From positions 228,542 through 292,541 of the forward strand of contig JAWKSL010000001.1 of NCBI GenBank assembly GCA_041389085.1: a stretch of 64,000 nucleotides of DNA. The letters are read 5' to 3'. This document shows, one piece after another, positions 1-64,000 of this stretch. Source of the DNA: Minisyncoccota bacterium (GTDB lineage Bacteria > Patescibacteriota > Minisyncoccia > UBA6257 > 1-14-0-10-44-23). The notes below the pieces were generated by a model, which searched no databases, was not told where the DNA came from, and worked only from the letters and a program-made list of their open reading frames with translations. Position 1 is the stretch's first letter, and every line of letters starts with the position of its first letter. Both the position numbers and the translations under genes were made by a program.

Positions 1-143
1 TGCATTTTCCTCTGGTTTATTCTACTATTTGCCCTACACATGCCCGGTGGGACAAATTGGCCCTAAGGGTGTAAATATTAAAAAAGTGATTATTTTCTGG
101 ATTGAGGCAGAATGTCTTGTCCAGGCCAATTAGTACCACCGGG

Positions 144-401
144 ATGCCAAACGTAAAAGCAGCTAAAAAGGACCTTAAGCAAACAGCGGTGCGCACTGCG
201 CGCAATCTTGCTGCGAAGAAAGAGCTTAAAGAGACCATAAAAGACTATAAGAAAGCTCTTGAGGCCGACCAAAAGAAGGCTCAAGAACTTCTTCCTACTG
301 TATTTAAAAAGCTTGATAAGGCAGCTAAAAACAACCTTATAAAGGAAAATGCGGCATCTCGAATGAAGAGCCGCCTCAGCCGAAAGCTCGCAGTTAAGTA
401 A
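144..401 (+). CDS. rpsT: 30S ribosomal protein S20
   Basis: MPNVKAAKKDLKQTAVRTARNLAAKKELK... is basic and K/A-rich, typical of S20. The 102-start ORF extends upstream of the likely start MPNV. Confidence 0.85.
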   Translation: MPNVKAAKKDLKQTAVRTARNLAAKKELKETIKDYKKALEADQKKAQELLPTVFKKLDKAAKNNLIKENAASRMKSRLSRKLAVK

Positions 402-407
402 AGTAGA

Positions 408-432
408 AACCGCCCGGAAGGGCGGTTTTGCA
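408..432 (+). terminator. rho-independent terminator of rpsT
   Basis: Hairpin aaaccgcccggaagggcggtttt followed by a T-run. Confidence 0.6.
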
Positions 433-499
433 TTCTTGGCTCACACTTGCTAGCATTGCCCTAGATCTACCCCCCCCTACCGCGAAAGGTTCCATACCC

Positions 500-1096
500 A
501 TGGACATTCAAGCGATCACTCGCCTTATCTTTGAGTCTGGCACCTTGCGCGGCACTCCGCGTTCGCATCGCCAGCTCCTGCTCACACGCGACGACAGCGA
601 CAACATCGCCGCCCACTCATTCCAGGTTGCCGTCATTGGCTTCTTCCTGGCCCACCTTGAAGGAGTTGACCCCTACAAGGTAGTGGTGATGTGTCTCTTT
701 CATGACCTTGGGGAGACGCGCACTGGAGACAAGAACTGGGTTCATCGCCCCTATGTTGTTGAGGATGAGCCGGCCATCGTCCGCTCCCAGTTTGGGCCTT
801 TTGAGGAGATTGGGCTGCCAGCCCTTATGCTCGAACAGCTCGAACACAAATCTCCCGAGGCTCGCGTAGTCAAGGACGCTGATGTGCTCGGGCAGATCTT
901 GCTACTTCTTGAGTACGCGCGCGCCGGAAACAAGGAGGCCGAACAATGGCTTGGTGGGCGGACCGAAAAGCGCCCCTACGCCTATGTTGACTATCTTCGA
1001 ACCCCTTCTGGGCAAGCGCTTGGTCGGTCCCTCTACGACACACCGGTGAATGACTGGTGGGCGCAGCTCTATAGCGGCGAGAAACGCAAGAAGTAA
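500..1096 (+). CDS. HD-domain phosphohydrolase (YfbR-like 5'-deoxynucleotidase family)
   Basis: Motifs AAHSFQVA...LFHDLGETRTGD match the HD superfamily. The ORF opens at 428; MDIQ at 500 is the likely start. Codon third positions are GC-rich compared with neighbours. Confidence 0.6.
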   Translation: MDIQAITRLIFESGTLRGTPRSHRQLLLTRDDSDNIAAHSFQVAVIGFFLAHLEGVDPYKVVVMCLFHDLGETRTGDKNWVHRPYVVEDEPAIVRSQFGPFEEIGLPALMLEQLEHKSPEARVVKDADVLGQILLLLEYARAGNKEAEQWLGGRTEKRPYAYVDYLRTPSGQALGRSLYDTPVNDWWAQLYSGEKRKK

Positions 1097-1102
1097 CGCA
1101 TT

Positions 1103-1126
1103 GGCGCCTTCCTAGGAAGGCGCCTT
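1103..1126. terminator. bidirectional terminator between the HD gene and holA
   Basis: Palindromic hairpin ggcgccttcctaggaaggcgcc flanked by T and A runs. Confidence 0.5.
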
Positions 1127-1133
1127 TACATTT

Positions 1134-1892
1134 CTAGCTTAGGACTATGTCGAGGAGAACCTCGGGATATTCTAGCTTCCCCGCCTTTATAAGCAGGTCG
1201 TAGTTTGCCATCTTTTCCTTTGCTTGTGGCGCGGAGAGCGCAGCTATCATGTTGAATATAGCTGCTGGGTCTTCGTTTTTAAGCAAGGTGTTTAAAATTT
1301 TGAGTTTCTTCTCTTGCGGGAGTGAGCCTCTGAGTGCGTTTATACTTGGGAAGAAATCTAGACTTTCTTTTATATTTAGCCCGTCTTTCGCTCCGAGGGC
1401 CCACTTCTCTATATCGTTTGTTGTTGCAAAAAGATCACCTCCATTTGCTTCTATAAGCTCGGCAATGTGCTCGTCTGAAATTTTAAAGTCTCTTTTTTCG
1501 GCCTCTTTTTTAATAAAGGTTTTTAGTTGAGCTCCTTTTAGCTCTTCAAATTCTTGCGATATAGCTGGCTTTGTAAGTAGAAACTTGAACTTTGCAGGAA
1601 GTTTCTTTTCAGAAACTACTACCAGGGTAGTATTTTTATCTTCGAGGAAGTTTTTCAAAAACTTTGTGGTTTCTGTGGGGCCTTTTTCTATGTCGAAAAC
1701 TACTGCGAGCGTCTTCTTCGCAAAAAGGCTCGTGTCTGAACAGAAAGTGAGTAGTTTATCGAAGTCGTCTTTTGCACTCAAAGCAAAGGTTGCGTATTTA
1801 CCCTGGGGATTTTTTTCTTTAAAGCTTGCTACAAGCTCAGCTGTCTTCTGCTGCCTGCGGTAAGCATCTTTTCCAAATAGGTATATGAGCAT
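1134..1892 (-). CDS. holA: DNA polymerase III delta subunit
   Basis: MLIYLFGKDAYRRQQKTAELVASFKEK... matches holA N-terminus; 252 aa, short form. Confidence 0.65.
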   Translation of the reverse strand: MLIYLFGKDAYRRQQKTAELVASFKEKNPQGKYATFALSAKDDFDKLLTFCSDTSLFAKKTLAVVFDIEKGPTETTKFLKNFLEDKNTTLVVVSEKKLPAKFKFLLTKPAISQEFEELKGAQLKTFIKKEAEKRDFKISDEHIAELIEANGGDLFATTNDIEKWALGAKDGLNIKESLDFFPSINALRGSLPQEKKLKILNTLLKNEDPAAIFNMIAALSAPQAKEKMANYDLLIKAGKLEYPEVLLDIVLS

Positions 1893-1953
1893 GCTCGTCT
1901 ATTTATAGGGTAAGGATAGCCCAGAACTAATGCGTAAGGCAAAGCCTGGCTTT

Positions 1954-1987
1954 GCTCTAGAGCTAACTCTAGAGTTAGCTCTAGAGC
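1954..1987. repeat. palindromic element built on the CTCTAGAG core (cassette A 5' element)
   Basis: gctctagagctaactctagagttagctctagagc. A related perfect palindrome sits at 31244-31265 in the same position relative to a promoter and a small ORF. Confidence 0.6.
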
Positions 1988-2009
1988 AGTGTGTGGAGGC
2001 TTGGGTTTT

Positions 2010-2038
2010 TTGACAAAAATTTCTTTTTGTTTTATTTT
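2010..2038 (+). promoter_or_regulatory. sigma70-like promoter of cassette A
   Basis: TTGACA at 2010, 17-nt spacer, then tatttt. Confidence 0.4.
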
Positions 2039-2083
2039 TGGATAGAGAAAAGTGCCTTAAAAGGCGCTAGAAAGGAGGCCTTG

Positions 2084-2317
2084 ATGCGAAACTGCCTTGC
2101 GTACATTTCGCGGCACTGGGGAGAGCTCCTTCTGGCGCCCCTCCTCGGAGCTCTCAATCTGGTGTACGCGGCTCACCAGGATGTGCCGCCTTGGCTGCAC
2201 AAAGTGCTATGCATCCCGGGGTGTGTGATCCTCGCAATCCCTCTCGTCCTCATCGATGACCTCATCGTCTGGAAGAGAGAAAGAGCGCTCCAGAAGACTC
2301 TCGATGTCTTCAATTGA
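2084..2317 (+). CDS. small (77 aa) two-TM membrane protein, GC-rich (cassette A)
   Basis: SD aggagg sits 5 nt upstream of the ATG. The protein is hydrophobic and carries a PPWL motif. The 1991-start ORF upstream is a read-through of the promoter region. Confidence 0.55.
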   Translation: MRNCLAYISRHWGELLLAPLLGALNLVYAAHQDVPPWLHKVLCIPGCVILAIPLVLIDDLIVWKRERALQKTLDVFN

Positions 2318-2330
2318 GCTCCCCGCCTGA

Positions 2331-2368
2331 CCCCAGCGACTCGTAGTCGCTGGGGTTCAACTTTTTTG
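2331..2368 (+). terminator. conserved terminator hairpin (family shared with 31590-31626)
   Basis: ccccagcgactcgtagtcgctgggg followed by ttcaacttttttg. Confidence 0.7.
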
Positions 2369-2398
2369 TCTTGTTACGTAGCAAGCTAGGTAACATGC
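2369..2398. repeat. palindromic element TTGTTACGTAGCAAGCTAGGTAACAT (cassette A 3' element)
   Basis: Matches 24 of 26 positions to the element at 44101-44126 (reverse complement), which also lies just past a terminator of a small peptide gene. Confidence 0.55.
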
Positions 2399-2519
2399 TC
2401 CTGAGCAATGTAAGGAGCAGCTCAAAGAACTAATCGGATCCCTCCCTCTGCACTATGCCAAGGCATAGCATGGAATGCTGGTGAGGGCTTTCTAAAATCT
2501 AAGATCGAAAATCTAGAAT

Positions 2520-4148
2520 CTATTTTCTTTGCTTTGCGGCTTTTATAAGCCCGCTAAAGAGTGGGTGTGGGCTTAGTGGTCGGCTTAGAAACTCTGGGTG
2601 AGCCTGAGTTGCTACAAAATATGGGTGGCCCTTTAACTCAATAAACTCCATAAGTTTCCCATTTGGAGATTTGCCTGAGAAAATAAGGCCTTTCTTTTCT
2701 ATCTGCTCTACATATGCGTTATTTACTTCGTAGCGGTGGCGGTGGCGCTCGATAACGCGTGGCTTTTTATACAAACTTTCGACAAGGCTTCCTTTTTTGA
2801 GCTTTGCTGGGTAGTTTCCAAGACGCATTGTCCCGCCATAGTGCTTCTTTGCGAGCTTTTCTTTTTGGCTTTCCATAACGTCTATTACTACGTGTGGAGC
2901 TTTCTTATCTATCTCTGCAGTGTGTGCGCCCTCAAGGCCGACTACGTTTCTCGCGAACTCTACAACTGCAAGTTGCATGCCGTAGCAAAGGCCAAGATAT
3001 GGGATCTTGTTTTCTCTACAGAACTTTATAACGTTTATTTTCCCCTCTATCCCCCTGCTTCCAAATCCTCCTGGCACGATTATTGCGTCGCACTTCTTAA
3101 GTTCTGCGAAGCTTGCCTTTTTGTTTTCAAAATCTGAACTATTAAGCCACCCTATTACTGGCTTAAGCTGCTTTTCATAGGCTGCGTGCTTTACCGCTTC
3201 GATAACAGAAATATATGAGTCGGTAAGAGTAAACTCTCCCGTAGCAAAATACTTCCCAACTATTCCTACCGTAACTTCGCCTTTTGGATTTTTAATGCGA
3301 GATACAAAACGGCGCCAATCTGAAAGGTTTGGTTTTCGTTTTCGTAAATTGAGCTTCTCTATTATTCGGTCTCCTAGGCCGTCGCGCTCAAAGTTGAGCG
3401 GAACTTCGTAAATACTGTCTACGTTTGGCGCTGAAATAACGTCTTGCCCTTGAAGGCCGCAGTTGAAGGCTATTTTCTCCTTTCGCACCTTGTCGAGCGA
3501 CACGTCTGCGCGCGCAATAATTATGTCTGGCTGAATTCCCACTGCGTTTGCTTGGCGTACTGCATTTTGAGTTGGCTTACTCTTAAGCTCTCCGTCCTTT
3601 TGCAACGGAAGAAAGCCAACTAAAACAAACAGGGCGTTTTGTGGGTTTTTAATTTTGAGCATTCTGTAAGCCTCAAGGAAAAGAATGTTTTGATACTCAC
3701 CTATTGTTCCTCCTACCTCTACTACAACAAAGTCGCTTTTGTGTTTTGCAGCACTCGCTTCGAGTTTGTCGATAACAAGCATTGGGATTTCTGGTACTAC
3801 ACTTACGCACTTTCCTTTGTATTCTAAGTTCCTCTCCTTTCTTATCATTTCAAGATAGAGAGAGCCTGTTGTCATATAGTCGCTGGTGTAGAGCTCAGTG
3901 TTTAGGAAGCGCTCGTAGTTCCCCATATCTTGGTCTGTTTCAAGACCGTCTGATAAAACAAAAACCTCACCGTGTTCGGTGGGGTTCATAGTTCCTGCAT
4001 CAACGTTTACGTACGGGTCTATCTTTATTGCGCTGACAGAAAATCCACGTGCTTGTAAAATTTTGGCTACTGAAGACGCGGTTATTCCTTTTCCGATTCC
4101 GCTCATCACTCCTCCGGCAACGAATATAAATTTGGTTGACTTATCCAT
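2520..4148 (-). CDS. pyrG: CTP synthase
   Basis: N-terminal KFIFVAGGVMSGIGKG and a C-terminal glutamine amidotransferase domain (GLCYGMQ). The likely start is MDKSTKFIFV. Confidence 0.9.
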   Translation of the reverse strand: MDKSTKFIFVAGGVMSGIGKGITASSVAKILQARGFSVSAIKIDPYVNVDAGTMNPTEHGEVFVLSDGLETDQDMGNYERFLNTELYTSDYMTTGSLYLEMIRKERNLEYKGKCVSVVPEIPMLVIDKLEASAAKHKSDFVVVEVGGTIGEYQNILFLEAYRMLKIKNPQNALFVLVGFLPLQKDGELKSKPTQNAVRQANAVGIQPDIIIARADVSLDKVRKEKIAFNCGLQGQDVISAPNVDSIYEVPLNFERDGLGDRIIEKLNLRKRKPNLSDWRRFVSRIKNPKGEVTVGIVGKYFATGEFTLTDSYISVIEAVKHAAYEKQLKPVIGWLNSSDFENKKASFAELKKCDAIIVPGGFGSRGIEGKINVIKFCRENKIPYLGLCYGMQLAVVEFARNVVGLEGAHTAEIDKKAPHVVIDVMESQKEKLAKKHYGGTMRLGNYPAKLKKGSLVESLYKKPRVIERHRHRYEVNNAYVEQIEKKGLIFSGKSPNGKLMEFIELKGHPYFVATQAHPEFLSRPLSPHPLFSGLIKAAKQRK

Positions 4149-4294
4149 GTTCTTTCTCTTGCTTGCTCTACCGCCCACCACTCTTTCTTTGCTGCGTTCT
4201 CAGTCTCGATGATAAATTTCTTTATCGCCTGCGCCTTCGCGCCTTGCAAAGAAAATGCTGTGCGCTATCCAAACAAAAAAAGAACACGGACAAA

Positions 4295-5254
4295 TCAACT
4301 GTTTCTTTTCCTGCTTTTATAGAGCCTACTTTCCTTCTGACATTTCGGGCACAAGTGCGTGCCTCTCCCACCTACTTTAATGCGTTTGATGGTAGTTTGG
4401 CAACTTTGACAACTTTCCCCTTGTCTGCCATAAACAAGTCGCCATTTTGTATACCCTCCCTCCTTTCCTTCGGTGTCGCGAAAGTCGCTTGTAGATGTAC
4501 CTCTAAGCCTTACTGCTTTGCGAAGTATGCTTTTTATTGCTCCGTGAAGCCTTTTTAGCTCATCTTTGGTGAGTTTCTTGGGGTTTTGCTGCGGATGAAT
4601 TTTTGCTCTGTGTAAACTTTCGTCGGCGTATATGTTTCCTATGCCTGAAATGAGCTCTGGTTTTAAAAGCGCCTGCTTTATTGTCGGCCCTGAGGTTTTT
4701 ATAAGCTCTTCAAACTTTTTTAGGGTGAGGTCTGGGCTCAGTGCGTCTATGCCGAGGCTCGCTATGTCTTTTGTAGCGTGTATTTGCCCGACGCTTGCAA
4801 CCATCGCCTTAGCAAACTTGCGCATGTCTGAAAGTGCGAGCTGCGTTTTATCTGAAAACGTTATGATGAGGTGAATAAATCCGTTGAATGGATCGTTTTT
4901 TATCGCTTCTGGCTCTAGGCCTTTTGGTCTTCCCTTTTTTATTTCCCATTTCCCAAAGAGAAGGTGTCCCGTCATCTTTTGGTGTATAAGCAAAAGCTTG
5001 TTTGAGCTTAAGTAGACTAAAACATTTTTACCCTTTCTCTCTGCGCGCAATATTTTTTCTCCTACAAGATCGCGTTTGAAGTGGCGAAAGTTTTTTTGCG
5101 CCTCTTTTATGTCTGCGTCTGAAATTCTCCTACTTGGGTGTAGGTGGTCGCGTACAAGCTTTGGGTTGTCGGTCCACACATCTTTAATGCGCTTGCCTGC
5201 AACCTTTTTATTTAAGTCGTTTACGACTGTTTGCACTTCGGGGAGTTCGGGCAT
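4295..5254 (-). CDS. mutM: formamidopyrimidine-DNA glycosylase
   Basis: MPELPEVQTVVNDL start and a C-terminal CPKCQ zinc finger. Confidence 0.8.
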   Translation of the reverse strand: MPELPEVQTVVNDLNKKVAGKRIKDVWTDNPKLVRDHLHPSRRISDADIKEAQKNFRHFKRDLVGEKILRAERKGKNVLVYLSSNKLLLIHQKMTGHLLFGKWEIKKGRPKGLEPEAIKNDPFNGFIHLIITFSDKTQLALSDMRKFAKAMVASVGQIHATKDIASLGIDALSPDLTLKKFEELIKTSGPTIKQALLKPELISGIGNIYADESLHRAKIHPQQNPKKLTKDELKRLHGAIKSILRKAVRLRGTSTSDFRDTEGKEGGYTKWRLVYGRQGESCQSCQTTIKRIKVGGRGTHLCPKCQKESRLYKSRKRNS

Positions 5255-5366
5255 ACCTCTAGTTAAAAGTTTGTCTCTGCAAAAGTCAAAGTTTTGACTT
5301 TTAGCTCTGCTTGTTTTTAAATATCGATAGATCAACACAGTCCTTAGCTCCATTGGAGGAAAGATC

Positions 5367-5879
5367 GTGAAAGCTGCAATCCTTTGCCTTCTTGGCGCCC
5401 TTGTTGGCGTCTATCTCGTTGGTGTGCACGGCCTCCCTGCAACGAAGCTTGCGCACGTACTCGTGCTAGGAGGCATCGTCCTCGCGGCCGCTTTCTCTCT
5501 CCACTTTGCGACTCGTGCGAATTGCGGAGTGCCCATCTGCGACGATTCAGGCGATCCTCCGCTTGGCATTGTCGAGGTCGTTTCGGCTACGCGCGTTGAC
5601 TTTGATACTATGGGAGTCTTCATCAAGAAACCCAATGGAGAGTTTGATGAGCGCCTCTATCTTGAGGTGAATGAACGCTTGTTTGACCCCGCTATTAGTA
5701 AGTTCGCCCACCTTGAGTACCAGGCCCTACCCCACTCACTGACACCTCACTGGCGACGGCTTGCGCTCGTGAGCATCCCTGACGACCTCAGCACTGAGCC
5801 CATCGACTTTACTGAAGATGAGCCGGTGGCGCTCCCGCGGGCCGACAAGCCTCACGCTACCGCCCCTAAGGTGCCGTAG
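5367..5879 (+). CDS. hypothetical membrane-anchored protein, GC-rich (cassette C)
   Basis: GTG start preceded by ggagga; hydrophobic N-terminus; own terminator. No recognisable domain. Confidence 0.4.
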   Translation: MKAAILCLLGALVGVYLVGVHGLPATKLAHVLVLGGIVLAAAFSLHFATRANCGVPICDDSGDPPLGIVEVVSATRVDFDTMGVFIKKPNGEFDERLYLEVNERLFDPAISKFAHLEYQALPHSLTPHWRRLALVSIPDDLSTEPIDFTEDEPVALPRADKPHATAPKVP

Positions 5880-5885
5880 TACCGT

Positions 5886-5930
5886 ATCAGCCGCCGTTTG
5901 CACATGCGAATGGCGGCTGATTGCTTTTTA
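5886..5930. terminator. bidirectional terminator
   Basis: Hairpin atcagccgcc...ggcggctgat followed by ttgcttttt. Confidence 0.6.
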
Positions 5931-7259
5931 GTCTTGCCCAAAGGTGCCCACCTCGCGCTGAGGGATAAGGCCCGAATCTGTAGGAAGCGTAAAGTGGAAG
6001 GTAGAGCCTCTACCAAATACTGACTCTACCCATATTTGCCCGCCGTGCTGGCGGATAATGTTTTTCGCTATATAAAGTCCAAGACCACTTCCGGTGGTGT
6101 CTTTTTTTGTAACTGTTTCACTGCGGTAAAACTTTGTAAAAAGCTTATCTACCTCGTCTTGCTTAACTCCTACCCCGGTATCTTCAACAGTAATTTCTAC
6201 AAATGGCGCAGCTTCCTTTTCTTTTATTCTTACTATTACCTGCCCGTTTTCCACGTTGTACTTTATTGAGTTGTCGAGCAGGTTTGAAAGAACCATGGCT
6301 ATTTTTGAGGCGTCCATTGTTATCTGAATTTGCTTGTCTGGCTTTTCAAAAAACACATTTACCTTGCGCTGCATAGCTACTGGCGCTGCCTCGTCTACAA
6401 CTTTTTGGATAAAGCTGGTTATCTCTTCTTCCTTAAACTCAAAACCAAAGCGACCCTCCTCAATTTTGGTGACGTCTAAAAAGTCGCGAACTATGTTGCT
6501 AAGCTTCTGCGCTGCCTGTGAGCCTGCGGTAAATACACTGCGGCGAGTTGCATCGTCCAAATCTGGCTTTGCAAGCTCTTGGAAGGCCCAATTTATAGCG
6601 CTGAGTGGGGTGCGCAACTGGTGGCTTGCTACGGTAATGAATTCGTTTTTGCTTCGCGCGAAATTTACTGCACGCGTTCTGTCGTGGATGATTTTTACAA
6701 AAGCTCCCTGGCCGCTTTCTCCGCTAATTGGGATAGTTATAGACTGAAGCTCCATAAACGGATTTTCAAAAGAAAGATTTACTACCTGCGGATACTCGCC
6801 TGGTTTTGAAATTGGGTGAATAGATGGGGCAAGCGATGGGAACATAACCTGCCTAAGCAGGGTAAGGCTTGGGTTGCTTGCACTTGTTTGTATAGAAAAT
6901 ATCTTCCCCACTATCTCAGACTCCTTCACCTCGAAAAGAGTTTCGGCTTTTTTGTTGAAATTGAGCACTTTAAAATCGCTATCGTAGGCAATAACCGCAT
7001 CGTTTAGGTTTCGCACTATTGAGGTAAGAAGGTCGTGTTCAAGGTTGAGCTTTCCTTTTGTTTTTGCGCGGCCAAATGTAGCAGCAAAGAATATCGCAAC
7101 AAGAGAAGTAAGTAGAATGCCGGCTATTGCTTTAAATATAGCTGGCATATAGATAAGACTGAGCACGAGGAGCGCAACAATGACAAGAAGGGCTACGTAA
7201 AAGAAACGAGCGCTTTTGCTTTTAAGAAAAATTTTGGCTTCTCTGAGTATCTTTTTCAT
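5928..7259 (-). CDS. sensor histidine kinase (two TM helices, PAS-like, HisKA, HATPase_c)
   Basis: HQLRTPLSAI H-box, and DTGVGV...GSGLGL G-boxes. Confidence 0.8.
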   Translation of the reverse strand: MKKILREAKIFLKSKSARFFYVALLVIVALLVLSLIYMPAIFKAIAGILLTSLVAIFFAATFGRAKTKGKLNLEHDLLTSIVRNLNDAVIAYDSDFKVLNFNKKAETLFEVKESEIVGKIFSIQTSASNPSLTLLRQVMFPSLAPSIHPISKPGEYPQVVNLSFENPFMELQSITIPISGESGQGAFVKIIHDRTRAVNFARSKNEFITVASHQLRTPLSAINWAFQELAKPDLDDATRRSVFTAGSQAAQKLSNIVRDFLDVTKIEEGRFGFEFKEEEITSFIQKVVDEAAPVAMQRKVNVFFEKPDKQIQITMDASKIAMVLSNLLDNSIKYNVENGQVIVRIKEKEAAPFVEITVEDTGVGVKQDEVDKLFTKFYRSETVTKKDTTGSGLGLYIAKNIIRQHGGQIWVESVFGRGSTFHFTLPTDSGLIPQREVGTFGQD

Positions 7260-7289
7260 TCCTGCTACTAGTATACAGGAATGAAGCGC

Positions 7290-8168
7290 TTAGTTTGTGA
7301 GCGCAAGCGCGTCGAGCTCAGATATAAGGCTTACGAAACCGAGGTGGTTGAAGTAATTCTTAATCTCCTCAATGTTGAGCGGCACTGTCTTTAGGTCTTC
7401 GAGACTGTCGGTGTAGATAGGGGCGTTTGTTTCTATGGTTGCAAGCTTTTTTGAGAGTAGCGCTATGTCTTTTTGCCCTTCGAGCTTCTTGGCTATCTTT
7501 GGGTTGATAATCACTAGGTTTTCAAAAATTTCTTCTACGCTTCCCCACTCTTTTATAAGCGGCGCGGCACTTTTAGGCCCGATGCCTTGCACTCCCGGAA
7601 TATTGTCGCTTGTGTCGCCAGTGAGCCCCTTTAGGTCTATTATCTGCTCTGGCTTAATTCCAAACTCCTCTTCTACGAGCGCTTGGTTGTACTGCTTAAC
7701 TTCGCCCCTTGGGCGGATAAGGTCTACAACTACGTCGTTGTCTTTCACAAGCTGGAGCAGATCTTTATCTCCTGAGAAAATAACTGTTTGTAGGCCCTTT
7801 TCGTCTTGGTAGCGTTTTGCGAGCGTACCGATAAGGTCGTCGGCTTCAAAGCCAGCAGCTTCAAAACTTTTAATCTTAAACAAGTCAAAAAGGGTCGATA
7901 TATTTTCTATCTGCCAGATAAGGTCGTCGTCCGCTTTTGTGCGCGTAGCCTTATACTCGCTGTACTGCTCCGCACGAAAGGTTGGCTCTGGTCTATCGAA
8001 GCAGGCGGCAATATACTCTGGGCGCACCTCTTTCCGGATTTTAAGAAATATTTTTGCCAGTCCATAAATAGCGCCTACTGGCTCGTTGTTTGGCCCGGTA
8101 AGTGGCGCCATCGCATGGTACATGCGGTGGATAAGGGCGTGGCTGTCTATAAGAAGAAGGTGCTTCAT
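7290..8168 (-). CDS. 5'-3' exonuclease (FEN-like, stand-alone Pol I N-terminal domain homolog)
   Basis: MKHLLLIDSHALIHRMYHA... matches 5'-3' exonuclease N-terminus, and there is an H3TH region. Confidence 0.8.
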   Translation of the reverse strand: MKHLLLIDSHALIHRMYHAMAPLTGPNNEPVGAIYGLAKIFLKIRKEVRPEYIAACFDRPEPTFRAEQYSEYKATRTKADDDLIWQIENISTLFDLFKIKSFEAAGFEADDLIGTLAKRYQDEKGLQTVIFSGDKDLLQLVKDNDVVVDLIRPRGEVKQYNQALVEEEFGIKPEQIIDLKGLTGDTSDNIPGVQGIGPKSAAPLIKEWGSVEEIFENLVIINPKIAKKLEGQKDIALLSKKLATIETNAPIYTDSLEDLKTVPLNIEEIKNYFNHLGFVSLISELDALALTN

Positions 8169-8171
8169 TGG

Positions 8172-8606
8172 TTAGTATTTTATCTCAAAATTTCGCGCTT
8201 CGCCTTTGTGCTCTATTTTCACCCAGATAGCATCTTCTGGTAGTAAATCTTTTGCTCTCTCTGCCCACTCTACGAGCACGAGAGCATCTTTTTCTTTTAA
8301 TATTTCTTGTAGTTGTAGAGCATTGAGCTCTCCTGTGTCCTCAAGGCGATACGTATCTATGTGGTAGGCCTTCTTAAATCCTTTCGCCTTCTCTTGGTCG
8401 AGCTGGTACTCCTTTATAAGAAGGAATGTTGGGCTAATGATTGGCTCATTTACTCCGAGGCTCTGAAGCAGCCCTTTGCTAAAGGTCGTTTTCCCTGCGC
8501 CTAGGTTTCCCTCAAGCCCAATAACTACCGCTTTCTCCTGTGGCCCTATCTTTTCTGCCACCTCTTTGGCAAACGCTACTGTTTCTTGTTCTGAATTTAA
8601 AATCAT
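8172..8606 (-). CDS. tsaE: tRNA t6A37 biosynthesis protein TsaE
   Basis: GLEGNLGAGKTTFSKGL P-loop; 144 aa. Confidence 0.8.
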   Translation of the reverse strand: MILNSEQETVAFAKEVAEKIGPQEKAVVIGLEGNLGAGKTTFSKGLLQSLGVNEPIISPTFLLIKEYQLDQEKAKGFKKAYHIDTYRLEDTGELNALQLQEILKEKDALVLVEWAERAKDLLPEDAIWVKIEHKGEARNFEIKY

Positions 8607-9127
8607 TGTATTGGGTTTTCTTTTTCGAACTGCTCAAACATTATCTCCTCTCTGGATTTTGGTATGTTTTTTAGCACATAGAGAGACACTGTGGCAACAA
8701 GTAGCCCGAGGAATATTGCTGTTGGCACAAGGGTGTTGTTTGCCTGTACTATTTCGCTTGGAGCGGCGCTAAAAGCGTTTGCTTGGAAAATGTTCTCTTT
8801 TATTTCTTGTGTGAGTGTTGGAGTTTTCTCTATTAGCCTACCCTCGAGAGCGGAGCCAGCATACCCAAGCTCGTCTACCACCTCTCCGCTTGGGGTGATT
8901 AGATACAAAGTTTCACCATTGTTGTTTAGTGGGAACTTTGAGCCAGCCTCAAACCTTTTCTCCTGCCCCGCCTCTAGCACTCCGGTTAAGAAGTAGGCCT
9001 TCCCCGACAGATCTTTAACGTGCCAGCCTGAAAGACTTTGTGTTTGACTACTATTGTTTTCTACTACGAAAAACTCTCCGCTTGCATCTGAGCCTTCAGG
9101 GTTTGGGAGGAAGGCTTTGATCTGCAT
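8603..9127 (-). CDS. lamin-tail-domain (LTD) protein with C-terminal TM anchor
   Basis: FLPNPEGSD...FFVVEN...LSGWHVKDLSG matches the LTD signature. Confidence 0.55.
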   Translation of the reverse strand: MQIKAFLPNPEGSDASGEFFVVENNSSQTQSLSGWHVKDLSGKAYFLTGVLEAGQEKRFEAGSKFPLNNNGETLYLITPSGEVVDELGYAGSALEGRLIEKTPTLTQEIKENIFQANAFSAAPSEIVQANNTLVPTAIFLGLLVATVSLYVLKNIPKSREEIMFEQFEKENPIQ

Positions 9128-10104
9128 TAGAGGCGCGTAGCTTTTAGGTGCTCAATCCCCGCCTCGGTAATGCGCCTGCCCTGCGGGGTTCTATTAAGAA
9201 GCCCGAGGCTTATTAGGTATGGCTCATACACCTCTTCGAGGATACTTTTATCTTCGTTTAATGCTGCCGCAAGTGTTGAAAGCCCCACTGGCCCGTAGTT
9301 GAACTTGTCGGCTATAGCCTCAAGCACCCTTCTGTCGTGCGGGTCGAGCCCAAGACTATCTACCTCGAGCATCTCAAGCGTCTTTCCTGCCACTTCAGCG
9401 TCTACCGACGCTATGTCGTGCACCTGAGCATAGTCTCTTACTCTTCTTAGGAGCCTGTTGGCTACACGAGGGGTGCGCCTACTTGCTTTTGCAACTATTT
9501 TCAGCGCATCTTCTTTTATATCTACCCCGAGAAGCGCTGCATTCCTGCGCAAAATGTCTTCAATATCTTTCTCTTCGTAGTAGTCGAGCTTAAAGCTTGC
9601 TCCAAAACGAGAGCGAAGGGGGTTTGAAAGTAGGTTTGGCCTGGTTGTCGCGGCAATAATAGTAAATGGAGGGAGGTCTAAGTTGAGTGTGCGAGCTCCT
9701 GGGCCCTTTCCTACAATGAGGTGAAGTTTTCTCATCTCCATTGCAGGATAAAGGACCTCCTCGATCAATCTATTTATGCGGTGTATCTCGTCTATAAATA
9801 AAACGTCGTTTGAATTTAAGTTTGTGAGCACCGCTGCTAAGTCCCCCATTTTTTCTAGTGCTGGGCCAGAGGTTATTTTGAGATTTGCTCCCAACTCGCT
9901 TGCCACAAGGTTTGCGAGCGTAGTTTTACCAAGCCCTGCACCTCCGAAGAATAGTAGATGGTCGCAAGCATCGCTTCTTTTCTTTGCTGCGTCGATAATA
10001 ATGCGAAGATTTCTCTTTGCTTTTTCCTGCCCTACGTAGTCTTCCCAGGTTTGGGGCCTTAGTATGGCGTCTATGGCTCTTTCTGGCTCTTTTTCTTCGC
10101 TCAT
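9127..10104 (-). CDS. ruvB: Holliday junction branch migration ATPase RuvB
   Basis: LLFFGGAGLGKTT Walker A and a characteristic RuvB C-terminus. Confidence 0.9.
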   Translation of the reverse strand: MSEEKEPERAIDAILRPQTWEDYVGQEKAKRNLRIIIDAAKKRSDACDHLLFFGGAGLGKTTLANLVASELGANLKITSGPALEKMGDLAAVLTNLNSNDVLFIDEIHRINRLIEEVLYPAMEMRKLHLIVGKGPGARTLNLDLPPFTIIAATTRPNLLSNPLRSRFGASFKLDYYEEKDIEDILRRNAALLGVDIKEDALKIVAKASRRTPRVANRLLRRVRDYAQVHDIASVDAEVAGKTLEMLEVDSLGLDPHDRRVLEAIADKFNYGPVGLSTLAAALNEDKSILEEVYEPYLISLGLLNRTPQGRRITEAGIEHLKATRL

Positions 10105-10197
10105 TTGCTTTGAACTATACCAGAATTAGGGTTTTTTGAGGACGATTTAGCTTCGAGCCCGCCTAACCGCCCTAACGGGGCTTGGGCGGGTAAAGGG

Positions 10198-10228
10198 TTG
10201 ACAAATCTGACATATGTGCTAGTATATG
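10198..10228 (+). promoter_or_regulatory. sigma70-like promoter (TTGACA, 17 nt, tagtatat)
   Basis: Consensus -35 hexamer and an AT-rich -10, on the strand opposite to the flanking ruvB and pilB genes. Confidence 0.4.
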
Positions 10229-10234
10229 CTGCAT

Positions 10235-10424
10235 ATTTGATCTTTCAACATATAAAACGCCCGTTTCGTTGTGGGCTTGGATTAGATACTTAGCACTCGG
10301 AAGAGCTGGTTTCGGCTGGCCCTCTCCTCGGTTCTATTCTGGATTCTCTTTTTATAAGAGTCTTTTTAATCGGTATCCCCCCAGGTGCTGGTTGTGCCCA
10401 CAACGAAACGGGTGTTTTTATTTA
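10235..10424 (+). ncRNA. candidate structured sRNA (~190 nt) closed by a 23-bp stem plus U-tract
   Basis: 10254-10276 aaaacgcccgtttcgttgtgggc pairs with 10396-10418 gcccacaacgaaacgggtgtttt (one G.U), followed by tttatt. There is no ORF. The family is undetermined; 6S-like or SRP-like are possibilities. Confidence 0.3.
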
Positions 10425-12086
10425 CTCTAAAGGGCCGGTAACCTTCTCCAATTCGTCGAGAGTGCTCACTCCTGCAACTACTTTTAGCAGTCCATCTTGC
10501 TGAAGAGTGACGAGGCCATTTTCCTTCGCAAACTTTTGTATCTCTGCCTCGCCGGCATTTTTTTGTATAAGAAATTCTATCTCTTCTCCCATTTTTAATA
10601 TCTCGAATATACCTACTCTACCTCTGTAGCCTGTCTGTCCGCATGTAGCGCACCCCCCTTCCTTCGCTTTCATTACTCTTAGCGCCTCTGGTTTTTTAAC
10701 GCGCTCAGGCAGGGCTGCGATAATGGCTTTTACCTTCTCAATTCTTGGGTCGTTAGTAGCCTCTTCTTTGCAGTTTTCACAAATTTTTCTTATAAGGCGC
10801 TGAGCTATTACTATATTGAGCGCTGGGCCAATAGAGCTTACGGGCGCTCCAAGATTTATGAGGCGTGGAATAACCCCGCTTGCTGAGTTTGTGTGCAGTG
10901 TTGAAAAAACTAAATGGCCGGTAAGCGCCGCCTGCATAGCAGTGTTCGCTGTTTCGGTGTCGCGAATTTCTCCGACAAGAATCACGTCGGGGTCTTGGCG
11001 CATTATTGCCTCTAGCCCACTCGCAAAGGTGTAATTTTTTCTTTTATCTACCTGTGTTTGCTCTATGCGATCAAGGTGGTACTCGATTGGGTCTTCGATG
11101 GTAATGATTTTTATCTCTGAGCTCGCAATGGTTTTTAGAAATGCGTAAAGCGTAGTGGTTTTACCGCTTCCGGTAGGCCCAGTATTTAGAATCATGCCGT
11201 TTGGCCTTTTAATTTCCTGACTTAAAACCTCAAGGTCATCCTCTCTTAGCCCTAGGTCTTTTAATGTTAGTTGAATAACTCGTGGGTCGAGTATTCGCAG
11301 CACGAATGTTTCTCCAAACTCTGACGGAATAGCGCTTACACGAAGGTCGATAGCTGAGTCTCCTACTGAAAAACTAAACCTTCCGTCTTGTGATTTGTTT
11401 TGAACGTTTAGCCTAAGCCCTGATAGAAGCTTTATTCTGCTTACTACGAGCTTGTATGCGCCTTCCGTAAGCTCTGCGTTAATGTCTTGTAGCGCTCCGT
11501 CTACTCGGTAGCGCACTCTCGCTCCTCCCTTCTCTGCCTCAAAGTGAATGTCTGAGGCGCGAAGAGCTAGCGCTCCTGCCAATACAATCTCGAGCACTCT
11601 TCCGATTGATTTTGAATGAATAGCTGACTGTATGCTTTCTGCGATGTCTTCTCTGTTTTTGAATTTACTTGCAAACTCCTCAATTTGAGTATCGATCGCG
11701 TCCATGCGACCAGTCGATATGGTCTTCACCTTAGGCACAAACTTATAAAAGCTCCATGCGTAGACGAGGCTATCTTCTGATGCAAGGAAAATCTTTGCTC
11801 TGTAGCCCTGGCGCAGCAACTTTTGAACTGCAACTTTTGTTTCTTGCGTTGCAGGGTCTGCTGCGGCTACATACACCTCCTTATTTTTGCTTGCGAATGC
11901 AGCAACTTGGGCACTCTTTGCCTCTTGTTCTGGGATAAGAGCAAGGGCCTCGGTTGAGACTGGTAGTGAGTGAAGGTCTACATACCCACTATTCCCTCTT
12001 ACTGCCTGGGCTTTTGTAAGGCGCTCTTGGGAATTTTCCCAAGCCTTTTTAATTCGCTCGTTTATTTCGTTATTGTTTGAGAGCAT
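10422..12086 (-). CDS. pilB: type IV pilus/type II secretion assembly ATPase (PilB/GspE family)
   Basis: GPTGSGKTT Walker A and a C-terminal CxxC zinc tetracysteine. The ORF opens at 12335, but MLSNNNE at 12086 is the likely start because the extension overlaps yebC. Confidence 0.8.
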   Translation of the reverse strand: MLSNNNEINERIKKAWENSQERLTKAQAVRGNSGYVDLHSLPVSTEALALIPEQEAKSAQVAAFASKNKEVYVAAADPATQETKVAVQKLLRQGYRAKIFLASEDSLVYAWSFYKFVPKVKTISTGRMDAIDTQIEEFASKFKNREDIAESIQSAIHSKSIGRVLEIVLAGALALRASDIHFEAEKGGARVRYRVDGALQDINAELTEGAYKLVVSRIKLLSGLRLNVQNKSQDGRFSFSVGDSAIDLRVSAIPSEFGETFVLRILDPRVIQLTLKDLGLREDDLEVLSQEIKRPNGMILNTGPTGSGKTTTLYAFLKTIASSEIKIITIEDPIEYHLDRIEQTQVDKRKNYTFASGLEAIMRQDPDVILVGEIRDTETANTAMQAALTGHLVFSTLHTNSASGVIPRLINLGAPVSSIGPALNIVIAQRLIRKICENCKEEATNDPRIEKVKAIIAALPERVKKPEALRVMKAKEGGCATCGQTGYRGRVGIFEILKMGEEIEFLIQKNAGEAEIQKFAKENGLVTLQQDGLLKVVAGVSTLDELEKVTGPLE

Positions 12087-12141
12087 TGCAATAATTATAG
12101 CGGAATTGAAGCGGATGCGCTGGTTTGCTATGTTGGTACAT

Positions 12142-12669
12142 ATGGCTGGACACAATAAGTGGTCAAAAATCAAACATAAAAAAGCCGCTGCAGACTCAAA
12201 GCGTAGTGGTTTATTTTCTAAACATATTGCTGCAATATCGGTAGCAGCGCGTGAAGGCGCAAACCCAGAGACAAATGCAAAGCTCCGCGCTGTTATCGAC
12301 CGCGCAAAGGCGGCAAATGTTCCGAAGAGCAACATTGAGAGCGCTTTGTCTAAGGCTGGGGCCGAGAAAGATCTTGCCGAGCTTGTACTTGAAGCTTACG
12401 GACCTGCTGGGGTTGGAATTTTAATAAGCGTTATAACTGACAATACTAATCGCAGTATTTCTGAACTTAAAAAACTTATTGCGGATGCGGGTGGGAAGTT
12501 TGCCGACGTAGGAAGTGTGAAGTGGGCTTTTGAACAATCTCAAGACTATCAGTGGGTCGCAAAGTTCCCGCAGACAGTTGATGCTGCAGCTAAATCAGAC
12601 CTTGAAAGAATTGTTTCTGAGATAGAACAACACCCTGATGTTCAGGGTGTTGTAACAAGCGCTGCTTAG
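12142..12669 (+). CDS. yebC: YebC/PmpR family transcriptional regulator (short form)
   Basis: MAGHNKWSKIKHKKA start. At 175 aa it is shorter than the typical ~240 aa. Confidence 0.7.
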   Translation: MAGHNKWSKIKHKKAAADSKRSGLFSKHIAAISVAAREGANPETNAKLRAVIDRAKAANVPKSNIESALSKAGAEKDLAELVLEAYGPAGVGILISVITDNTNRSISELKKLIADAGGKFADVGSVKWAFEQSQDYQWVAKFPQTVDAAAKSDLERIVSEIEQHPDVQGVVTSAA

Positions 12670-15167
12670 TTTTCTTTTCGTAGTGTAAGTTCTGCTTCGT
12701 AAGTATCCCTATCTTCGTCGCGCACCCTTACTCGCAGGGTGTTTTTGGTTTTTAGTATATCTTCGTCGAACTGAACTGTTTGATTGTAGGTATAGCTTTC
12801 CTCAAAGAATCCCTGCTGCTCATCGATAAGATTGTTGTTGAGATACACCTTTATCTCTTTTATTTTTTTCTCCAGCACTATGCTCATCTGTAGATTGATT
12901 GAGTCACCTGAAATTGTGCCGTTGTTTTCAGGGCTAATAATCACCACTGATTGGTCCTCTGATATCTGGCTTATTTTGCTTGGGTCATACGGCTCAGGTA
13001 TTGAGCCTGGCGGAATCGTTTGGTTGTACTGGCCTGAGTCAAATCCTGGCACGTTTTCTTTTGCCCATTGATTTACTGAGCTCTCCCAGTTTGCATACTG
13101 CGGATCTGCTGCGCGCTGTGGCTCTAGCCCAAGAGGGTTGTTTTTGTCGATGTAGAAAAGGATGTTGTGCACCTGTGGGTAGTCGTCTCCTCCATCTTTA
13201 TAGTTTACGATTGGCGATCCGTTCAGTATTGGTTTGTCTGTTTGCGGAGCCTCAACTATGGCAAAGTTTTCACTTTCTGTTTCTGGAAGTGCCTCTCTTA
13301 GGAATGCGCTCCACATTGGAATAGCAGAGAATACGTATCCCCCGTTTGGACTCATTGGCTTATTGTCGTTGTTTCCTGTCCAAATACCGACAGCAAAGTT
13401 TGGTGTATATCCAAACGCCCATACATCGCGGTAGTCATTACTTGTTCCAGTCTTAAGAGCTACGTCGTAGCCTGGAAATACTGTGAGTCCAAGGCTATTC
13501 CTAAATAGCCCTGATCGGAGCTCGGCGCTTGAAAGAATGTTGTTTATAAGACGTGGATATTCTTTTGCTACCACTCTTTTTTCTTCCGGCTCAAATTCTT
13601 CGAGGATGTTTCCGTCTCTATCTTCAATGCGTAAAATATAGCTTTGTGGGTGGTAAACTCCTTCCTCTGCAAGAGTGGCATATGCTCCTACAAGCTGCTT
13701 CAGCGTTACCTCTCCTCCTCCAAGCACCAGAGAAAGCCCAATCCTGTCTTTATCCTCAAGTGTTGTGACTCCAAAGTCTCTTAGGGTTTGAATGACATTG
13801 TCGATTCCTGCTATGTAAAGTGTTTTTACTGCTGGGATGTTCATTGACTGGGCAAGCGCAACCTCAAGCTGTACTGGCCCTCTAAATGCAAAGTCAAAGT
13901 TTTTTGGCTGGTAACTTTTTGCTCCTGCTGCAGCAAACTCTGTAAGCACATCAAACACAACCGTCTTAGGGGTTAACCCTTTCTTAAAGGCAGTCATATA
14001 GGTAAATGGCTTTGTTGCAGATCCTGGCTGTCTTAGCCCCTGAGTGGCTACGTTAAAGTTTCCATCTATATCTTCACTAAAGTAGTCCTTCGAGCCCACC
14101 ATGGCTAAAATTTGGCCAGTGTTGGTGTCTTGGGCAACGAGCGCAGCATTTGTTCCTCCGTAAAGCTCAGTGTTTCTTTCAACCCCTTCAGCAATTACCT
14201 TCTCTGCTATTTGTTGTATGTCCCAGTCGAGAGTTGTTATGACTTTTAGCCCTGAGCGGCGCACAAAATCCTCTCCGTATTTATCGATTAAGTATTCTTG
14301 AACTTCTATAGAAAAGTGAGGCGCCTTCAGCGCTCCTTTTGATTTCTCAAACTCAAATTCGTACTCCTGTGCGTCTACTTTTTCTTCGAGAGTTATGTAC
14401 CCAAGATCGTACATTCGCTCAAGCACATAGTTTTTTCTATTTAGTAGGTCCTCTACGTGTGAACCCCATGGTGAGTAGTAGGTAGGTGCTTGCGGAAGGC
14501 TTGCCAAAAGTGCTGCTTGAGGGAGATTTAACTCGCTTGCTGACATATTGAAGTATGTTTGCGATGCTGACTCTATTCCGTAAGCGTTTCCCCCGTATGG
14601 AATTTGGTTTAGGTAGAGGTGGAGAATTTCATCTTTTGTAAATTGCTTTTCAAGGCGCATTGCTAAAATGAGCTCCTTAATTTTTCGGATATAGCTCTTT
14701 TCTGGTGTTAGGAATGCGTTTTTTGCGAGCTGTTGCGTGATAGTTGATCCTCCTTGCTGCTTGCTGCCGGCCATAATATTTGCCACTACTGCACGTGCAA
14801 TAGCTGGAAGATCGATAGCTCCATGCTCATAGAAGCTCTCGTCTTCTATAGCAATCGTTGCGTTGCGCACGTAGTCTGGAACCTCGTCTTTTGATATAAC
14901 CGTTCGACGTTCTTCTTCAAAGAGCTCATACAGAAGGGTTTCTTCTGTTCGGTCGTATATTTTTGTTGACTCGATAACTTGTTGCTCTCCGAGTTCCTGC
15001 GGCGAAGGAAGGTCGTAGGTGAAGAAAAGGAAAATTCCGGCAAAAATAATACCGCACAAAACAGCGGTTAAAAATGAAAATAAGAAGATATGTTTCATTA
15101 TCTTCTTTTTTGTTCCTTCGGTAATAAATTTTCGGCGCTTAAACATGCGCCCAAAGAGGCTCTTCAT
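12666..15167 (-). CDS. class A penicillin-binding protein (transglycosylase + transpeptidase) with long C-terminal extension
   Basis: EDESFYEHGAID...GGSTITQQLAKN matches the GT51 domain; SATKP transpeptidase motif. Confidence 0.8.
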   Translation of the reverse strand: MKSLFGRMFKRRKFITEGTKKKIMKHIFLFSFLTAVLCGIIFAGIFLFFTYDLPSPQELGEQQVIESTKIYDRTEETLLYELFEEERRTVISKDEVPDYVRNATIAIEDESFYEHGAIDLPAIARAVVANIMAGSKQQGGSTITQQLAKNAFLTPEKSYIRKIKELILAMRLEKQFTKDEILHLYLNQIPYGGNAYGIESASQTYFNMSASELNLPQAALLASLPQAPTYYSPWGSHVEDLLNRKNYVLERMYDLGYITLEEKVDAQEYEFEFEKSKGALKAPHFSIEVQEYLIDKYGEDFVRRSGLKVITTLDWDIQQIAEKVIAEGVERNTELYGGTNAALVAQDTNTGQILAMVGSKDYFSEDIDGNFNVATQGLRQPGSATKPFTYMTAFKKGLTPKTVVFDVLTEFAAAGAKSYQPKNFDFAFRGPVQLEVALAQSMNIPAVKTLYIAGIDNVIQTLRDFGVTTLEDKDRIGLSLVLGGGEVTLKQLVGAYATLAEEGVYHPQSYILRIEDRDGNILEEFEPEEKRVVAKEYPRLINNILSSAELRSGLFRNSLGLTVFPGYDVALKTGTSNDYRDVWAFGYTPNFAVGIWTGNNDNKPMSPNGGYVFSAIPMWSAFLREALPETESENFAIVEAPQTDKPILNGSPIVNYKDGGDDYPQVHNILFYIDKNNPLGLEPQRAADPQYANWESSVNQWAKENVPGFDSGQYNQTIPPGSIPEPYDPSKISQISEDQSVVIISPENNGTISGDSINLQMSIVLEKKIKEIKVYLNNNLIDEQQGFFEESYTYNQTVQFDEDILKTKNTLRVRVRDEDRDTYEAELTLRKEN

Positions 15168-15194
15168 TTCTTGTTAATACTAGCGCGGGTTTAT

Positions 15195-15677
15195 CTAATT
15201 TTCTAGCTTCCTCGCTTTATACTCCATCGCTGATGCGATAGCAATAGCGACTGCGTCTGCAGTATTGTCTTCCTTAATTTCTTCTTTAAGGTTTAGAATT
15301 CTTGCTGTTATTTTAGAAACTGCTTTTTTATCTGCAGATCCATATCCGACTACAGTGCTTTTTACCTGCATCGGTGTTAGTTCAACAAGATTTTTTTGAA
15401 CACTGAGCGCTTGCGCTACTATTACTCCCCTTGCTTGAGCCACCTCGATAGCAGTTTTTTTATTTTTAGCGAAAAATAATTTTTCTACCCCAATTATATC
15501 TGGTTTGTATTCTTCGATTATTTTATTTATCTCGTTTTTAATTTCGAGAAGTTTATAGCTTGGATCTTTTTCTTTTATCTCTAAAAGCCCACAGTCTTCT
15601 AACGTAAATACCCCCTCATCTCTTACTAACGCATACCCTATTAGAGTACTTCCTGGATCTATACCAAGTACGCGCAT
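15195..15677 (-). CDS. ruvC: Holliday junction resolvase RuvC
   Basis: MRVLGIDPGS start. Confidence 0.85.
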   Translation of the reverse strand: MRVLGIDPGSTLIGYALVRDEGVFTLEDCGLLEIKEKDPSYKLLEIKNEINKIIEEYKPDIIGVEKLFFAKNKKTAIEVAQARGVIVAQALSVQKNLVELTPMQVKSTVVGYGSADKKAVSKITARILNLKEEIKEDNTADAVAIAIASAMEYKARKLEN

Positions 15678-15678
15678 C

Positions 15679-16788
15679 TTAGCTTTCAAGCGGCATTACG
15701 ATGTAAAACATTGAGTCGTCTCCTTGTGGTTTTATCATCGCTGGTTTTTGGGTTGAGTTTAGACTAAATACTATTTCTTCTTGTGAAATTGACTGAAGTC
15801 CTGCTAAAAGATAGCGCCAGTTAAAGGTTATTTCGTTTATATCTTTTCCTTCGCGCTTTACTGGGATTTTATAGTTATTTTCTCCAAGAGATTGAGTACT
15901 TGAATATATTTCTAGGAAATTTGTGTCTTCTTTTAGTGAAAGTTTCACCTCTGTTGTTTTCCCTGAAAAGCTACTTACTAGCCGCATAGCATTTATAAGC
16001 TCAGATCTGTCGATGTGGAGTGTTGTAGTGAAGTCTTTTGGAATTATTCCTTGATAGTCTGGGTACTCCCCACTAATTACGCGTGAGATAACACTACTAC
16101 TCTCTGACTCAAATAGAACTTGGTTTTCATCTTTCGCTATTGTTACCTCTTCGCTGTTTTCAAAAACTTTTATAACCTCATTTACTGTCATTAGAGGAAT
16201 AATCACTCTAAACCCTTCATCGAAAGTCGATTCAAAATCGGTATTGAGAAGGGTTTTTTCTGCGAGACGGAAGCTGTCGGTTGCTGCGAGCTTTAAAATT
16301 CCTATTTGATAGTCAAAAAGTATACCTGAGAGCTCTGGTTTAAGCTCTGAAATTTGCGCTGCGTTTATAACTTGTGAAATTGCTGACTTAAGAGTTTCTG
16401 TTTTTATCTTTATGTTTTTCTCGCGCTCCTCTATTTTAGGAATTATTGGAAACTCATCTGCTTTTAAGCCCTGAATCTTCGCTTCATAGTTATCGGTTTT
16501 CACATTTAAAACCTCTCCGTCTAGCTGGAGTGTTACTCTTTCTGACTGAGTGTTGTTTACGATGCTAAATAGTGGATGAAATGGAATTGTTATCTCCCCT
16601 GTTTCAACAACTTTGCATGCAGCTTTTGTTTTTATCGCGAGTTCAAGATTTGTACTCGTGATAGTAAGACTTTTATCTGCACTTAATAAAACATTTTTCA
16701 GTATTGGAAGGTTTGAATTTTGAGTTACTGCTCGTTCTGTTTTTATAAGAGCTGTTTTTAAATTGTCTTTAAGTATTATCAACTGCAT
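15679..16788 (-). CDS. dnaN: DNA polymerase III beta sliding clamp
   Basis: MQLIILKDNLKTALIKTERAVTQNSNLPIL... is a good match to DnaN N-terminus; 369 aa. Confidence 0.85.
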   Translation of the reverse strand: MQLIILKDNLKTALIKTERAVTQNSNLPILKNVLLSADKSLTITSTNLELAIKTKAACKVVETGEITIPFHPLFSIVNNTQSERVTLQLDGEVLNVKTDNYEAKIQGLKADEFPIIPKIEEREKNIKIKTETLKSAISQVINAAQISELKPELSGILFDYQIGILKLAATDSFRLAEKTLLNTDFESTFDEGFRVIIPLMTVNEVIKVFENSEEVTIAKDENQVLFESESSSVISRVISGEYPDYQGIIPKDFTTTLHIDRSELINAMRLVSSFSGKTTEVKLSLKEDTNFLEIYSSTQSLGENNYKIPVKREGKDINEITFNWRYLLAGLQSISQEEIVFSLNSTQKPAMIKPQGDDSMFYIVMPLES

Positions 16789-17011
16789 AGGTTTGGTTAT
16801 TTAAGTTAAAAAGAATAGTAGTTGTAGTAGGGCTTGTTAATTTGTGGATGAGTTAGTCGCAATGTTGATGAATACTAGTTTAAATTGCTGTTTGGGGTGT
16901 GGGTTTCTTGTGGGGAAAACCTTGGTGATTTTGTGAATAACTTTGGATGTTTTAATTTTCCTCCTTTTTTATCCCCACCACTATCCTCTCTATCAATAAT
17001 TTATACCCACC
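16789..17011. promoter_or_regulatory. candidate oriC segment (dnaA-dnaN intergenic) with DnaA-box-like 9-mers
   Basis: tgtggatga, ttatccccac and tgtgaataa are each 1-2 mismatches from TTATCCACA; an AT-rich tract (tatttaagttaaaaagaatag) is present. Confidence 0.5.
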
Positions 17012-18427
17012 TTATTCCTTGCCAATATGGTCTTTAATCAGCATTATCTTCTGATTTAAGACTTGGTTTTTCCCGACCTCTTTTGAAATCTTTTCATATG
17101 CATAAATTGCTGTTGTGTGGTCTCTTTTACCCATTTTTTCACCAATAGCTGGGTAACTAAGGTTTAGTAGGTCGCGAAGAAGGTACATAGCTATCTGACG
17201 AGGCTCTACAACCTCCTTTTTTCTACTCTGGCCGGTGATGTCGGTGAGAGACATATCAAAAGACTCAGCCACCGCTTTAATAAGGGCTTGAGGAGAGATG
17301 TTTTTAGTAGGTTCTTGAACTATTTCGTTGATAATTTCTTCCGCTATCTTCGGACTTATCTTGGTGTTTTTTATGTTTTGGTAAAAAGTGAGTCTGTTTA
17401 TCACCCCTTCAAGCTCTCGGAAGTTCTTCTGAATACGATTTGCGATAACCTGCACTACCTCATCAGAAAGATTTACCTGTTTTTCATCAAGCTTAGCTTT
17501 AAGAATTGCAAAACGAAGCTCGTAGTCTGGTGGAGCTATATCTACAATCATTCCCCCTTCGAATCGTGAGCGAAGACGCTCAGCGAGATCGGGCATAAAC
17601 TTCGGCGGCTTATCAGAAGATATGATTATCTGCTTATTGTTCTCGTAAAGGGCGTTAAAAGTGTGGAAAAATTCCTCCTCAGTTGAAGCCTTACCCATAA
17701 TAAACTGGATATCGTCGATTATAAGGAGGTCTACAAGGCGATATTTTTCTTTCATAGTGTCCATTCGCTTGTTACGAATAGCCCAAATAACGTCGTTAGT
17801 GAATTTTTCACTCGAAACATAACGAACCCTTACTGTATTGTTGTATTTTTTCTTAATCGCGTTACCAACGCCTTGAATAAGGTGGGTTTTCCCAAGCCCT
17901 ACTCCCCCGTAAATAAAGAGCGGGTTGTATTTTGTACCCACATTATCTACAACAGCGCTCGCTGCCGCGTGGCTGAGCTCATTTGCCTTTCCAACCACAA
18001 AAGAATCGAGTGTATAACGCGGATTGAGGTTTGTTTCTGGGTCGATTTTAAACTCAGGGAAGGCTTGTTGGTTGGCGCTTACTACTTGCTTAGCCTCTTT
18101 TGCTCTCTTCGCCTTAATTCTTTGTGCAAGTTTTGAGCTATGAACTACAAACTCGATTTTTGTGATCGTTCCATCGAGATTTCTTAGTGCTGCAAAAACA
18201 ATTTTTGAATATTTGTTTTCAATCCACTCCTTCGCAAAGGTGTTTGGGAGGGCAACAAACCCACAGTTATCTTTTTTCTCAATAAGTTGGGTGTTTTTAA
18301 ACCACGTAACAAAGTTTGGTTTAGAGATTTGCATTTCAATCTCAGCAAGCGCCTGATCCCACAACCCATTTAGGTCGGTGAGCTCTTTCTCTGCTGTTGT
18401 CTGGGCGCTTGTCTGTTTTGGTGACAT
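17012..18427 (-). CDS. dnaA: chromosomal replication initiator DnaA
   Basis: GGVGLGKTHL Walker A and a C-terminal DNA-binding domain. Confidence 0.9.
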   Translation of the reverse strand: MSPKQTSAQTTAEKELTDLNGLWDQALAEIEMQISKPNFVTWFKNTQLIEKKDNCGFVALPNTFAKEWIENKYSKIVFAALRNLDGTITKIEFVVHSSKLAQRIKAKRAKEAKQVVSANQQAFPEFKIDPETNLNPRYTLDSFVVGKANELSHAAASAVVDNVGTKYNPLFIYGGVGLGKTHLIQGVGNAIKKKYNNTVRVRYVSSEKFTNDVIWAIRNKRMDTMKEKYRLVDLLIIDDIQFIMGKASTEEEFFHTFNALYENNKQIIISSDKPPKFMPDLAERLRSRFEGGMIVDIAPPDYELRFAILKAKLDEKQVNLSDEVVQVIANRIQKNFRELEGVINRLTFYQNIKNTKISPKIAEEIINEIVQEPTKNISPQALIKAVAESFDMSLTDITGQSRKKEVVEPRQIAMYLLRDLLNLSYPAIGEKMGKRDHTTAIYAYEKISKEVGKNQVLNQKIMLIKDHIGKE

Positions 18428-18598
18428 TGAAATGGTGTTGGTTTTAGCTAGTATGCCTTTGATTCTAATGAAATAGCAAGGGGGGTGTAAAACACTAAAG
18501 TTCGGACAATCTGTGAGTAAGCTGTGGAAAACATTTTAACACTTCTTCTCGACTTGAAAAAATTCGGAATACCTTGTATAGTTTGGGAAATTCAAATT
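18428..18598. promoter_or_regulatory. dnaA upstream / rpmH promoter region with a DnaA-box-like motif
   Basis: ctgtggaaaac (reverse complement ttttccacag). Divergent dnaA and rpmH promoters are expected here. Confidence 0.4.
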
Positions 18599-18733
18599 TA
18601 TGAGTCAGACATACAACCCAAAGAAGCGTAAAAGGGCTCGAACTCACGGTTTTCGCAAGCGAAACAGCACTAGCAATGGTAAAAAGGTAATTGCGCGCCG
18701 CCGTGCAAAAGGTAGAAAGCGAGTTACTGTATA
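18599..18733 (+). CDS. rpmH: 50S ribosomal protein L34
   Basis: [21 protein letters not shown]...; 44 aa, below the ORF-track length cutoff. Confidence 0.85.
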
Positions 18734-18739
18734 AAGCCC

Positions 18740-19060
18740 ATGTTGGCGAAGAAATACCGACTTCCAGTTCAATCCACCCTTAAAAAGAGGGCAGAGACGA
18801 CAGCGCGAGGACGGTATTTTTTGATTAAAAAATACAAAGCTTCTCACTCCTATGCTCGGATAGCCTTTGTGGTATCCACAAAGGTCTCTAAAAAAGCTGT
18901 TGAGAGGAACAGGGTGCGCCGTGCTTTGTATAGCGCAGCAGGTACGGTTCTTGATTCCGTTAAGGTATTTGATTATGTTGTTATAGCCTCCCCTACCATG
19001 CCTAGTCTTTGCGAAGAAGGTGAGAGTGCTATAGTTAATGAACTTAAAAAACTACTATAA
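18740..19060 (+). CDS. rnpA: RNase P protein component
   Basis: Position after rpmH; basic 106-aa protein. Confidence 0.7.
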   Translation: MLAKKYRLPVQSTLKKRAETTARGRYFLIKKYKASHSYARIAFVVSTKVSKKAVERNRVRRALYSAAGTVLDSVKVFDYVVIASPTMPSLCEEGESAIVNELKKLL

Positions 19061-19752
19061 TGAGCAATTTATTTCACATACTACTTATTCAGCCGCTATT
19101 TAACGCCCTTATTGGCTTTTACAACACCATCGCTTTTAGAGACATGGGGCTTGCTATCATCCTTCTCACTATTGCGGTGAGATTTGTGCTTTATCCCCTC
19201 TTTTACCATGGGCTTAAAAATCAGGCGATGATGCAGAAAATTCAGCCTCATATAGAAGAAATACAAAAGAAGCATAAGGACGATAAGGAGAAGCAGGCGC
19301 TTGAGATGATGGCGCTTTGGAAAGAGCATAAAGTAAACCCTTTTTCAGGGTTTCTCCTTCTTCTCGTACAGCTCCCGATAATTCTTGCTATCTACCGCGT
19401 GTTTCTTGATGGAGTGAGTGAAAAGGCTCTCGAAGGACTCTACTCCTTTGTTTCAGCGCCTGAGGTGCTCAACAATACCTTCTTGGGCGTCGTAGACCTT
19501 AGTTCAAAAAGCATGATTATAGTGGTTTTGGCTACCGCGGCAGCCTATATTCAGGGCAGAATGGCCATACCAAAAGGTAATAGTAAGAGTGCTGAGATAG
19601 GGAAAAAGATGAGCCTTATTGCTCCGGCTATAATTCTTGTAATTTTACTAAACTTTTCAAGCGCGATCGGATTGTATATTCTTACTACAACGGTCTTCTC
19701 TATATTCCAGCAGGCCGTTATAAACAAGAAGATACATGGATCTACAGCTTAA
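19060..19752 (+). CDS. yidC: membrane protein insertase YidC (short Oxa1-like form)
   Basis: Multi-TM protein in the conserved rnpA-yidC context; 230 aa. Confidence 0.8.
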   Translation: MSNLFHILLIQPLFNALIGFYNTIAFRDMGLAIILLTIAVRFVLYPLFYHGLKNQAMMQKIQPHIEEIQKKHKDDKEKQALEMMALWKEHKVNPFSGFLLLLVQLPIILAIYRVFLDGVSEKALEGLYSFVSAPEVLNNTFLGVVDLSSKSMIIVVLATAAAYIQGRMAIPKGNSKSAEIGKKMSLIAPAIILVILLNFSSAIGLYILTTTVFSIFQQAVINKKIHGSTA

Positions 19753-20167
19753 AGACTTTATAGAGGGAATAGTGACACGAATGGGCTTTGCAGACGCCCA
19801 GGTTAGCGTTGATGAAGAAGGCCGAAGAATATCAGTTATTATCGACGATGGTGACTGGGTGGCGAAAAAAGTTCCCGACCTTGTTTCTGCCCTTCGACAG
19901 CTTACACGAGGGCTTGCGCGAAAGAATTCACTCGAGAATTACTTTATCGACATAAACAACTACAAGAAGGAAAGAGAGCGTCTCATTGTTGAGATAGGCC
20001 AGGCGGGTGCAAAGAAGGCAGTATTTGAAAAAGTAGAAGTGGCCCTGCCAGCAATGAACTCTTACGAAAGAAGGCTTGTACACGCAGACCTGTCTATGAG
20101 GCCCGATGTAAAGACTGAGAGCGCCGGAGAGGGCAAAGAAAGACACATAATAATAAAACCGCTGTAA
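19736..20167 (+). CDS. jag: Jag/KhpB-like KH/R3H RNA-binding protein
   Basis: Position after yidC, with a C-terminal R3H-like region. Confidence 0.65.
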   Translation: MDLQLKDFIEGIVTRMGFADAQVSVDEEGRRISVIIDDGDWVAKKVPDLVSALRQLTRGLARKNSLENYFIDINNYKKERERLIVEIGQAGAKKAVFEKVEVALPAMNSYERRLVHADLSMRPDVKTESAGEGKERHIIIKPL

Positions 20168-20195
20168 GCGGTTTTATTATTGAGCTGCTCGATAT

Positions 20196-21371
20196 TTAGT
20201 CTACCCAGGTTGTTATTCCCCCACTCTCTTTTATCTGATTGTAGGCTGTCTCTGTTTGATCCGAGCCATTACTGTATTGAGAAAACATCTGGTCTCTTCC
20301 CGCGAGATACCCAGCGCGCGACTGCTCTACCCATGGATGTGCAGTGTTGTCTGCTAAGTAACTTCTCTGTTCTATTTCAATGAGTTGGCGGGCCACCTGT
20401 TGAGGGGTTTCATTATTGCCCTGTGTTACCACTTCATTTACCACTCCCTCTCTCCTCATTTGGTAAAATTGCTGCTCGGCATACTCATTGAATCCTGTTG
20501 GGTATTCGCTGTTCGCCTCCTGCCATGAGATGTATCCATCTGCTTGGTAGGAAATACGGTTTCCTTCGCTAAAGTTGTATGGGTTTTGATAGTTTCCTGT
20601 ATCGAGGGCGCTTATTCTCTCGGAAAAATAATGAGCTCGAAGAGCGGGATATTGGTTGAATAGAGCTTCTTGCGCTGCGGCAAACGCTGCATAATTTTCT
20701 GAAGAGAGAATTGTAGACTCATCTCTTAGCATTCGTCGTGCGGCTTGAAGCGCCCTACGGTCATCGTTGAGGTTGAACTCGTGTTTATAGCCATTTATAT
20801 ATGACTCTGTTTGGTTCGCTTGTCTGCTCGCCTGTGAGTTTTGTATAGCTTCTAGCTCGGCATCTCTTGCCTCAGCATTTCTTTGCTCTCGCATAGCCTC
20901 GAGCTCACGAATTGGTTCATCTGAGCTCCCAATGTTTAATATGCGCGGATTAATAGTGTAAAGAAGCACAGCAGCTCCAATAAGAAGCACAAGGCCAATA
21001 ATAGCGTCGAATATCCACCCCTTTGCGTCTGCCTGCACAGCTGGCTTCCCTGCTGAAGCTACGTAGCGCACTCCGGCAAAAACAATAATCGCGAGAGCTA
21101 AAAGAGCTCCGATGCCAATAGCCCAGCGATAGATAATGTTTATGTAGTTTCCTAGTCCTTGATGTGCATTTACCGAACCACCTGTTCCTGGAATGTCTAC
21201 AATTAGGTCTACGGTTCCGTCTGGGGTAGTTTTTGCGGCGGCGTCTACAGCGTCAGCATTTGCTTCTTGTGGTGTGGCCTCATCCTCAGCAGAAACACTC
21301 GCCGTGAGTGGGGCTAGTGCGATTAGTCCTGCAAAAAGCGCAGCGAAGAATGTCTTAGTTTTTAGGCTCAT
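20196..21371 (-). CDS. secreted VirB2/TrbC-pilin-like domain fused to a ~240-aa Q/N/Y-rich C-terminal domain
   Basis: A signal peptide is followed by two hydrophobic helices (YINIIYRWAIGIGALLALAIIVFAGV and WIFDAIIGLVLLIGAAVLLY), as in conjugative pilins. The family is not certain. Confidence 0.4.
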   Translation of the reverse strand: MSLKTKTFFAALFAGLIALAPLTASVSAEDEATPQEANADAVDAAAKTTPDGTVDLIVDIPGTGGSVNAHQGLGNYINIIYRWAIGIGALLALAIIVFAGVRYVASAGKPAVQADAKGWIFDAIIGLVLLIGAAVLLYTINPRILNIGSSDEPIRELEAMREQRNAEARDAELEAIQNSQASRQANQTESYINGYKHEFNLNDDRRALQAARRMLRDESTILSSENYAAFAAAQEALFNQYPALRAHYFSERISALDTGNYQNPYNFSEGNRISYQADGYISWQEANSEYPTGFNEYAEQQFYQMRREGVVNEVVTQGNNETPQQVARQLIEIEQRSYLADNTAHPWVEQSRAGYLAGRDQMFSQYSNGSDQTETAYNQIKESGGITTWVD

Positions 21372-23076
21372 TGCTTAATTGTTGGGCGATTAACTCTTCT
21401 GGGTTTGTGGTTATTATCTCATGCTCTGGATAGGACGCTACTATTTGAATAGCAACGTGGTTTAGTCCGGCAAAGAATAGCCCTTGTCCCACCTCTCCTT
21501 CAAGGAGAAGTGATTTTTCTCCATCTGAAAGATCAAATGTCTTGGTGATAGTGTCTATCATCGCTGGTGATTGGCGCAGAAGCAGCTGGAGGCTTGAGTT
21601 TGTGATTATCGGGCGCCCGTATGGCGAGAGAAGAAAGTCTTCTACGTCTTGAGTAATAGTAGTTACCCCAAGGTAGTACTTGCGTGCTCGTTTTACGAGG
21701 CCAAATAGGAATGTTGCACTGTCTTGGTTTTTCATTAAGAGCCACGCTTCGTCGATAACAACAACGCGGCGCTTTAGCTTTGAGCGAATAACTGCCCAGA
21801 TGAAGTTAAGAATTACATACATCGCTATTGGGCGAAGCTCTTCTTCAAGGTCGCGAAGAGAAAATACAATCATGCGGTTTGCGATGTCGATGTTGGTAGC
21901 CTGGTTTGCAAACCCTGCAAAGCTACCTTCGGTAAAGCGGTAGAGTCTGTCTGCAAGCCCCTCCCCTCCTTCAAACCCACGCAAGACGTTTTCCAGGTCT
22001 TTTAATACTGGTGGCTCTGAGTTGCTAAAGTCTTTTCCTGGGATGATGTCGCGCGCTGCATATGTTTCAGTAATAGCGCGGTCGATAAGAGCCTCTTCTT
22101 CTGGGCTAATTTCCCCTACCATGAGGCGGATAAGGCCGGCGAGGTTTACAATGTGGCTGCGAAGAGTTTCTGCTGGATCGTCTCCTTCAGGAATAACTGG
22201 GATTTGAAATGGGTTGATGTGGTCTTTTGATGAAAGTGAAATTCTAAAGTAGCTTCCTCCAACTGCGCGTGTAAGGCGCTCATATTCGTTTTCAGGGTCT
22301 ACAACAAGCACGTCGGTGCCTGTCATTAGAAGGCGGAGAATTTCGAGCTTTGCAGCGTATGATTTTCCAGATCCAGACTTTGCAAAGATAACCATGTTTG
22401 CGTTTTCAAGCTTGAAGCGGTCGAAGATGATCAAGCTGCTGTTGTGGCGGTTTATTCCATATAGGATTCCTTCTTCACTTGTAAGGTTGAGAGAAACAAA
22501 TGGGAAAGAAGAGCTGAGCGGCCCTGAGTTTAGCGGTGTAGTTACTTGCAGCTGATCTTTTGCGGTTGGGAGCGTAGTGTTAAAGCCTTCTACTTGCTGG
22601 AAGAGTGCTGGCTTTGCGTATACAAGGCGGCTTTCAAGAAGATTGGTTATTTCTGACTCTACTTTCTTAAGCTCTTTTAGAGAGTCTGCGTACATCGTTA
22701 TATACACTGCTGATTGAAAAAGGTGCTCGCGCGATTGCTGAAGTGAGTCTCGGAGAGATTCTACATCTTGGTGTGCTGTTTCAAGGAGTGGGCTTCGAAT
22801 GAGGCCTTTTTCTTGTTGCTCGATAAGTTGCGCTTCTATCTGAGTAGCTTTACGGCGAAGTTTTTTGAGTGCGAGCGAAGTCTCAACAGGAGCTACATAT
22901 ATACCTATATCGAGTAGGCCTGGAAAATTTACAATTGGGCTAAACCACCCTGTTGCTAAGTAGCGTGGGTATGAAAATACGAAGATTGTTTTTGCGAACT
23001 TGTTTCCTATTTGAAGGTGGTCGCTGCTGAGCTTTATCGCTGCTGGAGCGATGATGTTTTTTATCTGTTCGTTCAT
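21355..23076 (-). CDS. virB4: VirB4/TrbE/CagE-family T4SS ATPase (C-terminal ATPase part)
   Basis: FAKSGSGKSYAAK Walker A and VVVIDEAWLL Walker B; 573 aa. Confidence 0.75.
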   Translation of the reverse strand: MNEQIKNIIAPAAIKLSSDHLQIGNKFAKTIFVFSYPRYLATGWFSPIVNFPGLLDIGIYVAPVETSLALKKLRRKATQIEAQLIEQQEKGLIRSPLLETAHQDVESLRDSLQQSREHLFQSAVYITMYADSLKELKKVESEITNLLESRLVYAKPALFQQVEGFNTTLPTAKDQLQVTTPLNSGPLSSSFPFVSLNLTSEEGILYGINRHNSSLIIFDRFKLENANMVIFAKSGSGKSYAAKLEILRLLMTGTDVLVVDPENEYERLTRAVGGSYFRISLSSKDHINPFQIPVIPEGDDPAETLRSHIVNLAGLIRLMVGEISPEEEALIDRAITETYAARDIIPGKDFSNSEPPVLKDLENVLRGFEGGEGLADRLYRFTEGSFAGFANQATNIDIANRMIVFSLRDLEEELRPIAMYVILNFIWAVIRSKLKRRVVVIDEAWLLMKNQDSATFLFGLVKRARKYYLGVTTITQDVEDFLLSPYGRPIITNSSLQLLLRQSPAMIDTITKTFDLSDGEKSLLLEGEVGQGLFFAGLNHVAIQIVASYPEHEIITTNPEELIAQQLSNEPKN

Positions 23077-23077
23077 G

Positions 23078-23770
23078 CTAGGCGTTTGGTTGGTCTGTAG
23101 TTAAGACAAGACCTTTCTTTTCTATAGCCTCTGGGTTGTAGAGGTTGTAGAAAAGTTCAGTGGTTTCTTCGTCGTTGAGGGGTACTGCGCGAAGACCTAT
23201 CTGGTTTAGTGAAGACACTACTTCGTCAGTTCTTTGCTTGAGCTGACTCACGTATTCGCGAATGTTTTCGTCTCCTGATGTCTTTGTGAGAGGGTCGAGC
23301 TTATCCTTCGATATGAGTTTAAACAGTCCTCCAGCAGCCTTTTTGCCTGCTTGTGAGAGCTGCACTGGGTCGTATGGTACTACAACGAAGAACGATTTAT
23401 GCATGATAATGTTCTCGTTTACAAGGGTGCGGATAAACTCGCGATACTCTGCTATTTGTGTGCGAAGAAGCGGGTTTGGCTCCTTTACCTCTATTTGAGA
23501 AAGCCCTTCAATGTATCGGTCTACGTTTATCTTGCGTGAGTGTACGAAAATTTGAATTGGAAAGTCGAGTGAGTTGAGGAAGTTTTGATATCCAAATATA
23601 AGAGCCTCCTTCTCTTCTTCACTTTTTAGGTCGAAGTTTATACCAGAAACCATAACGATCTGGCGCAAAGCTCCGTTTTTAAGAATAGCTATACCATCCT
23701 TCACTTCTTTTACTTCAACAAACGATTGTGTTGGAAGTGACTGTTTTGGATTCACTTTTTCCTCTTGCAT
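23078..23770 (-). CDS. probable N-terminal domain of VirB4, encoded as a separate ORF
   Basis: Its stop (TAG) is 1 nt before the ATG of the ATPase ORF. 230 + 573 aa is about the length of a full VirB4. Confidence 0.4.
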   Translation of the reverse strand: MQEEKVNPKQSLPTQSFVEVKEVKDGIAILKNGALRQIVMVSGINFDLKSEEEKEALIFGYQNFLNSLDFPIQIFVHSRKINVDRYIEGLSQIEVKEPNPLLRTQIAEYREFIRTLVNENIIMHKSFFVVVPYDPVQLSQAGKKAAGGLFKLISKDKLDPLTKTSGDENIREYVSQLKQRTDEVVSSLNQIGLRAVPLNDEETTELFYNLYNPEAIEKKGLVLTTDQPNA

Positions 23771-23794
23771 ATATAAAAGTATAACAGGCTTAAG

Positions 23795-24310
23795 CTAGCG
23801 ATAATCGACGCGCTTGTATACGCGGCGTTCACCAGTAAGCTTTCTTTGTACTTCGAACTGCTCTACTGGCTCTTTAATTCGGTTAAATATCTTTAATCCC
23901 CCCTTCTCTCTTAACTTTATTGGCTGAGTTGTGGTGTTGAGCTTATCCCAAAGGTTTTCGAGCGGTTTTATCTGAGCTTCTTTCTCGCGAACCACCTTTA
24001 TATCAGGAAGGTTTGGAAGAAGTTCCTTTGTTTCTTCTTTTTTCCAAATATAAAACTTCGGTTGCCAGGTGAATTTGACTGCTGAAACGAGCAAGATAAT
24101 AAACGGGCGGCCATTTACCTTTATAAATGCAAAAGAGCTGGCAAGTGTGCCAACTACTACGGTGATTATAAGCCAGAGCCAGAGTTCAAAAAGGAAGAAA
24201 AAAAGAAAACTCGCGAGAGCTGCTATTGCGATGTAGATAAACTGCTTGAGCGTAAGAGGCCCAACTATCTTGTCTTCTATTTCGATAAATTGAGGTACTT
24301 GGAACTGCAC
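23795..24310 (-). CDS. PrgI/VirB3-like small membrane protein
   Basis: Two N-proximal TM helices (FIYIAIAALASFLFFFLF / LWLIITVVVGTLASSFAF) and a position next to VirB4. Confidence 0.45.
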   Translation of the reverse strand: MQFQVPQFIEIEDKIVGPLTLKQFIYIAIAALASFLFFFLFELWLWLIITVVVGTLASSFAFIKVNGRPFIILLVSAVKFTWQPKFYIWKKEETKELLPNLPDIKVVREKEAQIKPLENLWDKLNTTTQPIKLREKGGLKIFNRIKEPVEQFEVQRKLTGERRVYKRVDYR

Positions 24311-24334
24311 AAAATTAGAGTTAAGAGGTAAGAA

Positions 24335-24721
24335 TTAAGAATTAAGAGTTTTGGTCTTTTTTATCAACCCATTTAGTAGTTTACTACATTCAATCGCCAT
24401 GTCTGCTAGGTTTTTAAAACCATTTTCTTTTATATGTCCTAAGTCTCTAGCTATAAGTAGTTGGCTTTGTAGTTCAGTTAGAGACCCTAAGCTCATAGAG
24501 TAAAAATGCTGCCTGTCTTTCGGGGAGTGCCTACTAAAGCCCTCTGCTATATTTGAACATGTAGACACCGAGGCTCTTCTCATTTGGCTTGTAAGTGTAA
24601 ACATCTCTTCTTTCGGGAAAGCCGATGTGGCTTTGTATATTGCTAAGGTCAGCGAATGACATCTCCTCCACGCGATAAGGTCTGTGAACGATTTAATTTT
24701 CCCTGTGTTTTCTTTTTTCAC
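24335..24721 (-). CDS. four-helix-bundle protein (23S rRNA intervening-sequence protein / Avd-like family)
   Basis: 128 aa; the ...AEGFSRHS...FYSMSLGSLTELQSQL pattern is typical of this family. Confidence 0.7.
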   Translation of the reverse strand: MKKENTGKIKSFTDLIAWRRCHSLTLAIYKATSAFPKEEMFTLTSQMRRASVSTCSNIAEGFSRHSPKDRQHFYSMSLGSLTELQSQLLIARDLGHIKENGFKNLADMAIECSKLLNGLIKKTKTLNS

Positions 24722-24753
24722 TCTTACGTCTTATCTCTAAACTCTCGCTTCTA

Positions 24754-25590
24754 TTATTTCGGTAAGTTGTCTTTGTCTCCTAATATTGTTCTAAATGCGC
24801 TGTAGTGCACTACTTTTGGCTCTTCGTGCCTACTTTCAACCCTGCCTGGCTGCACCTGGGCTTCATTTTTATTTATGCCCTTAAAGAAGCTTCCGAAGCG
24901 GGCTTTTTCTTGCGGAGCTTGTTCTTGCTTCTGGGGTTGGCTTGCTGAGTGTGGGAGCTCAAAGCGAAACGCAGGGCCCGCGCTTTCTGCCGAAGGCTGC
25001 TTTGGTGCCTCTTCGTGAAGCATAAAAGGTTTCTCGGTTGTTTGCTGGTTTGTGTCGCTCTTTAAGTCTGGCTTTTGTGGTTGCTGCTTTGGCGCAAGGT
25101 CCGGCACAACACTTCCTTGTGCTGGTGTGGCTTGTCCTTCCAGCTGGGTTGTTGGTGCTGAGTCGGCTAAAGATCCTTTTCTTGCTTGCGCAAAGGCTGA
25201 AATAGAAGGCTTCTGTTGCGAAAGTGAATCTACTCCCCCTCTCGGTGTACTGATTTTTTCTATATCAACGCCCTGTACTGTTTTTAGGCCGATTGTAATC
25301 GGTGCCAGTACTTTATCTTTCAATATTGCTGCAATTTCTCCTGCTTTGTCTTCAGATATCTTTAAATCAGTAGCAAGCGCCTTTGTGAAGGCTTCTGGCG
25401 GGGTTAGCGTGAGTACGAGGCGCGTAATGTCGCGCGCGATTACAGGTAGGCGCTCTCCAAAAAACTGGTTTTCCTTGTTGATGTGTTCGATGACTTCTAC
25501 CACTCGGTCTGAAGTAAGCCAGTTCTTAATAGCCTCTGGAAGAAGGTAGAAAGTTTTTTGAGCTGTTTGTTGGCTAGAGAGAATATCCAT
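24754..25590 (-). CDS. hypothetical protein, Q/P-rich low-complexity C-terminal half
   Basis: ORF only; lies inside the T4SS-like cluster. Confidence 0.3.
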   Translation of the reverse strand: MDILSSQQTAQKTFYLLPEAIKNWLTSDRVVEVIEHINKENQFFGERLPVIARDITRLVLTLTPPEAFTKALATDLKISEDKAGEIAAILKDKVLAPITIGLKTVQGVDIEKISTPRGGVDSLSQQKPSISAFAQARKGSLADSAPTTQLEGQATPAQGSVVPDLAPKQQPQKPDLKSDTNQQTTEKPFMLHEEAPKQPSAESAGPAFRFELPHSASQPQKQEQAPQEKARFGSFFKGINKNEAQVQPGRVESRHEEPKVVHYSAFRTILGDKDNLPK

Positions 25591-25592
25591 CT

Positions 25593-28079
25593 TTAAGTGT
25601 AGCTTTGGTGTGTGTCTGCTCCTGCGTTATAATTTTGTTTTTTTGAGGATGGCTTTTGACCGGCCCCTGGGTCTCCTGGTGTTTGCATTAGTTTGTGCCA
25701 AGCCACTACCATGTCGCGGTCTTGTGTTAATTTCGCGATCTGCTCCTTCTGCTGCTTGCTGTCACCCCCCTGAGAGCGAATGGCGTTTATCTGGGTTTGT
25801 ATTTGAGCAGCGGCTGCTTCAGGACTTGCAGTTTGCCAGCTACCCTTTCCAAGACTTTCTTCTATAGCCTGTATCCAAGCCTCTTGTGTTGATGCTTTTG
25901 CATTCATTATCATCGCAGTTGCGCCTCTTACCTTCATGGCTTGTGCCAAGGCATATTTCTGCGCTGTATCGCCTAGGTCTTTAATAGGAAGATCGGCGAT
26001 CTTCTTTGCATCCAAGGATTCAAAGATACCTTTAATGATTTTATTTTCCGCCTCGGTGAGGTCGCTAGGCATGTCATTGCGTGCTTTTGCAAGGAATCCT
26101 TTAGCAATTTTGCGACTCTCTTTCTGGTCTTCAGTGCGAGCTTTTGTATTTTTATCCTTGAGCGCTTTCGCTATAGCCGCAAATTCAGGGTCCTTTTCGG
26201 AGAGCCCTCGAGCGATACTTTCTGCTAACTGTACACTTCCATTTGCGTAAGCGGCCTCAAGAAGTGCTTTTTTGTTCTTAAAGCTACTATCTCCGCTCGC
26301 TGCGCCCACATCGCTAAGAGCATTTGTTTTCGACAGGAGCATGCCAAGTGCAGCTTTTTCTTTGCTCGACATGGTGTCAATCTTGCTGAGCATGTCGAGA
26401 GCCTCTGGTTTTGATTTATCTTTATATTGATCGTTGAAGAACTTTAGGGTTGCCTCCTGGCTTGCCTTTTCTCCAAACGGAATAGATTTCTTTCCTACCG
26501 CGAAGTCTTCGGTCCACGCAAGCTTATCTTCTGCTATTTTTGGAATGTCTTTTAGGCGCGACTTTGAATCGAGGACTTCCCCTAGGGCTTTGCGCGGTGC
26601 AGCGGAAATTTTTCCTGCCCCCTTACCGAACCGTGCTATACCGCTTCCTACTGTTGCGAGTTTGTTAAATCCAAACTTAGAACCGGCTGCCCCAAGCCCC
26701 GATCCAATACCGGCAACAGCACCGGTGCTTGTTGCTTCAAATGCCTTTAAGGTTCCCCGCGTTGCTCCTCCTAGACCAACCTTACCAAGTGTTTTTGGTA
26801 TGCGTGAGCCGATAAATGCGCCGACTCCAAATGCGAGGCCTGCGCCCATAACTCCTCCAGCCTTTCCTGCCTTCATGGCTGCCCAAAGGAGCCCGAGAAG
26901 GACGAGGATTTGCATAACGTTGTTAAAGAAGTCGGTTCCGAGTAGTCCTCCGCTTCGTGAAGTGACGAGCATGGTACTAATCGCGAGGAAGACAAAGAAG
27001 GTTACCGTTGGTAGATAAATAAGCCACTTTATAAAGTTGTCCCACCACTTCTTTTGATATTCGCTTAGGCGAGGAATGAGTCCGAGTGCCCATACGAGTG
27101 GCATAAATATGAGAAGCGTTGCTATCCAAATGTTTCGCACAAGGACCATAATTCCAATTGCAACAAGGACCCCTGCCATAAGCCAGGTGATGATGTCGGC
27201 AAGAATCAGAGCTTGTACAAGTTTAAACCACACCGACCAACCTGTTTCGTCATTGTTTATATTGAATTTTAAGTCTTTACCGAGTTTAAATGCCTCTTCG
27301 TCTTCTACAAGTCCGCTTGATACCTTTGTGCCTTCATCGTTTAGCTTCACCGACTTATACTCAAAGTCCCCTGCATTTTTAATGCTTAGCAAACTTTGAG
27401 GTTGAAGCGCACCTCCGATTTTATCCGGGTGGATAGATTGGAGGAAGTTTGCTGTAAGTACATTTGATACATCGATAAATAGCCCAGCAATGAGGAAGCT
27501 GAAGTTTACGAGAATAGCTGCGAAGATGAGGCGTTTAAGTTGATTTTTGATATTGTAGCTCTTGCTTCGAAGCATGGTGCCAAAAGCCATAACGATTATG
27601 GCGATGACGAAGAAGAGGTTTGTAAGACTAAGGCTTACTTTAAAGCCGGCGGTGATTATCGGTAGCGTGATGATCGTGATTCCATACTTCACCATTGTGT
27701 ACACCATCCATGATCCAAAAGTGAGGATAAGTGCCCCTATTTTACCCACGAGGCTTAAGAAGAGCATGGTCACCGACTTAAAGCCAACCAAGATCCAGCA
27801 GTAGACGTCTGTTACTGATTTATCGCACTGGCCATACTTAATGTCGATACCTTCAAGATCAAAAAATCCATTCCCTTCTCCTATGCCAGGTACTGATGTC
27901 CCCGCAAAGTCTGCTGCTGAGGGTGGGTTGATGTTTGCACTTGCAGATGCTCCCTCCTCAGTTTCGTCATCTGCGAGCGCAACATTCACCCATGGTGTTG
28001 AAATAGGCAGGAGCGACAGTAGCACAAGCGCGATCATCGCTGCGGCAAATATTTTTTTTGTGATTTTTTTAGCTAGCAT
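25593..28079 (-). CDS. polytopic membrane protein, VirB6/TrbL-like, with long hydrophilic C-terminal extension
   Basis: Signal sequence, six or more TM helices, and cluster context. Confidence 0.5.
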   Translation of the reverse strand: MLAKKITKKIFAAAMIALVLLSLLPISTPWVNVALADDETEEGASASANINPPSAADFAGTSVPGIGEGNGFFDLEGIDIKYGQCDKSVTDVYCWILVGFKSVTMLFLSLVGKIGALILTFGSWMVYTMVKYGITIITLPIITAGFKVSLSLTNLFFVIAIIVMAFGTMLRSKSYNIKNQLKRLIFAAILVNFSFLIAGLFIDVSNVLTANFLQSIHPDKIGGALQPQSLLSIKNAGDFEYKSVKLNDEGTKVSSGLVEDEEAFKLGKDLKFNINNDETGWSVWFKLVQALILADIITWLMAGVLVAIGIMVLVRNIWIATLLIFMPLVWALGLIPRLSEYQKKWWDNFIKWLIYLPTVTFFVFLAISTMLVTSRSGGLLGTDFFNNVMQILVLLGLLWAAMKAGKAGGVMGAGLAFGVGAFIGSRIPKTLGKVGLGGATRGTLKAFEATSTGAVAGIGSGLGAAGSKFGFNKLATVGSGIARFGKGAGKISAAPRKALGEVLDSKSRLKDIPKIAEDKLAWTEDFAVGKKSIPFGEKASQEATLKFFNDQYKDKSKPEALDMLSKIDTMSSKEKAALGMLLSKTNALSDVGAASGDSSFKNKKALLEAAYANGSVQLAESIARGLSEKDPEFAAIAKALKDKNTKARTEDQKESRKIAKGFLAKARNDMPSDLTEAENKIIKGIFESLDAKKIADLPIKDLGDTAQKYALAQAMKVRGATAMIMNAKASTQEAWIQAIEESLGKGSWQTASPEAAAAQIQTQINAIRSQGGDSKQQKEQIAKLTQDRDMVVAWHKLMQTPGDPGAGQKPSSKKQNYNAGADTHQSYT

Positions 28080-29536
28080 GAGAATATTTTGCTATCGATA
28101 TAGTCGTCTGCCTGGTTGTATGAAGCTTGAGCTTCCATCTTTTTGCTTTGTACGAGTGGTGGAGTTGCAAGTGAGCCTATTTCTACCTGAAGGCGAACAA
28201 TCTCTCTCCATGCACTTGCCCCTTCGTCGGTGCTTAGCTCTTCTATTTCTACTTTGTAGGCTTCAAGCGATTGAATGTCAGCGAGGATAGAAGCATCTTT
28301 TGCTGCAAGGATGGCGATGTTTGCCTGCACGGCTTCTCTTTCATCGTCTACATCGCAAATGCTTTGCTTACCATCAAGGTCGTCGTCGTAGTCTTCCCAA
28401 AGTGCTTTTTCTGCACGCACAATTTCAACCATCTCTTCGTAGAGGGCGATGCTTGCGTCTATGTTTGCTACCATGTCTTCTTTTGCATTCTCAAACGGCG
28501 CGCCAATACTTGTTTGGTAAGCTTGGCAGGCTGCGAGCGCGTCTGAGCTTAGACCTGAGCACGGATTTGCATTTGTATTTACAAAGTCTGCACCGCGGTT
28601 GTCGTTTCGGCTAAGGCCACGAAGCCCTTCTACTCCGGTGCGTACAAGACGGTTGAAGAGCGCGTTCGCTATAGCTCCCGCGTATTCTGAAAGTTGGTCT
28701 GCATTTACGATAAAGTCGAAGTCTATTCCTACTGCATCCTTCACGAGATCGCCCACCACTGATCCTGGGGTGGTAATTGTACACTTTACGTCTCCTGGTA
28801 TACCGTCTCCGTCTATGTCTGGGCCGGTGCCTCCTTCCTCTTGGCAACTTTTTGTTCCGATAAATCCATCTCCAGCTCGGGCGTCTTCAAGCGCGGTGAA
28901 CTGAGCGGCAGATATTCTTCTGTGCTTCTCTTCCTCTAATAGAATGTAGCTACCAAAGATATTGTTTTGCGGCTCCCATGCAGCTTGGTAAGCAACCCAA
29001 CTTCCGTTTTCAAAGTCGGCGTAGAAGTTTTCGATATTTCCAACTATGTCGTCGAGCGTACATCTTGCTTGGTTTTGGAAGCGAGACTCTGGTGCGAGTG
29101 CAATTCGTAGCTGCGCGCTAAATGGGCTGCAGAGAAAGCCGAGCCCTATTTCTTGCGCCAAATCTCCCACTGCTTGGCTAGCGATGTCGTCAAGAAATGC
29201 GCTCCAGTCGGTTACGAAGCGTGGTTCGTCTCCTCCGTTTATCCATTGAATAATGTCGTCTACCATCATGTCTAAAAGACGCTTTTTGAGCGTCTCGAGG
29301 ATAAATGACTGAGCCCATTCAAAGCTTTGTTGAGTCGTTTCTGCCGTTGTCGCTGCTGCGATTGTTGCGATACTTCCGTCTATTGATGGAAGGCTACTGA
29401 TAAAGTCGAGGTGTCCGCCTACTACGTGTACGGTGAGCGCTTGGGCCTTTTGTGGCTTGAGAGTGAGAGAAAGTGGCGCAAGCGTAGCTACTACGAGAAG
29501 AGTGGCAGTAAGTTTTTTAAGTGTTTCAAAATTCAT
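28073..29536 (-). CDS. secreted hypothetical protein (T4SS-cluster associated)
   Basis: Signal peptide MNFETLKKLTATLLVVATLAPLS; no recognisable domain. Confidence 0.35.
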   Translation of the reverse strand: MNFETLKKLTATLLVVATLAPLSLTLKPQKAQALTVHVVGGHLDFISSLPSIDGSIATIAAATTAETTQQSFEWAQSFILETLKKRLLDMMVDDIIQWINGGDEPRFVTDWSAFLDDIASQAVGDLAQEIGLGFLCSPFSAQLRIALAPESRFQNQARCTLDDIVGNIENFYADFENGSWVAYQAAWEPQNNIFGSYILLEEEKHRRISAAQFTALEDARAGDGFIGTKSCQEEGGTGPDIDGDGIPGDVKCTITTPGSVVGDLVKDAVGIDFDFIVNADQLSEYAGAIANALFNRLVRTGVEGLRGLSRNDNRGADFVNTNANPCSGLSSDALAACQAYQTSIGAPFENAKEDMVANIDASIALYEEMVEIVRAEKALWEDYDDDLDGKQSICDVDDEREAVQANIAILAAKDASILADIQSLEAYKVEIEELSTDEGASAWREIVRLQVEIGSLATPPLVQSKKMEAQASYNQADDYIDSKIFSC

Positions 29537-30309
29537 TAGAATGTGATGCCGTTGTCCTCGATGTATTTATTCATTTGGTTTGAAAGTGTGATGAACTCAT
29601 CGTCTACCGAGTCTGCAAAATCGAGTGCGAGGAGTGCCTGAAGCGGATCGGTCTGATAGTTTGCGAGGAGCGCATATATGTTTCGCTGCGTAAGAAAGAG
29701 CTCTATAAGGTTTGCGTGAAACCCTGAGATAACGCGCGGAACAGGGAGTGCGTATAAATCGGCGATAATTTTTTCGTAGGTGCTTACAAACACTGGGAAG
29801 TTTGTCGCTTCGGGTTTTTCATAGTTTATAGACAGCCCTTTAAGGTTTTTCTTTATTAGGCTGTTCATTTCTTCAAAGTAGTCGGCTTGCGCCTCCTTGT
29901 CTGAAGTAGAGGTAAAAACTATTTGACCCTCATCTACCTTCCCGCGTAGCGCACTTGCATCAAATTCTTCAATAGCTTTTTGAAGAGTGGTTGCTACAAG
30001 CTGGTCTGGGTCTATCGCTGCGATCTGTGCGCCGCTCTCAGTCTGGAGTGGTCCGTCTGGGTTTTTGTCGACAAGATCTTTCGCAAGTGCCTTGCTTATC
30101 TCTTGTGTTAAGTTCCCATCAGTCGGACTCTTTACTGAGTTGAGGCTTTCAACGGTAGAAAAGCTTGGGACTTTTACTATTTCAGTCTCAATTATTTCTT
30201 TGTCGCCAAAGGCCCATACTGTTGCGGCAAACACAAGACACAAAGCAATCAAGGCGGTAAGAGTTGCCTTTAAAATTCGCTTTGCTGATACCTGGTTAGT
30301 CTGCAACAT
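29536..30309 (-). CDS. membrane-anchored hypothetical protein (T4SS-cluster associated)
   Basis: N-terminal TM helix; its start overlaps the stop of the next ORF. Confidence 0.3.
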   Translation of the reverse strand: MLQTNQVSAKRILKATLTALIALCLVFAATVWAFGDKEIIETEIVKVPSFSTVESLNSVKSPTDGNLTQEISKALAKDLVDKNPDGPLQTESGAQIAAIDPDQLVATTLQKAIEEFDASALRGKVDEGQIVFTSTSDKEAQADYFEEMNSLIKKNLKGLSINYEKPEATNFPVFVSTYEKIIADLYALPVPRVISGFHANLIELFLTQRNIYALLANYQTDPLQALLALDFADSVDDEFITLSNQMNKYIEDNGITF

Positions 30310-30377
30310 GAAAAGACGCGAAGACAGGACGCCTCCACTGCTTTATTTTAGCACCGATTATGCGTAAAAATGCTGCT

Positions 30378-31163
30378 TTATTTGTTCACAAGCTTAAGCT
30401 TTTTTGAAAGCTCGTATAGTTGCTCTACCGTAAGCTCTGAAGCGCGAACATTTTCTTCAAATTTGAGAGCTTTTAGGGCTTTGGCCGCATCCTGTTTTTC
30501 TACTCCTGCCTGGTTTAGGTTGTTGAGTAGTGTTTTGCGTGGCTGCTTGAATGAAGCTTTGAGAAAATCGAAGTAGCTTTGGTCTACTTCGGGCATTTTT
30601 TCTTTCTTTGTGAGCTTAATAACGGCAGATTTTACCTTTGGGGCTGGGTCGAAGTCGTTCTCGCTCAGATTCATCACGATTTCAGTGTCTGCCCATACCT
30701 GCACCGATGCAGCTATAAGGCTGAGCTTCTTTTTGTTGCATATTCTTTGAGCAACTTCTTTTTGAAGCATTAAAACTGCGGTTTCTGGCTTGTTTTGAAG
30801 GTCGGTGATGGTGCGCAAAATTTTTCCGCTGATGTAGTAGGGCAGGTTTCCTACAATGTGGTAGCGCTTTGGGCTTTTTTCTTCCATGAGCTTTGGGAGC
30901 TCTTTGAGCAAGTCTTTGTCGCGCACTTCAAAGCTACTCTCCTTTTTTTGAATGCTTTGGTAGAGCTTAAGGGCGAGGTTTCTGTCTTTTTCTATCGCTA
31001 CAAGCGTAGCGCCTGCTTTTTTGCACTCCTCAAGCAGAGGGTACGTAAGAGCTCCGGTGCCGGGCCCAAGCTCTACAACAAGGTCCCCCGCTTCTAGCTT
31101 TGGGGTAGATATAATGCGGGCTATAGCGTCTATGTTTATTAGAAAGTGTTGGCCTAAATACAC
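30378..31163 (-). CDS. rsmA: 16S rRNA (adenine1518/1519-N6)-dimethyltransferase
   Basis: FLINIDAIARI...GPGTGALT SAM-binding motif. Confidence 0.85.
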   Translation of the reverse strand: MYLGQHFLINIDAIARIISTPKLEAGDLVVELGPGTGALTYPLLEECKKAGATLVAIEKDRNLALKLYQSIQKKESSFEVRDKDLLKELPKLMEEKSPKRYHIVGNLPYYISGKILRTITDLQNKPETAVLMLQKEVAQRICNKKKLSLIAASVQVWADTEIVMNLSENDFDPAPKVKSAVIKLTKKEKMPEVDQSYFDFLKASFKQPRKTLLNNLNQAGVEKQDAAKALKALKFEENVRASELTVEQLYELSKKLKLVNK

Positions 31164-31243
31164 AAGAGTTTAGAGATAAGAGTTACGACGTAAGAATAGC
31201 TCATAACGAAGCCTAAAGGCAAAACTTTGCGTTGCTCTAGAGT

Positions 31244-31265
31244 TAACTCTAGAGCTTAATATAGA
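31244..31265. repeat. perfect 22-bp palindrome gctctagagttaactctagagc (cassette B 5' element)
   Basis: Homologous to 1954-1987, including upstream context (aaggcaaa...ttgctctagag). Confidence 0.6.
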
Positions 31266-31300
31266 GCAGTAGTGCGCGAAGAGTTATTTCTTGACAATAA

Positions 31301-31329
31301 GGCTAATTTATTTTATTCTCTTGGCAGAG
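31301..31329 (+). promoter_or_regulatory. sigma70-like promoter of cassette B
   Basis: TTGACA, 17-nt spacer, tattct. Confidence 0.45.
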
Positions 31330-31356
31330 CGATGGTGCTCTTGAGGAGGTGTTGGG

Positions 31357-31605
31357 ATGTTCCGATCCACCACCTATTTGCTTCTCCTCGGCTTCTCTCT
31401 TGTTGGAGGGGCTGCGGTCATGACAGCTCTTCTGATGGTCAGCCTTGCGCTGACCGCGCACCTGCCGCCATGGCTTGAACTCGCGGCTCGCCTCGCGCTG
31501 GTTTTCTCAGTGCTGCGCTGGGCAGGCCCGGCCCTCGGGAGGCTTCTCATTCCGATGTTCCGAGCTTACATTTCAGCTCGGAACGCCAACCCTAGCGACT
31601 TGTAG
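31357..31605 (+). CDS. small (82 aa) membrane protein, GC-rich (cassette B), weak paralog of 2084-2317
   Basis: SD gaggagg; hydrophobic; shares an AHxPPWL motif with the cassette A protein. Confidence 0.5.
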   Translation: MFRSTTYLLLLGFSLVGGAAVMTALLMVSLALTAHLPPWLELAARLALVFSVLRWAGPALGRLLIPMFRAYISARNANPSDL

Positions 31606-31626
31606 TCGCTGGGGTTCAACTTTTCT
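31590..31626 (+). terminator. conserved terminator hairpin (~90% identical to 2331-2368)
   Basis: ccctagcgacttgtagtcgctgggg followed by ttcaactttt. Confidence 0.7.
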
Positions 31627-31680
31627 ATAATCTGATGGCAAAAAACACCCGAATTAATTCATAATTAATTCGGGTGTTTT

Positions 31681-33501
31681 TTATTCTATGTACATGTCGT
31701 CTTCGTCGGGTAGCCAGCCGCTGCCTCCATCTGCTGAGAGTACGTCGCAGTTTTCTTGCGGTATTTCGTAGAGGAAACGCGAAGGGTAGGAAAAGTACGA
31801 TATGTAGAGCTTTTTGCGTGCCCGCGTCATAGCTACGTACATAAGGCGCCTCTCTTCTTCTACCCCGTCCATTTCTTGGTAAGCCTTTTGGTGGGGCATG
31901 TTTCCGTCGTTTACTCCTACGATAAATACGGTGTCGAACTCAAGCCCTTTAGCTATGTGTACGGTCATAAGCTTTAGCTCAGACATCTTTTGCCCTTGCG
32001 GGTGCTTTGTTTGGTCGTCGTTTGCCTGCAAAAGGAGCACTTGGTCTAAAAATTCTCCCAAACTTTCAAAGCTGCTGGCGAAGTTTACTAACTCGGCTAT
32101 GTTTTCGATGCGCTCGTGCGCATTTTGCATCTTTTGCGCGAGGTATTCTGGGTATTCTGTGCTGGTGAGGAATATGTTTATTAGCTCAACTGCCGAGGTT
32201 GTTTGCACTTCCTTCATCGCAAGGACGTAAGCTGCCGTGCGTCTTTTGCCAAGGCTTTTTTCAAGGCGCTCAATCGATGCGGTATCTTTTTCATTGTGCG
32301 CAACGGTGAGCGCTGCGACTATATCTTTTATTTCTTTTCGGTCGTAAAAGCGAAGCCCTCCGTATATCTTATATGATATATGAAAGCTTAAAAGTGCTTG
32401 CTCGATAGAGCGGCTTTGCGCGTTGGTTCGATAGAGTATTGCAATGCTTTGGCTTGGGTCTTTTCTTCGCAACGACTGTATTTCGCTCGCTAGCCACAAC
32501 GCTTCCTCTTCTGCGCTGCTGCTTTGCACAAGAGTTATTGGCTGGCCTTCTTCGTTGTCTGTCCAAAGTTCTTTCTTTGCCTGCGTCTTATTGTTTTTTA
32601 TTAGTGCGTTTGCACTTTCAATTATTTTCTTTGTACTTCGGTATGATTGCTCAAGCTTTACTACTTTTGCGCTTGGCCAGTCGCGCTGAAAGTTGAGAAA
32701 GTTTCTAAAGTTTGCACCGCGAAAGCCATATATAGCTTGCTGATCGTCGCCTACTACGTTTACGTTTTTGTGTTTGTGCCCCAGAAGACGAATGAGTTGG
32801 TACTGCGCGTTGTTTATGTCTTGATACTCGTCTACCAAAATGTAGTCGAACATATCTTGGTATTTTTGTAGTACATTTTTGTGTGCAAGAAAAAGTTGCA
32901 CTGGTTTTTGAATGAGATCGTCGAAGTCGAGCGCATTATTTTCTTGGAGTTGTCTTTCGTACTCTGCGTAGACTTTGTAGATAAGAACGTCGCGTTCATA
33001 TTCACTGTCGATGAGCTCAGTTTCGTCTCTTAATTCGTTTTTTATCTTTCCGATTGCGCTTAGAGCTTGCGGTGGGCTTAATCTCTCTTTTGATATATCG
33101 AAAGACTTTAAAATCTTCTTTACGATCGACGCACTTTTATCGTTGTCGTAGATAGAAAGGTTTGGTGTGCGCTGCAAAAGAGCTACTTCTTGTTTTAAAA
33201 TTCGTAGGCCAAAAGAGTGGAAGGTTCCGATAAAAGGAGCGCCATCGAGCGGAAGCCCTGGGGAAAGCTTCATTTTTGCGCTCCCAAATACGCGCTCGCG
33301 CATCTCGTCTGCTGCCTTGTTGGTAAAGGTTATAGCAACTATGCGCTGTGGAGGTACGTTGTGTGCTTCAATCAGGTGCTTTAGGCGGCTGGTAAGGGCT
33401 CTGGTTTTACCACTTCCTGCCCCTGCAGACATAAGAAGAGGGCCGCTTCCGTGTTGAACAGCCTCTTTTTGAGGCTCGTTTAGGTTTTCGAGGTGTTTCA
33501 T
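31681..33501 (-). CDS. pcrA: UvrD/PcrA-family DNA helicase
   Basis: GAGSGKT Walker A and helicase motifs (VDEYQD); 606 aa, short form. Confidence 0.85.
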   Translation of the reverse strand: MKHLENLNEPQKEAVQHGSGPLLMSAGAGSGKTRALTSRLKHLIEAHNVPPQRIVAITFTNKAADEMRERVFGSAKMKLSPGLPLDGAPFIGTFHSFGLRILKQEVALLQRTPNLSIYDNDKSASIVKKILKSFDISKERLSPPQALSAIGKIKNELRDETELIDSEYERDVLIYKVYAEYERQLQENNALDFDDLIQKPVQLFLAHKNVLQKYQDMFDYILVDEYQDINNAQYQLIRLLGHKHKNVNVVGDDQQAIYGFRGANFRNFLNFQRDWPSAKVVKLEQSYRSTKKIIESANALIKNNKTQAKKELWTDNEEGQPITLVQSSSAEEEALWLASEIQSLRRKDPSQSIAILYRTNAQSRSIEQALLSFHISYKIYGGLRFYDRKEIKDIVAALTVAHNEKDTASIERLEKSLGKRRTAAYVLAMKEVQTTSAVELINIFLTSTEYPEYLAQKMQNAHERIENIAELVNFASSFESLGEFLDQVLLLQANDDQTKHPQGQKMSELKLMTVHIAKGLEFDTVFIVGVNDGNMPHQKAYQEMDGVEEERRLMYVAMTRARKKLYISYFSYPSRFLYEIPQENCDVLSADGGSGWLPDEDDMYIE

Positions 33502-33664
33502 CTGGTTTGTAGAGATACGATTAAGGATAGCACGGCATTTTTGTGGGGATAAGTTGTGTGTAATAGGCCTAAAATGTGTCGCAAAATAGTGGTTGACAGG
33601 GGTTTTTATGCTGGTATATTTGGCATATTCGGGTCTACGATAGTCTTTTCTGAGAGGCCCTGAG

Positions 33665-34777
33665 ATGCATCAAAATGGACGGTTTTCCCTTCAGAATGAC
33701 GCATCAGAATCAAATTTGAACTCACACACTACAGGCCAAGGGAATGGCGACGACGCTCCCTATAGATGGCCTTCAAAACTTAAAAATCTCGTAAAATCCC
33801 CTCTTTTCGGGGTCGGGGCTCTTTTTGTAATTTTGGGTATCGTGTTTACTCCAAGCGCGAGTTCTCAGGTAAGTTTTAGCGAGCCTACTTATTCTTTCGA
33901 TGATGGGGCTCTTAGCCTTGTAGTCGCAAGCGATGTGCCAGACGGCGTTGTTTTGGCAAACGATCCTCTTGAAGTAGCAGGGTTTGTTATCCTTGAGGAG
34001 TCTGTAGCTCTTGGTAGCGATAGCCCTGTGTTTATGGAGGGGGCAGATGGGCAAAAGCTTACGCGCGACGAAGTTATAACCTACACCGTTGCTGAAGGCG
34101 ACACCCTTTCTACCATCGCTGAGCAGTTCGGTATTTCCCTTTCTACCGTGCTTTGGGCAAACGAAGGCGTTGATGCAAAGCGTGTGCGTATAGGGCAGAA
34201 GATCGTTATCTTGCCTGTTTCTGGCGTGCGCCACACTGTGAAGAGCGGCGACACTCTTTCTAAAATCGCTTACAACTACAAAGTTTCAGCTGCAAAGATT
34301 ATGGAGTTTAATGACCTTGATGACGACGTAGTGCGCATTGGTCAAGAACTTCTCATTCCTGGCGGAAAGAAAACTTCAACCGCTTCTTCTGGCTCTGTTT
34401 CAAACAACATGCCAAGCTACGCTGGCTACTATGCAAAGCCTGCAAGCGGATACAACTGGGGCTCTCTACACGGAAACAACGGAGTAGACATTGCAAACGC
34501 TTGTGGCGCTACCCCTATCTACTCAGCTGCAGCCGGAACTGTTAAGGACGCAAAGTTTGGATGGAACGGTGGATATGGAAACATGGTCAGCGTTTCACAC
34601 GACAACGGAACCTGGACTCTCTACGCACACCTTAGCGATATTTCAGTAAGCTCTGGACAGAGCGTTTCACAAGGAAGCCTTCTTGGATACATGGGTAACA
34701 CTGGAAAGGTTTCTGGTGCTACCGGATGCCACCTTCACTTCGAGGTGCGCGGTGCCGCAAACCCATTTGCACATTAG
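33665..34777 (+). CDS. LysM-LysM-M23 peptidoglycan endopeptidase
   Basis: Two LysM repeats (YTVAEGDTLSTIA and HTVKSGDTLSKIA) and an M23 HxH motif (GCHLHFEVRG). Confidence 0.8.
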   Translation: MHQNGRFSLQNDASESNLNSHTTGQGNGDDAPYRWPSKLKNLVKSPLFGVGALFVILGIVFTPSASSQVSFSEPTYSFDDGALSLVVASDVPDGVVLANDPLEVAGFVILEESVALGSDSPVFMEGADGQKLTRDEVITYTVAEGDTLSTIAEQFGISLSTVLWANEGVDAKRVRIGQKIVILPVSGVRHTVKSGDTLSKIAYNYKVSAAKIMEFNDLDDDVVRIGQELLIPGGKKTSTASSGSVSNNMPSYAGYYAKPASGYNWGSLHGNNGVDIANACGATPIYSAAAGTVKDAKFGWNGGYGNMVSVSHDNGTWTLYAHLSDISVSSGQSVSQGSLLGYMGNTGKVSGATGCHLHFEVRGAANPFAH

Positions 34778-35020
34778 CCTCCTCTCCTTCCTTAATTTTC
34801 TTAGTTTCCTAACTTTTCAGCTCTTTGTTTTTCTTTTCGAAAAATGCTCAATGATACACTTCGTAGTATCACCTGCGCTTTTTCGCCTTGAAAACAAAAA
34901 CTAAAAAGAGAAACCTAAATAACTAAGGAAGGAAGAGAAGGCTGGGGGGGCGCAGCGGCAGTTTCTCATAGCTGGCGCTTTTTGTTTTGGTTTGCTACCG
35001 TGGGCTTGAAGGAGGTTCAC

Positions 35021-35284
35021 ATGAACGCAGTCCCTGTGAGTTTGAAGTGGCTGAAGGTGCGCCTTGCGGTGCTTGAAACAGGCGAGCTTTTGGCCTGGTA
35101 CACCGGTCTGGTTGTGCTTGCCGCCGCATTCTTCCAAGCCATGATGTACGGCCTTTGGCCTTACTTCTACCTCTGGTTCGCTGCAGGGGCTCTGTGGTGG
35201 ATCGGGAAGGGGCTTGGGGCGCGCGCAGACGCTTTGCGTCACATTGTGCGCCCTGAGCTCAACGCAGGCGCCAGTCGAAGATGA
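35021..35284 (+). CDS. small (87 aa) membrane protein, GC-rich (cassette E)
   Basis: SD aaggagg sits 6 nt upstream of ATG (MNAVPV); W/L/A-rich TM helices. The stop codon lies inside the terminator hairpin. Confidence 0.45.
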   Translation: MNAVPVSLKWLKVRLAVLETGELLAWYTGLVVLAAAFFQAMMYGLWPYFYLWFAAGALWWIGKGLGARADALRHIVRPELNAGASRR

Positions 35285-35299
35285 CTGGCGCCTTTAATT
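35267..35299 (+). terminator. terminator ggcgccagtcgaagatgactggcgcc followed by tttaatt
   Basis: Perfect 10-bp stem. Confidence 0.55.
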
Positions 35300-35319
35300 A
35301 TTTGCTATACTTTCTATGT

Positions 35320-35664
35320 ATGGCATTAACACAAGAACAAATAGAGAAAGCGAAGGCTCGCCTCGAGGAGTTGCGCGCTGAGCTCGAAAAAGACATAGAC
35401 TACCTTGAGTCTCCGGTAGACTATGGCGACGACATTGATAGTGGAGATGAGGAGGCTGATGAAGCAGAAGAGTTTTCTGCAAACGCTGGGCAAGCTCTCG
35501 ATGTGCACGCACGGCACGAAGCAGTAGTAACTGCGCTTTCAAAAATTGATCGCGGTGTGTACGGCACGTGCGAAGAATGCAGTGGGCAGATAGAAGAAGA
35601 AGTGCTGCTTGTAAACCCAGAAGCTCGATACTGCAAAAAAGACATTGCTAAAAAGAATTCTTAA
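35320..35664 (+). CDS. DksA/TraR-family C4 zinc-finger protein
   Basis: CEECSGQIEEEVLLVNPEARYC four-cysteine finger after a coiled-coil region. Confidence 0.6.
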   Translation: MALTQEQIEKAKARLEELRAELEKDIDYLESPVDYGDDIDSGDEEADEAEEFSANAGQALDVHARHEAVVTALSKIDRGVYGTCEECSGQIEEEVLLVNPEARYCKKDIAKKNS

Positions 35665-35666
35665 CG

Positions 35667-37217
35667 ATGAGTGGGCGCGTAGCAAAGCTGTATTCTGCTG
35701 AGCTTGAGGGAATACAGGCGCGTCTTGTTGAAGTGGAGGCCGACGTAAGTGTTGGCCTCCATTCGTTTTCTATCGTTGGCTTGGCCGACAAGGCCTTAAA
35801 CGAGGCTAAGGAGCGCGTAAATGCAGCTCTGAAACACGCTGGAGTAAATCCGCCTAGTAAAGAAAACAGGCGGATTGTTGTAAACTTGGCGCCGGCTGAT
35901 TTAAAAAAGACTGGTACACACTACGATTTAGCTATCGCTATCGCCTACTTGGCGGCGACAAATCAGATAAAGGATTTTGATTTTTCTAAAACACTTTTCT
36001 TAGGCGAGCTTTCTCTTTCTGGTGAACTTAGGCCGGTGTCGGGAGTTTTGAGCATTGCTTCTTTTGCTAAGAGAAGGAAAATGAAGCGCATTATACTTCC
36101 CTATTCAAACGCACGCGAAGCTGCGCTTATCGACGGTGTCGATATCATTCCGGTAAAGACACTTACTGAGCTCATTGGCTTCCTAGAAGGGAAGCTGGCG
36201 ATAACGCCGCAGGAAAAAACCACTATTTCTACCGATTTTGAAAGCAGGAGCGAGGTAGACTTTGCCGATGTGTATGGGCACGAGGCGGTAAAGCGCGCTC
36301 TTTTAATAGCAGCTACTGGTGGGCACAACGTACTTTTGAGCGGGCCTCCAGGCACAGGGAAGACTATGCTTGCTCGTGCTTTTTCTACCATACTGCCTGA
36401 GCTTTTGGAGCAGGAAGTTTTAGAGCTTACAGAAATTTATAGTAGTGCTGGGCTTTTGGGCGAGTTTGGCTACGTAGCTTCCAGGCCTTTTCGCAGCCCA
36501 CACCAAAGTGCCTCCGCTGTAGCTCTTATGGGCGGTGGGCAAATGCCAAAGCCTGGGGAGATAAGCTTGGCGCACAAGGGAGTTTTGTTTCTAGATGAAG
36601 TTGCTGAGTTTCGAAAAGATGTGCTTGAAAGCTTGCGCCAGCCTATCGAGAGCGGGCGCGCGATTATTAGTAGAGCGCGCGCACGGTTGGAGTTTCCAGC
36701 AAACTTTGTACTTGTGCTTGCTATGAATCCTTGCCCATGTGGGTTCTATCAAGATGAGGAGCGCGCATGCAAATGTAGTGCGCACGAAGTTTTGCGCTAT
36801 CAGAAAAAGCTTTCAGGTCCCCTACTCGACAGAGTCGACATACAGGTAGAAGTGCCGCGCATTTCCATTGAAGAACTTTCTGCGCGCAATGCAAAAGAAG
36901 GCAGCGCAAGTAGTTCTATTCTTCGCGCACAAGTGAAAAAGGCGCGCGCGTTTTCACACGAGCGCATGGAGGAGTTTGGCGTTGAGAAAAAACAAAACAG
37001 TGATTTGCAAAATAAAGAGCTTGAAAATATAGCTCAGCTCGATGAGGATGCACACAACTTTGTGCAGAGAGTTTTTGATAAGAGCCTGGTGAGTCCGCGC
37101 GGATATTATCGAATTTTGAAAGTAGCGCGCTCTATCGCCGACCTAGAAGGAAGCGATACGGTGAAGCGTTCACACATTTCCGAGGCATTTGGATACAGAG
37201 TGAGGCAGGCTGACTAA
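35667..37217 (+). CDS. yifB: YifB/ComM-family Mg-chelatase-like AAA+ ATPase
   Basis: LLSGPPGTGKTMLA Walker A and a C-terminal ChlI-like domain. Confidence 0.85.
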   Translation: MSGRVAKLYSAELEGIQARLVEVEADVSVGLHSFSIVGLADKALNEAKERVNAALKHAGVNPPSKENRRIVVNLAPADLKKTGTHYDLAIAIAYLAATNQIKDFDFSKTLFLGELSLSGELRPVSGVLSIASFAKRRKMKRIILPYSNAREAALIDGVDIIPVKTLTELIGFLEGKLAITPQEKTTISTDFESRSEVDFADVYGHEAVKRALLIAATGGHNVLLSGPPGTGKTMLARAFSTILPELLEQEVLELTEIYSSAGLLGEFGYVASRPFRSPHQSASAVALMGGGQMPKPGEISLAHKGVLFLDEVAEFRKDVLESLRQPIESGRAIISRARARLEFPANFVLVLAMNPCPCGFYQDEERACKCSAHEVLRYQKKLSGPLLDRVDIQVEVPRISIEELSARNAKEGSASSSILRAQVKKARAFSHERMEEFGVEKKQNSDLQNKELENIAQLDEDAHNFVQRVFDKSLVSPRGYYRILKVARSIADLEGSDTVKRSHISEAFGYRVRQAD

Positions 37218-37525
37218 TTTTGTACCTCAAGAGTTGCTTCTGGCCCTGTTGATCCTTGGCCGAATTTGAAAAAGAGAAATGCGCCGGCAGCTCCGGCAAC
37301 GACTACGAGAAGAGAGATGAGAATTATGAGCTTTTTCGAGCTCTTTTTTTGTGGCTTTGGTGTACCAACAGTTGCAACTTGTGGAGCGCTTACCCTTTGC
37401 GGTTGTACAAGCTGTGGTTCTGGTACTGCAAGGCCGCGTGCAACGCTTTGGGCGTCGCTACTAAGTGTGCGCAGAGAAACTTCTGGTACTGGCGGTGGGC
37501 CTACTTGCTGTGTTTCATTTGGCAT
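37214..37525 (-). CDS. proline-rich protein with C-terminal TM anchor, hypothetical
   Basis: ORF plus a C-terminal hydrophobic helix. Confidence 0.3.
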   Translation of the reverse strand: MPNETQQVGPPPVPEVSLRTLSSDAQSVARGLAVPEPQLVQPQRVSAPQVATVGTPKPQKKSSKKLIILISLLVVVAGAAGAFLFFKFGQGSTGPEATLEVQN

Positions 37526-37593
37526 GTTGGTTGTAGTATAGCAAAAAAAGAATACCGCCGGGCCCTGGGTGGGCACGGCGGTAAGCTGGTGGT

Positions 37594-37806
37594 TCAGGGG
37601 AAGGCAACGAGATCGTCGTCGCTTGCATGCCCTGCACGCTTCGTACGCTCCGCAAGCTCGTTGATGTCGGTCTTCTTGAAGACCATCTGGCCTCCGTCTC
37701 TGAAGGCGCGGATCTCCCCTTCCGTAACGAGGCGCTTGAGGCGATTCTCGTCGATACCGAGCACTTCCATTGTCTCGTCAAAGCTGTAGTAGGCGGACCC
37801 TTCCAT
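37594..37806 (-). CDS. small HTH DNA-binding protein (excisionase/MerR-like), GC-rich
   Basis: METLGIDENRLKRLVTEGEIRAF helix-turn-helix; 70 aa. Confidence 0.5.
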   Translation of the reverse strand: MEGSAYYSFDETMEVLGIDENRLKRLVTEGEIRAFRDGGQMVFKKTDINELAERTKRAGHASDDDLVAFP

Positions 37807-37926
37807 TTCTGAGCTCCTTTCGTTTTGGGTATGAGCTTACATTTTATCGCTTTGCTTGGCAAGGAATTGCTTTTTTTGAAACCAAAAACGGCCTACGCAT
37901 ATACGTAGGCCGTTTTTCTCAATCTT

Positions 37927-40071
37927 CTATTTCTTCGGTTCCTCTTTCTTTGGCTCGAGGGCCTTCATTGAGAGGCCGATTTTTCCGCCTTCTACCTTTA
38001 TGATTTTGGCTTTTACTACTTGGCCTTCTTTTACTACGTCGGTAACGTTTTTCACAAACCCGTTTTTGAGCTCGCTTACGTGTATCATACCGTCTCTACC
38101 TCCTCCGAAGTCTACTATAGCTCCGAACTCAAGTATGCGGCTGATAGGGCCTTCTATAATCTCCCCTACTTGGAACTCGCGCGCAATCATTTCTACTTGC
38201 TTGAGAGCAGCTTTTCCTGCTTCTTGATTGTCGGCGCTGATAAATACGAGTCCGTCTTCTTCTATGTCGATAGCAAGTGCTCCGGTTGAAGCGATAATGC
38301 CGTTGATGTTTTTACCACCTGGGCCGATAAGCTCACCAATCTTATCTACTGGGATTCTGGTCTTAAGAATGAGTGGAGCGTATTGGCTGAGCTCTTTTGG
38401 AGCTGCGAGTGTAGCTTTCATGTGCTCGAGTATTTGAAGGCGAGCTTTCTTTGAAGCTTCCATAGCATCTTTAAGCATTGGTGCGGTTAGCCCTTCTATC
38501 TTCACGTCCATCTGCATAGCAGTTACTCCTTCTGAAGTTCCCGCTACCTTGAAGTCTGCATCTCCGAAGTGGTCTTCTGGGCCCTGGATGTCGGTAAGTA
38601 TTTTGTACTGGCTCGCATCTTCGCTGCTGATAAGGCCCATAGCGATTCCTGCTACTGGCTTCTTGAGCGGAACTCCAGCGTCGAGGAGTGAGAGAGTGCT
38701 TGCACATACGGTAGCCATAGAAGAGCTTCCGTTTGAGCTTACGATTTCAGAAACGGTGCGCACTGCATATGGGAAGTCTTCAAGACTTGGCATCATGTTC
38801 TCAAGCGCCTTCTTTGCAAGAGCTCCGTGTCCTACTTCGCGGCGGCCTGCTCCTCTAAACATACCAACTTCTCCTACTGAGTATGGAGGGAAGTTGTAGT
38901 GAAGCATAAAGCGGTTCTTTCCTACCTTGAAAGTGTTTTCAACTATCTGGTCTTGGCCTGGAGGTGCGATAGTGGTTATAGCGAGAGACTGAGTTGTTCC
39001 TCGTGAGAAGAAAGCGCTTCCGTGAGTTCGCGCAAAGAGCCCTACTTCAGAGTAGAGTGTGCGAATTTGGTCTAGCGGGCGGCTGTCTACACGCTTTTCT
39101 TCTGCAAGAATGCGCTCGTGCATACGCTTGTCGATAAGCTTGTCTACAAAGCCGTTTGCAAACGCACGCTGGCCTTCGTCTACTCCTTCAGCTTCGAGGT
39201 GCGCTGCAAGCTCCTCTTCTATTCCCTTTATATTTTTGGTTCGCTCTGAGTTGTCTTCGCAGTAAATCGCTGCATCTATTTTTTCTGCAGTTACAAACGC
39301 GCTAATTTTCTGTTTGTTTTCTTCGGTAAGGTCTTTGAATGCAACTTCTTCCTTTGGCTTTCCAATTTCTTTAACAATTTTTTCTTGGAAAGCTACAAGA
39401 GTTGCGATTTCTTTTTGTGCTGCTTCAAAAGCTGCTTGAATGTTTTCTTCCTTTGCATCGATACCTTCAAGCTCGATCATATTTATCTTCTCTTTGGTTC
39501 CTGCTACGAAAGCATCGAACTCAAACTCATCTTTTACTTCTACAGCATCGATAGACTTTGGAAGTGAAGGCTTATTTGCGTTTATGAGAAGCTTGCCATC
39601 TTTGTGGGTAAGCTTTACTCCGGCTACTGGGCCAGCCCATGGCACATTTGAAATAGAGAGTGCTACTGAGGTGGTAATAAGGCCAAGGAAGTCGCTCTCT
39701 TGCTCTGGGTCGAGGCTGAGCGGGGTAATAACTACCTGAATTTCTCGGCGGAGCTTGTCGTCGAAAAGTGGGCGCACGGTGCGGTCGATAACGCGACCTG
39801 CAAGAATGCTCTCGTCGCTTGGTCGGCCTTCGCGGCGGATAAAGCGAGCTCCCATAATGCGGCCTGCAGCGTAAAAACGCTCTTGGTACTCAATACGAAG
39901 TGGGAAGTAAGGAAGGTCTACGTCCTTACTATCCATAACTACTGTTACTAATATTGCGCTGTCGCCGTAGCGGCCGATAACGCTGGCGTTTGCCTGGCCT
40001 GCTAGGTCTGATGTTTCAAAACTTAGTTTCTTTCCTGCAAATTCTGTTTCAAATACTTTCTGGTTTAACAT
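37927..40071 (-). CDS. pnp: polyribonucleotide nucleotidyltransferase
   Basis: Two RNase PH domains plus KH and S1 domains; 714 aa. Confidence 0.9.
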   Translation of the reverse strand: MLNQKVFETEFAGKKLSFETSDLAGQANASVIGRYGDSAILVTVVMDSKDVDLPYFPLRIEYQERFYAAGRIMGARFIRREGRPSDESILAGRVIDRTVRPLFDDKLRREIQVVITPLSLDPEQESDFLGLITTSVALSISNVPWAGPVAGVKLTHKDGKLLINANKPSLPKSIDAVEVKDEFEFDAFVAGTKEKINMIELEGIDAKEENIQAAFEAAQKEIATLVAFQEKIVKEIGKPKEEVAFKDLTEENKQKISAFVTAEKIDAAIYCEDNSERTKNIKGIEEELAAHLEAEGVDEGQRAFANGFVDKLIDKRMHERILAEEKRVDSRPLDQIRTLYSEVGLFARTHGSAFFSRGTTQSLAITTIAPPGQDQIVENTFKVGKNRFMLHYNFPPYSVGEVGMFRGAGRREVGHGALAKKALENMMPSLEDFPYAVRTVSEIVSSNGSSSMATVCASTLSLLDAGVPLKKPVAGIAMGLISSEDASQYKILTDIQGPEDHFGDADFKVAGTSEGVTAMQMDVKIEGLTAPMLKDAMEASKKARLQILEHMKATLAAPKELSQYAPLILKTRIPVDKIGELIGPGGKNINGIIASTGALAIDIEEDGLVFISADNQEAGKAALKQVEMIAREFQVGEIIEGPISRILEFGAIVDFGGGRDGMIHVSELKNGFVKNVTDVVKEGQVVKAKIIKVEGGKIGLSMKALEPKKEEPKK

Positions 40072-40085
40072 TCTTTTTGTTTATT

Positions 40086-40694
40086 CTACTTTTCTGATGA
40101 TTCTTTCTTTGGCTTGTGAGCTGACTTTGGTTTCTTCGCTCCCCTCTTTCGACGAATTTTTGTAAGGGCTTGCGGTATTTCTTCGATAGCTATGAAGCGG
40201 TCGGCTACTTCTTTGAGCTGGTTGTTTGAGCTCTTGCTAAACGCTGCTACCCATACCTCTTTTCCTTTTCCGAGCTGGAGATAGTCGAGAAGTGGGAGGA
40301 AGTCTCCGTCTCCGGTCATGAGCACAATTATATCGAGGTCTTGGCTCATGCGCACGGCGTCTATCGCCATACCTACGTCCCAGTCTGCCTTTTTAACTCC
40401 GCCTTGGAAAACTTGGATGTCTTTTATACGAAGAGTGAGCCCAGTCTTTTCGAGTGCGTCGAAAAAGCTCGCTTCAGTCTTTCCGGTAACTGTTTCAAGT
40501 CCTTTTTCTGTTCCTGGGAGAACTTTTTCACTTTGTACTACGTATGCAAATGCGCGAACGAGCTTTTTGTCTTTTGCTATTTCGCCAATAAGTTCTTTGT
40601 AATTAACTCTGCTGTCGTAAATGTTTTTAGCGCTGTGGTAGAGGTTTTGAACGTCTATAAAAATTCCAATGCGCTGATCTTTGTATTCAATCAT
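40086..40694 (-). CDS. NYN/LabA-like (PIN-fold) domain protein with lysine-rich tail
   Basis: RIGIFIDVQNLYHSAKN...LMTGDGDF motifs; lies between rpsO and pnp. Confidence 0.65.
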   Translation of the reverse strand: MIEYKDQRIGIFIDVQNLYHSAKNIYDSRVNYKELIGEIAKDKKLVRAFAYVVQSEKVLPGTEKGLETVTGKTEASFFDALEKTGLTLRIKDIQVFQGGVKKADWDVGMAIDAVRMSQDLDIIVLMTGDGDFLPLLDYLQLGKGKEVWVAAFSKSSNNQLKEVADRFIAIEEIPQALTKIRRKRGAKKPKSAHKPKKESSEK

Positions 40695-40730
40695 ATATAA
40701 AAATGTAAAGCCCCGAAGAGGGGCCCTACC

Positions 40731-40994
40731 TTACTTCTTAAGTCCGATTTTTTTAATGAGAGCTTTGTAGTCCTTTGAGCTCTTCTTTTCGAAGTAGCTT
40801 AGGAGTCTGCGGCGCTTTCCTACCATCATAAGTAGTCCGCGACGGCTGTGGTTGTCCTTAGGGTTTTTCTTAAGGTGAGAGGTAAGCTCAGTAATCCTCT
40901 TACTCAAAAGTGCAACTTGAACTGGAACAGAACCGGTGTCTTTGTCAGCGGTTTTGTACTCGTTTATTGCTCTTTTCTTCTTTTGCTTAGTTAA
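40731..40994 (-). CDS. rpsO: 30S ribosomal protein S15
   Basis: LTKQKKK...HLKKNPKDNHSRRGLLMMVGKRRRLL. Confidence 0.85.
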   Translation of the reverse strand, partial: LTKQKKKRAINEYKTADKDTGSVPVQVALLSKRITELTSHLKKNPKDNHSRRGLLMMVGKRRRLLSYFEKKSSKDYKALIKKIGLKK

Positions 40995-41034
40995 CATACT
41001 ATTTTTCAATTATACCTTATTTTGTCTTCTTTGT

Positions 41035-41898
41035 CTAGCCCCTCTCGTTTCCATATATTTCGTCGACTATTTCGACATCTTTCCCGCTCTGTTTGAGAAG
41101 ATCGATGTTTTTCTCCTCTATCGAGCGAAGAAGCTCTATACCCTTGCTGTCGTCTTTGCATGTTCTTTCATATAAGTCGCGAAAGGCTGCAAAATCTTTC
41201 AAAAGGCAGACTCCTCCGGCTCCTCTTCCCTCTGTTTTGCCGCTTCCGATGTCTGGGGTCTTAGTCCACTCCTCTCCTATGCGCGGGTCGTGCACTATAG
41301 CTTCTCTGAGCGCGTGCCAATCGGCACCAATTTCTTTTGAAAGCTCGTAGAGAAGGTTGAAATAGACTACTTTTGTATATCCGAAACAGTTGCTGGCGTA
41401 CTTTATAAGCTCGGCCTCTTTTGCAGAGCACACTTTTTCGTAGGGAGCTTTCGGAAGGAGCTTGAGTATTTCGTTTGCTCTTTCTTTATAGCTCTCTTCG
41501 TCTTTCGCGCAGCCGACGATGTTTCGCTGTGGGTTTTTCGCATCTTCCTTTGCTCTCCGTGCAGTTAGAAACTCTGGTGAGTGGAAAATGTATTTGTTTG
41601 GGAATTGAGATTGTAGCTTCTCAGTTGTTCCTGGGATGAGCGTAGACTTTATGACGACGCTTGCACCATCTTTTGCAAGCTCTACCGCTGAATATACAGC
41701 GCTTGGGTCGAACCCTTCCTTTGTAGTTGGTGTCGGCACTGCTACAAAGACAATGTCGGCTTCGCTTACCTTTTGCTTGTTTTGCACATATGGCTCCTCG
41801 AGGCCGTAGCGGATGACGCTTATGCCTCTTTCCTCAAATTCATCTGAGTAGGCTTTACCAATAAAGCCCTGGCCGATAAATGCAATTGTTTGCGACAT
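41035..41898 (-). CDS. UDP-glucose/GDP-mannose dehydrogenase-family protein (truncated form, no C-terminal domain)
   Basis: IAFIGQGFIGKA Rossmann fold, ADIVFVAVPTP, and GGVCLLKD catalytic Cys motif. Confidence 0.55.
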   Translation of the reverse strand: MSQTIAFIGQGFIGKAYSDEFEERGISVIRYGLEEPYVQNKQKVSEADIVFVAVPTPTTKEGFDPSAVYSAVELAKDGASVVIKSTLIPGTTEKLQSQFPNKYIFHSPEFLTARRAKEDAKNPQRNIVGCAKDEESYKERANEILKLLPKAPYEKVCSAKEAELIKYASNCFGYTKVVYFNLLYELSKEIGADWHALREAIVHDPRIGEEWTKTPDIGSGKTEGRGAGGVCLLKDFAAFRDLYERTCKDDSKGIELLRSIEEKNIDLLKQSGKDVEIVDEIYGNERG

Positions 41899-41919
41899 TG
41901 TCTTTGAGCGTTAGCGCTT

Positions 41920-42993
41920 CTATTTAGAAGCGAGTTTGAGAATAATTCTCTTTTCTTCTGGCTTGATGAGCTCGATAGTGAACTCATAACCCTTTCCGAG
42001 TTCAAGCTTTTCTTTCATAGCTTCTACTGATCCGAACTCTGAAACGTGGATGAGCCCTTGGATGTCTTCATCGAGAGCTACGAATGCTCCAAATGGGTTG
42101 AAGCGAGACACCGTTCCTTTGATAGTCTGGCCTTGGGCGTACTTTTCTCCGATTTTCTCCCATGGGTTTTCCTTGAGAGCTTTGAGTGAAAGGCTTACGC
42201 GGCCGTTTTTGATTTCTACTACTTTTGCCTTTACGCTGTCGCCTACTTTGAGAACTTCTTTCGGGTTTTCGATAAGGCGGTGGTCTATTTCACTGATGTG
42301 AATGAGTCCTTCAACTTCTGGCTGGTCTGCAAACTTTATAAATGCTCCAAAGTCTGCAACTCCTGATACAACTCCGTCGATAATGTCTCCTTCGTTGTAC
42401 TTGTTGAGAAGTGCTTTTACGCTTTCTCCCGCAACTTCTTTTTCTGAGACGATGAGCTTGTTTGAGCCTTGGTTTGAGTTGATAATCTTTACCTTTATCT
42501 TCTTACCAATAAGCTTCTTAAGTTCTTCAAGGATTTTTTCCTTGCTCCCGTCTTCAACGCGTGGGTAGTTGTCTGGTCCAAGCTGGCTTGCTGGAAGGAA
42601 TGCCTTTACTCCGGCAACTTCGGTCATAAGACCTCCAGAGTTTGCTCCCATTATTTCTACTTCGATAGCCTCGTCTTTTTCCTCAACTTCTTTTACTTCG
42701 CTCCAAAGCTTCTGGTTTCCTACTTCAGAAAGTGAAAGGTCTATATATCCGTCTTCATCTTCCTGTGTGAGAACCTTGATGCTTGTGGTGTCGCCCTCTT
42801 TGAGAGCCTTTAGTGCCTCAGATGCGTTGGTAAACTCTATTCCGTAAAGGCGTCCTGTTCCAAAGCGTCCAAGGTTGAAGAATGCTGCGCGCTTTTCTTT
42901 CTTTATAAGCACAGCGTCTACGAAGTCACCTTCTTTTATCTTCTTAAGGTCTTCGCTCTTATCTTTTAGTATCTTGTTTAGTAGTTCTGACAT
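41920..42993 (-). CDS. rpsA: 30S ribosomal protein S1 (four S1 domains)
   Basis: Repeated S1-domain pattern (G.V.GTV...FGAFV). Confidence 0.75.
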   Translation of the reverse strand: MSELLNKILKDKSEDLKKIKEGDFVDAVLIKKEKRAAFFNLGRFGTGRLYGIEFTNASEALKALKEGDTTSIKVLTQEDEDGYIDLSLSEVGNQKLWSEVKEVEEKDEAIEVEIMGANSGGLMTEVAGVKAFLPASQLGPDNYPRVEDGSKEKILEELKKLIGKKIKVKIINSNQGSNKLIVSEKEVAGESVKALLNKYNEGDIIDGVVSGVADFGAFIKFADQPEVEGLIHISEIDHRLIENPKEVLKVGDSVKAKVVEIKNGRVSLSLKALKENPWEKIGEKYAQGQTIKGTVSRFNPFGAFVALDEDIQGLIHVSEFGSVEAMKEKLELGKGYEFTIELIKPEEKRIILKLASK

Positions 42994-43215
42994 ATTGTTT
43001 TCTTCGCGATCTCTTTGCCTACTCGCCTAATTCCTTCGCTTTGCTCAGGATTTGGGCGGGTTATTTCACTGCGTGAAATAAAAAACAAACCTTCTGTTAA
43101 TTGTAATAAGATCTTCCGGCAGTAGGTTTGTTTAAGACTGGTCGGAAGCTCTTTAAAAGGTAGATAAATACTAGGTTAAATGCGCCTTTTGGTCAAGGCG
43201 TGTTAATATCGTTAT

Positions 43216-44100
43216 ATGAAAACACTACAGGAGGCCCTTGCATGGGCTAGTGAGAAGAAAGTAGCTATTGGGCACTTTAACGTAGCGAACATCGAAGCCC
43301 TCAAAGCTATATTTGAAGCGGCTCAGGAACTATCGACTGAAGCTGGGTTTAAAATTCCGGTAATCATTGGTCTTTCTGAGGGAGAGAGAAAGTTTGTCGG
43401 CGAGCACGCAGCAGTTGCGCTTATAAAACACATGCGCGAGCGCTACGACTACCCTATTTTCCTCAACGCTGACCACACGTATGACGATGAAATGGCGAAG
43501 GAAGCGGTACGTGCTGGATACGACAGCGTGATAATCGATGGGGCAAACCTTTCTTACGACGAAAACCTAGAAAAGACGAAGCGATTTGTAGAGTTTGCTC
43601 GCACACAAAACCCAGATTGTTTGGTAGAGGCTGAAGTTGGCTACATCGGTAGCGGGTCAAATATAAAAGAGGCTCTTCCTGAGGGTGCGGCTATAACTGA
43701 AGATACGGTAACTAAAGTTGATGAAGCGGTGCGCTTTGTAAATAAAACTGGCGTAGACTTGCTCGCTCCTGCAGTTGGGAACATTCATGGAATGCTGAAG
43801 GGGGCTAAGAACCCAAACCTTATAATTTCGCGCATTAAGGAAATAGCTGAAGCTACTGGGAAGCCACTCGTGCTTCACGGAGGAAGTGGGATTTCAGACG
43901 AAGACTTTAGTGCTGCTATCGAAGCTGGTATACGCATCGTGCACATTTCTACAGAACTTCGACGTGCATATAAAGAAGCTTTGGATGCATCTCTTGCCGC
44001 TTCCCCTTCTGAGCTTGCGCCGTACAAGATAATGGCGCCTGTAGTAGATGCTATGAAAGCTGTTGTAACAGCACGGCTTAAACTTTTTACGAATTTGTAG
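43216..44100 (+). CDS. fba: class II fructose-bisphosphate aldolase
   Basis: IGHFNVANIEALKAI...LHGGSGISDED. Confidence 0.8.
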   Translation: MKTLQEALAWASEKKVAIGHFNVANIEALKAIFEAAQELSTEAGFKIPVIIGLSEGERKFVGEHAAVALIKHMRERYDYPIFLNADHTYDDEMAKEAVRAGYDSVIIDGANLSYDENLEKTKRFVEFARTQNPDCLVEAEVGYIGSGSNIKEALPEGAAITEDTVTKVDEAVRFVNKTGVDLLAPAVGNIHGMLKGAKNPNLIISRIKEIAEATGKPLVLHGGSGISDEDFSAAIEAGIRIVHISTELRRAYKEALDASLAASPSELAPYKIMAPVVDAMKAVVTARLKLFTNL

Positions 44101-44126
44101 TTGTTACGTAGCTTGCTACGTAACAA
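44101..44126. repeat. perfect 26-bp palindrome ttgttacgtagcttgctacgtaacaa
   Basis: Same element as 2369-2398; lies just past the terminator of the minus-strand mini-gene. Confidence 0.55.
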
Positions 44127-44127
44127 G

Positions 44128-44160
44128 AAGTGAAGAGGCGCGACTCAGGGAGAGTCGCGC
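44128..44160. terminator. bidirectional terminator (fba on +, mini-gene on -)
   Basis: ggcgcgactcagggagagtcgcgcc followed by tttcg. Confidence 0.55.
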
Positions 44161-44303
44161 CTTTCGCGTGTGAGGCTGTCGCCGCTTACGAAGAAGAGAA
44201 GGGCGGCAGTGAAGGCAGCTACGAGGAGCCCGACCCACCACAGGCCAGTTCCCTTTGCGACTCCGAAACCAAGCGCAGATCCGATGATGAGGTCGCAGTG
44301 CAT
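44145..44303 (-). CDS. unannotated 52-aa hydrophobic mini-protein, GC-rich (cassette D)
   Basis: Perfect SD aggagg sits 5 nt upstream of ATG. Sequence MHCDLIIGSALGFGVAKGTGLWWVGLLVAAFTAALLFFVSGDSLTRERRDSP. A TTGACC promoter lies upstream; the stop codon is inside the terminator hairpin. Confidence 0.45.
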   Translation of the reverse strand: MHCDLIIGSALGFGVAKGTGLWWVGLLVAAFTAALLFFVSGDSLTRERRDSP

Positions 44304-44390
44304 GGGGCCTCCTTTTACTATTATTCAGCCAGCTTTTTTGCCTCTGGTCAATACTTTTAAACCTGCCGTAATTTAACTACACTAGCTTTA

Positions 44391-44837
44391 ATGATTAGTT
44401 TGATTGTTGCGATGGACAAGGAGCGATGCATTGGCAAGAACGGTTCTTTGCCGTGGCATCTTCGCGCTGATTTGCAGCGCTTAAAAGATATAACTACTGG
44501 GAACGCAATTATTATGGGGCGCGCAACTTTTGAATCGATTGGTAAGGCGCTGCCAAATCGGCAAAACATTGTTCTTACCTCTGATAAGAACTTTTCTTTT
44601 CCTGGTGTTGAGGTTGCAAATTCTCTCCAGGAGGCTTTTGGGCTTGTGGAAGATGGCCGGGAGGCAATTGTGTTTGGCGGAGCTTCTGTCTATGAAGCTG
44701 CGCTGCCGCAGGTTGCCGTCGACATCGTAACGCCAAAAGTCGAGCTATGCGAAGTGGAAACTTTTAGCATGATCAAACCAGACGTTGTTGTAATTTCTCA
44801 ATCAACAAAAGCACACGACAGGAGAAACAGTTGCTGA
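44391..44837 (+). CDS. folA: dihydrofolate reductase
   Basis: MISLIVAMDKERCIGKNGSLPWHL...TTGNAIIMGRATFESIG. Confidence 0.8.
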   Translation: MISLIVAMDKERCIGKNGSLPWHLRADLQRLKDITTGNAIIMGRATFESIGKALPNRQNIVLTSDKNFSFPGVEVANSLQEAFGLVEDGREAIVFGGASVYEAALPQVAVDIVTPKVELCEVETFSMIKPDVVVISQSTKAHDRRNSC

Positions 44838-45375
44838 TCTGGGAAGGTTTCAGGTGCTGAAGTTGCTTGTTTTCAAAACCACAAGCGACTACTTCAACAA
44901 TTGCAAAGCTTCGTCTTATGCAGATTTCTACTGCAAAGAAGTTACGGAAACACTTCCACAAAAGATGGCTCAGCTCATTGAAGAGCTGGCGGGCGGAGAA
45001 GTTTCTAAGAGCCGAAAAAAGAAATGAAAATAGTTCTTTGCTACTTGCCAGTTTTGCACGAAGAAGAATTATTATCAGTTTCAAAACCTACAAAGACACT
45101 GGTATTTGTATTCTTGGGGAAAACTTTTTTGAAGACAAGCCTCTTTCAAGGAGCATCCCCGCGCACTCGGCCTGTTTTAGCTAAAAAAGCTCTTAAAGGC
45201 TGGGCAATCTTCCCAGCAGTGCGCATAGTCGAAAAAGCCGACGTGCTAAACCTTGATAAAGAAGGGGCTCTGATAGTAATGCCAAACGATGAGTTGTGAG
45301 TGACGCGATCTTACGACTTCTGAGCTCAACTTTCCTTCGACTCTATCTTTTTGCGTTGGGATAAGCACCGCGCTA

Positions 45376-45837
45376 TGGAAATGAAACCAGTAGAAGTTGA
45401 CCAAACGCTTTCAGCTGAAGATTTCCTGCGTGGATTCTTTCAAGTTTAAAAATGAAGCAGAAGAAAAAGGCTCTAAGACATTTGGCGCCGCATTGGTGCG
45501 GCGATCGTGAAGAGACGGTGAAATTGTTTCGCAACGTACAATAAGCATGTACCAAGTGAGCACGCCCATTTAGCCTCTGGTGATCCGAAATAATTTTCAA
45601 AGGAGTTTGCGTTGAACTCTCTGTTTTTGCATGCAGAGTCTGCATGTTGCGCAGGCTGCCAAAAATGGAGTTTCTCTTGAGGGTGCAGACATGTATCTGG
45701 CGGGTGTTTCCTTGCCGCCCTGCGCTAAGGGCTGTTGCTTATTCGGGCGTAAAGACACTACTCCTGGTGGGTACAGAGTTCTCAGCAGTGCTGACATACT
45801 CAAGGCTCAAGGAGTGGAAATAATATACGTAGGCTAG
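45376..45837 (+). pseudogene. dCMP deaminase (ComEB-like) pseudogene, frameshifted
   Basis: Pieces in different frames: FGAALVRRS (VGAVIV-like), then an intact C-terminal half in-frame, ...GADMYLAGVSLPPCAKGC (PCxxC zinc motif). Confidence 0.5.
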
Positions 45838-47056
45838 ATTCGTAAATGAGAAAGGCGCGCAACACTTGCGCAGCCAATCGCGCCTTTCACGTGCTAACCG
45901 TTAGGCCTTCTTCATCCTGCCCTCGAGCAGCTGGAGCTCTTCTTGTAGTGGGCGCATGACTGCTTCAACGGCTCAGTGCTGCCGCCACGCTGAGCTCGTA
46001 AGGCGTCTCGGAAGACCTCTACGAGGCTCCTTTCTCCTCGAGCTTCTCACGGCGTCTGCCTTGAAGAGAGGCAGACGCCTCTGCGCTGCCATTCGGCACG
46101 AGCACGTTCTGTGTCACAGGTGGCGGATGGTGCCTGCGATCGAGGCGCACGGATCAGCCGAAGCGCATGAGCGAACCACCACCAGGAAGGTTGATGCCCT
46201 TGATGAACCCTCCACTCATCATCTGCCTCCGGGAAGGTGCCGATCCCTCTCCAGTGGCTCGGCTCCACCAGGGGCCGAGTCAGTCTTGTGTTCACGGGGA
46301 GCCATGACCGGTGGCGGCAGTACCCTTCGCTGGGTAGAGTTGGCCCAGAAGCTCTCCATCCGGAGTGCTCGACGAACACGCCTTGTTCTTCTCGGGGTCG
46401 AGGTTGCAGAAGGGCACTCTCCTGCCTGCAGCATGTTGCGCATGGCAACAGTACTGGGTAGCATGAAAGTACTTGCAGCGCAGCGGTCTTCATGATCCTG
46501 TGGTTGAAATTCGCAGCTCTTGGGGTGCACGAGATTATCCTCGCTGGGGTTCCTAGTTCTTGGGTTCTTCTCGGTTTTCAACTATTTTCCCCGCTGTAGT
46601 CAAGCAGCTGCACGAGTTTTTACCTTGACTGACTGGTGGTTTGGCTGAAATCTACGTTTCCTTGTAGAAGTTGTGCGTGTATGTGCTTTACACTTCGCCG
46701 GTGTATTTTGTGTTTAAAGCGGACAAATGAAGGAGCACTACTTCCCCTGTGTTGTCCTGCGAGCCACTGCCAGTGCCTTCCGAAACTCTTCAAATTCCTG
46801 GCAAGGCCAGTTCACTGATATGCTCGGCGTGTCTTTTAAAATAAGGATGAAATGATTTGCTTTGTTCCTTCGTATGGCTTGCTGGTTTTTGTCGTAAGCC
46901 AGAGTCTCCTTCTTTGAGAATTGGTTCTTTGTGGTACTTATCCTAGGCTTTCTTTACAGAAAGGGCAATTGTCGTCTTCTACTATTTGCTGCATCACTTT
47001 TTTCTGCTCGTCGATGCGTGAATTTCAAATCTGCAAGTGTTTCTTTCGCTCATATT

Positions 47057-47507
47057 CTACAAGCAATAATTGTATTGGTTGGTTTCATCTGACTGATGGC
47101 ACTCTCTACTACTTTCTTGCCATTCACTCTCTTTTACTTCTGAGAAAAACTCATCGCCTTCTATTTCGCAGTCTACTTCGGTAGCTGGAACGTTTTATCC
47201 TACTCGGAAGAGCTTCTTTATATGCCTGCTCCGCCAAAAATGAATGGTTTTTGCCTTCCTCTACTTTTGTCAGGGCTTATCAGGCTGTGGGCGGCAAATA
47301 TCTGGGGCAGCAAATGCTTTGTCTGAAGTTGAGTACGATGTTTGTCTGTTTGGGAGCGCTTTGCCGATGGACTCCATTTTTTGCGTCCCATGATGGTGCA
47401 TTTCCTGTTGTGAGTTCTTTTACTCTTTGCATGTCACTTTTAGACGCAAGGTACTTGCCAGCTCCAATGCAGCGGTTTTTTGAGTATGCAACGATAAGAT
47501 AGAGCAT
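47057..47507 (-). pseudogene. second dihydrofolate reductase copy, pseudogene (inverted relative to intact folA)
   Basis: Pieces in different frames: LMLYLIVAYSKNRCIG...TTGNA...; PFIFGGAGIYKEALP; GDEFFSEVKESEWQESS...NYCL. Confidence 0.55.
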
Positions 47508-47617
47508 TAAATTGCTACTGGAATGTCTTTTATTCCTGGGTGTGGGTTGTGGTCGGTAGCTCAAAGTCGTCTTTTCTAAACTTAACAAATCGGTATTGTC
47601 GAGTGCCAGTTTGTTAT

Positions 47618-48368
47618 TTACAGTGGGCGCCCTCGCTCAAGCATTTGCTGCAACATCTTGGTCATATATGTGCGTCTGAAAAGCTGTGCAAATTCGCGGA
47701 ATATTTGTAAGCTTTGCGAAGCATCATTAGGGCGCATACTGCACCATGTTGCTTGGCACTCCGACTGGCACGTCGGCACTTCTTTGTATCATGTGCCGTC
47801 AAAAACACCGTCCTGCGGTAACGTGTGTACCCAGCCGTGACAAAGGACAAATTGCGCTTTTTGTGTCTTCCCCTCTCCCCTTCCAGTGTTGGGAGCCTGC
47901 AGGTTACAAAGTGAGTTCTTAGGGTGTGGAAATTCTTTTATCTGCTCAGCAACATAGCAGACAGTTATAGATCACCAGCAACTAGAAGACGGAGTATTGA
48001 ATGCTGCTCCGTGTGAGCCAGGGCCCAAATCTCCTGTTTCGATCACTTTTTGCGCCTCTTCCGTTGCCCATGGTCCCCACCAACCGTAGCTTTCAATTTC
48101 TTCTAGCGTTCTCGCTCCATTTATAAAAGCAATAATCTCGGCAATTGCTTGCTTCCATATAGTTACCGGCAATCGATCTGACTCTTTTGGGTATGTTGCT
48201 TTCATTGATGATTGGAAACCCGTTTCTAGTTTGAAGTGGAGGGATCGTGGTCCGATCCGGTAATAGCATCTACTCCTTGTTGTTTTCACGAATAGTTCCC
48301 TTGTCGAGAATTTCTTGAAGGAGCTCTTTATATTGTGTATCCGGGGTCCTTTGATCGATTGGGTTCAT
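47618..48368 (-). pseudogene. thyA: thymidylate synthase ThyA pseudogene (frameshifts, stops and substitutions)
   Basis: Pieces in different frames: MNPIDQRTPDTQYKELLQEILDKGT; RSLHFKLETGF...IWKQAIAEI...EEIESYGWWGPWATEE...GDLGP; YQRSADVPVGVPSNMVQYAP; ALMML; SDAHI; QQMLERGRPL. Confidence 0.6.
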
Positions 48369-48454
48369 GCTTTTGGGTGGGTTATTTTCTTAGTATATCA
48401 GTAGCTCTGGCCAATAAACTCTTGCCGGTAGAGCTTCTGGTATTCTCAGCTTCT

Positions 48455-49122
48455 ATGAAAGTAGAACTACAAAGCCAGCGTACGCGACATTTTGGAGTCG
48501 CAAGGTTGAGACACTTCGCTCTGAGGGCCTTATTCCTGCTGAGCTATATGGAAATGAAATTGAAAACCAGCACCTTAGTGTTGATGCAAAGAGCTTTAAC
48601 AAAGCTTTCGACCGAGCTGGAGAAAACACACGCAGACTATGCCATTGATGGAAGGTTTTGCCGGTGCTGCCCGCTGTACAGACCCACTACCTTAGTGGTG
48701 ACGTTATCGCTATCGACTTCTACGCGCCAAACTTGAAGAGGCGAAGAAGTTACTGTTTCTGTGCCAATAGTATTTAAAGGTGAGAGCCCTGCAGTAAAGG
48801 GAGGAGATGGATCTTCGTGCCTTCACTCGAAGAGCTCGAAGTTGAGTGTTTGCCTACCGCAATCCCTCACGAGTTTGAAGTAGACATTTCTTCACTCGCT
48901 AAAGTTGGAGACTCAATTCTTGTAAAAGATATTGCTGTTCCAGCTGGGGTAAAGGTAGCTGTTGAAGGCGAAACCTCAGTAGCAAGTATCGCTGCAAAGA
49001 TGACTGAAGAGGAAGACGCAGCTATGAGTGCTGAAGCGGACGTTGCAGCAGTGTCTGTAGAGGGAGAAAAGAAGGAAGACGAAGCTGCTGAAGGAGCTGA
49101 AAGCGCTGAAGCTTCTGAGTAA
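48455..49122 (+). pseudogene. rplY: ribosomal protein L25/Ctc with at least four frameshifts; every segment is still well conserved
   Basis: Segments in different frames: MKVELQSQRT | TFWSRKVETLRSEGLIPAELYGNEIENQHLSVDAKSFNKAFDRAGENT | ADYAIDG | KVLPVLPAVQTHYLSGDVIAIDFYAPNL | TVSVPIVFKGESPAVKGGDG | LEELEVECLPTAIPHEFEVDISSL... Confidence 0.6.
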
Positions 49123-49186
49123 GAAGAATCTCATATATACGTTTTAGAAAGACCCGCTGTCCATTCTTCATGTTATAATTTCTCTT

Positions 49187-50634
49187 ATGAGCGAGGAAAC
49201 CGCGTACATATTTTTGGATGTAAAAAGTGAGAGATTGCACAGTTTTTCTAACCGCGATAGGCAGGTTGCTCTTTCGGGTTCATATACTCACTCTCGTGTG
49301 TTTGGATTTGTGAAGTTTGCTGCGGTTCTCGTGGTTATTTTGACCTTTGTGCTTGGCTTCGCTATCGCCCCTCAGGGTTCTGAGAAGAGCCTGGCAGTTG
49401 CGGCAAATAAAACGAGCGAGCGAGCCGACCTTGAAAAGGAGCTTGCTGAGCTTGAAGCTCAAATGAAGGTGTATTCGGCTCAGGCTGCTCAGTATCGACA
49501 CCAAGGAAACACTCTTCAGAGCGAAATAGACAGGCTTGATGGGCAAATAGCTCAACTCGAGCGTCAGATCCGCACGATCACTCTTACCCTTGATAAGCTA
49601 AGCGATGAAATAGTGGAGACTGAAAGCACTATTATCACCACAGAAGAGCGCCTCGACCAAGCGCGCAGCGCGGTAGCAAACACGCTTCAGTACGTATACG
49701 AAAGATCAAAGAGAGCTTGGTAGCTGTGTTGCTTAAGAACCAAACTTAGAGCTTCTTCTCTGAAGTAAATGATTTGCTTGATGTGCAGGGCACTCTTTCA
49801 AACAAGATAAAGGAAATGACCAACCTTAGGGATAATCTTCTTGAAGAAAAGGAGCTTCTTGCGCTTCAGAAGGATGATGCGATAAGGCTTGCGCAGTTTC
49901 AGGCTGAGCAAAAAAAGTCTGTGTTGAGCACGAAGAGTCAGAAAGACGTTATTCTTGAGGAAACTCGCGGCAAAGAGGCTACCTACCAAGACCTTTATGT
50001 AAAAACTAAGCAGAGTGCAGACGAAATTCGATCAAGAATATTCCGTCTTCTTGGCGGAGGAGAGATGACCTTCGAACAGGCGTACAATTATGCCAAATAT
50101 TCAAATGGCCTCACTGGTATTCGCCCAGCGTTTCTTCTTGCGATTCTTCAGCAAGAGAGCGCGCTCGGAAAGAACGTAGGAAAGTGTAACTATCGAGACG
50201 CCATGGCTCCTGGCCCTCCAACGTCTCGTCGCGATGACATAACTCCATTTTTGCAGATCACGGCTGAGCTCGGTTTAGACCCTGACCAGACGCTTGTTTC
50301 TTGCGCTATCTCTACAGACGGTGCTTACGGAGGAGCTATGGGCCCAAGCCAATTTATTCCTACTACCTGGATGTACTACAAGGATAGAGTTTCAAAGCTT
50401 ACTGGCAACAGCCCCGCTAGCCCATGGAACAATGGAGACGCTTTCGTAGCTACTGGGCTTTACCTGTCTGATGCTATGAACTCATGCTCTCAATACAGCG
50501 GTACTGACCAAGAGCGTTGTGCCGCCGCCCGTTACTACGCAGGAGGAAACTGGCAAACCCACCTTTGGACTTATGGAGAGCGCGTAATAGCTCGAGCGGC
50601 TCAATTTGAGGCTGACATTGAGATAATCCGCTAG
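49187..50634 (+). pseudogene. coiled-coil + SLT_2/MltB-like lytic transglycosylase, split by frameshifts near 49720-49775
   Basis: The 49187 ORF (coiled coil) and the 49774 ORF (…GAMGPSQFIPTTW lytic-transglycosylase motif) are joined by an intermediate frame reading RKIKESLVAVLLKNQ. Confidence 0.5.
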
Positions 50635-50636
50635 TT

Positions 50637-51416
50637 TTGATTTTTAGGCCTGGTTTGGTTTATAGTAGCCATACTATGCCAGAGAACGATATACGCTCAC
50701 TGCTTATCGATGGGCTTAAACGTAAGCACCTTACCCCTGAAAGGCTTCAGGGGCTTACTGAAGTTCCTATGCACTACCTCGACAGTCTCCTCGCTGGAGA
50801 CTGGGCTGATTTGCCTGCGCGTCCATACGTTCGTGGCTACCTTATAAAAATTGCTCGTGAGCTCGATCTGGACGAAGACGATCTTTTAGATCGCTATCAA
50901 AACCAATTTCTTGCAGCTTCTGGATCTTTTGACTCACTTCCAGGCAATCGCTTTGCGCTCCCCTCTTTTAAATATCGAAAGCTTCTTATTCCTTTCGCGG
51001 TATTGGTAGTAATTATTTACGCTGTTTTCTTTACCATCTCTTCACGCACTCCTTATCTGGAGCTTGTAACTCCACCAAACGAAAGCCTGGAACCATATGC
51101 AGTAAACACGCCAGAAATAGTGCTCGAAGGTAGTGTTGAGGAGGGAGACAATGTTTTCATTAATGGCGACCAAGTAGAGGTAGATAGTACTGGCACGTTT
51201 CAATATCCATATACTCTCTCTTTAGGGCTTAACACTATAGAGTTTCGTGTAAGCCGCTTCTTGGGTAAGGAAATACGGGTTATAACCCAGGTATTTTTTG
51301 AACGCACACCGGTGATTATTGAGGATAGCAGCGACGATTCTCAGCTTTTAGAGGCTACTGATGAGCCTGCAAGTAGCTCGGTTGAGCTTGATAGTGAGGA
51401 TGATACAATAAATTAA
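50637..51416 (+). CDS. RodZ-like HTH membrane protein
   Basis: N-terminal HTH ([23 protein letters not shown]), one TM, and an acidic C-terminus. Confidence 0.45.
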
Positions 51417-51435
51417 ACAATTAAGAGCACATACT

Positions 51436-52461
51436 ATGGCAAAAACTAAAAAGAAAGCAGCTGACGAAGGGGAAGAAAAGAAGGGAAGCATCGCCGATTT
51501 GGTAGAAGAGCTTCAGGGAAAGTTTGGAGAGGGTGCGCTCATGACTCTTGGTGAGGCGCGCAAGGTAAACGTAGACGTTATCTCTACCGGATCTTTTTCT
51601 CTCGACCTTGCTCTTGGAGTAAATGGTTTACCAAAGGGAAGAATCATCGAAGTCTATGGGCCAGAGAGTAGCGGTAAGACTACTCTTGCTCTTAACGTAA
51701 TAGCGCAGGCGCAAAAGAAGGGAGAGCGCTGCGCGTTTGTCGATGCAGAACACGCGCTCGACCCTGTGTATGCTAAAAACCTTGGAGTGAAGGTAAACGA
51801 GCTTCTTATTTCTCAGCCTGACAACGGAGAGGAAGCTCTCAACATCGTAGACAGTCTTGTGCGTAGCGGAATGATTTCTGTAGTCGTTGTAGACTCTGTG
51901 GCTGCGCTTACTCCTCGTGCGGAAATTGAAGGAGAGATGGGAGCTCAGTTTATGGGGCTTCAGGCTCGTATGATGAGCCAAGCTCTTCGAAAGCTTACTG
52001 CTATCGCAGCTCGCCACAACGTACTTATCATCTTCATCAACCAGATTCGTATGAAGATTGGTGTGATGTTTGGTAGCCCTGAAACTACTCCTGGAGGAAA
52101 GGCGCTAAAGTTTTCTTCTTCGGTGCGTCTCGACATTCGCCGTATTGCTCAAATTAAGAAAGGAGAAGAAGTGGTCGGAGGGCGCATTAAGGTAAAGATC
52201 GTGAAGAATAAGGTAGCTCCCCCATTTAAAATCGCCGAGTTTAACATTATGTACGGCACAGGAATTTCTTATGAAGCCGATGTGTTGCAGGCTGGAATAA
52301 AGTATGGAGTTGTAGAGAAGAAAGCAGCGAGCTATTCGTTTAACGGAGAAAAAATTGCCGTTGGACTTGAGAAGGCAGCGGAGAGGCTTGTAGAAGACAA
52401 GAAGCTTTTGAAGGAAATAGAGAAAGCAACAACCAAGCAGGCGCTTGTAGCAGAAGAATAA
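51436..52461 (+). CDS. recA: recombinase RecA
   Basis: [12 protein letters not shown] Walker A and L2-loop motifs. Confidence 0.9.
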
Positions 52462-52464
52462 TTT

Positions 52465-52488
52465 AAAAACCGCCCAAGGGCGGTTTTT
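52465..52488. terminator. bidirectional terminator
   Basis: Hairpin aaaaaccgcccaagggcggttttt. Confidence 0.6.
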
Positions 52489-52491
52489 GTT

Positions 52492-52902
52492 TTAGCCTTT
52501 TACGGCAGTGATGCAGTCGAGTACCGTCTGGTAGTGTTCTTGGAAAATAAGATAGTGTGTTTCTACTTTCTCAGGGTTTCCGATGAGAATAGTTTTTTTA
52601 CCAAGAGCAAATGCCATTCCTGCTTCGATATGTGAACTGTTTCCTGCTGGGAGCAACATGATAAACACGTCGCTTTCCCTTAAGCCTTCAAGATCTTGCT
52701 CGTAGAGCTGGCGAATTTCAGCGTCGCTCTTCCAGTCTTTGTTTTTAAACTTTTCTTGATCGTCTTTGAGTTCGCTTTCCGGTACGAAGTTTCGCTTATC
52801 GCTTACATAGGAGAATACTTCGTTCCCAAGGGCACTCAGGTTTTCTGTAAGGAGCTGGACTTGTTTCATGTTTTTCCAGCTGCTGGCTATGAAATATTTC
52901 AT
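52492..52902 (-). CDS. nucleoside 2-deoxyribosyltransferase-like / YtoQ-like protein (136 aa)
   Basis: …VFIMLLPAGNSSHIEAGMAFALGKKTILIG… The ORF-track N-terminal Q-rich extension (to 53115) is the antisense reading of the next gene and is rejected. Confidence 0.4.
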   Translation of the reverse strand: MKYFIASSWKNMKQVQLLTENLSALGNEVFSYVSDKRNFVPESELKDDQEKFKNKDWKSDAEIRQLYEQDLEGLRESDVFIMLLPAGNSSHIEAGMAFALGKKTILIGNPEKVETHYLIFQEHYQTVLDCITAVKG

Positions 52903-52945
52903 ACCCTTAAGGATAGCAAATATAGGGCCTGGCCGGCTATAAAGT

Positions 52946-52968
52946 AAAACCCCCCTTTCGGGGGGTTC
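52946..52968 (-). terminator. terminator of the acidic mini-protein gene
   Basis: Hairpin aacccccctttcggggggtt followed by a T-run on the minus strand. Confidence 0.55.
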
Positions 52969-52972
52969 TGAT

Positions 52973-53149
52973 TTACATTGCTGCTGGTGTTTCTCCCTCT
53001 TGTGGAGCTTCTGGTGCAGCTGCTGGCATTTCTGCTGGCGCAGCATCTCCTCCTTCTGCTGGAGCTGCTGGTTCAGCTGCTGGCATTGCTGGTGCTGGAG
53101 TTGCGTTATCGTCACCTCCCATACCAGGGTTCATGTTTTGGTCGTCCAT
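52973..53149 (-). CDS. 58-aa acidic P/A/E-rich (disordered-type) mini-protein
   Basis: MDDQNMNPGMGGDDNATPAPAMPAAEPAAPAEGGDAAPAEMPAAAPEAPQEGETPAAM; internal DNA repeats (cagctgctggcatt x2); own terminator; lies 77 nt downstream of the ATP-grasp gene. Confidence 0.45.
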   Translation of the reverse strand: MDDQNMNPGMGGDDNATPAPAMPAAEPAAPAEGGDAAPAEMPAAAPEAPQEGETPAAM

Positions 53150-53229
53150 AACAAAAACAAAATAACGGATTTATATTTGACCTTTGGACTACATATAGAG
53201 TGTAGCAAAAAAATCCCTATAGCCCAACC

Positions 53230-54510
53230 TTATTTTGTTTTTATGACAATAAGTTGCTCGAGGCGACGAATGTCGGCAAGAAGCTTTGATCTATCTTTGT
53301 TGAACATTATGACGTTGGCAATGCTCTTGCCTCCGTTTTTTGCAAAGCGTGCCTTGTCCCCCACTTTTGCTTTTGAGTGGATGCTGTGGAAGGAAGCAAG
53401 CTTTTCTATACGTTTAATTCCTTTGAGCTGAGTGATAGTTCCTTCTTTCTTTGCAAAGAGCTTGAGTGCGGCTGTATAGCCTTTCTTTTTCTTCGTAAGA
53501 CGTGGTGTCTTTGGAATGCGGATAAGAATATCGTTCATTGAGTGGTCGATGCCAAACGAAAGCTTGTACATGTCTACTCTAAAGCCTCCGATGCGTGGTC
53601 CTATTTCAATCACCTTGAAGCCGTCTTCGGTGCGGATAAACTCGATGTGTACTGTAGTGCTTCTTAGCCCGATAGCTTTTACTGACTTTTCAGCAACTTC
53701 TTCGAGTGATTTTATAGACTTTGGCTTAAGTATTGTTGGCGTTATCTGCTGGTAGCCAAAGAAGTCGTCGAAGCCAATAGCTTTTCCTGTTTTGATGTGG
53801 CATGGAGGGCACCAGTAGGACTTTCCTCGAGAATTTACGTATCCGTCGATAGAGTACATATCGCCTTCCATAAACTGTTCAACAAGAACGCGTGGCTCCA
53901 TCTTTCTTCCCTCCTTCTTATATACACCCTTTATTCTCTTAAAGGTTTTCTTAAGCGTGTCTTTAAGTTCATCTTCGTGGTAGCAGATACTTACGAGCAA
54001 GCTTGCTCCAAGGTCTGCGGGTTTCAGTATGAGTGGGAAGCCTACCTTGTTGCTTATCTTTGAAAGGCTGCTCTTACTCATGTCTGAAACGATTGTGAAC
54101 TTTGGAGTAATAGAGCGGTCGTACGCTGTGAAGCGGCGGCGCATCATTATCTTGTCGATAGCCCAAAGAAGGCTGTCTTTAGTAGGGGTTCTTAGATATG
54201 GCACATGTGGCACTACGCGTGCCATGTGTGGCACGTCCTCTTCTCCACGTGTAGTGATAGCGATAAGCTCCTCTTCGTATGGGCGAAGAGCTTTGGTGAT
54301 TTTGTATGGATTGTGGAGGTCGCACTTTATGTCGATAACGCCCCACTCCTTAAGCTTCTTTCTGGTAGCGAGTGGAAGCTTCTTTTTTGAGTGTCTGATT
54401 GTAGCGATTCTGAACTTTTCTCCTGTTTTTTTCTCGTATTCACGGATAGACTTTACGGCGCTTGGAAGAATGCTTCCTACGTAAAGAATGATATTTCTTT
54501 TCTTTCGCAT
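53230..54510 (-). CDS. ATP-grasp family ligase
   Basis: …FPLILKPADLGASLLVSICYHEDEL…RVLVEQFMEGDMYSIDGYV… ATP-grasp core; MRKKRNIILYV is the likely start. Confidence 0.65.
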   Translation of the reverse strand: MRKKRNIILYVGSILPSAVKSIREYEKKTGEKFRIATIRHSKKKLPLATRKKLKEWGVIDIKCDLHNPYKITKALRPYEEELIAITTRGEEDVPHMARVVPHVPYLRTPTKDSLLWAIDKIMMRRRFTAYDRSITPKFTIVSDMSKSSLSKISNKVGFPLILKPADLGASLLVSICYHEDELKDTLKKTFKRIKGVYKKEGRKMEPRVLVEQFMEGDMYSIDGYVNSRGKSYWCPPCHIKTGKAIGFDDFFGYQQITPTILKPKSIKSLEEVAEKSVKAIGLRSTTVHIEFIRTEDGFKVIEIGPRIGGFRVDMYKLSFGIDHSMNDILIRIPKTPRLTKKKKGYTAALKLFAKKEGTITQLKGIKRIEKLASFHSIHSKAKVGDKARFAKNGGKSIANVIMFNKDRSKLLADIRRLEQLIVIKTK

Positions 54511-54629
54511 ACGTTTTATTAAACTACAAACCCGGCATATCACCGGGCTCTCGTTTTATTTATTGACTCTAGTATATTTCCTATTGAGGTGCTGGTCAAT
54601 GGCTTATATTTGCGCTAGATTGTGCCTAT

Positions 54630-55436
54630 ATGAATACCATTGCAGAGATATTATTGGTTGGATTTGGCATCATGCTCGTGAGCCTTTCAGGTGTTTTATT
54701 CCTTGGTGGGCTTACCCAGCGTTGGCTTTCGAAAAACCTGCCTCTTTTGCTTAGTTTTTCCGCTGGAGTGTTCTTTCTTACCGCCTTTGACCTTGTGCGA
54801 GAATCGTTTGAGCTTTTGAGCGCAACATTCGCTGGGCTTTCTGTTTTGGGAGGCTACCTTCTCTTTCTTTTGCTTCAGCGCGCTATACCGGAGAGCCATC
54901 ACCACCACGGAGCGGACGATTGCGACGATTCTCACAATGAAAGAAGCGCGCTCCGCATTCTCTTAGGAGACGCTATTCATAATGCTGGTGACGGCATTCT
55001 TCTCGTTCCTGCCTTCTTGGCAAGTCCTGCACTCGGCTTTGCTACTTCCATTAGTATCTTTGCTCACGAGTTCCTTCAGGAGATTTCTGAATTCTTCATC
55101 CTTAAAGGCGCTGGCTACTCTACCGGCAAGGCGCTCGCCCGAAACTTCTTTGCCTCTTCTACTATTCTTGTTGGTATCTTTCTTGGTTTTATTCTTCAGT
55201 CTTTGGGCGAGGTGCAGGGTGTGTTGCTCGGTGTTGCAGCAGGAGGATTTCTCTACATCGTTTTTCACGATTTAATCTTGCACCGATCAACTTCGCTTAA
55301 GGGAAAGAGGTTTGTGTTTCACGTTGTTGCCTTTCTCTTTGGTGCAGTTGCCATTCTTTATATTGGCTCGCTCTTTGTGCATGGGCATGGGGTTGAGTCT
55401 GACCAACACGATCAAGAAATTTTACATCTAGAATAA
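54630..55436 (+). CDS. ZIP-family metal (zinc) transporter
   Basis: Eight-TM-type hydrophobicity, a His-rich loop (SHHHHGADDCDDSHNE), and HNAGDG/HEF motifs. Confidence 0.6.
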   Translation: MNTIAEILLVGFGIMLVSLSGVLFLGGLTQRWLSKNLPLLLSFSAGVFFLTAFDLVRESFELLSATFAGLSVLGGYLLFLLLQRAIPESHHHHGADDCDDSHNERSALRILLGDAIHNAGDGILLVPAFLASPALGFATSISIFAHEFLQEISEFFILKGAGYSTGKALARNFFASSTILVGIFLGFILQSLGEVQGVLLGVAAGGFLYIVFHDLILHRSTSLKGKRFVFHVVAFLFGAVAILYIGSLFVHGHGVESDQHDQEILHLE

Positions 55437-55458
55437 AAGCCCCGTTGGGGCTTTTATT

Positions 55459-55848
55459 TTACTCTGTTGTTTGTCCGTCGAAGTGTTCTTCTTTCTCTTC
55501 TTCTTTTGTCTTGTGCACGGTTTGATCTTTGTGCTCTGGTGGAGAGTAGATTGAATAAATCTTCAGGTCAGTATCTGACTCGTTTATAACGTTGTGCCAG
55601 GTTTCGCGCGGTATAACGATGGCGAAATCCGCTTCTACGATGTGCTCTTCACTATTGTTGAGCACTACTTTTGCCCTCCCCTGCTCGACGCGGATAAACT
55701 GGTCGAGGTGGTGCATCTCATTTCCTATCTCCTGCCCTGGCTTGATGCACATAAGAACAAGCTGGCTGTACTTACTGGTGTACAGCACGCGACGATAGTC
55801 GGTGTTTTCAAGAGTTTCCTTCTCTATGTTTGTAATAAATCCTTTCAT
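55459..55848 (-). CDS. cupin-domain protein
   Basis: Two-His/Glu cupin motif pattern (…GNEMHHLDQFIRV…); 129 aa. Confidence 0.55.
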   Translation of the reverse strand: MKGFITNIEKETLENTDYRRVLYTSKYSQLVLMCIKPGQEIGNEMHHLDQFIRVEQGRAKVVLNNSEEHIVEADFAIVIPRETWHNVINESDTDLKIYSIYSPPEHKDQTVHKTKEEEKEEHFDGQTTE

Positions 55849-55891
55849 AGAAGTATTTTTTACTTTTAAAAGAGACCTTTTGCTCTGTTTG

Positions 55892-55963
55892 GGTGCCTGA
55901 CGGGAATTGAACCCGCGCCACCGCTGCCACAGAGCGGAGCTCTACCACTGAGCTACAGGCACC
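55892..55963 (-). tRNA. tRNA-His (GTG)
   Basis: Manual cloverleaf: G-1 present, anticodon loop CUGUGGC, T-loop TTCAATT, discriminator C; no CCA encoded. Confidence 0.8.
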
Positions 55964-55977
55964 ATAGTCTTCTTAGC

Positions 55978-56052
55978 TGGTGCCGCGGGGGTGAATCGAA
56001 CACCCGACACGACGCTCTTCAGGCGTCTGCTCTACCACTGAGCTACCGCGGC
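55978..56052 (-). tRNA. tRNA-Phe (GAA)
   Basis: Manual cloverleaf: anticodon loop CUGAAGA, T-loop TTCGATT, CCA encoded. Confidence 0.85.
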
Positions 56053-56347
56053 TTAATTTCTTCTAAAAAGATGATGCTTATTGTAGTTTGCTGGGGGTCA
56101 AAAAGCAAGCAATTTGGTGTTTCAAAATTTCATTTGGCAACCTATCCACATTGTGGTGAAAAAACACCCTTTTTCTATATTGACTGGCCCTCTATCGACC
56201 ACGCTACAATTGTACAACTGGGGGAAGGCTCGTTTCTTCGCAAGAGGAAACAAATCTTCTCCTTTATTTTCAAAATTAATTTATAAACGTTAGTTCATTA
56301 CAAACTCTATGACATCTCGCGCATCGCTGAAAAGCACGGATCTCAAA

Positions 56348-58633
56348 ATGATTAAAAAAATTTACCGCCGCAGTGGCGAACTTGTTGATTTCAACATCGA
56401 CAAAATTGAATCTGCGGTTATGAAAGCTTTTGAGGCTTCGAAAGAAGGAAGTCAAAAGCAGGCTGCGGAAATTGCTGCAGCAGTTTTCAAAGATTTACTC
56501 CGTCTTAGACGCGCTGCAAAGAATGATTCATTCATTCCAACAGTTGAAATGGTGCAGGACCTAGTAGAAGAGCAACTTGTTCACCACGACTTTGCTTCAA
56601 CTGCAAAAGCATACATTTTGTATCGTGAAGAGCGTGCGAAAGAGCGCAAGAGAATGGGCGCAATTCCACAAGAAGTGCGCGATGCTGTAGAGAAAAGCTC
56701 AAAGTACTTTGCGAGTCCGTACCAAGAGTTTATTTTTTACCGCACATACTCAAAGTGGCTTCCTGAACTTGGTCGTCGCGAGACATGGATGGAGGCAATT
56801 GATCGCTTCATGGACTTCATGAAAGAAAATCTTGGGAAAAAACTTTCCGAGAAAGAATACGACGAAGTTCGTGAAGGAATTTTGAAACAAGAAGTTTGTC
56901 CTTCAATGCGTTTGCTCTGGAGCAGTGGCGATGCCTGCCGAAAGAGTAACGTGTGGGCATACAACTGCTCATACACTGCGCCAACAAAGTGGCAAGACTT
57001 GGGAGAGATAATGTACGTACTCATGTGTGGAAGTGGACTAGGGTTTGCAGTTGAGAGCGAGAACGTGCAGCAGTTCCCACAAATCAAGAAGCAGACAGGA
57101 GAGAAGGCTAAGACTCACGTTGTTGCTGACAGTAAGGAAGGATGGGCAGACGCCTTTGTACACGGATGTGAAGTTTGGGCTAGTGGAAAGGATGTAGAGT
57201 TTGACTTCTCACAGGTGCGTCCTGCAGGAGCTCGTCTTAAGACCGCAGGAGGAACCGCGAGCGGCCCTCAGCCACTTATAGACCTTATAAAGTTTACTCG
57301 CGAAAAGATGCTTAGCCGCCAAGGAAAGCGTCTTCGAAACATCGACCTACACGACATTATCTGCCAAATCGGACTTATCGTAGTTGCAGGAGGAGTTCGC
57401 CGCAGCGCGCTTATTTCTCTCTCTGATCTTGATGACCCTGCTATGCGTGATTCAAAGAGCGGTCAGTTCTGGGTTGATAACGGACAGCGCAGCATGGCAA
57501 ACAACAGTGCCGTATATGAAGAGAAGCCAAGTGCTGACGTGTTTCTTAAAGAGTGGCTTTCATTGGTTAAAAGCGGAACAGGAGAACGTGGAATCTTTAA
57601 CCGCGGAGGTTTTGAAAAACAGATGCCAAAGCGCCGATGGGAAGTTGTAAAAGGAATTCCTCAGATTGGTGTAAACCCATGCGGAGAAATTTATCTTCAG
57701 AGCAAGCAGTTCTGCAACCTTACTTCTATAGTAGTTCGACCAAAAGACACAGCCGCTGATCTTAAGAGAAAGGTGCGCCTTGCAACCATACTTGGAACTT
57801 ACCAAGCAAGCCTTACCAACTACGGATATCTTTCAAAAGAATGGAAAAAGAACTGCGAGAAAGAAGCTCTTCTTGGAGTTTCACTCACCGGGTACTACGA
57901 CAACAAGACTATTCGAAACGATAAGGTGCTTCGTGATTTGAAGGCTGAGGCGATTCGCGTAAATAAAATGTACGCAAAGAAGATTGGAATCAACCCATCT
58001 ACCGCTATCACTACCGTAAAGCCGCACGGAAACAGTGGACAGCTTCTTAACGTAGGAAGCGGAATGCACCCATGGTACGCACCATACTTTATTCGCCGCG
58101 TACGCATCAGCACAAACGATCCTCTTTGTAAGCTTGCGATGGACCAAGGAGTTCCTGCAAAGCCTGAAGTTGGATACTCAACCACCAGTTCTACCGTTAT
58201 GGTGCTCGAATTCCCGGTAAAGGCACCAACAGGAGCAATCTTTAAAGACGATGTTTCTGCTATCGATCTTTTGCAGGAGTGGAAGCGCCTCAAGAACAAC
58301 TACGTAGAGCACAATCCAAGTGTAACCATCTACGTTGGTCCAGATGAGTGGCTCCAGGTAGGAAACTTCGTATATGAGAATTGGGACATTGTAGGAGGAC
58401 TTTCATTCCTTCCTCGCAGCGAGCACGTATACCAGCTTGCTCCATATGAAGAGATAACCAAAGAGCAGTACGAAGAGATGGCCTCAAAGATTAAGCTCGA
58501 CTTCTCAAAGCTTCTTTACTACGAAGCTGAGGATCACACTACTGGAGCAAAAGAATTCGCTTGTGTGTCAGGAGTATGCAGTATCGACGACGCGCTTGCT
58601 GAAGAGGCTCAGAAGGAGGCAGCAAAGAAATAA
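56348..58633 (+). CDS. nrdJ: class II (adenosylcobalamin-type) ribonucleotide reductase with N-terminal ATP-cone
   Basis: ATP-cone (IYRRSGELVDFNIDKI), catalytic NPCGEI…CNL motif, and C-terminal CxxC (CVSGVCS). The ORF opens at 56309. Confidence 0.7.
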   Translation: MIKKIYRRSGELVDFNIDKIESAVMKAFEASKEGSQKQAAEIAAAVFKDLLRLRRAAKNDSFIPTVEMVQDLVEEQLVHHDFASTAKAYILYREERAKERKRMGAIPQEVRDAVEKSSKYFASPYQEFIFYRTYSKWLPELGRRETWMEAIDRFMDFMKENLGKKLSEKEYDEVREGILKQEVCPSMRLLWSSGDACRKSNVWAYNCSYTAPTKWQDLGEIMYVLMCGSGLGFAVESENVQQFPQIKKQTGEKAKTHVVADSKEGWADAFVHGCEVWASGKDVEFDFSQVRPAGARLKTAGGTASGPQPLIDLIKFTREKMLSRQGKRLRNIDLHDIICQIGLIVVAGGVRRSALISLSDLDDPAMRDSKSGQFWVDNGQRSMANNSAVYEEKPSADVFLKEWLSLVKSGTGERGIFNRGGFEKQMPKRRWEVVKGIPQIGVNPCGEIYLQSKQFCNLTSIVVRPKDTAADLKRKVRLATILGTYQASLTNYGYLSKEWKKNCEKEALLGVSLTGYYDNKTIRNDKVLRDLKAEAIRVNKMYAKKIGINPSTAITTVKPHGNSGQLLNVGSGMHPWYAPYFIRRVRISTNDPLCKLAMDQGVPAKPEVGYSTTSSTVMVLEFPVKAPTGAIFKDDVSAIDLLQEWKRLKNNYVEHNPSVTIYVGPDEWLQVGNFVYENWDIVGGLSFLPRSEHVYQLAPYEEITKEQYEEMASKIKLDFSKLLYYEAEDHTTGAKEFACVSGVCSIDDALAEEAQKEAAKK

Positions 58634-58668
58634 GAAGGAGCACAAACAAATCCTGGGGGGATTTAACA

Positions 58669-58699
58669 AAAAAACTCGGCATCTAGCCGAGTTTTTTTG
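58669..58699. terminator. bidirectional terminator after nrdJ
   Basis: Hairpin aaaaaaactcggcatctagccgagttttttt. Confidence 0.6.
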
Positions 58700-58704
58700 T
58701 CTGC

Positions 58705-59055
58705 TTACCAAATAATCAATGAAACTATAGACCCAATAACCAATATCATACCAATAAGGAATGGTGTTGCTGGGTTGTTGGATGCTAGGGGTGATCCTGG
58801 TAAGAATGCACCTGCAAATATGAGCGCCGGTATCCATAAAAATAGACCTGCCCACCATGCAATTAAAACAAATCCAAGCACTATTTCTGCAACTAGCAAC
58901 AAAGTCGCGAGGATTGGAAGAGTAATCTTTGTTGTTTTTGACGAAAACCATAGAGGCGCATCTAATGGACTCACGCCTCCGGGCCCTGGCTGTTTGCCAT
59001 AAGCGCCTTGAACTAAGGCCGCGCCGAAGCAGAATATTAAGTATTTAATTAGCAT
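58705..59055 (-). CDS. hypothetical polytopic membrane protein
   Basis: Hydrophobic ORF only. Confidence 0.3.
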   Translation of the reverse strand: MLIKYLIFCFGAALVQGAYGKQPGPGGVSPLDAPLWFSSKTTKITLPILATLLLVAEIVLGFVLIAWWAGLFLWIPALIFAGAFLPGSPLASNNPATPFLIGMILVIGSIVSLIIW

Positions 59056-59091
59056 TGATCTAGTTTTTCAAAATGTTTGTATTTCTTTATG

Positions 59092-59163
59092 TGCCTCCGG
59101 CAGGAATCGAACCTGCATCAAGGGCTTAGAAGACCCTTGCTTTATCCATTAAGCTACGGAGGC
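59092..59163 (-). tRNA. tRNA-Arg (TCT)
   Basis: Manual cloverleaf: anticodon loop CUUCUAA, T-loop TTCGATT. Confidence 0.75.
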
Positions 59164-59205
59164 TAATGTGCCATTTATATCAGAGCAGCTCCTTATAGTA
59201 AATGC

Positions 59206-59520
59206 TTAGCTATACAAGAGCGCTCCAAGCACCATAGAGGCGTTTACGAGCACCCATAGGATGTTTGTAAGGACGATAGGTTTGTCGCGATGGAGGGCGC
59301 CGTAGAATATCCAAAATATGTTTAGGAAGATAAAGGTGGCCCATGTTATTGGCTCAATACTTGAGCCGTTTTTTTCAAAAAAGACTTTTGCTACTTGAGG
59401 CAGTGTTGCGACCGGACTTCCGATAGCGGCAACGTAGATGAGCTTGTCTACAACCCTAAAGCGATGTGTGTGCTTTTTTGCTCGTGATAGTTCGTGTTGT
59501 CCTTGTGGCATACCTTCCAT
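59206..59520 (-). CDS. hypothetical membrane protein
   Basis: ORF with two C-terminal TM helices. The longer ORF-track N-terminus overlaps the att-like repeat. Confidence 0.3.
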   Translation of the reverse strand: MEGMPQGQHELSRAKKHTHRFRVVDKLIYVAAIGSPVATLPQVAKVFFEKNGSSIEPITWATFIFLNIFWIFYGALHRDKPIVLTNILWVLVNASMVLGALLYS

Positions 59521-59532
59521 TGTAAACCATAA

Positions 59533-59583
59533 ATCAAAAACACGACGCAAGGTCGTGTCTCTGATTTTGTCGGGCCGCCGGGA
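59533..59583. repeat. 51-bp direct repeat copy 1 (tRNA-Pro 3' end + terminator hairpin)
   Basis: atcaaaaacacgacgcaaggtcgtgtctctgattttgtcgggccgccggga is identical to 59710-59760. Confidence 0.8.
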
Positions 59584-59709
59584 CGCTTCGCTATCTCACT
59601 CTCTGAAAACCCACGGTTTTCCAGCGCATGCTTCGCGTGCTGCCTTCCTACACGGGGAACTTCCGTTCCCCGACCCCCTCCCGTCCGATTCCCGGCCCGT
59701 ACTTTAGTA

Positions 59710-59760
59710 ATCAAAAACACGACGCAAGGTCGTGTCTCTGATTTTGTCGGGCCGCCGGGA
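59710..59760. repeat. 51-bp direct repeat copy 2 (includes the genuine tRNA-Pro 3' end and its terminator)
   Basis: Perfect match to 59533-59583. Confidence 0.8.
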
Positions 59761-59817
59761 ATCGAACCCGGGCCGCACGCTCCCAAAGCGCGCATACTAC
59801 CATTATACGACGGCCCG
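59747..59817 (-). tRNA. tRNA-Pro (TGG)
   Basis: Manual cloverleaf: anticodon loop UUUGGGA, T-loop TTCGATT; the D-stem is imperfect. Confidence 0.7.
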
Positions 59818-59850
59818 ATATAGGAAGTACCTTATTGGTACTTCCCTACT

Positions 59851-60453
59851 TTATTGCATTCGTACAATCTTATCAAACTCTCTCAGTGAGTTTGTGAACT
59901 CCTCGTTGAGTTTGTTTATTTCTTCAACTTCTTCGTTAAGCTGGTTTAGAGTACTTTCGATGGTGAGAATGTTTGGATCTTCTCCTTCGAGTTTACGCTG
60001 AATCTGCTCGTGTAGTCTGTCGAAGAAGTTGTTAAAGGCAAGCATGTGCGTTATTGCCGCAACTTGAGAGCTTACCGCTTCTACCGCTACTTCGCGCGCA
60101 TCGCTTGATTCTATCTGTTTTGATGCCTGAGCCATTTTGTCGATTGCTTTCGCAAGCTCAATTGCTGCATTGTTTCTCTCTGCAGAATTGTCTTTTTCTT
60201 CTTGGAGAAGATCAAGTGCGTCTTGAGTTTGCCCTTCTCTCTCGTAGCGAGCAATCACTGAAAGGTTGTCGAGTGATTTCTTAAAAAGTTTTGAAACTTG
60301 CTCAGATGCCTTTGCTGCCTCTTTTCTTCCGCTTACAAAATCTTGCGGGAGGTTTGCTGAGTTAAGATTTATTACTCCAGTTCCGATCAATGCGGCAAAG
60401 ACTATTGCGAGTGCAACAATTCCGATAAGTGCGTTTTTTGTGGTTTTAGTCAC
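59851..60453 (-). CDS. membrane-anchored coiled-coil protein, hypothetical
   Basis: N-terminal TM (ALIGIVALAIVFAALIG) and a charged helical C-terminus. Confidence 0.35.
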   Translation of the reverse strand: MTKTTKNALIGIVALAIVFAALIGTGVINLNSANLPQDFVSGRKEAAKASEQVSKLFKKSLDNLSVIARYEREGQTQDALDLLQEEKDNSAERNNAAIELAKAIDKMAQASKQIESSDAREVAVEAVSSQVAAITHMLAFNNFFDRLHEQIQRKLEGEDPNILTIESTLNQLNEEVEEINKLNEEFTNSLREFDKIVRMQ

Positions 60454-60558
60454 GGTATTTTTAAGATTAGTATATTGAAGTTAGCTGAAGTTGGCTAAAG
60501 AATCAAGATGCCTTGAAAAAGTCGCGCTCAGGTATTAGACTATCTCTACGTTAGATAT

Positions 60559-60630
60559 GCGGGTGTCGTATAGTGGCTATTATGGCTGCCTTCCAAGCAG
60601 CAGACGAGGGTTCGATTCCCTTCACCCGCT
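60559..60630 (+). tRNA. tRNA-Gly (TCC)
   Basis: Manual cloverleaf: anticodon loop CUUCCAA, T-loop TTCGATT; followed by the terminator aaaaatacctctggtattttt. Confidence 0.8.
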
Positions 60631-60726
60631 CAAAAATACCTCTGGTATTTTTGAGCGAGGCTCGCCTAGCGCTTTGCGCTAAAGGCGGCCCGCTCTTAAG
60701 TGCTGTAAATAGCCTATGATTAAAGG

Positions 60727-60957
60727 ATGATAGGGGTTTATATACTTTTAAGTATAAAGGATGGCCGTAGCTATATTGGCTCTACAGATAACCTTCTTCG
60801 CCGTCTCTCAGAGCATGAAGCAGGCCATGTTAGATCTACAAAACATAGGCGCCCGCTACGGTTAGTATTTTTTGAGGAATCTCCGAGTTTGTCGGTTGCT
60901 AGAAGAAGAGAGCTGTATTGGAAGAGTGGTGCTGGGCGCCGAAAACTCTCTTTTTAG
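60727..60957 (+). CDS. small GIY-YIG nuclease-family protein (YhbQ-like)
   Basis: MIGVYILLSIKDGRSYIGSTDNLLRRLSEH matches the GIY-YIG signature. Confidence 0.6.
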   Translation: MIGVYILLSIKDGRSYIGSTDNLLRRLSEHEAGHVRSTKHRRPLRLVFFEESPSLSVARRRELYWKSGAGRRKLSF

Positions 60958-61033
60958 TAGTTTTTTGTATAAAAGTGGCCATTTGCTCGTTTTACACATA
61001 GAATGTAACTACCGAGGTGGTTTTTCGTTCTAT

Positions 61034-61576
61034 ATGACAGAAAGCGAGCAACAACTTGTTGAAAGGGCCCAAAATGGCGATCAGGGCGCCTTTGCTGACC
61101 TTTATAAGGCTCACCATGGCGCTATTTACCGTTTTGTGGCTACAAAGGTGTCTTTCAGGCATGAGGCTGAGGATTTGACCCACGAGGTCTTCCTAAGCGC
61201 CTGGAAGAACGTTGCTTCCTTTAAAATGAAGGGTTTCCCCTTCTCTAGCTGGCTGTATCGTATAGCTCGAAATAAGGTAATAGACCACTATCGGGTGGCT
61301 AAGCAGACCGACGATATAGAAAAGGTCGATAAGCAATTTATCGCAATCAGTGAAGATATTGATCTTGCACTCGATCAGCGGACGGCCTTTGAAGACGTAA
61401 GCGCTAAGCTCAAACAGCTCCCAGCAGATCAGCAAGATGTTCTCACGCTTCGATTCGTTGAAGATATGGAGTACGAGGAAATTGCTGAAGTAATAAAGAA
61501 AAGTCCTGGCAACGTTCGAACGATACAACACAGAGCGATTGCAAAGCTTAAAAAGCTTTTAGAGGATGATAAATAA
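61034..61576 (+). CDS. ECF-type RNA polymerase sigma factor (sigma-70 family, regions 2 and 4)
   Basis: …AFADLYKAHHGAIYRFV… region 2; …DVLTLRFVEDMEYEEIAEV…TIQHRAIAKLKK region 4. The ORF opens at 60872; MTESEQQ is the likely start. Confidence 0.75.
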   Translation: MTESEQQLVERAQNGDQGAFADLYKAHHGAIYRFVATKVSFRHEAEDLTHEVFLSAWKNVASFKMKGFPFSSWLYRIARNKVIDHYRVAKQTDDIEKVDKQFIAISEDIDLALDQRTAFEDVSAKLKQLPADQQDVLTLRFVEDMEYEEIAEVIKKSPGNVRTIQHRAIAKLKKLLEDDK

Positions 61577-61934
61577 GACAATGGAAAAATATATTGAATC
61601 ACAACTAAAGAAGTTTAAGTCTCTCGCCTCTTCACCTGAAGTGGCTGAGAAGTCTTTGTATTCAATTCTTTCTAGTGAACAAAAGCTTCCGTTTCGACTT
61701 GGATTCCGATCTCCTGCGTTTTCAGGAGTATTTGCTGTTGTTGCACTTTTCGTTGTTCTTGCTACTACGCAGTTTAATGCAGCCCCTTCTACGGAAGTTG
61801 CCGCTCTTCAAGATGAAAGCCTTACACAGGAAGTTGAAAGCAGTGAAGACTTCCAAATTCAGCTCGAAGAAGCTCGCTACTTTAGCGAGCGCGCTGATCG
61901 CGTAGCAGCTGCTCTCGATCAGGTTTCTCGATAG
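61566..61934 (+). CDS. candidate anti-sigma factor (single TM)
   Basis: Its start overlaps the sigma-factor stop by 11 nt, suggesting translational coupling; central TM helix VFAVVALFVVLATT. Confidence 0.35.
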   Translation: MINKTMEKYIESQLKKFKSLASSPEVAEKSLYSILSSEQKLPFRLGFRSPAFSGVFAVVALFVVLATTQFNAAPSTEVAALQDESLTQEVESSEDFQIQLEEARYFSERADRVAAALDQVSR

Positions 61935-61944
61935 TTCTTCAACT

Positions 61945-62754
61945 ATGAAAAAAATATTTCTAGGAACAGCTTTGTCTCTCGCATTTTTCGCCCTCGCATT
62001 TCAGGCGAGCTTTGCTATGGAGGCTGTTGCCGTTGGTGAGCTCGAGGGACTTCCTACCTTCCCTGAAGTAACTGAAGGGGTTGATATAGGAAACCTTGAG
62101 AGCAGAGTTCTTGTTTTAAATCAGGTTCTAGACTTCACCGAGGAAGAAGTTCTTTCTCTTTTAGAGAAGCTTCGCGCGCTTAAGAAGGCCGACGGAGACT
62201 CTTTCCTCTTCGATTTGTATGAATATTTTGAAGACCATGGTGCTGCCGCGCTTACCAGTATTGCGGACTATCGCGAGGATGTAGCGGCTCTTAACGGCGT
62301 TGATCAAGCGCGCGACCTTGCACTCGACATTCGCCTTTGGCGCTCAAGCACGTACGATGTGCGAAACAAAATGTTGGTAAACTTTTTGCTTCTTGGTAGA
62401 AGCGAGTCTGCTATCGCTATTGCTGAAGCACGTAGTGAAAAAATAGATCGCGACATTGCTCGCCTTCAGGATGCGTTTGGTGAAGCTGGCTCTTTGAGGC
62501 TGCAAACACTTTTTACTCGCGCACTTTTGGAAATCGAGCAAGCACGAGCTGAGCAAAGCAGCGCTCGTGTACTCTTCCGTAGCTATATGATTGCTCCTGA
62601 GGGGCAGACCGCGGTAGAAGCCTCTCTTATGAGTAGTGAGGACGAGGTTGTATATCAAGAGGCTCTTACCGACGCTCTTTCTCATGTTGGCCAGGCCTAC
62701 CGATACTTCATCGAGATGAGCCGTCTTGCGAACGATCTTTTGCAAGCGAACTAG
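61945..62754 (+). CDS. secreted hypothetical protein (third gene of the sigma module)
   Basis: Signal peptide MKKIFLGTALSLAFFALAFQASFA. Confidence 0.35.
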   Translation: MKKIFLGTALSLAFFALAFQASFAMEAVAVGELEGLPTFPEVTEGVDIGNLESRVLVLNQVLDFTEEEVLSLLEKLRALKKADGDSFLFDLYEYFEDHGAAALTSIADYREDVAALNGVDQARDLALDIRLWRSSTYDVRNKMLVNFLLLGRSESAIAIAEARSEKIDRDIARLQDAFGEAGSLRLQTLFTRALLEIEQARAEQSSARVLFRSYMIAPEGQTAVEASLMSSEDEVVYQEALTDALSHVGQAYRYFIEMSRLANDLLQAN

Positions 62755-62827
62755 TTTTGCTTTTTGAGGTGGGCATAATATAATTGGGTAACAAACAGCT
62801 TGTTAGCTCTATTTTTTTATTTCAACT

Positions 62828-64000
62828 ATGAAAACTTTCTCAAAAAACATCTTCTACGCCGTCGGATTTCTTGTGCTTATAACTCTTATTTTTTCTTACT
62901 TTGCTTCCAGCTCAGATGAGATTGCGCAGTTTTCACTTTCTGATGTTGCCGAGAAAATAGAGGCAAATGAAGTAGTGAGCATAGTTGTGCAGAGCAACGA
63001 TCTTGATATTGAGCTTGCTGACGGCTCTAAGGCGCGTGCGAAAAAGGAGCGAGAAGCGAGCCTTTCTGAAACGCTGGCAAACTACGGAGTTACCGGTGCT
63101 GCCCTTTCAGAAGTTTCTATATCAGTGCAAGAAGAGAGTGGGATGCGTGCTTTGATGGGAATATTGATTCCTACTCTTCTTCCGTTGATAATTTTGATCA
63201 TCTTTTTCTGGTTTATATTCCGCAACGCGAAGGGTGGGGCAAACCAGATGATGAGCTTTGGAAAGAGCCCTCTTAAAATGGCCGGCGGGAAGCAGAAGTA
63301 CACCTTCGCTGACGTGGCTGGGCTTAAAGAAGAGAAGCAAGAGCTCATGGAGATTGTAGAATTTCTTAAAGAGCCGCAAAAGTTTATTCGCATGGGAGCA
63401 AAAATTCCTCGCGGAGTTTTGCTGATGGGTTCACCAGGAAGCGGAAAAACTCTTCTTGCGCGAGCGGTTGCTGGAGAAAGCGGTGTCCCCTTCTTCCATG
63501 TAAGTGCGAGTGAGTTCGTAGAAATGTTTGTTGGAGTTGGAGCGAGCCGTATACGCGATGCGTTTGCAACTGCAAAGCGCCACAGCCCTTCTATACTTTT
63601 CATCGATGAAATCGATGCAGTTGGTCGCCAGCGCGGAACTGGTATGGGTGGGGGTCACGATGAGCGTGAACAAACTCTTAACCAAATACTCGTAGAGATG
63701 GATGGATTTGATCGCGACACTCAAGTTATCGTACTTGCAGCTACAAACCGACCAGATATTCTTGATCAAGCTCTTCTTCGTCCTGGCCGCTTTGATCGCC
63801 GAGTCCTTATCGACCTTCCCGACATAAAGGAGCGTGAGGCAATACTTGAGCTACACGCAAAGAATAAGCCGATAGAAGGCAGTGTAGACTTTGCACGTAT
63901 TGCAGCGCGTACTCCTGGTTTTTCAGGAGCTGACCTTGAAAGCTTGGTTAACGAGGCGGCTATCTTAAGCAGCTCGTGTTGGAAAGCGCAGCATAAATCA
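62828..64000 (+). CDS. ftsH: ATP-dependent zinc metalloprotease FtsH (partial; runs off the window end)
   Basis: Two TM helices, then AAA+ ([22 protein letters not shown]), Walker [16 protein letters not shown] and SRH motifs. Not in the ORF track because there is no stop inside the window. Confidence 0.85.

Follow-up and report, generated by a model that had tools for sequence, protein, structure and literature searches.

The 64-kb stretch of DNA analyzed here (64,000 nt, hereafter the window) contains GC-rich ORFs scattered among conserved genes, which raises the questions whether these ORFs form a codon-usage class of their own and where they come from.

Compositional classes in the window

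The GC content of the window is 45.7% (0.457±0.050 in 200-nt windows). In the sliding-window analysis the strongest GC-rich islands were found at 350-1210 (0.56), 5318-6062 (0.55), 45790-46579 (0.58), 34912-35389, 37374-37842, 2022-2387 and 31290-31665. Seven ORFs, which encode an HD-domain hydrolase, an excisionase-type HTH protein, the orphan protein orf170 and four small membrane proteins (cassettes A to D, Table 1), have a GC3 of 0.61-0.74, compared to 0.431±0.054 (maximum 0.553) in the 54 non-candidate ORFs. The two classes do not overlap in the leave-one-out codon log-odds per codon either, these being +0.11 to +0.33 in all seven candidates (cassette A, +0.33; cassette D, +0.21; cassette C, +0.11) and -0.07 to -0.67 in all 54 others. 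Hence the GC-rich codon-usage class proposed in the preliminary description is real.

The core consists of conserved, syntenic Paceibacterota genes with a GC3 of ~0.43. It prefers A-ending codons (A3 0.32, CCA 0.58, GTA 0.45, ATA 0.35), and CCC, TCC, GTC, CTG and CGG are nearly unused. The core had been described as using A/T-ending codons, which holds for the preference for A; only about 57% of its third positions are A/T, however, and the GC3 of pyrG, pnp and recA is 0.43-0.44. In the GC-rich class, A3 is 0.11, and the codon fractions are 0.00 for ATA, 0.30 for CCC, 0.29 for GTC and 0.71 for ATC; codon positions 1 and 2 are likewise GC-enriched. A mirror AT-rich class was also seen: dnaN and ruvC have a GC3 of 0.26-0.29 (z of -4.4 and -5.5, calculated as described below).

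We compared the observed GC3 with that expected from the amino acids of each ORF under core codon usage. The excess in the GC-rich ORFs corresponds to z of +4 to +6 (Table 1), so the composition of transmembrane helices, named beforehand as a possible cause, fails to explain it. Amino-acid composition lifts the expected total GC content from about 0.45 to just 0.50-0.52, while 0.51-0.61 was observed. No short ordinary ORF exceeds a GC3 of 0.55, demonstrating that the class is not a length artefact.

In total, GC-rich accessory DNA makes up ~3 kb (5%) of the window and is arranged as tiny one-gene islets in intergenic gaps of the backbone. The composition boundaries coincide with gene edges and show no gradient into the flanks. 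At the 3' end of each islet gene there is a strong GC-rich hairpin terminator, and cassettes A and B also have promoter-like hexamers. A tetranucleotide-signature analysis (composition-normalised, 600-nt windows, with low power for short ORFs), which had been suggested as a check, flagged only the region 45.9-46.5 kb (z 3.7).

Table 1. Features of the window, with GC3 and its excess (z) over the expectation from the encoded amino acids.
Feature	Position	Strand	Description	GC3	z
HD_3/YfbR-like HD-domain hydrolase (HD)	500..1096	+	198 aa; Pfam HD_3 4.6e-17	0.64	+6.0
Cassette A	1893..2371	+	81-nt TCTAGAG-palindrome element copy 1910-1990; promoter TTGACA-17-TATTTT 2010-2038; 77-aa membrane mini-protein, ORF 2084-2317; terminator 2329-2357	0.64 (ORF 1991-2317)	+4.0
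24-nt palindrome TGTTACGTAGC-AA-GCTAGGTAACA	2372..2395		directly 3' of cassette A		
orf170	5367..5879	+	170-aa orphan membrane-anchored protein; own terminator 5886-5921	0.61	+5.3
81-nt element with TCTAGAG palindromes	31190..31270		upstream of ksgA		
Cassette B insertion	31274..31681	+	promoter TTGACA-17-TATTCT 31291-31319; 82-aa membrane mini-protein, ORF 31357-31605; terminator 31588-31616; second hairpin 31640-31682	0.67	+4.6
Cassette C	35021..35284	+	87-aa Trp/Ala/Leu-rich membrane mini-protein, MEZ4156635.1	0.68 (ORF 34982-35284)	+4.7
Excisionase-family HTH protein (HTH)	37594..37806	-	70 aa, MEZ4156639.1; PF12728 6e-11	about 0.73-0.74	+4.9
24-nt palindrome, second copy	44102..44125		between fba stop codon and cassette D terminator		
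Cassette D	44145..44303	-	52-aa membrane mini-protein; terminator 44132-44165	0.68	
3.7-kb replacement region	44716..48427		decayed DNA unrelated to the operon of the close relative		
GC-rich block (58%)	45790..46580		no intact gene; GC1/2/3 = 0.64/0.59/0.59, no codon periodicity		

Insertion into a conserved gene order

The nearest known relative (the close relative) shares core genes at 85-94% nucleotide identity, most of them at 93-99% amino acid identity. More distant relatives retain the gene order T2SSE-ruvB-LTD-tsaE-exo-HK-fpg-pyrG-holA-rpsT, and at the sites of HD, cassette A and orf170 most of them have gaps of about 0-92 nt. The holA|rpsT gap is 2-49 nt in four of five distant relatives (545 nt in L081) vs 732 nt with HD in the window; the pyrG|holA gap is -1 to 89 nt in seven (1852 nt in L016) vs 627 nt; and between HK and fpg three of four have 5-92 nt (L005 has 1198 nt) vs 574 nt with orf170.

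In the close relative, cassettes A and B and the 45.8-46.6 kb block are missing, HD and orf170 are present in mosaic form, and cassette D is almost unchanged. The GC-rich genes that it shares stay GC3-rich there (0.58-0.68). Independent assemblies, derived from three sequencing runs, contain HD, orf170 and cassette D as well; cassettes A and B, HTH and the block were seen in the present metagenome-assembled genome (MAG) alone. Thus the GC-rich genes are insertions into a conserved gene order, the presence/absence pattern being directly observed; depending on the branching order of the relatives, one ancestral loss is conceivable at single sites. The earlier proposal that the genes were acquired horizontally or come from a separately evolving pool gains support: the genes fill tight syntenic gaps, the nearest relative lacks three of them, those that it shares are either mosaic or anomalously conserved in comparison with their flanks, and HTH belongs to an excisionase family.

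Properties of individual loci

The longest ORF of HD begins at TTG 428 within a GC-rich islet of ~350-1210, and its terminator lies at 1103-1124; the protein is identical to an NCBI entry (P0001). Compared with the close relative, the 5' half shows 95.5% amino acid identity and 18% synonymous codon differences, and the 3' half 61% and 45%, respectively. The sole two homologs with names are from Paceibacterota and Woesebacteria. All genomic contexts of homologs that were looked up are of the Patescibacteria type, and the composition of the gene is native there in three of four cases; as these three other CPR genomes show, a high GC content is no inherent property of the family. Among homologs named or looked up, the relatives of HD therefore lie in Patescibacteria-type genomes.

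The orphan mini-proteins (cassettes A-D, orf170 and HTH) had no homologs outside their own lineage in protein searches. Among 1.84 billion representatives, orf170 matched only itself and one 53%-identical homolog; this homolog lies at the same site of the close relative and has conserved ends and an unalignable middle (5387-5795). The terminator of cassette C (35266-35293) overlaps the stop codon, and two contigs of the close relative end at the cassette edges. HTH scored above the TIGR01764 cut-off (30.5 vs 28.8), matched PHROG excisionase families as well, and had only a self match in 5.8 billion proteins; the co-oriented gene 70 nt away (37214-37524) has a GC3 of 0.35 vs 0.73 for HTH.

The GC3-rich cassette that had been placed at 44130-44360 is indeed GC3-rich, but the real ORF is that of cassette D on the minus strand. 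It is also called as a gene in the close relative (L104 4263-4421), where 51 of 52 amino acids and 156 of 159 nucleotides are identical; two of 48 codons differ synonymously vs 23-40% in the flanks. Its terminator folds strongly (-24.7 kcal/mol, z -6.3), and the transcript is not unusually structured (z -1.0).

Cassette A is entirely missing from the close relative (L100/L004), where 46 nt separate holA from pyrG, and cassette B is replaced there by ~30-40 nt (L103). Both cassettes have a common promoter architecture and terminator and are colinear with conserved flanks. No homolog of the cassette B protein was found in 5.8 billion proteins. The 81-nt element copy accompanying cassette A is 78% identical to the one at ksgA, and the latter is backbone rather than cargo, because it is present in the relative lacking cassette B. 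The 24-nt palindrome also marks the empty site of cassette A in the close relative, in reversed orientation, and a variant of its second copy was found there as well (L104/L105). This palindrome, lying beside cassettes A and D and at the empty site, and the excisionase-type HTH are the only hints of an insertion mechanism.

The decayed block had been assigned to 45.9-47.0 kb with GC-rich third codon positions. It is GC-rich from 45790 to 46580 only, and third positions are meaningless there, as codon periodicity is lacking. Of the third terminator copy reported in it, an exact 12-mer (TCGCTGGGGTTC, 46541-46552) is present, which represents the 3' arm alone and forms no hairpin. The block and an inverted folA pseudogene (47205-47507) lie inside the 3.7-kb replacement region, where the close relative has the folA C-terminus, thyA, dcd, dCMP deaminase and tmk, with an intact thyA-dcd-deaminase-tmk operon. 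The region had no match in plasmid or phage collections.

Origin of the GC-rich genes

These observations are probably best explained by a GC-richer gene pool in circulation among Patescibacteria, from which DNA was acquired at different times through horizontal transfer and recombination. The acquisition of HD, orf170, cassette D and probably cassette C would predate the split from the nearest known relative; thereafter these older islets would have been reshuffled, yielding mosaic alleles, or kept nearly identical. That of cassettes A and B and of the 45.8-46.6 kb block would postdate the split, which may hold too for HTH, whose locus was not recovered in the relative. The donor pool of the orphan genes presumably consists of GC-richer Patescibacteria: candidate codon usage (GC3 ~0.65, CTC>CTT>CTG) is closest to that of Paceibacteria with 50-55% GC among the fetched loci, which included no actinobacterial genome. 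Other Patescibacteria are the source of most HGT detected in this group, and HGT has been held to account for up to 13% of genome length (PMC12455944). The window would then be a clear case of gene flow within the phylum, as known already for Patescibacteria.

Several points argue against transfer. For none of the orphan genes did searches of 1.84 billion representatives and 5.8 billion proteins reveal a donor sequence. In the 64-kb window we saw no integrase, transposase or mobility gene besides HTH and no tRNA association, and there is no target-site duplication at the two junctions compared with the empty sites of the relative (cassettes A and B). Bacterial genomes more often receive foreign DNA that is AT-richer than their own. 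In addition, HD, orf170 and cassette D are about as GC3-rich as the recent islets after dS of about 0.7-0.9, although simple amelioration would predict visible decay. The GC-rich composition may persist through slow amelioration or repeated allele replacement.

The retained GC3 in both lineages would also fit native genes enriched in situ, through their location in a recombination hot spot or through special selection toward G/C third positions, possibly by GC-biased gene conversion (gBGC) or by rare-codon selection throttling the translation of membrane or toxic peptides. The loci are clearly recombinogenic, as seen from the mosaic structure of HD and orf170, the near identity of cassette D and the contig breaks at cassette C, and the class uses exactly the codons avoided by the core. 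We nevertheless consider enrichment in situ unlikely, since cassettes A and B and the block, being absent from the nearest relative, are insertions regardless of what happened to them later, and most distant relatives lack HD, cassette A and orf170 at the same sites. Moreover, the GC3 shift of +0.2 to +0.3 is far above the gBGC effects reported in bacteria, the boundaries are at gene edges, and codon positions 1 and 2 are affected too.

Even less probable is capture from a host of high GC content, for example an actinobacterium, which had been suggested in case the organism is an episymbiont of Actinobacteria. The genes are GC-richer than the recipient, orphans without traceable relatives leave room for a non-CPR donor, and transfer from Actinomycetota to Patescibacteria has been reported, but rarely (1 of about 130 events; PMC12455944). 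However, the annotation assigns the genome to Candidatus Paceibacterota and not to Saccharibacteria, the organism has no known actinobacterial host, no actinobacterial match appeared, and the HD homologs that are named or have a genomic context are all CPR-like. The codon usage described above is also unlike that of high-GC Actinobacteria, whose GC3 is above 0.85. An artefact of transmembrane amino acids, short-ORF chance or chimeric MAG assembly could be suspected, as five of the seven ORFs encode hydrophobic mini-proteins rich in Leu, Ala, Trp and Pro and some features come from a single MAG. This is hardly credible given the z values remaining after conditioning on amino acids, the strongest signal in the non-membrane HD and HTH, the low GC3 of short ordinary ORFs, the independent assemblies and the shared design of cassettes A and B in colinear flanks.

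Comparison with known systems

HD matches YfbR-like 5'-deoxynucleotidases above Pfam thresholds (PF13023, PF12917) and solved structures of this family (PDB 1YNB/1YOY AF1432, 2CQZ, 2PAQ YfbR), but is below the cut-off of the YfbR NCBIfam equivalog (32.9 vs 122 bits), which leaves an activity on 5'-deoxynucleotides putative. Cassettes A to C (77-87 aa) and D (52 aa) resemble type I toxin-antitoxin peptides as stand-alone short membrane peptides, and the synonymous-site conservation of cassette D is as constraints from an overlapping RNA would give. The cassettes match no family in profile searches, however, and the unremarkable folding of the cassette D transcript is unlike such systems.

Integron gene cassettes are likewise small one-gene units of foreign composition, and an imperfect palindrome at the 3' end of two window units, also present at an empty site, recalls them. 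In contrast, the window has neither integrase nor attI, its units are scattered rather than arrayed, cassettes A and B have promoter-like sites and every cassette a terminator of its own, and the palindrome lies beside just two of seven units. Compared with the HGT islets of Patescibacteria (PMC12455944), the window units are single genes of 0.25-0.8 kb and not multi-gene islands, are GC-richer and not AT-richer than the recipient, and have no integrase, tRNA site or flanking repeat, with one excisionase-type HTH only. They share with these islets the atypical GC content and codon usage, a patchy distribution among relatives, insertion sites that lie between core genes of conserved order, mostly within-phylum donors and a cargo of mainly hypothetical or membrane proteins.

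Composition and codon usage of the GC-rich genes

The window has an overall GC content of 45.7%, and sliding windows delimited the GC-rich islands listed in the table below. The flagged ORFs, namely the HD hydrolase, the excisionase-type HTH protein, orf170 and cassettes A-D (single-gene units for small membrane proteins), have a third-position GC content (GC3) of 0.61-0.74, compared with 0.431±0.054 in ordinary ORFs (n=54, maximum 0.553). The G- or C-dominated third positions that the preliminary description had noted by eye in the HD, HTH and cassette genes are thus confirmed, both as islands and as outlier ORFs. An expected GC3 was also calculated for each ORF from its own amino acids and the codon usage of the core; the flagged ORFs lie above it with z = +4.0 to +6.0. 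Hydrophobic composition lifts the expected total GC merely to 0.50-0.52, the observed values being 0.51-0.61; therefore amino acid bias, including that of transmembrane helices, accounts for less than half of the GC excess.

Core genes, for which A/T-ending codons had been reported, indeed use A-ending codons heavily (A3 0.32; CCA 0.58, GTA 0.45, ATA 0.35), and CCC, TCC, GTC, CTG and CGG are nearly missing from them, whereas the GC-rich class has an A3 of 0.11, no ATA, and CCC and GTC at 0.30 and 0.29, respectively. The difference is a separate codon dialect rather than a uniform shift. Leave-one-out codon log-odds were positive in seven of the seven candidates and negative in all 54 other ORFs, with zero overlap. 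A composition-normalised tetranucleotide signature agreed at 45.9-46.5 kb only and left the short units unflagged, its power being too low for units of 200-600 nt.

As a mirror image of this class, two genes of the window are AT-rich, dnaN and ruvC (GC3 0.26-0.29; z -4.4 and -5.5), in an island of 36% GC that adjoins dnaA. At locus L110 of the close relative both genes are equally low (GC3 0.28 and 0.29) and the proteins are at least 90% identical, so this is a stable feature of the lineage.

Coordinates of the features discussed (L100, L103, L104 and L105 are loci of the close relative, as is L004; L005, L006, L016 and L081 belong to other relatives; L001 is a further Paceibacteria locus)
Feature	Window	Relatives	Remark
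GC-rich islands	350-1210; 2022-2387; 5318-6062; 31290-31665; 34912-35389; 37374-37842; 45790-46579		sliding windows
HD hydrolase	500-1096
Cassette A	1893-2371
orf170	5367-5879
Cassette B	31274-31681
Cassette C	35021-35284
HTH protein	37594-37806
Cassette D	44145-44303	L104 4263-4421	minus strand
holA-rpsT gap	732 nt	2-49 nt (L081 545 nt)	holds HD
pyrG-holA gap	627 nt	-1 to 89 nt (L016 1852 nt)	holds cassette A
HK-fpg gap	574 nt	5-92 nt in three (L005 1198 nt)	holds orf170
24-nt palindrome	2372-2395; 44102-44125	L100 153-174; L004 1997-2018
81-nt element	1910-1990; 31190-31270	L103 3439-3519
Cassette C terminator hairpin	35266-35320 region
DksA-like gene, annotated start	35281
dnaN and ruvC	15195-16788		AT-rich
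AT-rich island	15003-17196
T4SS-like cluster	20196-30309
23S-rRNA-IVP/bAvd family gene	24335-24721		128 aa
folA	44391-44837		DHFR match confined to residues 1-114
Replacement region	44716-48427	L104 4833-7585; L105 1923-5010	3.7 kb
folA pseudogene	47205-47507		inverted
Ribosomal protein L25/Ctc homologue	48493-49122		aligned 48493-49074; open from 48817
52-nt direct repeat	59532-59583; 59709-59760		spacing 177 nt
tRNA-Pro	59746-59817		minus strand
Extra segment, fpg to orf171		L100 2769-3056	~290 nt
GC3-outlier small ORFs		L006 2505-2954 and L081 12126-12443 (z +3.8 to +5.9 in these two); L001 3046-3273

Insertion into a conserved backbone

A PyrG scan of species-representative genomes yielded 80 Paceibacteria-type loci, nine of which showed local synteny with the window. 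Six of them (L005, L006, L018, L029, L057 and L081) keep much or all of the order T2SSE-ruvB-LTD-tsaE-exo-HK-(fpg)-pyrG-holA-rpsT, and L013, L016 and L020 keep shorter stretches of it. The gap lengths in the table show that the GC-rich islets are insertions into this conserved backbone. A PNPase metagenome scan found only distant relatives (at most 51% identity) with another local gene order and told nothing about cassettes B and C or the HTH gene.

Two of the relatives have GC3 outliers at the same gaps (L081 and L006), but these are doubtful ORFs unrelated to those of the window. Together with a small ORF in L001, they lie in gaps of the same backbone or beside the HD gene of the respective genome; such outliers may be a general pattern of the Paceibacteria group.

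Turnover between close relatives

The nearest relative, represented by Logan contigs from SRR23004066/74/75, has core genes with 85-94% nucleotide identity to the window; for the core proteins, identity is mostly 93-99%, and where a residue is the same in both, a synonymous codon change is seen in 15-39% of cases. Cassette A is missing there, the holA start, the 24-nt palindrome and the pyrG stop lying within just 46 nt, and the body of cassette B is replaced by ~30-40 nt instead of ~410 nt. The GC-rich block at 45.8-46.6 kb is missing as well: the relative has intact folA-thyA-dcd-dCMP deaminase-tmk, whereas in the window the C-terminus of folA, thyA, dcd, dCMP deaminase and tmk are gone, and their place is taken by 3.7 kb of decayed DNA that is unrelated to them and includes a folA pseudogene in inverted orientation. 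The decayed block described earlier is GC-rich at 45790-46580 only and has no codon periodicity, and the third terminator copy ascribed to it is merely a 12-nt 3' arm that does not form the hairpin. Its reading as a decayed HIT/GalT-like gene at 45.4-46.6 kb, based on 'VPFCNLDPEKNKA', found no Pfam match on stop-free frames; BLASTN of the whole replacement region against plasmids and phages gave no match. Conversely, the relative carries an extra segment between fpg and orf171, with a direct repeat of ATAAACACGAGGATTGAG, that is missing in the window. The L25/Ctc homologue downstream aligns to the relative at 76%; its late open frame suggests an in-frame stop or frameshift, either a pseudogene or a sequencing error.

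The HD gene, orf170 and cassette D are common to both genomes, and cassette C is probably also present in the relative, because contigs of the latter break at both its edges. Judged by sequence identity and synonymous codon differences, the divergence of the three shared genes is discordant with the flanking core. HD is a mosaic (95.5% amino acid identity in the 5' half and only 61% in the 3' half), and its overall dS of 0.71 and dN/dS of 0.21 are averages over this mosaic, unfit as a simple divergence time. The ends of orf170 are conserved around an unalignable middle of 400 nt. Cassette D, whose ORF in the 44.1-44.4 kb unit had to be reassigned to the minus strand, is identical at 156 of 159 nt, with synonymous differences in 2 of 48 codons (4%) versus 23-40% in the flanking fba and folA. 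Such conservation means that either the nucleotide sequence itself is constrained, for example by an overlapping RNA, or the lineages exchanged the unit very recently. In the relative, GC3 of the three genes is still 0.58-0.68.

Two other readings of the islands were considered. A gathering-threshold Rfam scan of the whole window found five tRNAs only, as did ARAGORN, all outside the GC-rich islands, and an Rfam E-value scan of 44.7-48.45 kb returned a single sub-threshold hairpin; the islands are therefore not known structured RNAs. Folds of the cassette transcripts (z -1.0 for D, -2.3 for B without and -3.8 for A with the terminator) are not decisive on RNA genes. As for an artefactual origin, three sequencing runs gave independent assemblies in which HD, orf170 and cassette D are found again.

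Repeats and terminators

Downstream of each GC-rich gene lies a strong hairpin terminator, and cassettes A and B have promoter-like sites (TTGACA-17-TATTNT). The terminators of these two cassettes are 94% identical and both carry an 81-nt element near the promoter, while the ORFs can hardly be aligned; treating cassettes A-D as one protein family yielded only a marginal A-B match ('AH..PPWL', E 0.035). The 81-nt element contains two or three overlapping TCTAGAG-N5-CTCTAGA palindromes and lies in the divergent promoter regions between holA and cassette A and between ksgA and cassette B. It resembles an operator to which a dimeric regulator would bind. The copy upstream of ksgA is also present in the relative without cassette B; it is therefore part of the backbone and predates the cassette.

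A 24-nt near-perfect palindrome, TGTTACGTAGC-NN-GCTACGTAACA (also given as TGTTACGTAGCNNGCTACGTAACA), is found in this lineage only downstream of pyrG and fba. It adjoins cassettes A and D only, on their 3' sides, and is inverted at the empty site of cassette A in the relative.

The cassette C terminator overlaps the annotated start of a DksA-like gene; since the DksA-like similarity begins near residue 18-20, translation probably starts at the ATG near 35320. Elsewhere there is a perfect direct repeat of 52 nt; its second copy overlaps tRNA-Pro at the 3' end, together with the hairpin downstream of this gene. The arrangement resembles an att-like duplication or a scar left by an element that had integrated at the tRNA.

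Identity and origin of the GC-rich genes

The HD protein matches PF13023 (62.8 versus a Pfam gathering score of 22.5) and PF12917 (40 versus 25.9), with AF1432, PH0347 and YfbR as relatives in PDB, and scores 32.9 against the YfbR equivalog NF003009, under its cut-off of 122. Profile scores place the HTH protein in the excisionase family (TIGR01764, 30.5 versus a cut-off of 28.8; PF12728, 42.8 versus 27). It lies among comM, a core-type transmembrane gene and pnp, where a partner integrase or att-site element is absent; the next gene in the same orientation, at a distance of 70 nt, follows core codon usage (GC3 0.35).

The window carries dnaA, dnaN, ruvC, pyrG, fpg, ruvB, a T4SS-like cluster, uvrD, comM, pnp, fba, folA, recA and a class II RNR gene. 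Among its proteins, several are identical to NCBI entries MEZ4156604-646, annotated as 'MAG: Candidatus Paceibacterota bacterium'; the genome is therefore a Parcubacteria-type CPR genome of Paceibacterota and no saccharibacterium, which corrects the taxonomic premise. The T4SS-like cluster has ordinary composition and encodes a 23S-rRNA-IVP/bAvd family protein; in the relative it includes T4SS pilin, TraG-like ATPase, PrgI- and TraC-like genes.

The proposal of an acquired or separately evolving gene pool is supported by the codon class, the insertion status and the turnover between relatives. An actinobacterial host as its source is not supported, and nothing points to Actinobacteria. Among the 36 HD relatives detected there was no actinobacterial match; only Paceibacterota and Woesebacteria are named, and the inspected genomic contexts are small-genome and CPR-like. 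For orf170, cassette B and the HTH protein no outside homologues were found in 1.8-5.8 billion proteins. GC-richness is not a property of the HD family, since in three CPR-type genomes its GC3 resembles that of the neighbours (0.25/~0.23, 0.49/~0.47 and 0.44/~0.35); in L001 it is again elevated (0.59 versus 0.42). Among the fetched Paceibacteria loci, those of 50-55% GC (L029, L027, L088, L033 and L068) fit the candidate codon usage best. A published study of aquifer Patescibacteria reports the same general picture, with transfer taking place mainly within the phylum and as much as 13% of a genome attributed to HGT (PMC12455944). Compositionally atypical intra-phylum HGT is thus already documented in Patescibacteria, and our finding, most likely a new instance of it, is confirmatory rather than surprising; the appealing story of host-to-symbiont transfer is removed.

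Persistence and possible mobility

Islets older than the split from the relative keep a GC3 of ~0.65 (dS about 0.7-0.9), contrary to the prediction of simple amelioration. A bias acting in situ would account for this retention, and we consider it unlikely. The persistent GC3 may instead reflect repeated allele replacement from a GC-rich pool, as the mosaics suggest. The shared palindrome, 81-nt element and terminator fit recombination-mediated copying between sites or genomes, a fit that is not proof. Pfam detected no integrase or transposase domain in the scanned window ORFs, the orphan excisionase-family HTH protein being the only mobility-type function present, and no target duplication was visible at the junctions of cassettes A and B relative to the empty sites.

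It is conceivable, though we regard it as unlikely, that Paceibacteria have an undescribed system for shuffling cassettes and that the GC-rich mini-genes are its cargo. In such a system, recombination at short palindromes would carry complete units, each with its promoter, small membrane protein and terminator, from genome to genome and from one intergenic site to another. The palindrome next to cassettes A and D is the candidate site. That the cassettes never ameliorate would then be due to their being imported again and again from a GC-richer pool. If so, shuffling would furnish an episymbiont with surface or membrane peptides that vary rapidly.

Apart from the insertion mechanism, which is possibly interesting, the case adds a tidy example to a phenomenon already known. 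It gives a clean, quantified picture of flexible-genome organisation in an ultra-small CPR bacterium, where single-gene islets of foreign composition lie between essential genes and differ even at ~90% core-gene identity. Most of their cargo is orphan mini-proteins of the membrane, which could plausibly have a part in interaction with a host or at the surface. Unlike integron cassettes, for which no IntI integrase was detected in the window by Pfam, the units are scattered, and cassettes A and B have promoter-like sites of their own.

Follow-up and report, generated by a model that had tools for sequence, protein, structure and literature searches.

A GC-rich single-gene unit opposing pyrG and a holA-like gene in a Minisyncoccota genome: a probable moron-like accessory unit for an orphan membrane peptide

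Morons, a concept introduced by Hendrix and Juhala, are independent promoter-gene-terminator units located between genes that are adjacent in related temperate phages. The unit analyzed here (unit A), which lies in a 64,000-nt stretch of a Minisyncoccota genome (the window), resembles morons in having its own promoter and terminator, a deviant composition, a position between genes that are adjacent in relatives and an apparently dispensable character. Unlike morons, which reside in phages and prophages, unit A is situated in a core-gene block, shows no phage similarity, is accompanied by a predicted outward-facing promoter for a downstream host gene and is oriented against both of its neighbors. 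Type I toxin-antitoxin systems (Hok/Sok, TisB/IstR, Ibs/Sib, Fst) share with unit A a short hydrophobic peptide, an intergenic location, a strong terminator, a structured mRNA and occurrence in multiple copies. Unit A differs from these systems by its longer, two-helix peptide and apparently accessible Shine-Dalgarno (SD) site; no antisense-RNA gene was detected at the locus and no sequence relationship to any type I family was found.

Other described elements correspond to parts of the locus. Like REP/BIME palindromes, the two palindromes near the ends of unit A (P1 and P2) are short, are located at gene 3' ends or between genes and are repeated in the genome, while P1 also occurs in other CPR-like genomes. 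Within the 64 kb of the window, each was seen in two copies only and no RAYT transposase was found among the ORFs scanned; the palindromes belong to the surroundings of the mini-gene rather than to the mini-gene itself. Integron cassettes similarly consist of a single small ORF followed by an imperfect palindrome and form modular, variable sets. However, unit A has its own promoter, its palindrome lacks the R''/R' organization of attC, it is not part of an array, and the ORFs scanned in part of the window included no integrase. The terminal inverted repeats and target-site duplication that characterize a MITE were not found around unit A, which is flanked by no direct repeat and whose palindromes P1 and P2 are unrelated in sequence. 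Prokaryotic species-specific orphans resemble the gene of unit A in being small, in lacking homologs outside their lineage and in not being common to sister species. While the GC content of orphan genes has been reported to match closely that of conserved genes (Vakirlis and Kupczok, 2024; PMC11293555), the third-position GC content (GC3) of this gene was about 25 points above that of core genes and its translation signal was different.

A preliminary description, based on the DNA alone, had presented positions 1954-2398 as a self-contained mini-gene cassette, and all parts that it listed were found. On the plus strand, the predicted promoter (TTGACA-17 nt-TATTTT, 2010-2038) matched the consensus at 10 of 12 positions. 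The predicted 5' leader (2045-2083), whose start was placed from the position of the -10 element, would contain a 7-bp hairpin (2051-2068) followed by the SD site AAAGGAGG (2071-2078), in which GGAGG ends 5 nt before the ATG at 2084, in keeping with its earlier characterization as near-perfect. ORF A (2084-2317, plus strand) encodes 77 amino acids and is followed by an intrinsic terminator (T, 2329-2367, plus strand) whose stem (2329-2357) has 13 pairs, eight of them G-C, and precedes CAAC and six T residues; the label 'strong' was appropriate here as well. At the sequence level, unit A thus comprises its own promoter and its own terminator around a single gene, and these signals supported its interpretation as a self-contained transcription unit of deviant composition. 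The corresponding GC-rich island spans approximately 330 nt.

The surrounding genes (rpsT, pyrG, fpg, ruvB, dnaN, dnaA) form a chromosomal core block near the replication origin, and the strand of unit A was confirmed to be opposite to that of both flanking genes. Of the names initially given to these two genes, pyrG agreed with the annotation of the metagenome-assembled genome (MAG), from which the designation CTP synthase was taken, whereas the label holA corresponded to a sub-threshold match of a 252-aa protein to the Pfam family DNA_pol3_delta (E 0.008, 16.6 bits versus a cut-off of 21); this gene is therefore referred to as holA-like. Between unit A and the pyrG stop codon (2520-2522) lies a lineage-specific spacer (2420-2519) that was matched neither in the sister species nor elsewhere.

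Sequences of a sister species were available as Logan assemblies SRR23004066, SRR23004074, and SRR23004075, whose core genes differed from those in the window by dS values of 0.40-0.92, with dN/dS ratios of 0.02-0.10. Unit A and a related unit in the window (unit B) were both missing from this species. Its spacer between pyrG and the holA-like gene measured 46 nt and contained only P2, in the order pyrG stop codon, 6 nt, P2 with a TGCTCCGTAGCAAAAG extension, ATG of the holA-like gene. At the site that corresponds to unit B, the order was uvrD stop codon, 36 nt, P1 with its promoter module, rsmA. The uvrD-rsmA spacer of the sister species retained a TTGAAT..AGGG stretch that resembles the -35 region of unit B, a feature that would fit loss of unit B in the sister species rather than gain in the lineage of the window. 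Compact junctions were likewise seen in more distant relatives (pyrG-115 nt-holA-9 nt-rpsT; fpg-1 nt-holA).

P1 (1953-1988) consists of three CTCTAGAG palindromes with a 12-nt period and lies between two predicted divergent promoters. Its 20-nt pattern yielded seven matches in the window versus 0.01 expected, and as RNA it would form a 16-bp hairpin (-27.1 kcal/mol, z -5.9). P1 occurs a second time in the window at 31233-31268, and unrelated metagenome contigs of low GC content and CPR-like character likewise have P1-type hairpins at the 3' ends of genes. P2 (TTGTTACGTAGC, 2371-2396) recurs at 44101-44126 and is followed at unit A by an extension hairpin (TGCTCCT..AGGAGCA, 2396-2419), with which it represents the ancestral spacer element on the pyrG side (2371-2419). 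Compared with the sister species, P2 and its extension have the opposite orientation in the window. Weak, sub-threshold matches of the palindrome to Rfam microRNA models were regarded as artifacts of the kind given by any perfect hairpin. A reading of P2 as an integron attC site was rejected, since the order of its GTT..AAC arms is wrong for such a site and no integrase was found among the ORFs scanned.

The 45 nt beside P1 hold a predicted TTGCCT-18-TATYCT promoter directed away from the mini-gene. At unit A, this predicted core-type promoter (1913-1942, minus strand) has its -35 element (TTGCCT) at 1937-1942 and, after an 18-nt spacer, its -10 element (TATCCT) at 1913-1918, embedded in the motif GCTATCCTTA; it would serve the holA-like gene, whose ATG is at 1892. 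In the window as in the sister species, rsmA is preceded by the same arrangement. The -10 motif GCTATYCTTA recurs before other core genes as well; of its five exact copies, four precede the start of a minus-strand gene by 20-45 nt. The proposal that P1 and P2 bracket the cassette as its ends was not borne out, as both occur in the sister species without a mini-gene: the 46-nt spacer already contains P2 together with its 3' extension (TGCTCC..AGCAA), and P1 with the adjoining 45 nt stands alone before rsmA. The cassette-free occurrence of P1, P2, and the upstream module, together with the location of P1 past uvrD and of P2 at 0-6 nt past the fba and pyrG stop codons, indicated that the palindromes are generic gene-end hairpins and that the upstream module is a core-gene promoter.

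Recurrence of parts of unit A in the window, as originally noted, was found at 31190-31270, 31589-31624, and 44101-44126. The first two segments belong to unit B (31190-31634, plus strand), a diverged paralog of unit A in which the rsmA promoter module with P1 is followed by a TTGACA-17-TATTCT promoter (31291-31319, plus strand), a GAGGAGG site, ORF B (31357-31605, plus strand; 82 aa) and terminator T (31588-31616, plus strand). P1 and 45 further upstream nucleotides of unit A recurred at 31190-31270 with 78% identity over 81 nt, so that A-B homology extends beyond P1 into the promoter region, and the segment at 31589-31624 that includes the terminator was 94% identical to its counterpart. In contrast, ORFs A and B were only approximately 45-50% identical at the nucleotide level. 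The parts of unit B are in the same order as those of unit A, and its frame of similar length encodes a helix, an AH..PPWL loop, a second helix and a basic tail; peptides A and B have a common inter-helix motif, AH-x(0-2)-[VL]PPWL, and their similarity was significant at p ~0.01 by shuffling. The contrast between the conserved ends (94 and 78%) and the ORFs (~45-50%) would also fit an element whose ends, rather than its protein, matter.

Unit C (44101-44365, minus strand) comprises a predicted promoter, a GGAGG site, a 52-aa hydrophobic ORF (44145-44303), a terminator of its own (44137-44161) and P2 (44101-44126), the last of which it has in common with unit A. Similarity of peptide A to peptides C and D was not significant. 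A third copy of terminator T at 46541-46569 was discarded: only its 3' half (TCGCTGGGGTTCC) is present and, because the partner arm is missing, it was taken as a chance match or a remnant. The earlier interpretation was partly supported: the window contains at least one paralog of unit A, whereas the bracketing palindromes are not unit ends.

The interpretation that we favor, with a probability of about 0.6, is that unit A is a dispensable, lineage-restricted, moron-like accessory unit for a fast-evolving orphan membrane peptide. Its near-consensus sigma-70 promoter would drive synthesis of a monocistronic mRNA of approximately 320 nt, in which the coding sequence of a 77-residue two-helix peptide would follow a short leader, bearing a 5' hairpin and a strong SD site, and would be closed by a strong intrinsic terminator. 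Unit A would fill the site that in the sister species is the 46-nt spacer between pyrG and the holA-like gene and, since it is antisense to both neighbors, it would interrupt a probable co-transcript of pyrG and holA. P1 and an outward promoter of the genome's own core type would have come with the same block; they now lie 17 nt upstream of the start codon of the holA-like gene and presumably drive its expression. Units A and B would be old paralogs of one fast-evolving orphan family, in which the peptides diverged outside the AH..PPWL motif between the helices but the regulatory ends (promoter module and terminator) remained conserved.

An alternative explanation is that unit A is a mobile gene cassette, with promoter-ORF-terminator blocks moving between sites or species and the P1 and P2 hairpins acting as recombination targets. 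The presence/absence polymorphism of units A and B between the sister species, the copy in unit A of a module native to the rsmA site and the inversion of P2 with its extension are in line with such movement. Unit C is also present in the sister species, where it is called as a gene, and was 97-100% identical between the species versus 85-93% for its flanking genes (dS of 0.05 versus 0.47 in a neighbor, or about ten times less divergence), which fits a recent exchange. In more distant relatives, other SD-led, GC3-rich orphan ORFs were found beside the holA-like gene, and the window contains an att-like 52-nt duplication at tRNA-Pro around another GC-rich insert. However, P1 and P2 occur without any cassette, and no target-site duplication or terminal inverted repeats were found at unit A. 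The ORFs scanned, which were those of the window up to its 40-64 kb part, included no integrase, transposase or RAYT, and no more than two or three such units could be recognized in the 64 kb. Searches of phage and plasmid collections gave no match, and no viral relatives were found for the HD and HTH genes. In viral contigs, P1 had a single chance-level match and P2 and terminator T had no match, and among 185,579 GTDB species representatives, which do not include the source genome, the terminator pattern matched a single Thiotrichaceae MAG, as expected by chance for 20 specified bases. A mobile cassette was therefore judged unlikely. A broader scenario, in which a Paceibacterota lineage exchanges a pool of GC-rich, SD-led mini-genes that insert beside P1/P2 hairpins without a recognizable recombinase, each bringing a replacement promoter for the gene that it cuts off, is speculative and was given a slightly lower probability still.

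Whether unit A encodes a protein was assessed from ORF A itself. Its GC contents at the three codon positions were 0.65, 0.36, and 0.69, and its GC3 thus differed, as anticipated, from the values of approximately 0.42-0.49 in long core ORFs (~0.44 for the core). Codon periodicity (GC3 minus GC2) exceeded that of ORF A in none of 5000 shuffles (p = 0.0002). ORF A was not called by PGAP, and the consecutive protein accessions of the neighboring genes (locus tags R3B52_) indicated that A, B, and C are all unannotated in the source MAG. Exact look-up of peptide A returned no record, and no homologs were found in a word search of 5.8 billion proteins or in a HMMER search of 1.84 billion representative proteins; homology searches with peptide B were likewise negative. 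The sole HMMER match of peptide A, a 2147-aa tandem-repeat protein, was rejected as an artifact in which 27 weak repeats summed to a spurious E-value. As no homolog of A was found outside the window, its coding status rests on intrinsic signals and one distant paralog.

These observations bear on the possibility that unit A, with its promoter and terminator, yields a structured small RNA, or that it is a decaying insert, with ORF A being incidental. Absence of a PGAP call and of protein homologs would be expected in that case, as would conservation of the non-coding terminator (94% between A and B) in the absence of ORF conservation. In addition, folding of the predicted A and B transcripts was far more stable than that of shuffled sequences (z -4.5 and -4.2), and a chance occurrence of a 78-codon open frame at 57% GC was estimated at ~0.06 per frame. 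On the other hand, much of the folding z-score is supplied by the terminator and leader hairpins, and an Rfam scan gave no family match, with only tRNAs above threshold. The strong three-base periodicity, which was confined to the ORF frame, the ATG 5 nt past GGAGG and the retention in unit B of an open frame and the same architecture despite a nucleotide divergence above 50% argue for translation, as do the frames of other genes of the GC-rich class (C, the HD-domain gene, and a 170-aa gene), which stay open between species with dN/dS below 1. An incidental ORF, with an RNA product or none, was accordingly assigned a low probability.

With a coding role of ORF A thus preferred, the properties of the predicted peptide can be considered. 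Hydropathy indicated two helices, the first only moderately hydrophobic, and an AlphaFold model of low-to-moderate confidence (pLDDT 68) placed helices at residues 2-31 and 39-76, with a PPWL loop between them. The initial proposal of a two-transmembrane peptide is consistent with these predictions, and peptide A would thus be a helical-hairpin membrane peptide. It is small and hydrophobic and has a charged C-terminal tail, features that it shares with toxic membrane peptides of the type I toxin-antitoxin or holin/pinholin kind. Such a toxin could be restrained by antisense transcription, for instance by read-through from pyrG, with which unit A is convergent. The intergenic locus, the presence of more than one copy, the highly structured mRNA and the nucleotide conservation of unit C (as expected from overlapping sense and antisense constraints) would all agree with this scenario. 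Against it, a promoter-like site on the opposite strand was not found in or next to A, B or C, although pyrG read-through could still yield an antisense RNA, and the predicted local fold of the leader did not clearly occlude the SD site. Typical type I toxins are shorter than the 77-82 aa of these two-helix peptides. Peptide A matched no described family in Pfam, PHROGs, PADLOC or PDB, endolysin and phage genes were absent nearby, and the unit was lost from, or never present in, the sister species, with no visible signature of addiction. A toxin is consequently improbable, and peptide A is taken to be a non-essential small inner-membrane protein. The roles of an effector or a miniature mobile module, which had also been suggested at first, gained no support from these results and are at most candidates.

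Unit A does not represent a novel type of system; this genome harbors several single-gene inserts of its GC-rich, foreign-looking kind. Every GC-rich gene in the window is preceded by a strong SD site: GGAGG or AGGAG was found 4-8 nt before the start in six of six cases (A, B, C, D, E, and the 170-aa gene). No such site preceded any of the six core genes for which an exact look-up had confirmed the called start. Between the species, dN/dS was 0.21 for the HD-domain gene and 0.41 for the 170-aa gene (54% amino-acid identity), so that other genes of this class behave as real, fast-evolving coding genes. The composition and translation signals of the class, which are unlike those of the SD-less core genes, would point to an origin outside the core genome. 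Lack of the anti-SD motif has been reported for approximately half of the Parcubacteria (PMC9297842), and the window includes no 16S rRNA; the SD site of ORF A may therefore be unused in this host.

On its own, unit A is one more unannotated orphan small-protein gene of a CPR genome, and it would illustrate an operon-splitting insertion that brings along a promoter that rescues the downstream gene. If the exchange of a mini-gene pool considered above were true, it would represent a cassette-type mechanism of gene flow specific to CPR genomes whose own genes skip SD sites. More generally, one tiny genome appears to hold two classes of genes, a low-GC3, SD-less core and a set of GC-rich orphans with a perfect SD site, consensus promoter and strong terminator, whose members vary in presence between sister species. 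Should this two-class pattern hold genome-wide, it would offer a means to spot recently imported genes in Parcubacteria and a test of whether their ribosomes, many of which reportedly lack the anti-SD motif, use SD sites.

Unit A, a small autonomous mini-gene, was located in the gap (1893-2519) between a 252-aa gene (1134-1892, minus strand) and pyrG (2520-4148, minus strand), in an orientation antisense to both neighbours. The palindromes, promoter, Shine-Dalgarno (SD) site, ORF and terminator listed for this unit in the preliminary description were each confirmed at the sequence level. An 81-nt upstream stretch (1910-1990), whose 3' end on the plus strand is P1, a triple CTCTAGAG palindrome (1953-1988), precedes a plus-strand TTGACA-17-TATTTT promoter (2010-2038). 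The predicted 39-nt leader has a small hairpin at its 5' end and contains the sequence AAAGGAGG. It is followed by ORF A (77 codons, plus strand, ATG at 2084, end at 2317), an intrinsic terminator (T, 2329-2357) consisting of a 13-bp G+C-rich hairpin, CAAC and six T, and an imperfect 26-nt palindrome (P2, 2371-2396). The 252-aa neighbour, 100% identical to NCBI 'MAG: hypothetical protein R3B52_01320 [Candidatus Paceibacterota bacterium]', had been labelled holA; its Pfam match was sub-threshold, and the gene is hence referred to as holA-like.

GC1/GC2/GC3 values of ORF A were 0.65/0.36/0.69, as compared to a GC3 of 0.42-0.49 in the long ORFs of the window, so that the codon composition did deviate from that of core genes as described. 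Its periodicity was matched in 0 of 5000 shuffles. Hydropathy and an AlphaFold model of modest confidence (pLDDT 68) placed helices at residues 2-31 and 39-76, with the loop QDVPPWL between them, in agreement with the two-helix membrane character ascribed to the peptide.

Recurrence of the parts of A within the window was also borne out. Unit B (31190-31634, plus strand), located between uvrD and rsmA (both minus strand), carries an upstream 81-nt stretch with 78% identity to that of A. Its promoter reads TTGACA-17-TATTCT and is followed by GAGGAGG and by a GC-rich ORF of 82 codons (GC3 0.68). Homology between A and B extended beyond P1 into the mini-gene promoter (GTGYGYGRAG..TTGACAA), and their terminators were identical at 34 of 36 nt. 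DNA identity of the two ORFs was only about 45-50%. Common to both is the block CAC-C..TGCCGCCNTGGCT, coding for AH..[VL]PPWL between the two helices, and similarity of the peptides exceeded that of 99% of shuffles. A third, GC-rich mini-gene, C (52 aa; 44145-44303, minus strand), is equipped with a promoter, a GGAGG site and a terminator of its own, and a P2 copy without mismatch lies downstream. Adjoining unit B, a VirB4-like conjugal-transfer ATPase split in two ORFs (21355-23073 and 23078-23767, minus strand) and five large minus-strand ORFs without family match (23795-30306) were observed; the region 21355-30306 may be a block for type IV secretion or DNA uptake. The replication origin probably also lies inside the window, which contains dnaN and dnaA (15679-18424) and a cumulative GC-skew minimum near 16 kb.

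Sites A and B were compared with those of a sister species, whose Logan contigs from three sequencing runs were reached via cluster mates of window proteins. Nucleotide identity to the window was 86-94%, and core genes showed dS values of 0.40-0.92 and dN/dS values of 0.02-0.10. At site A, two independent sister contigs contained the pyrG stop, TTCAGC, TGTTACGTAGCAAGCTACGTAACA (which equals P2), TGCTCCGTAGCAAAAG and the ATG of the holA-like gene, a spacer of 46 nt in all, without P1, promoter, ORF or terminator. At site B, the uvrD stop was followed by 36 nt, P1 with the remainder of the 81-nt module and the GTG of rsmA, without mini-gene or terminator. These empty sites indicated that the sister species differ in the presence of A and B, and this sequence comparison is regarded as the decisive evidence. 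Junctions were also compact in more distant relatives with holA-like proteins 42-52% identical (pyrG-115 nt-holA-9 nt-rpsT; fpg-1 nt-holA). P2 with its extension has opposite orientations in the window and in the sister, and 100 nt (2420-2519) had no counterpart anywhere in the comparisons, which indicated that site A underwent a rearrangement rather than a simple insertion.

On this comparison, P2 is assigned to the spacer that ancestrally followed pyrG, with a further copy after the fba stop codon; P1 and the adjacent 45 nt are assigned to the ancestral upstream region of rsmA. On the minus strand, the 45-nt stretch reads TTGCCT-18 nt-TAT(C/T)CT, with its -10 inside the motif GCTATYCTTA. Five exact copies of this motif were found in the window (1911-1920, 23680-23689, 31191-31200, 33522-33531 and 52908-52917, all minus strand), against about 0.24 expected by our own estimate. 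Four of the five lie 20-45 nt upstream of minus-strand starts (holA-like, rsmA, uvrD and a gene starting near 52868), and GCTATYCTTA is probably the -10 region of the organism's core promoters. This recurrence marks the 45-nt stretch as a predicted promoter of the genome's own type, directed away from the mini-gene. The 21-nt core of P1 was retrieved from 19 metagenome stretches, about half of them intergenic in low-GC, CPR-like contigs and typically 0-33 nt from a gene 3' end, between convergent genes or beside a tRNA 3' end; one was flanked by A and T runs in the manner of a bidirectional terminator. The remaining matches were discarded as coding coincidences. P1 and P2 are thus identified as generic gene-end hairpins of the clade. 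The palindromes therefore do not bracket the cassette, since P2 occurs in the cassette-free sister spacer and P1 alone before rsmA, and the upstream module is a predicted core-gene promoter already present before rsmA in the sister without B. What stands of the original interpretation is a small, modular, duplicated mini-gene family of deviant composition. At site A itself, P1 and the outward promoter are judged not to be ancestral, having arrived, or been retained, together with the mini-gene.

Other GC-rich genes with their own terminators were an HD-domain gene (500-1096), a 170-aa orphan (5367-5879), D, an 87-aa membrane orphan (35021-35284), and E, a 70-aa HTH_17 excisionase-like gene (37594-37806, minus strand). 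An inverted repeat (CCTCTCCTTCCTTA ... TAAGGAAGGAAGAGAAGG, 34770-34940) encloses about 130 nt just upstream of D. GGAGG or AGGAG was found 4-8 nt before the starts of A (2084), B (31357), C (44303, minus strand), D (35021), E (37806, minus strand) and the 170-aa gene (5367). Six core genes whose called starts were confirmed by exact look-up (1892, 4148, 31163, 33501, 43216 and 44391) had no SD site, and SD-like pentamers before near-full-length core ORFs were almost absent window-wide. Judged by these motifs, there are two classes of translation signal within one small genome. An anti-SD motif has been detected in only 48% of Parcubacteria (Tsurumaki et al., PMC9297842); the 16S gene lies outside the window. 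A large survey reported that orphan genes of gut species equal their genomes in GC content (PMC11293555); against that pattern, the 25-point GC3 excess speaks for a source other than the core genome.

Both the window species and its sister possess the HD gene, the 170-aa gene and C. The HD gene (dN/dS 0.21, 77% identity) and the 170-aa gene (dN/dS 0.41, 54% identity) had dS values resembling those of their neighbours, and by these rates the shared members are real, fast-evolving genes. Since the 170-aa orphan has already diverged this far between sister species, an old A/B duplication is compatible with the divergence of the two ORFs. Relative to the window, the sister has about 290 nt extra between a 171-aa orphan gene and fpg (L029 2974-3353). 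An independent assembly (SRR32608987) was 99.6% identical, which confirms that GC-rich inserts of this class did not arise as assembly chimeras. Distant relatives (holA-like 42-44% identical) carried SD-led orphan ORFs with GC3 values of 0.68-0.76 beside the holA-like gene (L004 5618-5905, minus strand; L007 7775-8080 and 8209-8646), which extends the GC-rich orphan class beyond the species of the window.

A mobile cassette with palindromes as targets would account for the presence/absence of A and B, the copied rsmA-type module in A, the inverted P2 and the young age of C. The promoter-ORF-terminator unit of C (44125-44365; L031 4222-4500, L032 1312-1600) was 97-100% identical to the sister, against 85-93% for the flanking fba and folA, with a dS of 0.05 versus about 0.47 in the flanking genes, which fits either recent interspecies exchange or nucleotide-level constraint. 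Mobility would also be in line with an att-like duplication at tRNA-Pro (59746-59817, minus strand), where a perfect 52-nt direct repeat (59532-59583 and 59709-59760), consisting of the tRNA 3' end and 38 nt downstream, flanks a 125-nt GC-rich insert (59584-59708) and looks like the mark of an integrative element. However, no recombinase was found among the ORFs scanned, nor were terminal repeats or a target duplication. Near C, the folA C-terminus is altered from about 44732 relative to the sister, and the window lacks thyA, dcd, dCMP deaminase and tmk (44732-48428); the 3.7 kb in their place is free of long ORFs and includes a block of 60% GC (45832-46529) as well as a diverged second folA-like fragment (47205-47507, minus strand).

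A type I toxin or holin-like peptide would fit the peptide and the type of locus, but no antisense promoter was found at A, B or C, and the peptide had no family match in Pfam, PHROGs, PADLOC or the PDB. A toxin role and mobility both remain less likely readings. Word-indexed searches of 5.8 billion proteins gave no match for peptides A and B, nor did phage and plasmid collections, and an exhaustive HMMER search of 1.84 billion cluster representatives yielded no genuine relative; its single match was rejected as an artefact of 27 tandem repeats. By exact look-ups, the MAG annotation includes the HD gene, the 252-aa neighbour, pyrG, the 170-aa gene, D, E, rsmA, uvrD, fba and folA, and lacks A, B and C; consecutive flanking accessions (MEZ4156604/605, 632/633 and 645/646) indicated that nothing is annotated in these gaps. 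Although the missing annotation, the lack of homologues and strong folding of A and B (z -4.5 and -4.2) would suit an RNA-only product or a spurious ORF, the periodicity and SD-ATG geometry of ORF A and the retained architecture of B speak against it. No Rfam family matched this locus.

With its strong promoter, short leader, strong SD site, two-helix hydrophobic ORF and strong terminator, A would yield, in abundance, a monocistronic transcript of about 320 nt that encodes a small inner-membrane peptide. Transcription converging from the mini-gene and from pyrG would end at T and P2. P1, which is predicted to form a 16-bp hairpin (-27 kcal/mol) on minus-strand RNA, and the outward promoter would insulate and re-start holA-like transcription. 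In the sister, the holA-like gene, 46 nt behind pyrG, is probably co-transcribed with it. In build, A most closely resembles a phage moron, but it is located in a CPR chromosome. Flow of cassettes between species in an SD-less genome is a more unusual reading and is considered improbable. By default, the peptide, which would be dispensable because it is absent from the sister, is taken as a non-essential small membrane protein and is probably one of a rapidly diverging two-member family (A and B).

Follow-up and report, generated by a model that had tools for sequence, protein, structure and literature searches.

The segment at positions 10198–10424 of the window, which here means the whole 64-kb stretch of DNA that was analyzed, lies between two genes of the minus strand and raises the question of what, if anything, is made from its plus strand. 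One flanking gene, ruvB (9127–10104, minus strand; RuvB_N, E = 3.6e-69), is divergent from the segment and lies outside it, and the other, encoding a pilB-type T2SSE/type IV pilus assembly ATPase (10422–12335, minus strand; PF00437, E = 6e-116), is convergent with it. These domain matches confirm the gene names used in a preliminary description of the locus, which had proposed a structured small RNA antisense to the 3′ end of pilB and had named, as an alternative, a bidirectional terminator of pilB that was also part of the ruvB leader. In homology searches, the closest relatives of the RuvB encoded in the window were those of Ca. Harrisonbacteria.

The segment begins with a consensus −35 hexamer, TTGACA (10198–10203, plus strand), which is followed by an extended −10 element, TGcTAGTAT (10217–10225), with TG at 10217–10218 and TAGTAT at 10220–10225. 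The consensus promoter described previously was therefore found, with a spacer of 16 nt to TAGTAT; the spacer of 17 nt given at that time fits the AGTATA register. The sequence elements show a strong sigma-70-type extended −10 promoter that is predicted to direct transcription away from ruvB. From it, a primary transcript of about 190 nt (10232–10424) is predicted, which would start approximately 7 nt after the −10 element and end within a U-tract. On the minus strand, a promoter-like site, TTGAAA-16-TATACT (10221–10248), has a −10 element that overlaps the −10 element of the small RNA; this site, a consensus match in the window only, may be the ruvB promoter.

A long helix, P1, starts 28 nt after the −10 element, close to the distance of about 30 nt reported earlier. 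Its 5′ arm, AAAACGCCCGTTTCGTTGTGGGC (10254–10276, plus strand), in which the junction-proximal UGUGGGC is conserved, pairs with its 3′ arm, GCCCACAACGAAACGGGTGTTTT (10396–10418). The two arms are 119 nt apart and form 23 pairs with 96% complementarity, and the only non-Watson-Crick position is a G·U pair on the plus strand, corresponding to C·A on the minus strand, which reproduces the 23-bp closing stem with a single G·U that had been noticed by eye. The arm sequence, with up to three mismatches allowed, was found at this site alone in the window (0 expected in 100 shuffles), and no other near-perfect inverted repeat whose arms are separated by 100 nt or more was found within the 64 kb. The closing stem is no chance match. 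The tail TTTTTATTT directly follows the 3′ arm, as previously stated, and runs into the pilB stop codon (10422–10424). The U-tract, TTTTTATTTA (10415–10424, plus strand), overlaps this stop codon, which is on the other strand, and together with P1 it shows the shape of a putative intrinsic terminator. P1 is also preceded by an A-rich tract in the window, so that a minus-strand copy would likewise end in a U-rich tail.

The plus strand of the element was predicted to fold with −73.2 kcal/mol (z = −6.4), and the minus strand with −61.6 kcal/mol (z = −5.5). Inside P1 on the plus strand, the 5′ strand of helix P2 (10279–10290) pairs with its 3′ strand (10330–10340) and leads into an asymmetric internal loop, the 5′ side of which (10291–10298) begins with UAG in at least 80% of the sequences collected below. 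The loop is followed by the hairpin P3 (10299–10327), which has a GGA/UCC base, a bulged C at 10324, a tandem U·G/G·U and a UUCG loop at 10311–10314. Two further plus-strand hairpins fill the 3′ side of the interior: P4 (10341–10363), variable in sequence, with pyrimidines prevailing in the 5′ strand and purines in the 3′ strand, and P5 (10367–10394), the C-rich loop of which, CCCCCA, lies in a sequence common to the closest relatives, L123–L126. The interior had been called GC-richer than its surroundings; this is correct, but the difference is slight (approximately 0.49–0.50 versus 0.39–0.45). It had also been said to contain no ORF. A 53-codon ORF with a TTG start is present at 10269–10430, so that the statement does not hold literally, but no reading frame is conserved among the homologues.

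The closest species representatives, L001 and L002, were reached via RuvB (64–65% identity), and in both the spacer between pilB and ruvB carries an inverted repeat of 23–24 nt with about 120 nt separating the arms. The outer parts of the stem differ in sequence, while complementarity is kept. Shared with the window are the inner stem end, UGUGGGC/GCCCACA, and the most conserved core, TGGnTTCGGCTGnnnnnCTCCTCGG (10307–10331, plus strand), which served as the search pattern in a scan of metagenome contigs. The scan yielded 42 loci, approximately 31 of which were real members with low GC, a context typical of the CPR (Candidate Phyla Radiation) and a flanking stem of 20–34 bp. The other 11 were rejected as chance matches in high-GC coding DNA with no flanking stem. 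The core pattern had no match in viral contigs. Altogether, 37 distinct homologues share the architecture, and we refer to the family as pilB-ruvB RNA.

Because 28 of the 37 aligned sequences were collected with the core pattern and nine independently of it, the invariance of the core is partly a selection artifact. To offset this bias toward an invariant core, nine loci (L123–L131) were also fetched via RuvB alone, being chosen by a RuvB 81–71% identical to that of the window or L001. The RNA was present in all nine and scored 75–113 bits with the covariance model R1. Their apical loops were UUCG, UUUG, UCAG, UCCG, UACG and UGCG, with CCUCG constant, and in one of these loci GGGU/AUUCC replaces GGAU/ACUCC. 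Outside Paceibacteria, 78 ruvB loci, one of them from Peribacteria, gave no match to model R1. The RuvB proteins of the member loci carry the names Ca. Paceibacterota, Parcubacteria group, Ca. Wolfebacteria, Minisyncoccia and Patescibacteria group, and the RNA persists even where RuvB identity has fallen to about 50%. L001 is labeled "Candidatus Saccharibacteria", a label that looks wrong, since the relatives of its RuvB are Parcubacteria/Harrisonbacteria; the family is therefore not claimed for Saccharibacteria.

Comparison of the members defined a common architecture. P1 comprises 20–34 bp, and its outer part varies freely. The inner 9 bp, CUGUGGGCA/UGCCCACAG, are conserved and yet covary at two positions, where U-A is changed to C-G or G-C, and G-C to A-U. 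P1 closes a three- or four-way junction, and it is joined to P2 by 0–5 nt or, in some members, by a hairpin, P1a. P2 of about 11 bp leads to the asymmetric internal loop, whose 5′ side (UAG...) has 5–12 nt and whose 3′ side is the dinucleotide UC. Beyond it, P3 of about 12 bp starts from a GGA/UCC base that is invariant; it has a bulged C, middle pairs that covary and the tandem U·G/G·U, and it is capped by a UNCG-type loop closed by a C/U-G pair. The P2–P3 arm is nearly invariant in sequence, whereas P4, P5 and P1a are variable. A hairpin at the P4 position was predicted in 37 of 37 members, though of no more than 3–4 bp in the four compact ones, L087, L089, L097 and L116. P5 is present in about two-thirds of the members; most of the others carry P1a, and the remainder have a three-way junction.

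RNAalifold predicted 43 pairs from 29 sequences, and 29 of these pairs showed compensatory changes. In the model alignment of 37 sequences, 93.3% of the cells were paired, compared with 72.1% in column shuffles, none of which reached the observed value (0/500), and pairing fell to 40–51% when the partners were slid by 1–3 columns. Changes on both sides were found in 32 of the 43 pairs, and the covariation score was 0.633 versus 0.225. P1 had double changes in 20 of 22 pairs, with 93.6% of its cells paired in the 37 sequences, and P2 in 9 of 11, with 83.5% of its cells paired; the three modeled P4 pairs all covary. The base pairs of P3, G-C, G-C and A-U, were unvaried (37/37, 37/37 and 36/37, respectively). 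The preliminary description had held that a lack of covariation in orthologues would speak against a structured RNA; compensatory changes are abundant in the orthologues, and this objection therefore fails.

The same alignment distinguishes the two strands. Over all modeled pairs, G·U occurred in 318 cells and A·C in 56, and 91.5% of the cells were paired on the plus (window) strand versus 76.7% on the opposite strand. In covariance-model searches, the reverse strand scored 36–40 bits, about a third of the 93–113 bits of the forward strand. No reading frame was open across the conserved core in all members, four members had none at all, and the insertions and deletions among members are not multiples of three.

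The signals at both ends of the window element recur in the family. A near-consensus sigma-70 promoter, defined as TTGAC(A/T), 16–18 nt and TGnTAnnnT with a score of at least 10 of 13.5 and the TGn, closely precedes the RNA on its own strand in 35 of 37 members, compared with 1 of 37 on the antisense strand. The distance from the −10 element to the modeled start of P1 is 7–62 nt in the 37 members. Most homologues have either a U-tract that directly follows P1 or, apart from P1, a GC hairpin and U-tract, each of which shows the shape expected of an intrinsic terminator: the former was seen in the window, L001, L002, L087, L111, L116, L124, L125, L129, L131 and others, and the latter, downstream, in L088, L092, L093, L100, L105, L106 and L113.

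The gene order pilB, RNA (on the opposite strand) and ruvB is kept in nearly all loci with enough sequence, often within the extended order yebC-like, pilB, RNA, ruvB, LTD protein, tsaE and 5′-3′ exonuclease. pilB is a neighbor in almost all homologous loci, and the association with its 3′ end outlasts that with ruvB: ruvB lies at a distance of 9 kb in L088 and is missing from the L100 locus, which does have pilB. The RNA lies on the strand opposite ruvB in 36 of 37 copies, and in L126 the entire module, including its promoter, is inverted relative to pilB and ruvB. One copy was found per locus in the pilB/ruvB neighborhoods scanned, and one in the 64-kb window. The pilB stop codon is often 0–15 nt from P1, and the spacing between them ranges from an overlap of a few nucleotides up to about 590 nt, often with a terminator between. 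Since the spacing varies to this extent, the overlap with pilB is not a defining property of the RNA. In some members, such as L098, the ruvB ATG abuts the −35 element of the small RNA; the ruvB mRNA must therefore start within or beyond the RNA gene, or continue from pilB. At least one ruvB gene call (L127/L128) extends into the RNA, which is an annotation error.

No known family could be assigned to the element. With Rfam 15 (4227 models) at gathering thresholds, only five tRNAs were found in the whole window and only tRNAs in 141 kb of member loci. At E ≤ 10, positions 10050–10500 gave only noise (snoRNA, TarA and miRNA models), and at E ≤ 5 no family matched at the RNA position in more than one of 11 homologous loci, so that the family search suggested by the preliminary description returned no Rfam 15 match for the element in the window or in these loci. 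ARAGORN detected no tRNA or tmRNA at the site. By eye, parts of the RNA resembled SRP domain IV, 5S rRNA and RNase P conserved regions, as well as the 23S GTPase-associated center (GGAUG-UUGGCUU); these candidates were dropped as unsupported. CsrA GGA sites were dismissed because the GGA motifs are base-paired here, a kink-turn because tandem G·A pairs are missing, a retron non-coding RNA because no reverse transcriptase is present and a Y RNA/Rsr system because rsr is not a neighbor. SRP RNA, 5S rRNA, RNase P RNA, tmRNA, Y RNA, riboswitches and ribozymes are thus not supported by Rfam or motif inspection. The searchable literature contained no description of pilB-ruvB RNA and no small RNA described for Paceibacteria; for TM7x, a cultured CPR bacterium of a different CPR lineage (Saccharibacteria), a paper on this bacterium states that there are "no currently validated small RNAs". 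The pilB-ruvB RNA of Paceibacteria/Parcubacteria (Minisyncoccia), approximately 170–190 nt in length, thus has no match among catalogued families.

The promoter, the terminator, the strand bias, the inversion in L126, the single copy and the absence of a reading frame together indicate an independent non-coding transcription unit, and the same evidence excludes, for practical purposes, a MITE, a small-protein gene, a ruvB leader and a hairpin serving termination only. We consider it almost certain that the locus contains a real structured non-coding RNA gene of a new family. The small-RNA proposal is thus supported, namely a structured RNA that is transcribed independently from its own promoter and has a closing stem and a U-tract. 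Our preferred reading, to which we assign a probability of roughly 0.6, is that the plus strand of 10198–10424 specifies a structured small RNA, new and confined to its lineage, that works in trans and is probably bound by protein.

According to this reading, pilB-ruvB RNA would act in trans as a folded molecule. Such action is suggested by the lack of a downstream gene on the RNA strand, by the location of the invariant nucleotides in helices, the bulged C, wobbles and a small loop, with no exposed seed, and by the remaining hairpins, which conserve shape alone. Conservation within helices, a bulge, wobbles and a small loop is typical of elements that are recognized by proteins or make tertiary contacts. 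A protein partner would most likely recognize the invariant P2–P3 arm as well as the conserved inner segment of P1. Being long and flush-ended, P1 would confer stability and, together with the strong constitutive-type promoter, fits a stable and abundant RNA; in tightly spaced loci, where it abuts pilB, P1 may double as a shared terminator of the convergent pilB and RNA genes. We hold the specific mechanism of a trans-acting ribonucleoprotein more tentatively, at somewhat less than an even chance, the evidence for a protein partner being the conservation pattern. The tight and persistent convergence with pilB could mean a local cis or antisense role beyond synteny, and regulation by base pairing could instead be the task of the CU-rich tracts, which comprise CUCCUC, the 5′ strand of P4 and the C-rich loop of P5.

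A related possibility, which we regard as rather doubtful, is that the RNA is a new complex-folded housekeeping RNA of Paceibacteria, serving as a ribonucleoprotein subunit or in ligand binding or catalysis, in which P3 folds back along P2. In this model, the asymmetric loop would bend P3 (about 12 bp) along P2 (about 11 bp), and the apical hairpin would dock on the inner part of P1. The near-equal lengths of P2 and P3 and the strongly asymmetric loop suggest, speculatively, that the apical hairpin could reach the conserved base of P1.

Among the other explanations, a regulator that works by base pairing was considered unlikely. It could be antisense, the small RNA pairing with a pilB-ruvB read-through transcript of perfect complementarity, or its own read-through with the 3′ end of pilB, to tune pilB and ruvB through RNase III cleavage or transcriptional interference; or it could act in trans, its CU-rich segments pairing with the Shine-Dalgarno regions of mRNAs. 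The convergence of pilB in nearly all members, with its stop codon often 0–15 nt from P1, is consistent with the antisense version, as are the overlapping −10 elements of the small RNA and the minus-strand promoter-like site in the window and the arrangement of loci such as L098, where the ruvB mRNA would be antisense to the small RNA and could interact with it. However, a cis-antisense RNA needs no invariant, covarying multi-helix fold with a G·U bias toward its own strand, the spacing to pilB extends from 0 to about 590 nt, often with an intervening terminator, and the module is inverted in L126 and 9 kb from ruvB in L088. Antisense overlap with the 3′ end of pilB, which was central to the preliminary description, amounts to 3 nt in the window and cannot define an RNA that lies up to about 590 nt away in homologues and is inverted in one of them. 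As for the trans version, CU-rich tracts and a C-rich P5 loop do exist, but the conserved CUCCUC is paired in the model, and the C-rich P5 loop is restricted to one subgroup. A divergent 6S-type RNA, which would mimic an open promoter and sequester the sigma-70 RNA polymerase holoenzyme, is very unlikely by our comparison, although its size (135–180 nt), its strong housekeeping-type promoter, the pairing of its ends over about 23 bp and a P2+P3 arm about equally long would all suit it, and no 6S match was found in approximately 200 kb of the Paceibacteria sequence examined. Rfam 6S models had no match at E ≤ 10 in the window or at E ≤ 5 in 11 homologous loci. The 5′ strand between the long arms comprises 0–5 nt or a closed hairpin, P1a, so that there is no two-sided bubble and no single-stranded template strand, and the extra sequence on the 3′ side folds into P4/P5. 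Moreover, 6S RNAs generally conserve shape rather than sequence, whereas one arm of pilB-ruvB RNA is conserved by sequence. The resemblance to 6S RNA that had been pointed out thus holds for length and closing stem but does not extend to a central bubble.

The readings without a functional RNA fare worse. It is highly improbable that the locus makes no RNA of its own and is only a bidirectional intrinsic terminator of pilB or belongs to the 5′ leader of ruvB. In the window, P1 is flanked by a 5′ A-rich tract and a 3′ U-tract and touches the pilB stop codon, and the minus strand folds well (−61.6 kcal/mol, z = −5.5). Nevertheless, the 119-nt interior is conserved and covaries, the G·U pairs favor the plus strand, and a consensus promoter facing the opposite way is present in 35 of 37 members; in several members, P1 and pilB are separated by another terminator, and A-tracts upstream of P1 are not general. 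A leader is further contradicted by the 36 of 37 copies that lie on the strand opposite ruvB, and the alternative raised in the preliminary description is set aside on these grounds. We attach a negligible probability to a MITE with 23-bp terminal inverted repeats or to a gene for a small protein. A MITE would account for inverted repeats 119 nt apart, but the element is single-copy in the window and in each locus examined, always at the same syntenic site, its arms differ among genomes and remain complementary, including via G·U, and no viral or mobile-element matches were found. The small protein would be encoded by the 53-codon ORF (10269–10430), which exists mechanically, but its frame is not conserved, and the length changes are not multiples of three.

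Judged from its sequence, pilB-ruvB RNA belongs to a known type of RNA but forms a new family, which recurs across Paceibacteria. The Paceibacteria (Parcubacteria) are a large lineage of the CPR/Patescibacteria, comprising ultra-small uncultured bacteria with tiny genomes and few regulators. The confinement to one locus, the consensus promoter and the near-invariant arm, maintained to about 50% RuvB identity, suggest that a basic role in the cell is likely. The RNA is a candidate for a new Rfam family, and it offers a concrete handle for CPR RNA biology in metatranscriptomes and the first cultured representatives. Its recognition also corrects annotation errors (at least one ruvB call, L127/L128). 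If the housekeeping-RNA reading is true, it would be the first lineage-defining non-coding RNA of the CPR, with a role in the biology of a reduced episymbiotic cell.

Some features of pilB-ruvB RNA are shared with known systems. Like a bidirectional terminator, P1 of the window, with its A-rich and U-rich flanks, sits between convergent units; here, however, a conserved domain of several helices, 119 nt long, takes the place of the "loop", and in many members a conventional terminator stands apart from P1. With 6S RNA (ssrS, RF00013) it shares size, a strong promoter, a long end-closing stem and a second long arm, but it differs in lacking a two-sided bubble and a model match, in having extra hairpins on the 3′ side and in having one arm conserved in sequence. 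A long end stem, a helix with a bulged C and a U-rich tail are features of bacterial Y RNAs (YrlA/Yrn1, the partners of Rsr), and pilB-ruvB RNA resembles them in its paired ends, bulged-C helix and U-rich 3′ tail. Unlike them, it has no tRNA-like module or Rfam match, and the helix that is conserved belongs to its distal arm and not to the closing stem; no gene for rsr (a Ro-type protein) was found among the adjacent genes in approximately ten annotated loci. Bacterial SRP RNA (4.5S; Rfam Bacteria_small_SRP) is likewise a long helix that ends in a module of an internal loop and a tetraloop, of the kind recognized by protein, and pilB-ruvB RNA is also housekeeping-like in its strong promoter and conserved locus. 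SRP domain IV has a GNRA tetraloop and conserved symmetric and asymmetric loop sequences, all of which pilB-ruvB RNA lacks. The apical loop of pilB-ruvB RNA is of the UNCG type, the AGCA/GGAA motifs and an Rfam SRP match are missing, and P4 and P5 are additional.

The closest analogues are the orphan, lineage-specific structured small RNAs, of which raiA motif RNA, Bacteroidales-1, Chlorobi-1 and Pedo-repair are examples. Although pilB-ruvB RNA matches none of them in sequence or structure, it is like them in being confined to a single lineage and a fixed syntenic position, in having its own promoter and terminator, and in combining a covarying multi-stem fold with highly conserved nucleotides while encoding nothing.

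The order of genes around the small RNA was strongly conserved. In the window (7290–15167) and in the homologous loci retrieved through the RuvB protein (L123–L131), it comprised yebC/TACO1-like, pilB, the RNA gene, ruvB, a gene for a lamin-tail-domain protein, tsaE, and a 5′-3′ exonuclease gene. In the window, PBP1A was located upstream of pilB. In this arrangement, ruvB stands apart from its usual partners, ruvA and ruvC.

In the window, a promoter-like site, TTGAAA-16-TATACT, was found on the minus strand at 10221–10248. Its −10 element overlaps that of the small-RNA promoter, and the two sites would therefore form a back-to-back, competing arrangement. In addition, in the stretch 10105–10126, TGGTATAGT precedes the ATG of ruvB by 9 nt, which suggests that the ruvB mRNA is nearly leaderless. 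A GC-rich hairpin, GCCCGCC...GGCGGG, followed by TAAAGGGTTGACA, occupies 10149–10192 and ends a few nucleotides before the −35 element of the small-RNA promoter. This hairpin, which has no trailing U-tract on either strand, was present in only a subset of the homologues, namely, the window, L002, L087, L097, L123, L124, and L126.

In L126 (1590–2501), whose RuvB is 74% identical, the gap between pilB and ruvB is 900 nt, and the RNA module, together with its GC-rich hairpin, is inverted. The RNA gene and ruvB are on the same strand; the RNA gene has its own promoter, TTGACA-17-TGcTATACT, and a separate terminator lies between it and ruvB. In L127 and L128, the RNA is located at 2406–2571, and approximately 70 nt of the RNA gene also fall within the deposited ruvB call (2501–3622), whose 373-residue product carries an N-terminal extension. 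The ruvB start codon in these two loci was probably mis-called because the RNA was unannotated. Locus L001 (CAZATK010000029.1) is labelled "uncultured Candidatus Saccharibacteria bacterium", and the closest relatives of its RuvB are Parcubacteria/Harrisonbacteria proteins; the label appears doubtful.

Elsewhere in the window, the minus strand of the intergenic region at 34778–34945, after the ORF at 33665–34777, was predicted to fold into a rod-shaped hairpin of approximately 80 bp in which nearly all positions are paired, with a folding energy of −69.8 kcal/mol (z = −8.7). The fold of the plus strand was weaker (−46.6 kcal/mol), suggesting that G·U pairs favor the minus strand. The Rfam search of this region yielded only spurious matches to plant miRNA precursors. 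This region could encode another structured RNA or, alternatively, represent a long hairpin element. A cluster of palindromes, including a perfect 18 + 18 nt palindrome at 1953–1988, was also observed at 1866–1988 between the divergent ORFs at 1134–1892 (minus strand) and 1991–2317 (plus strand). Separately, at 31640–31682, a hairpin of 20 bp without mismatches, accompanied by A and T tracts, resembles an ordinary bidirectional terminator.
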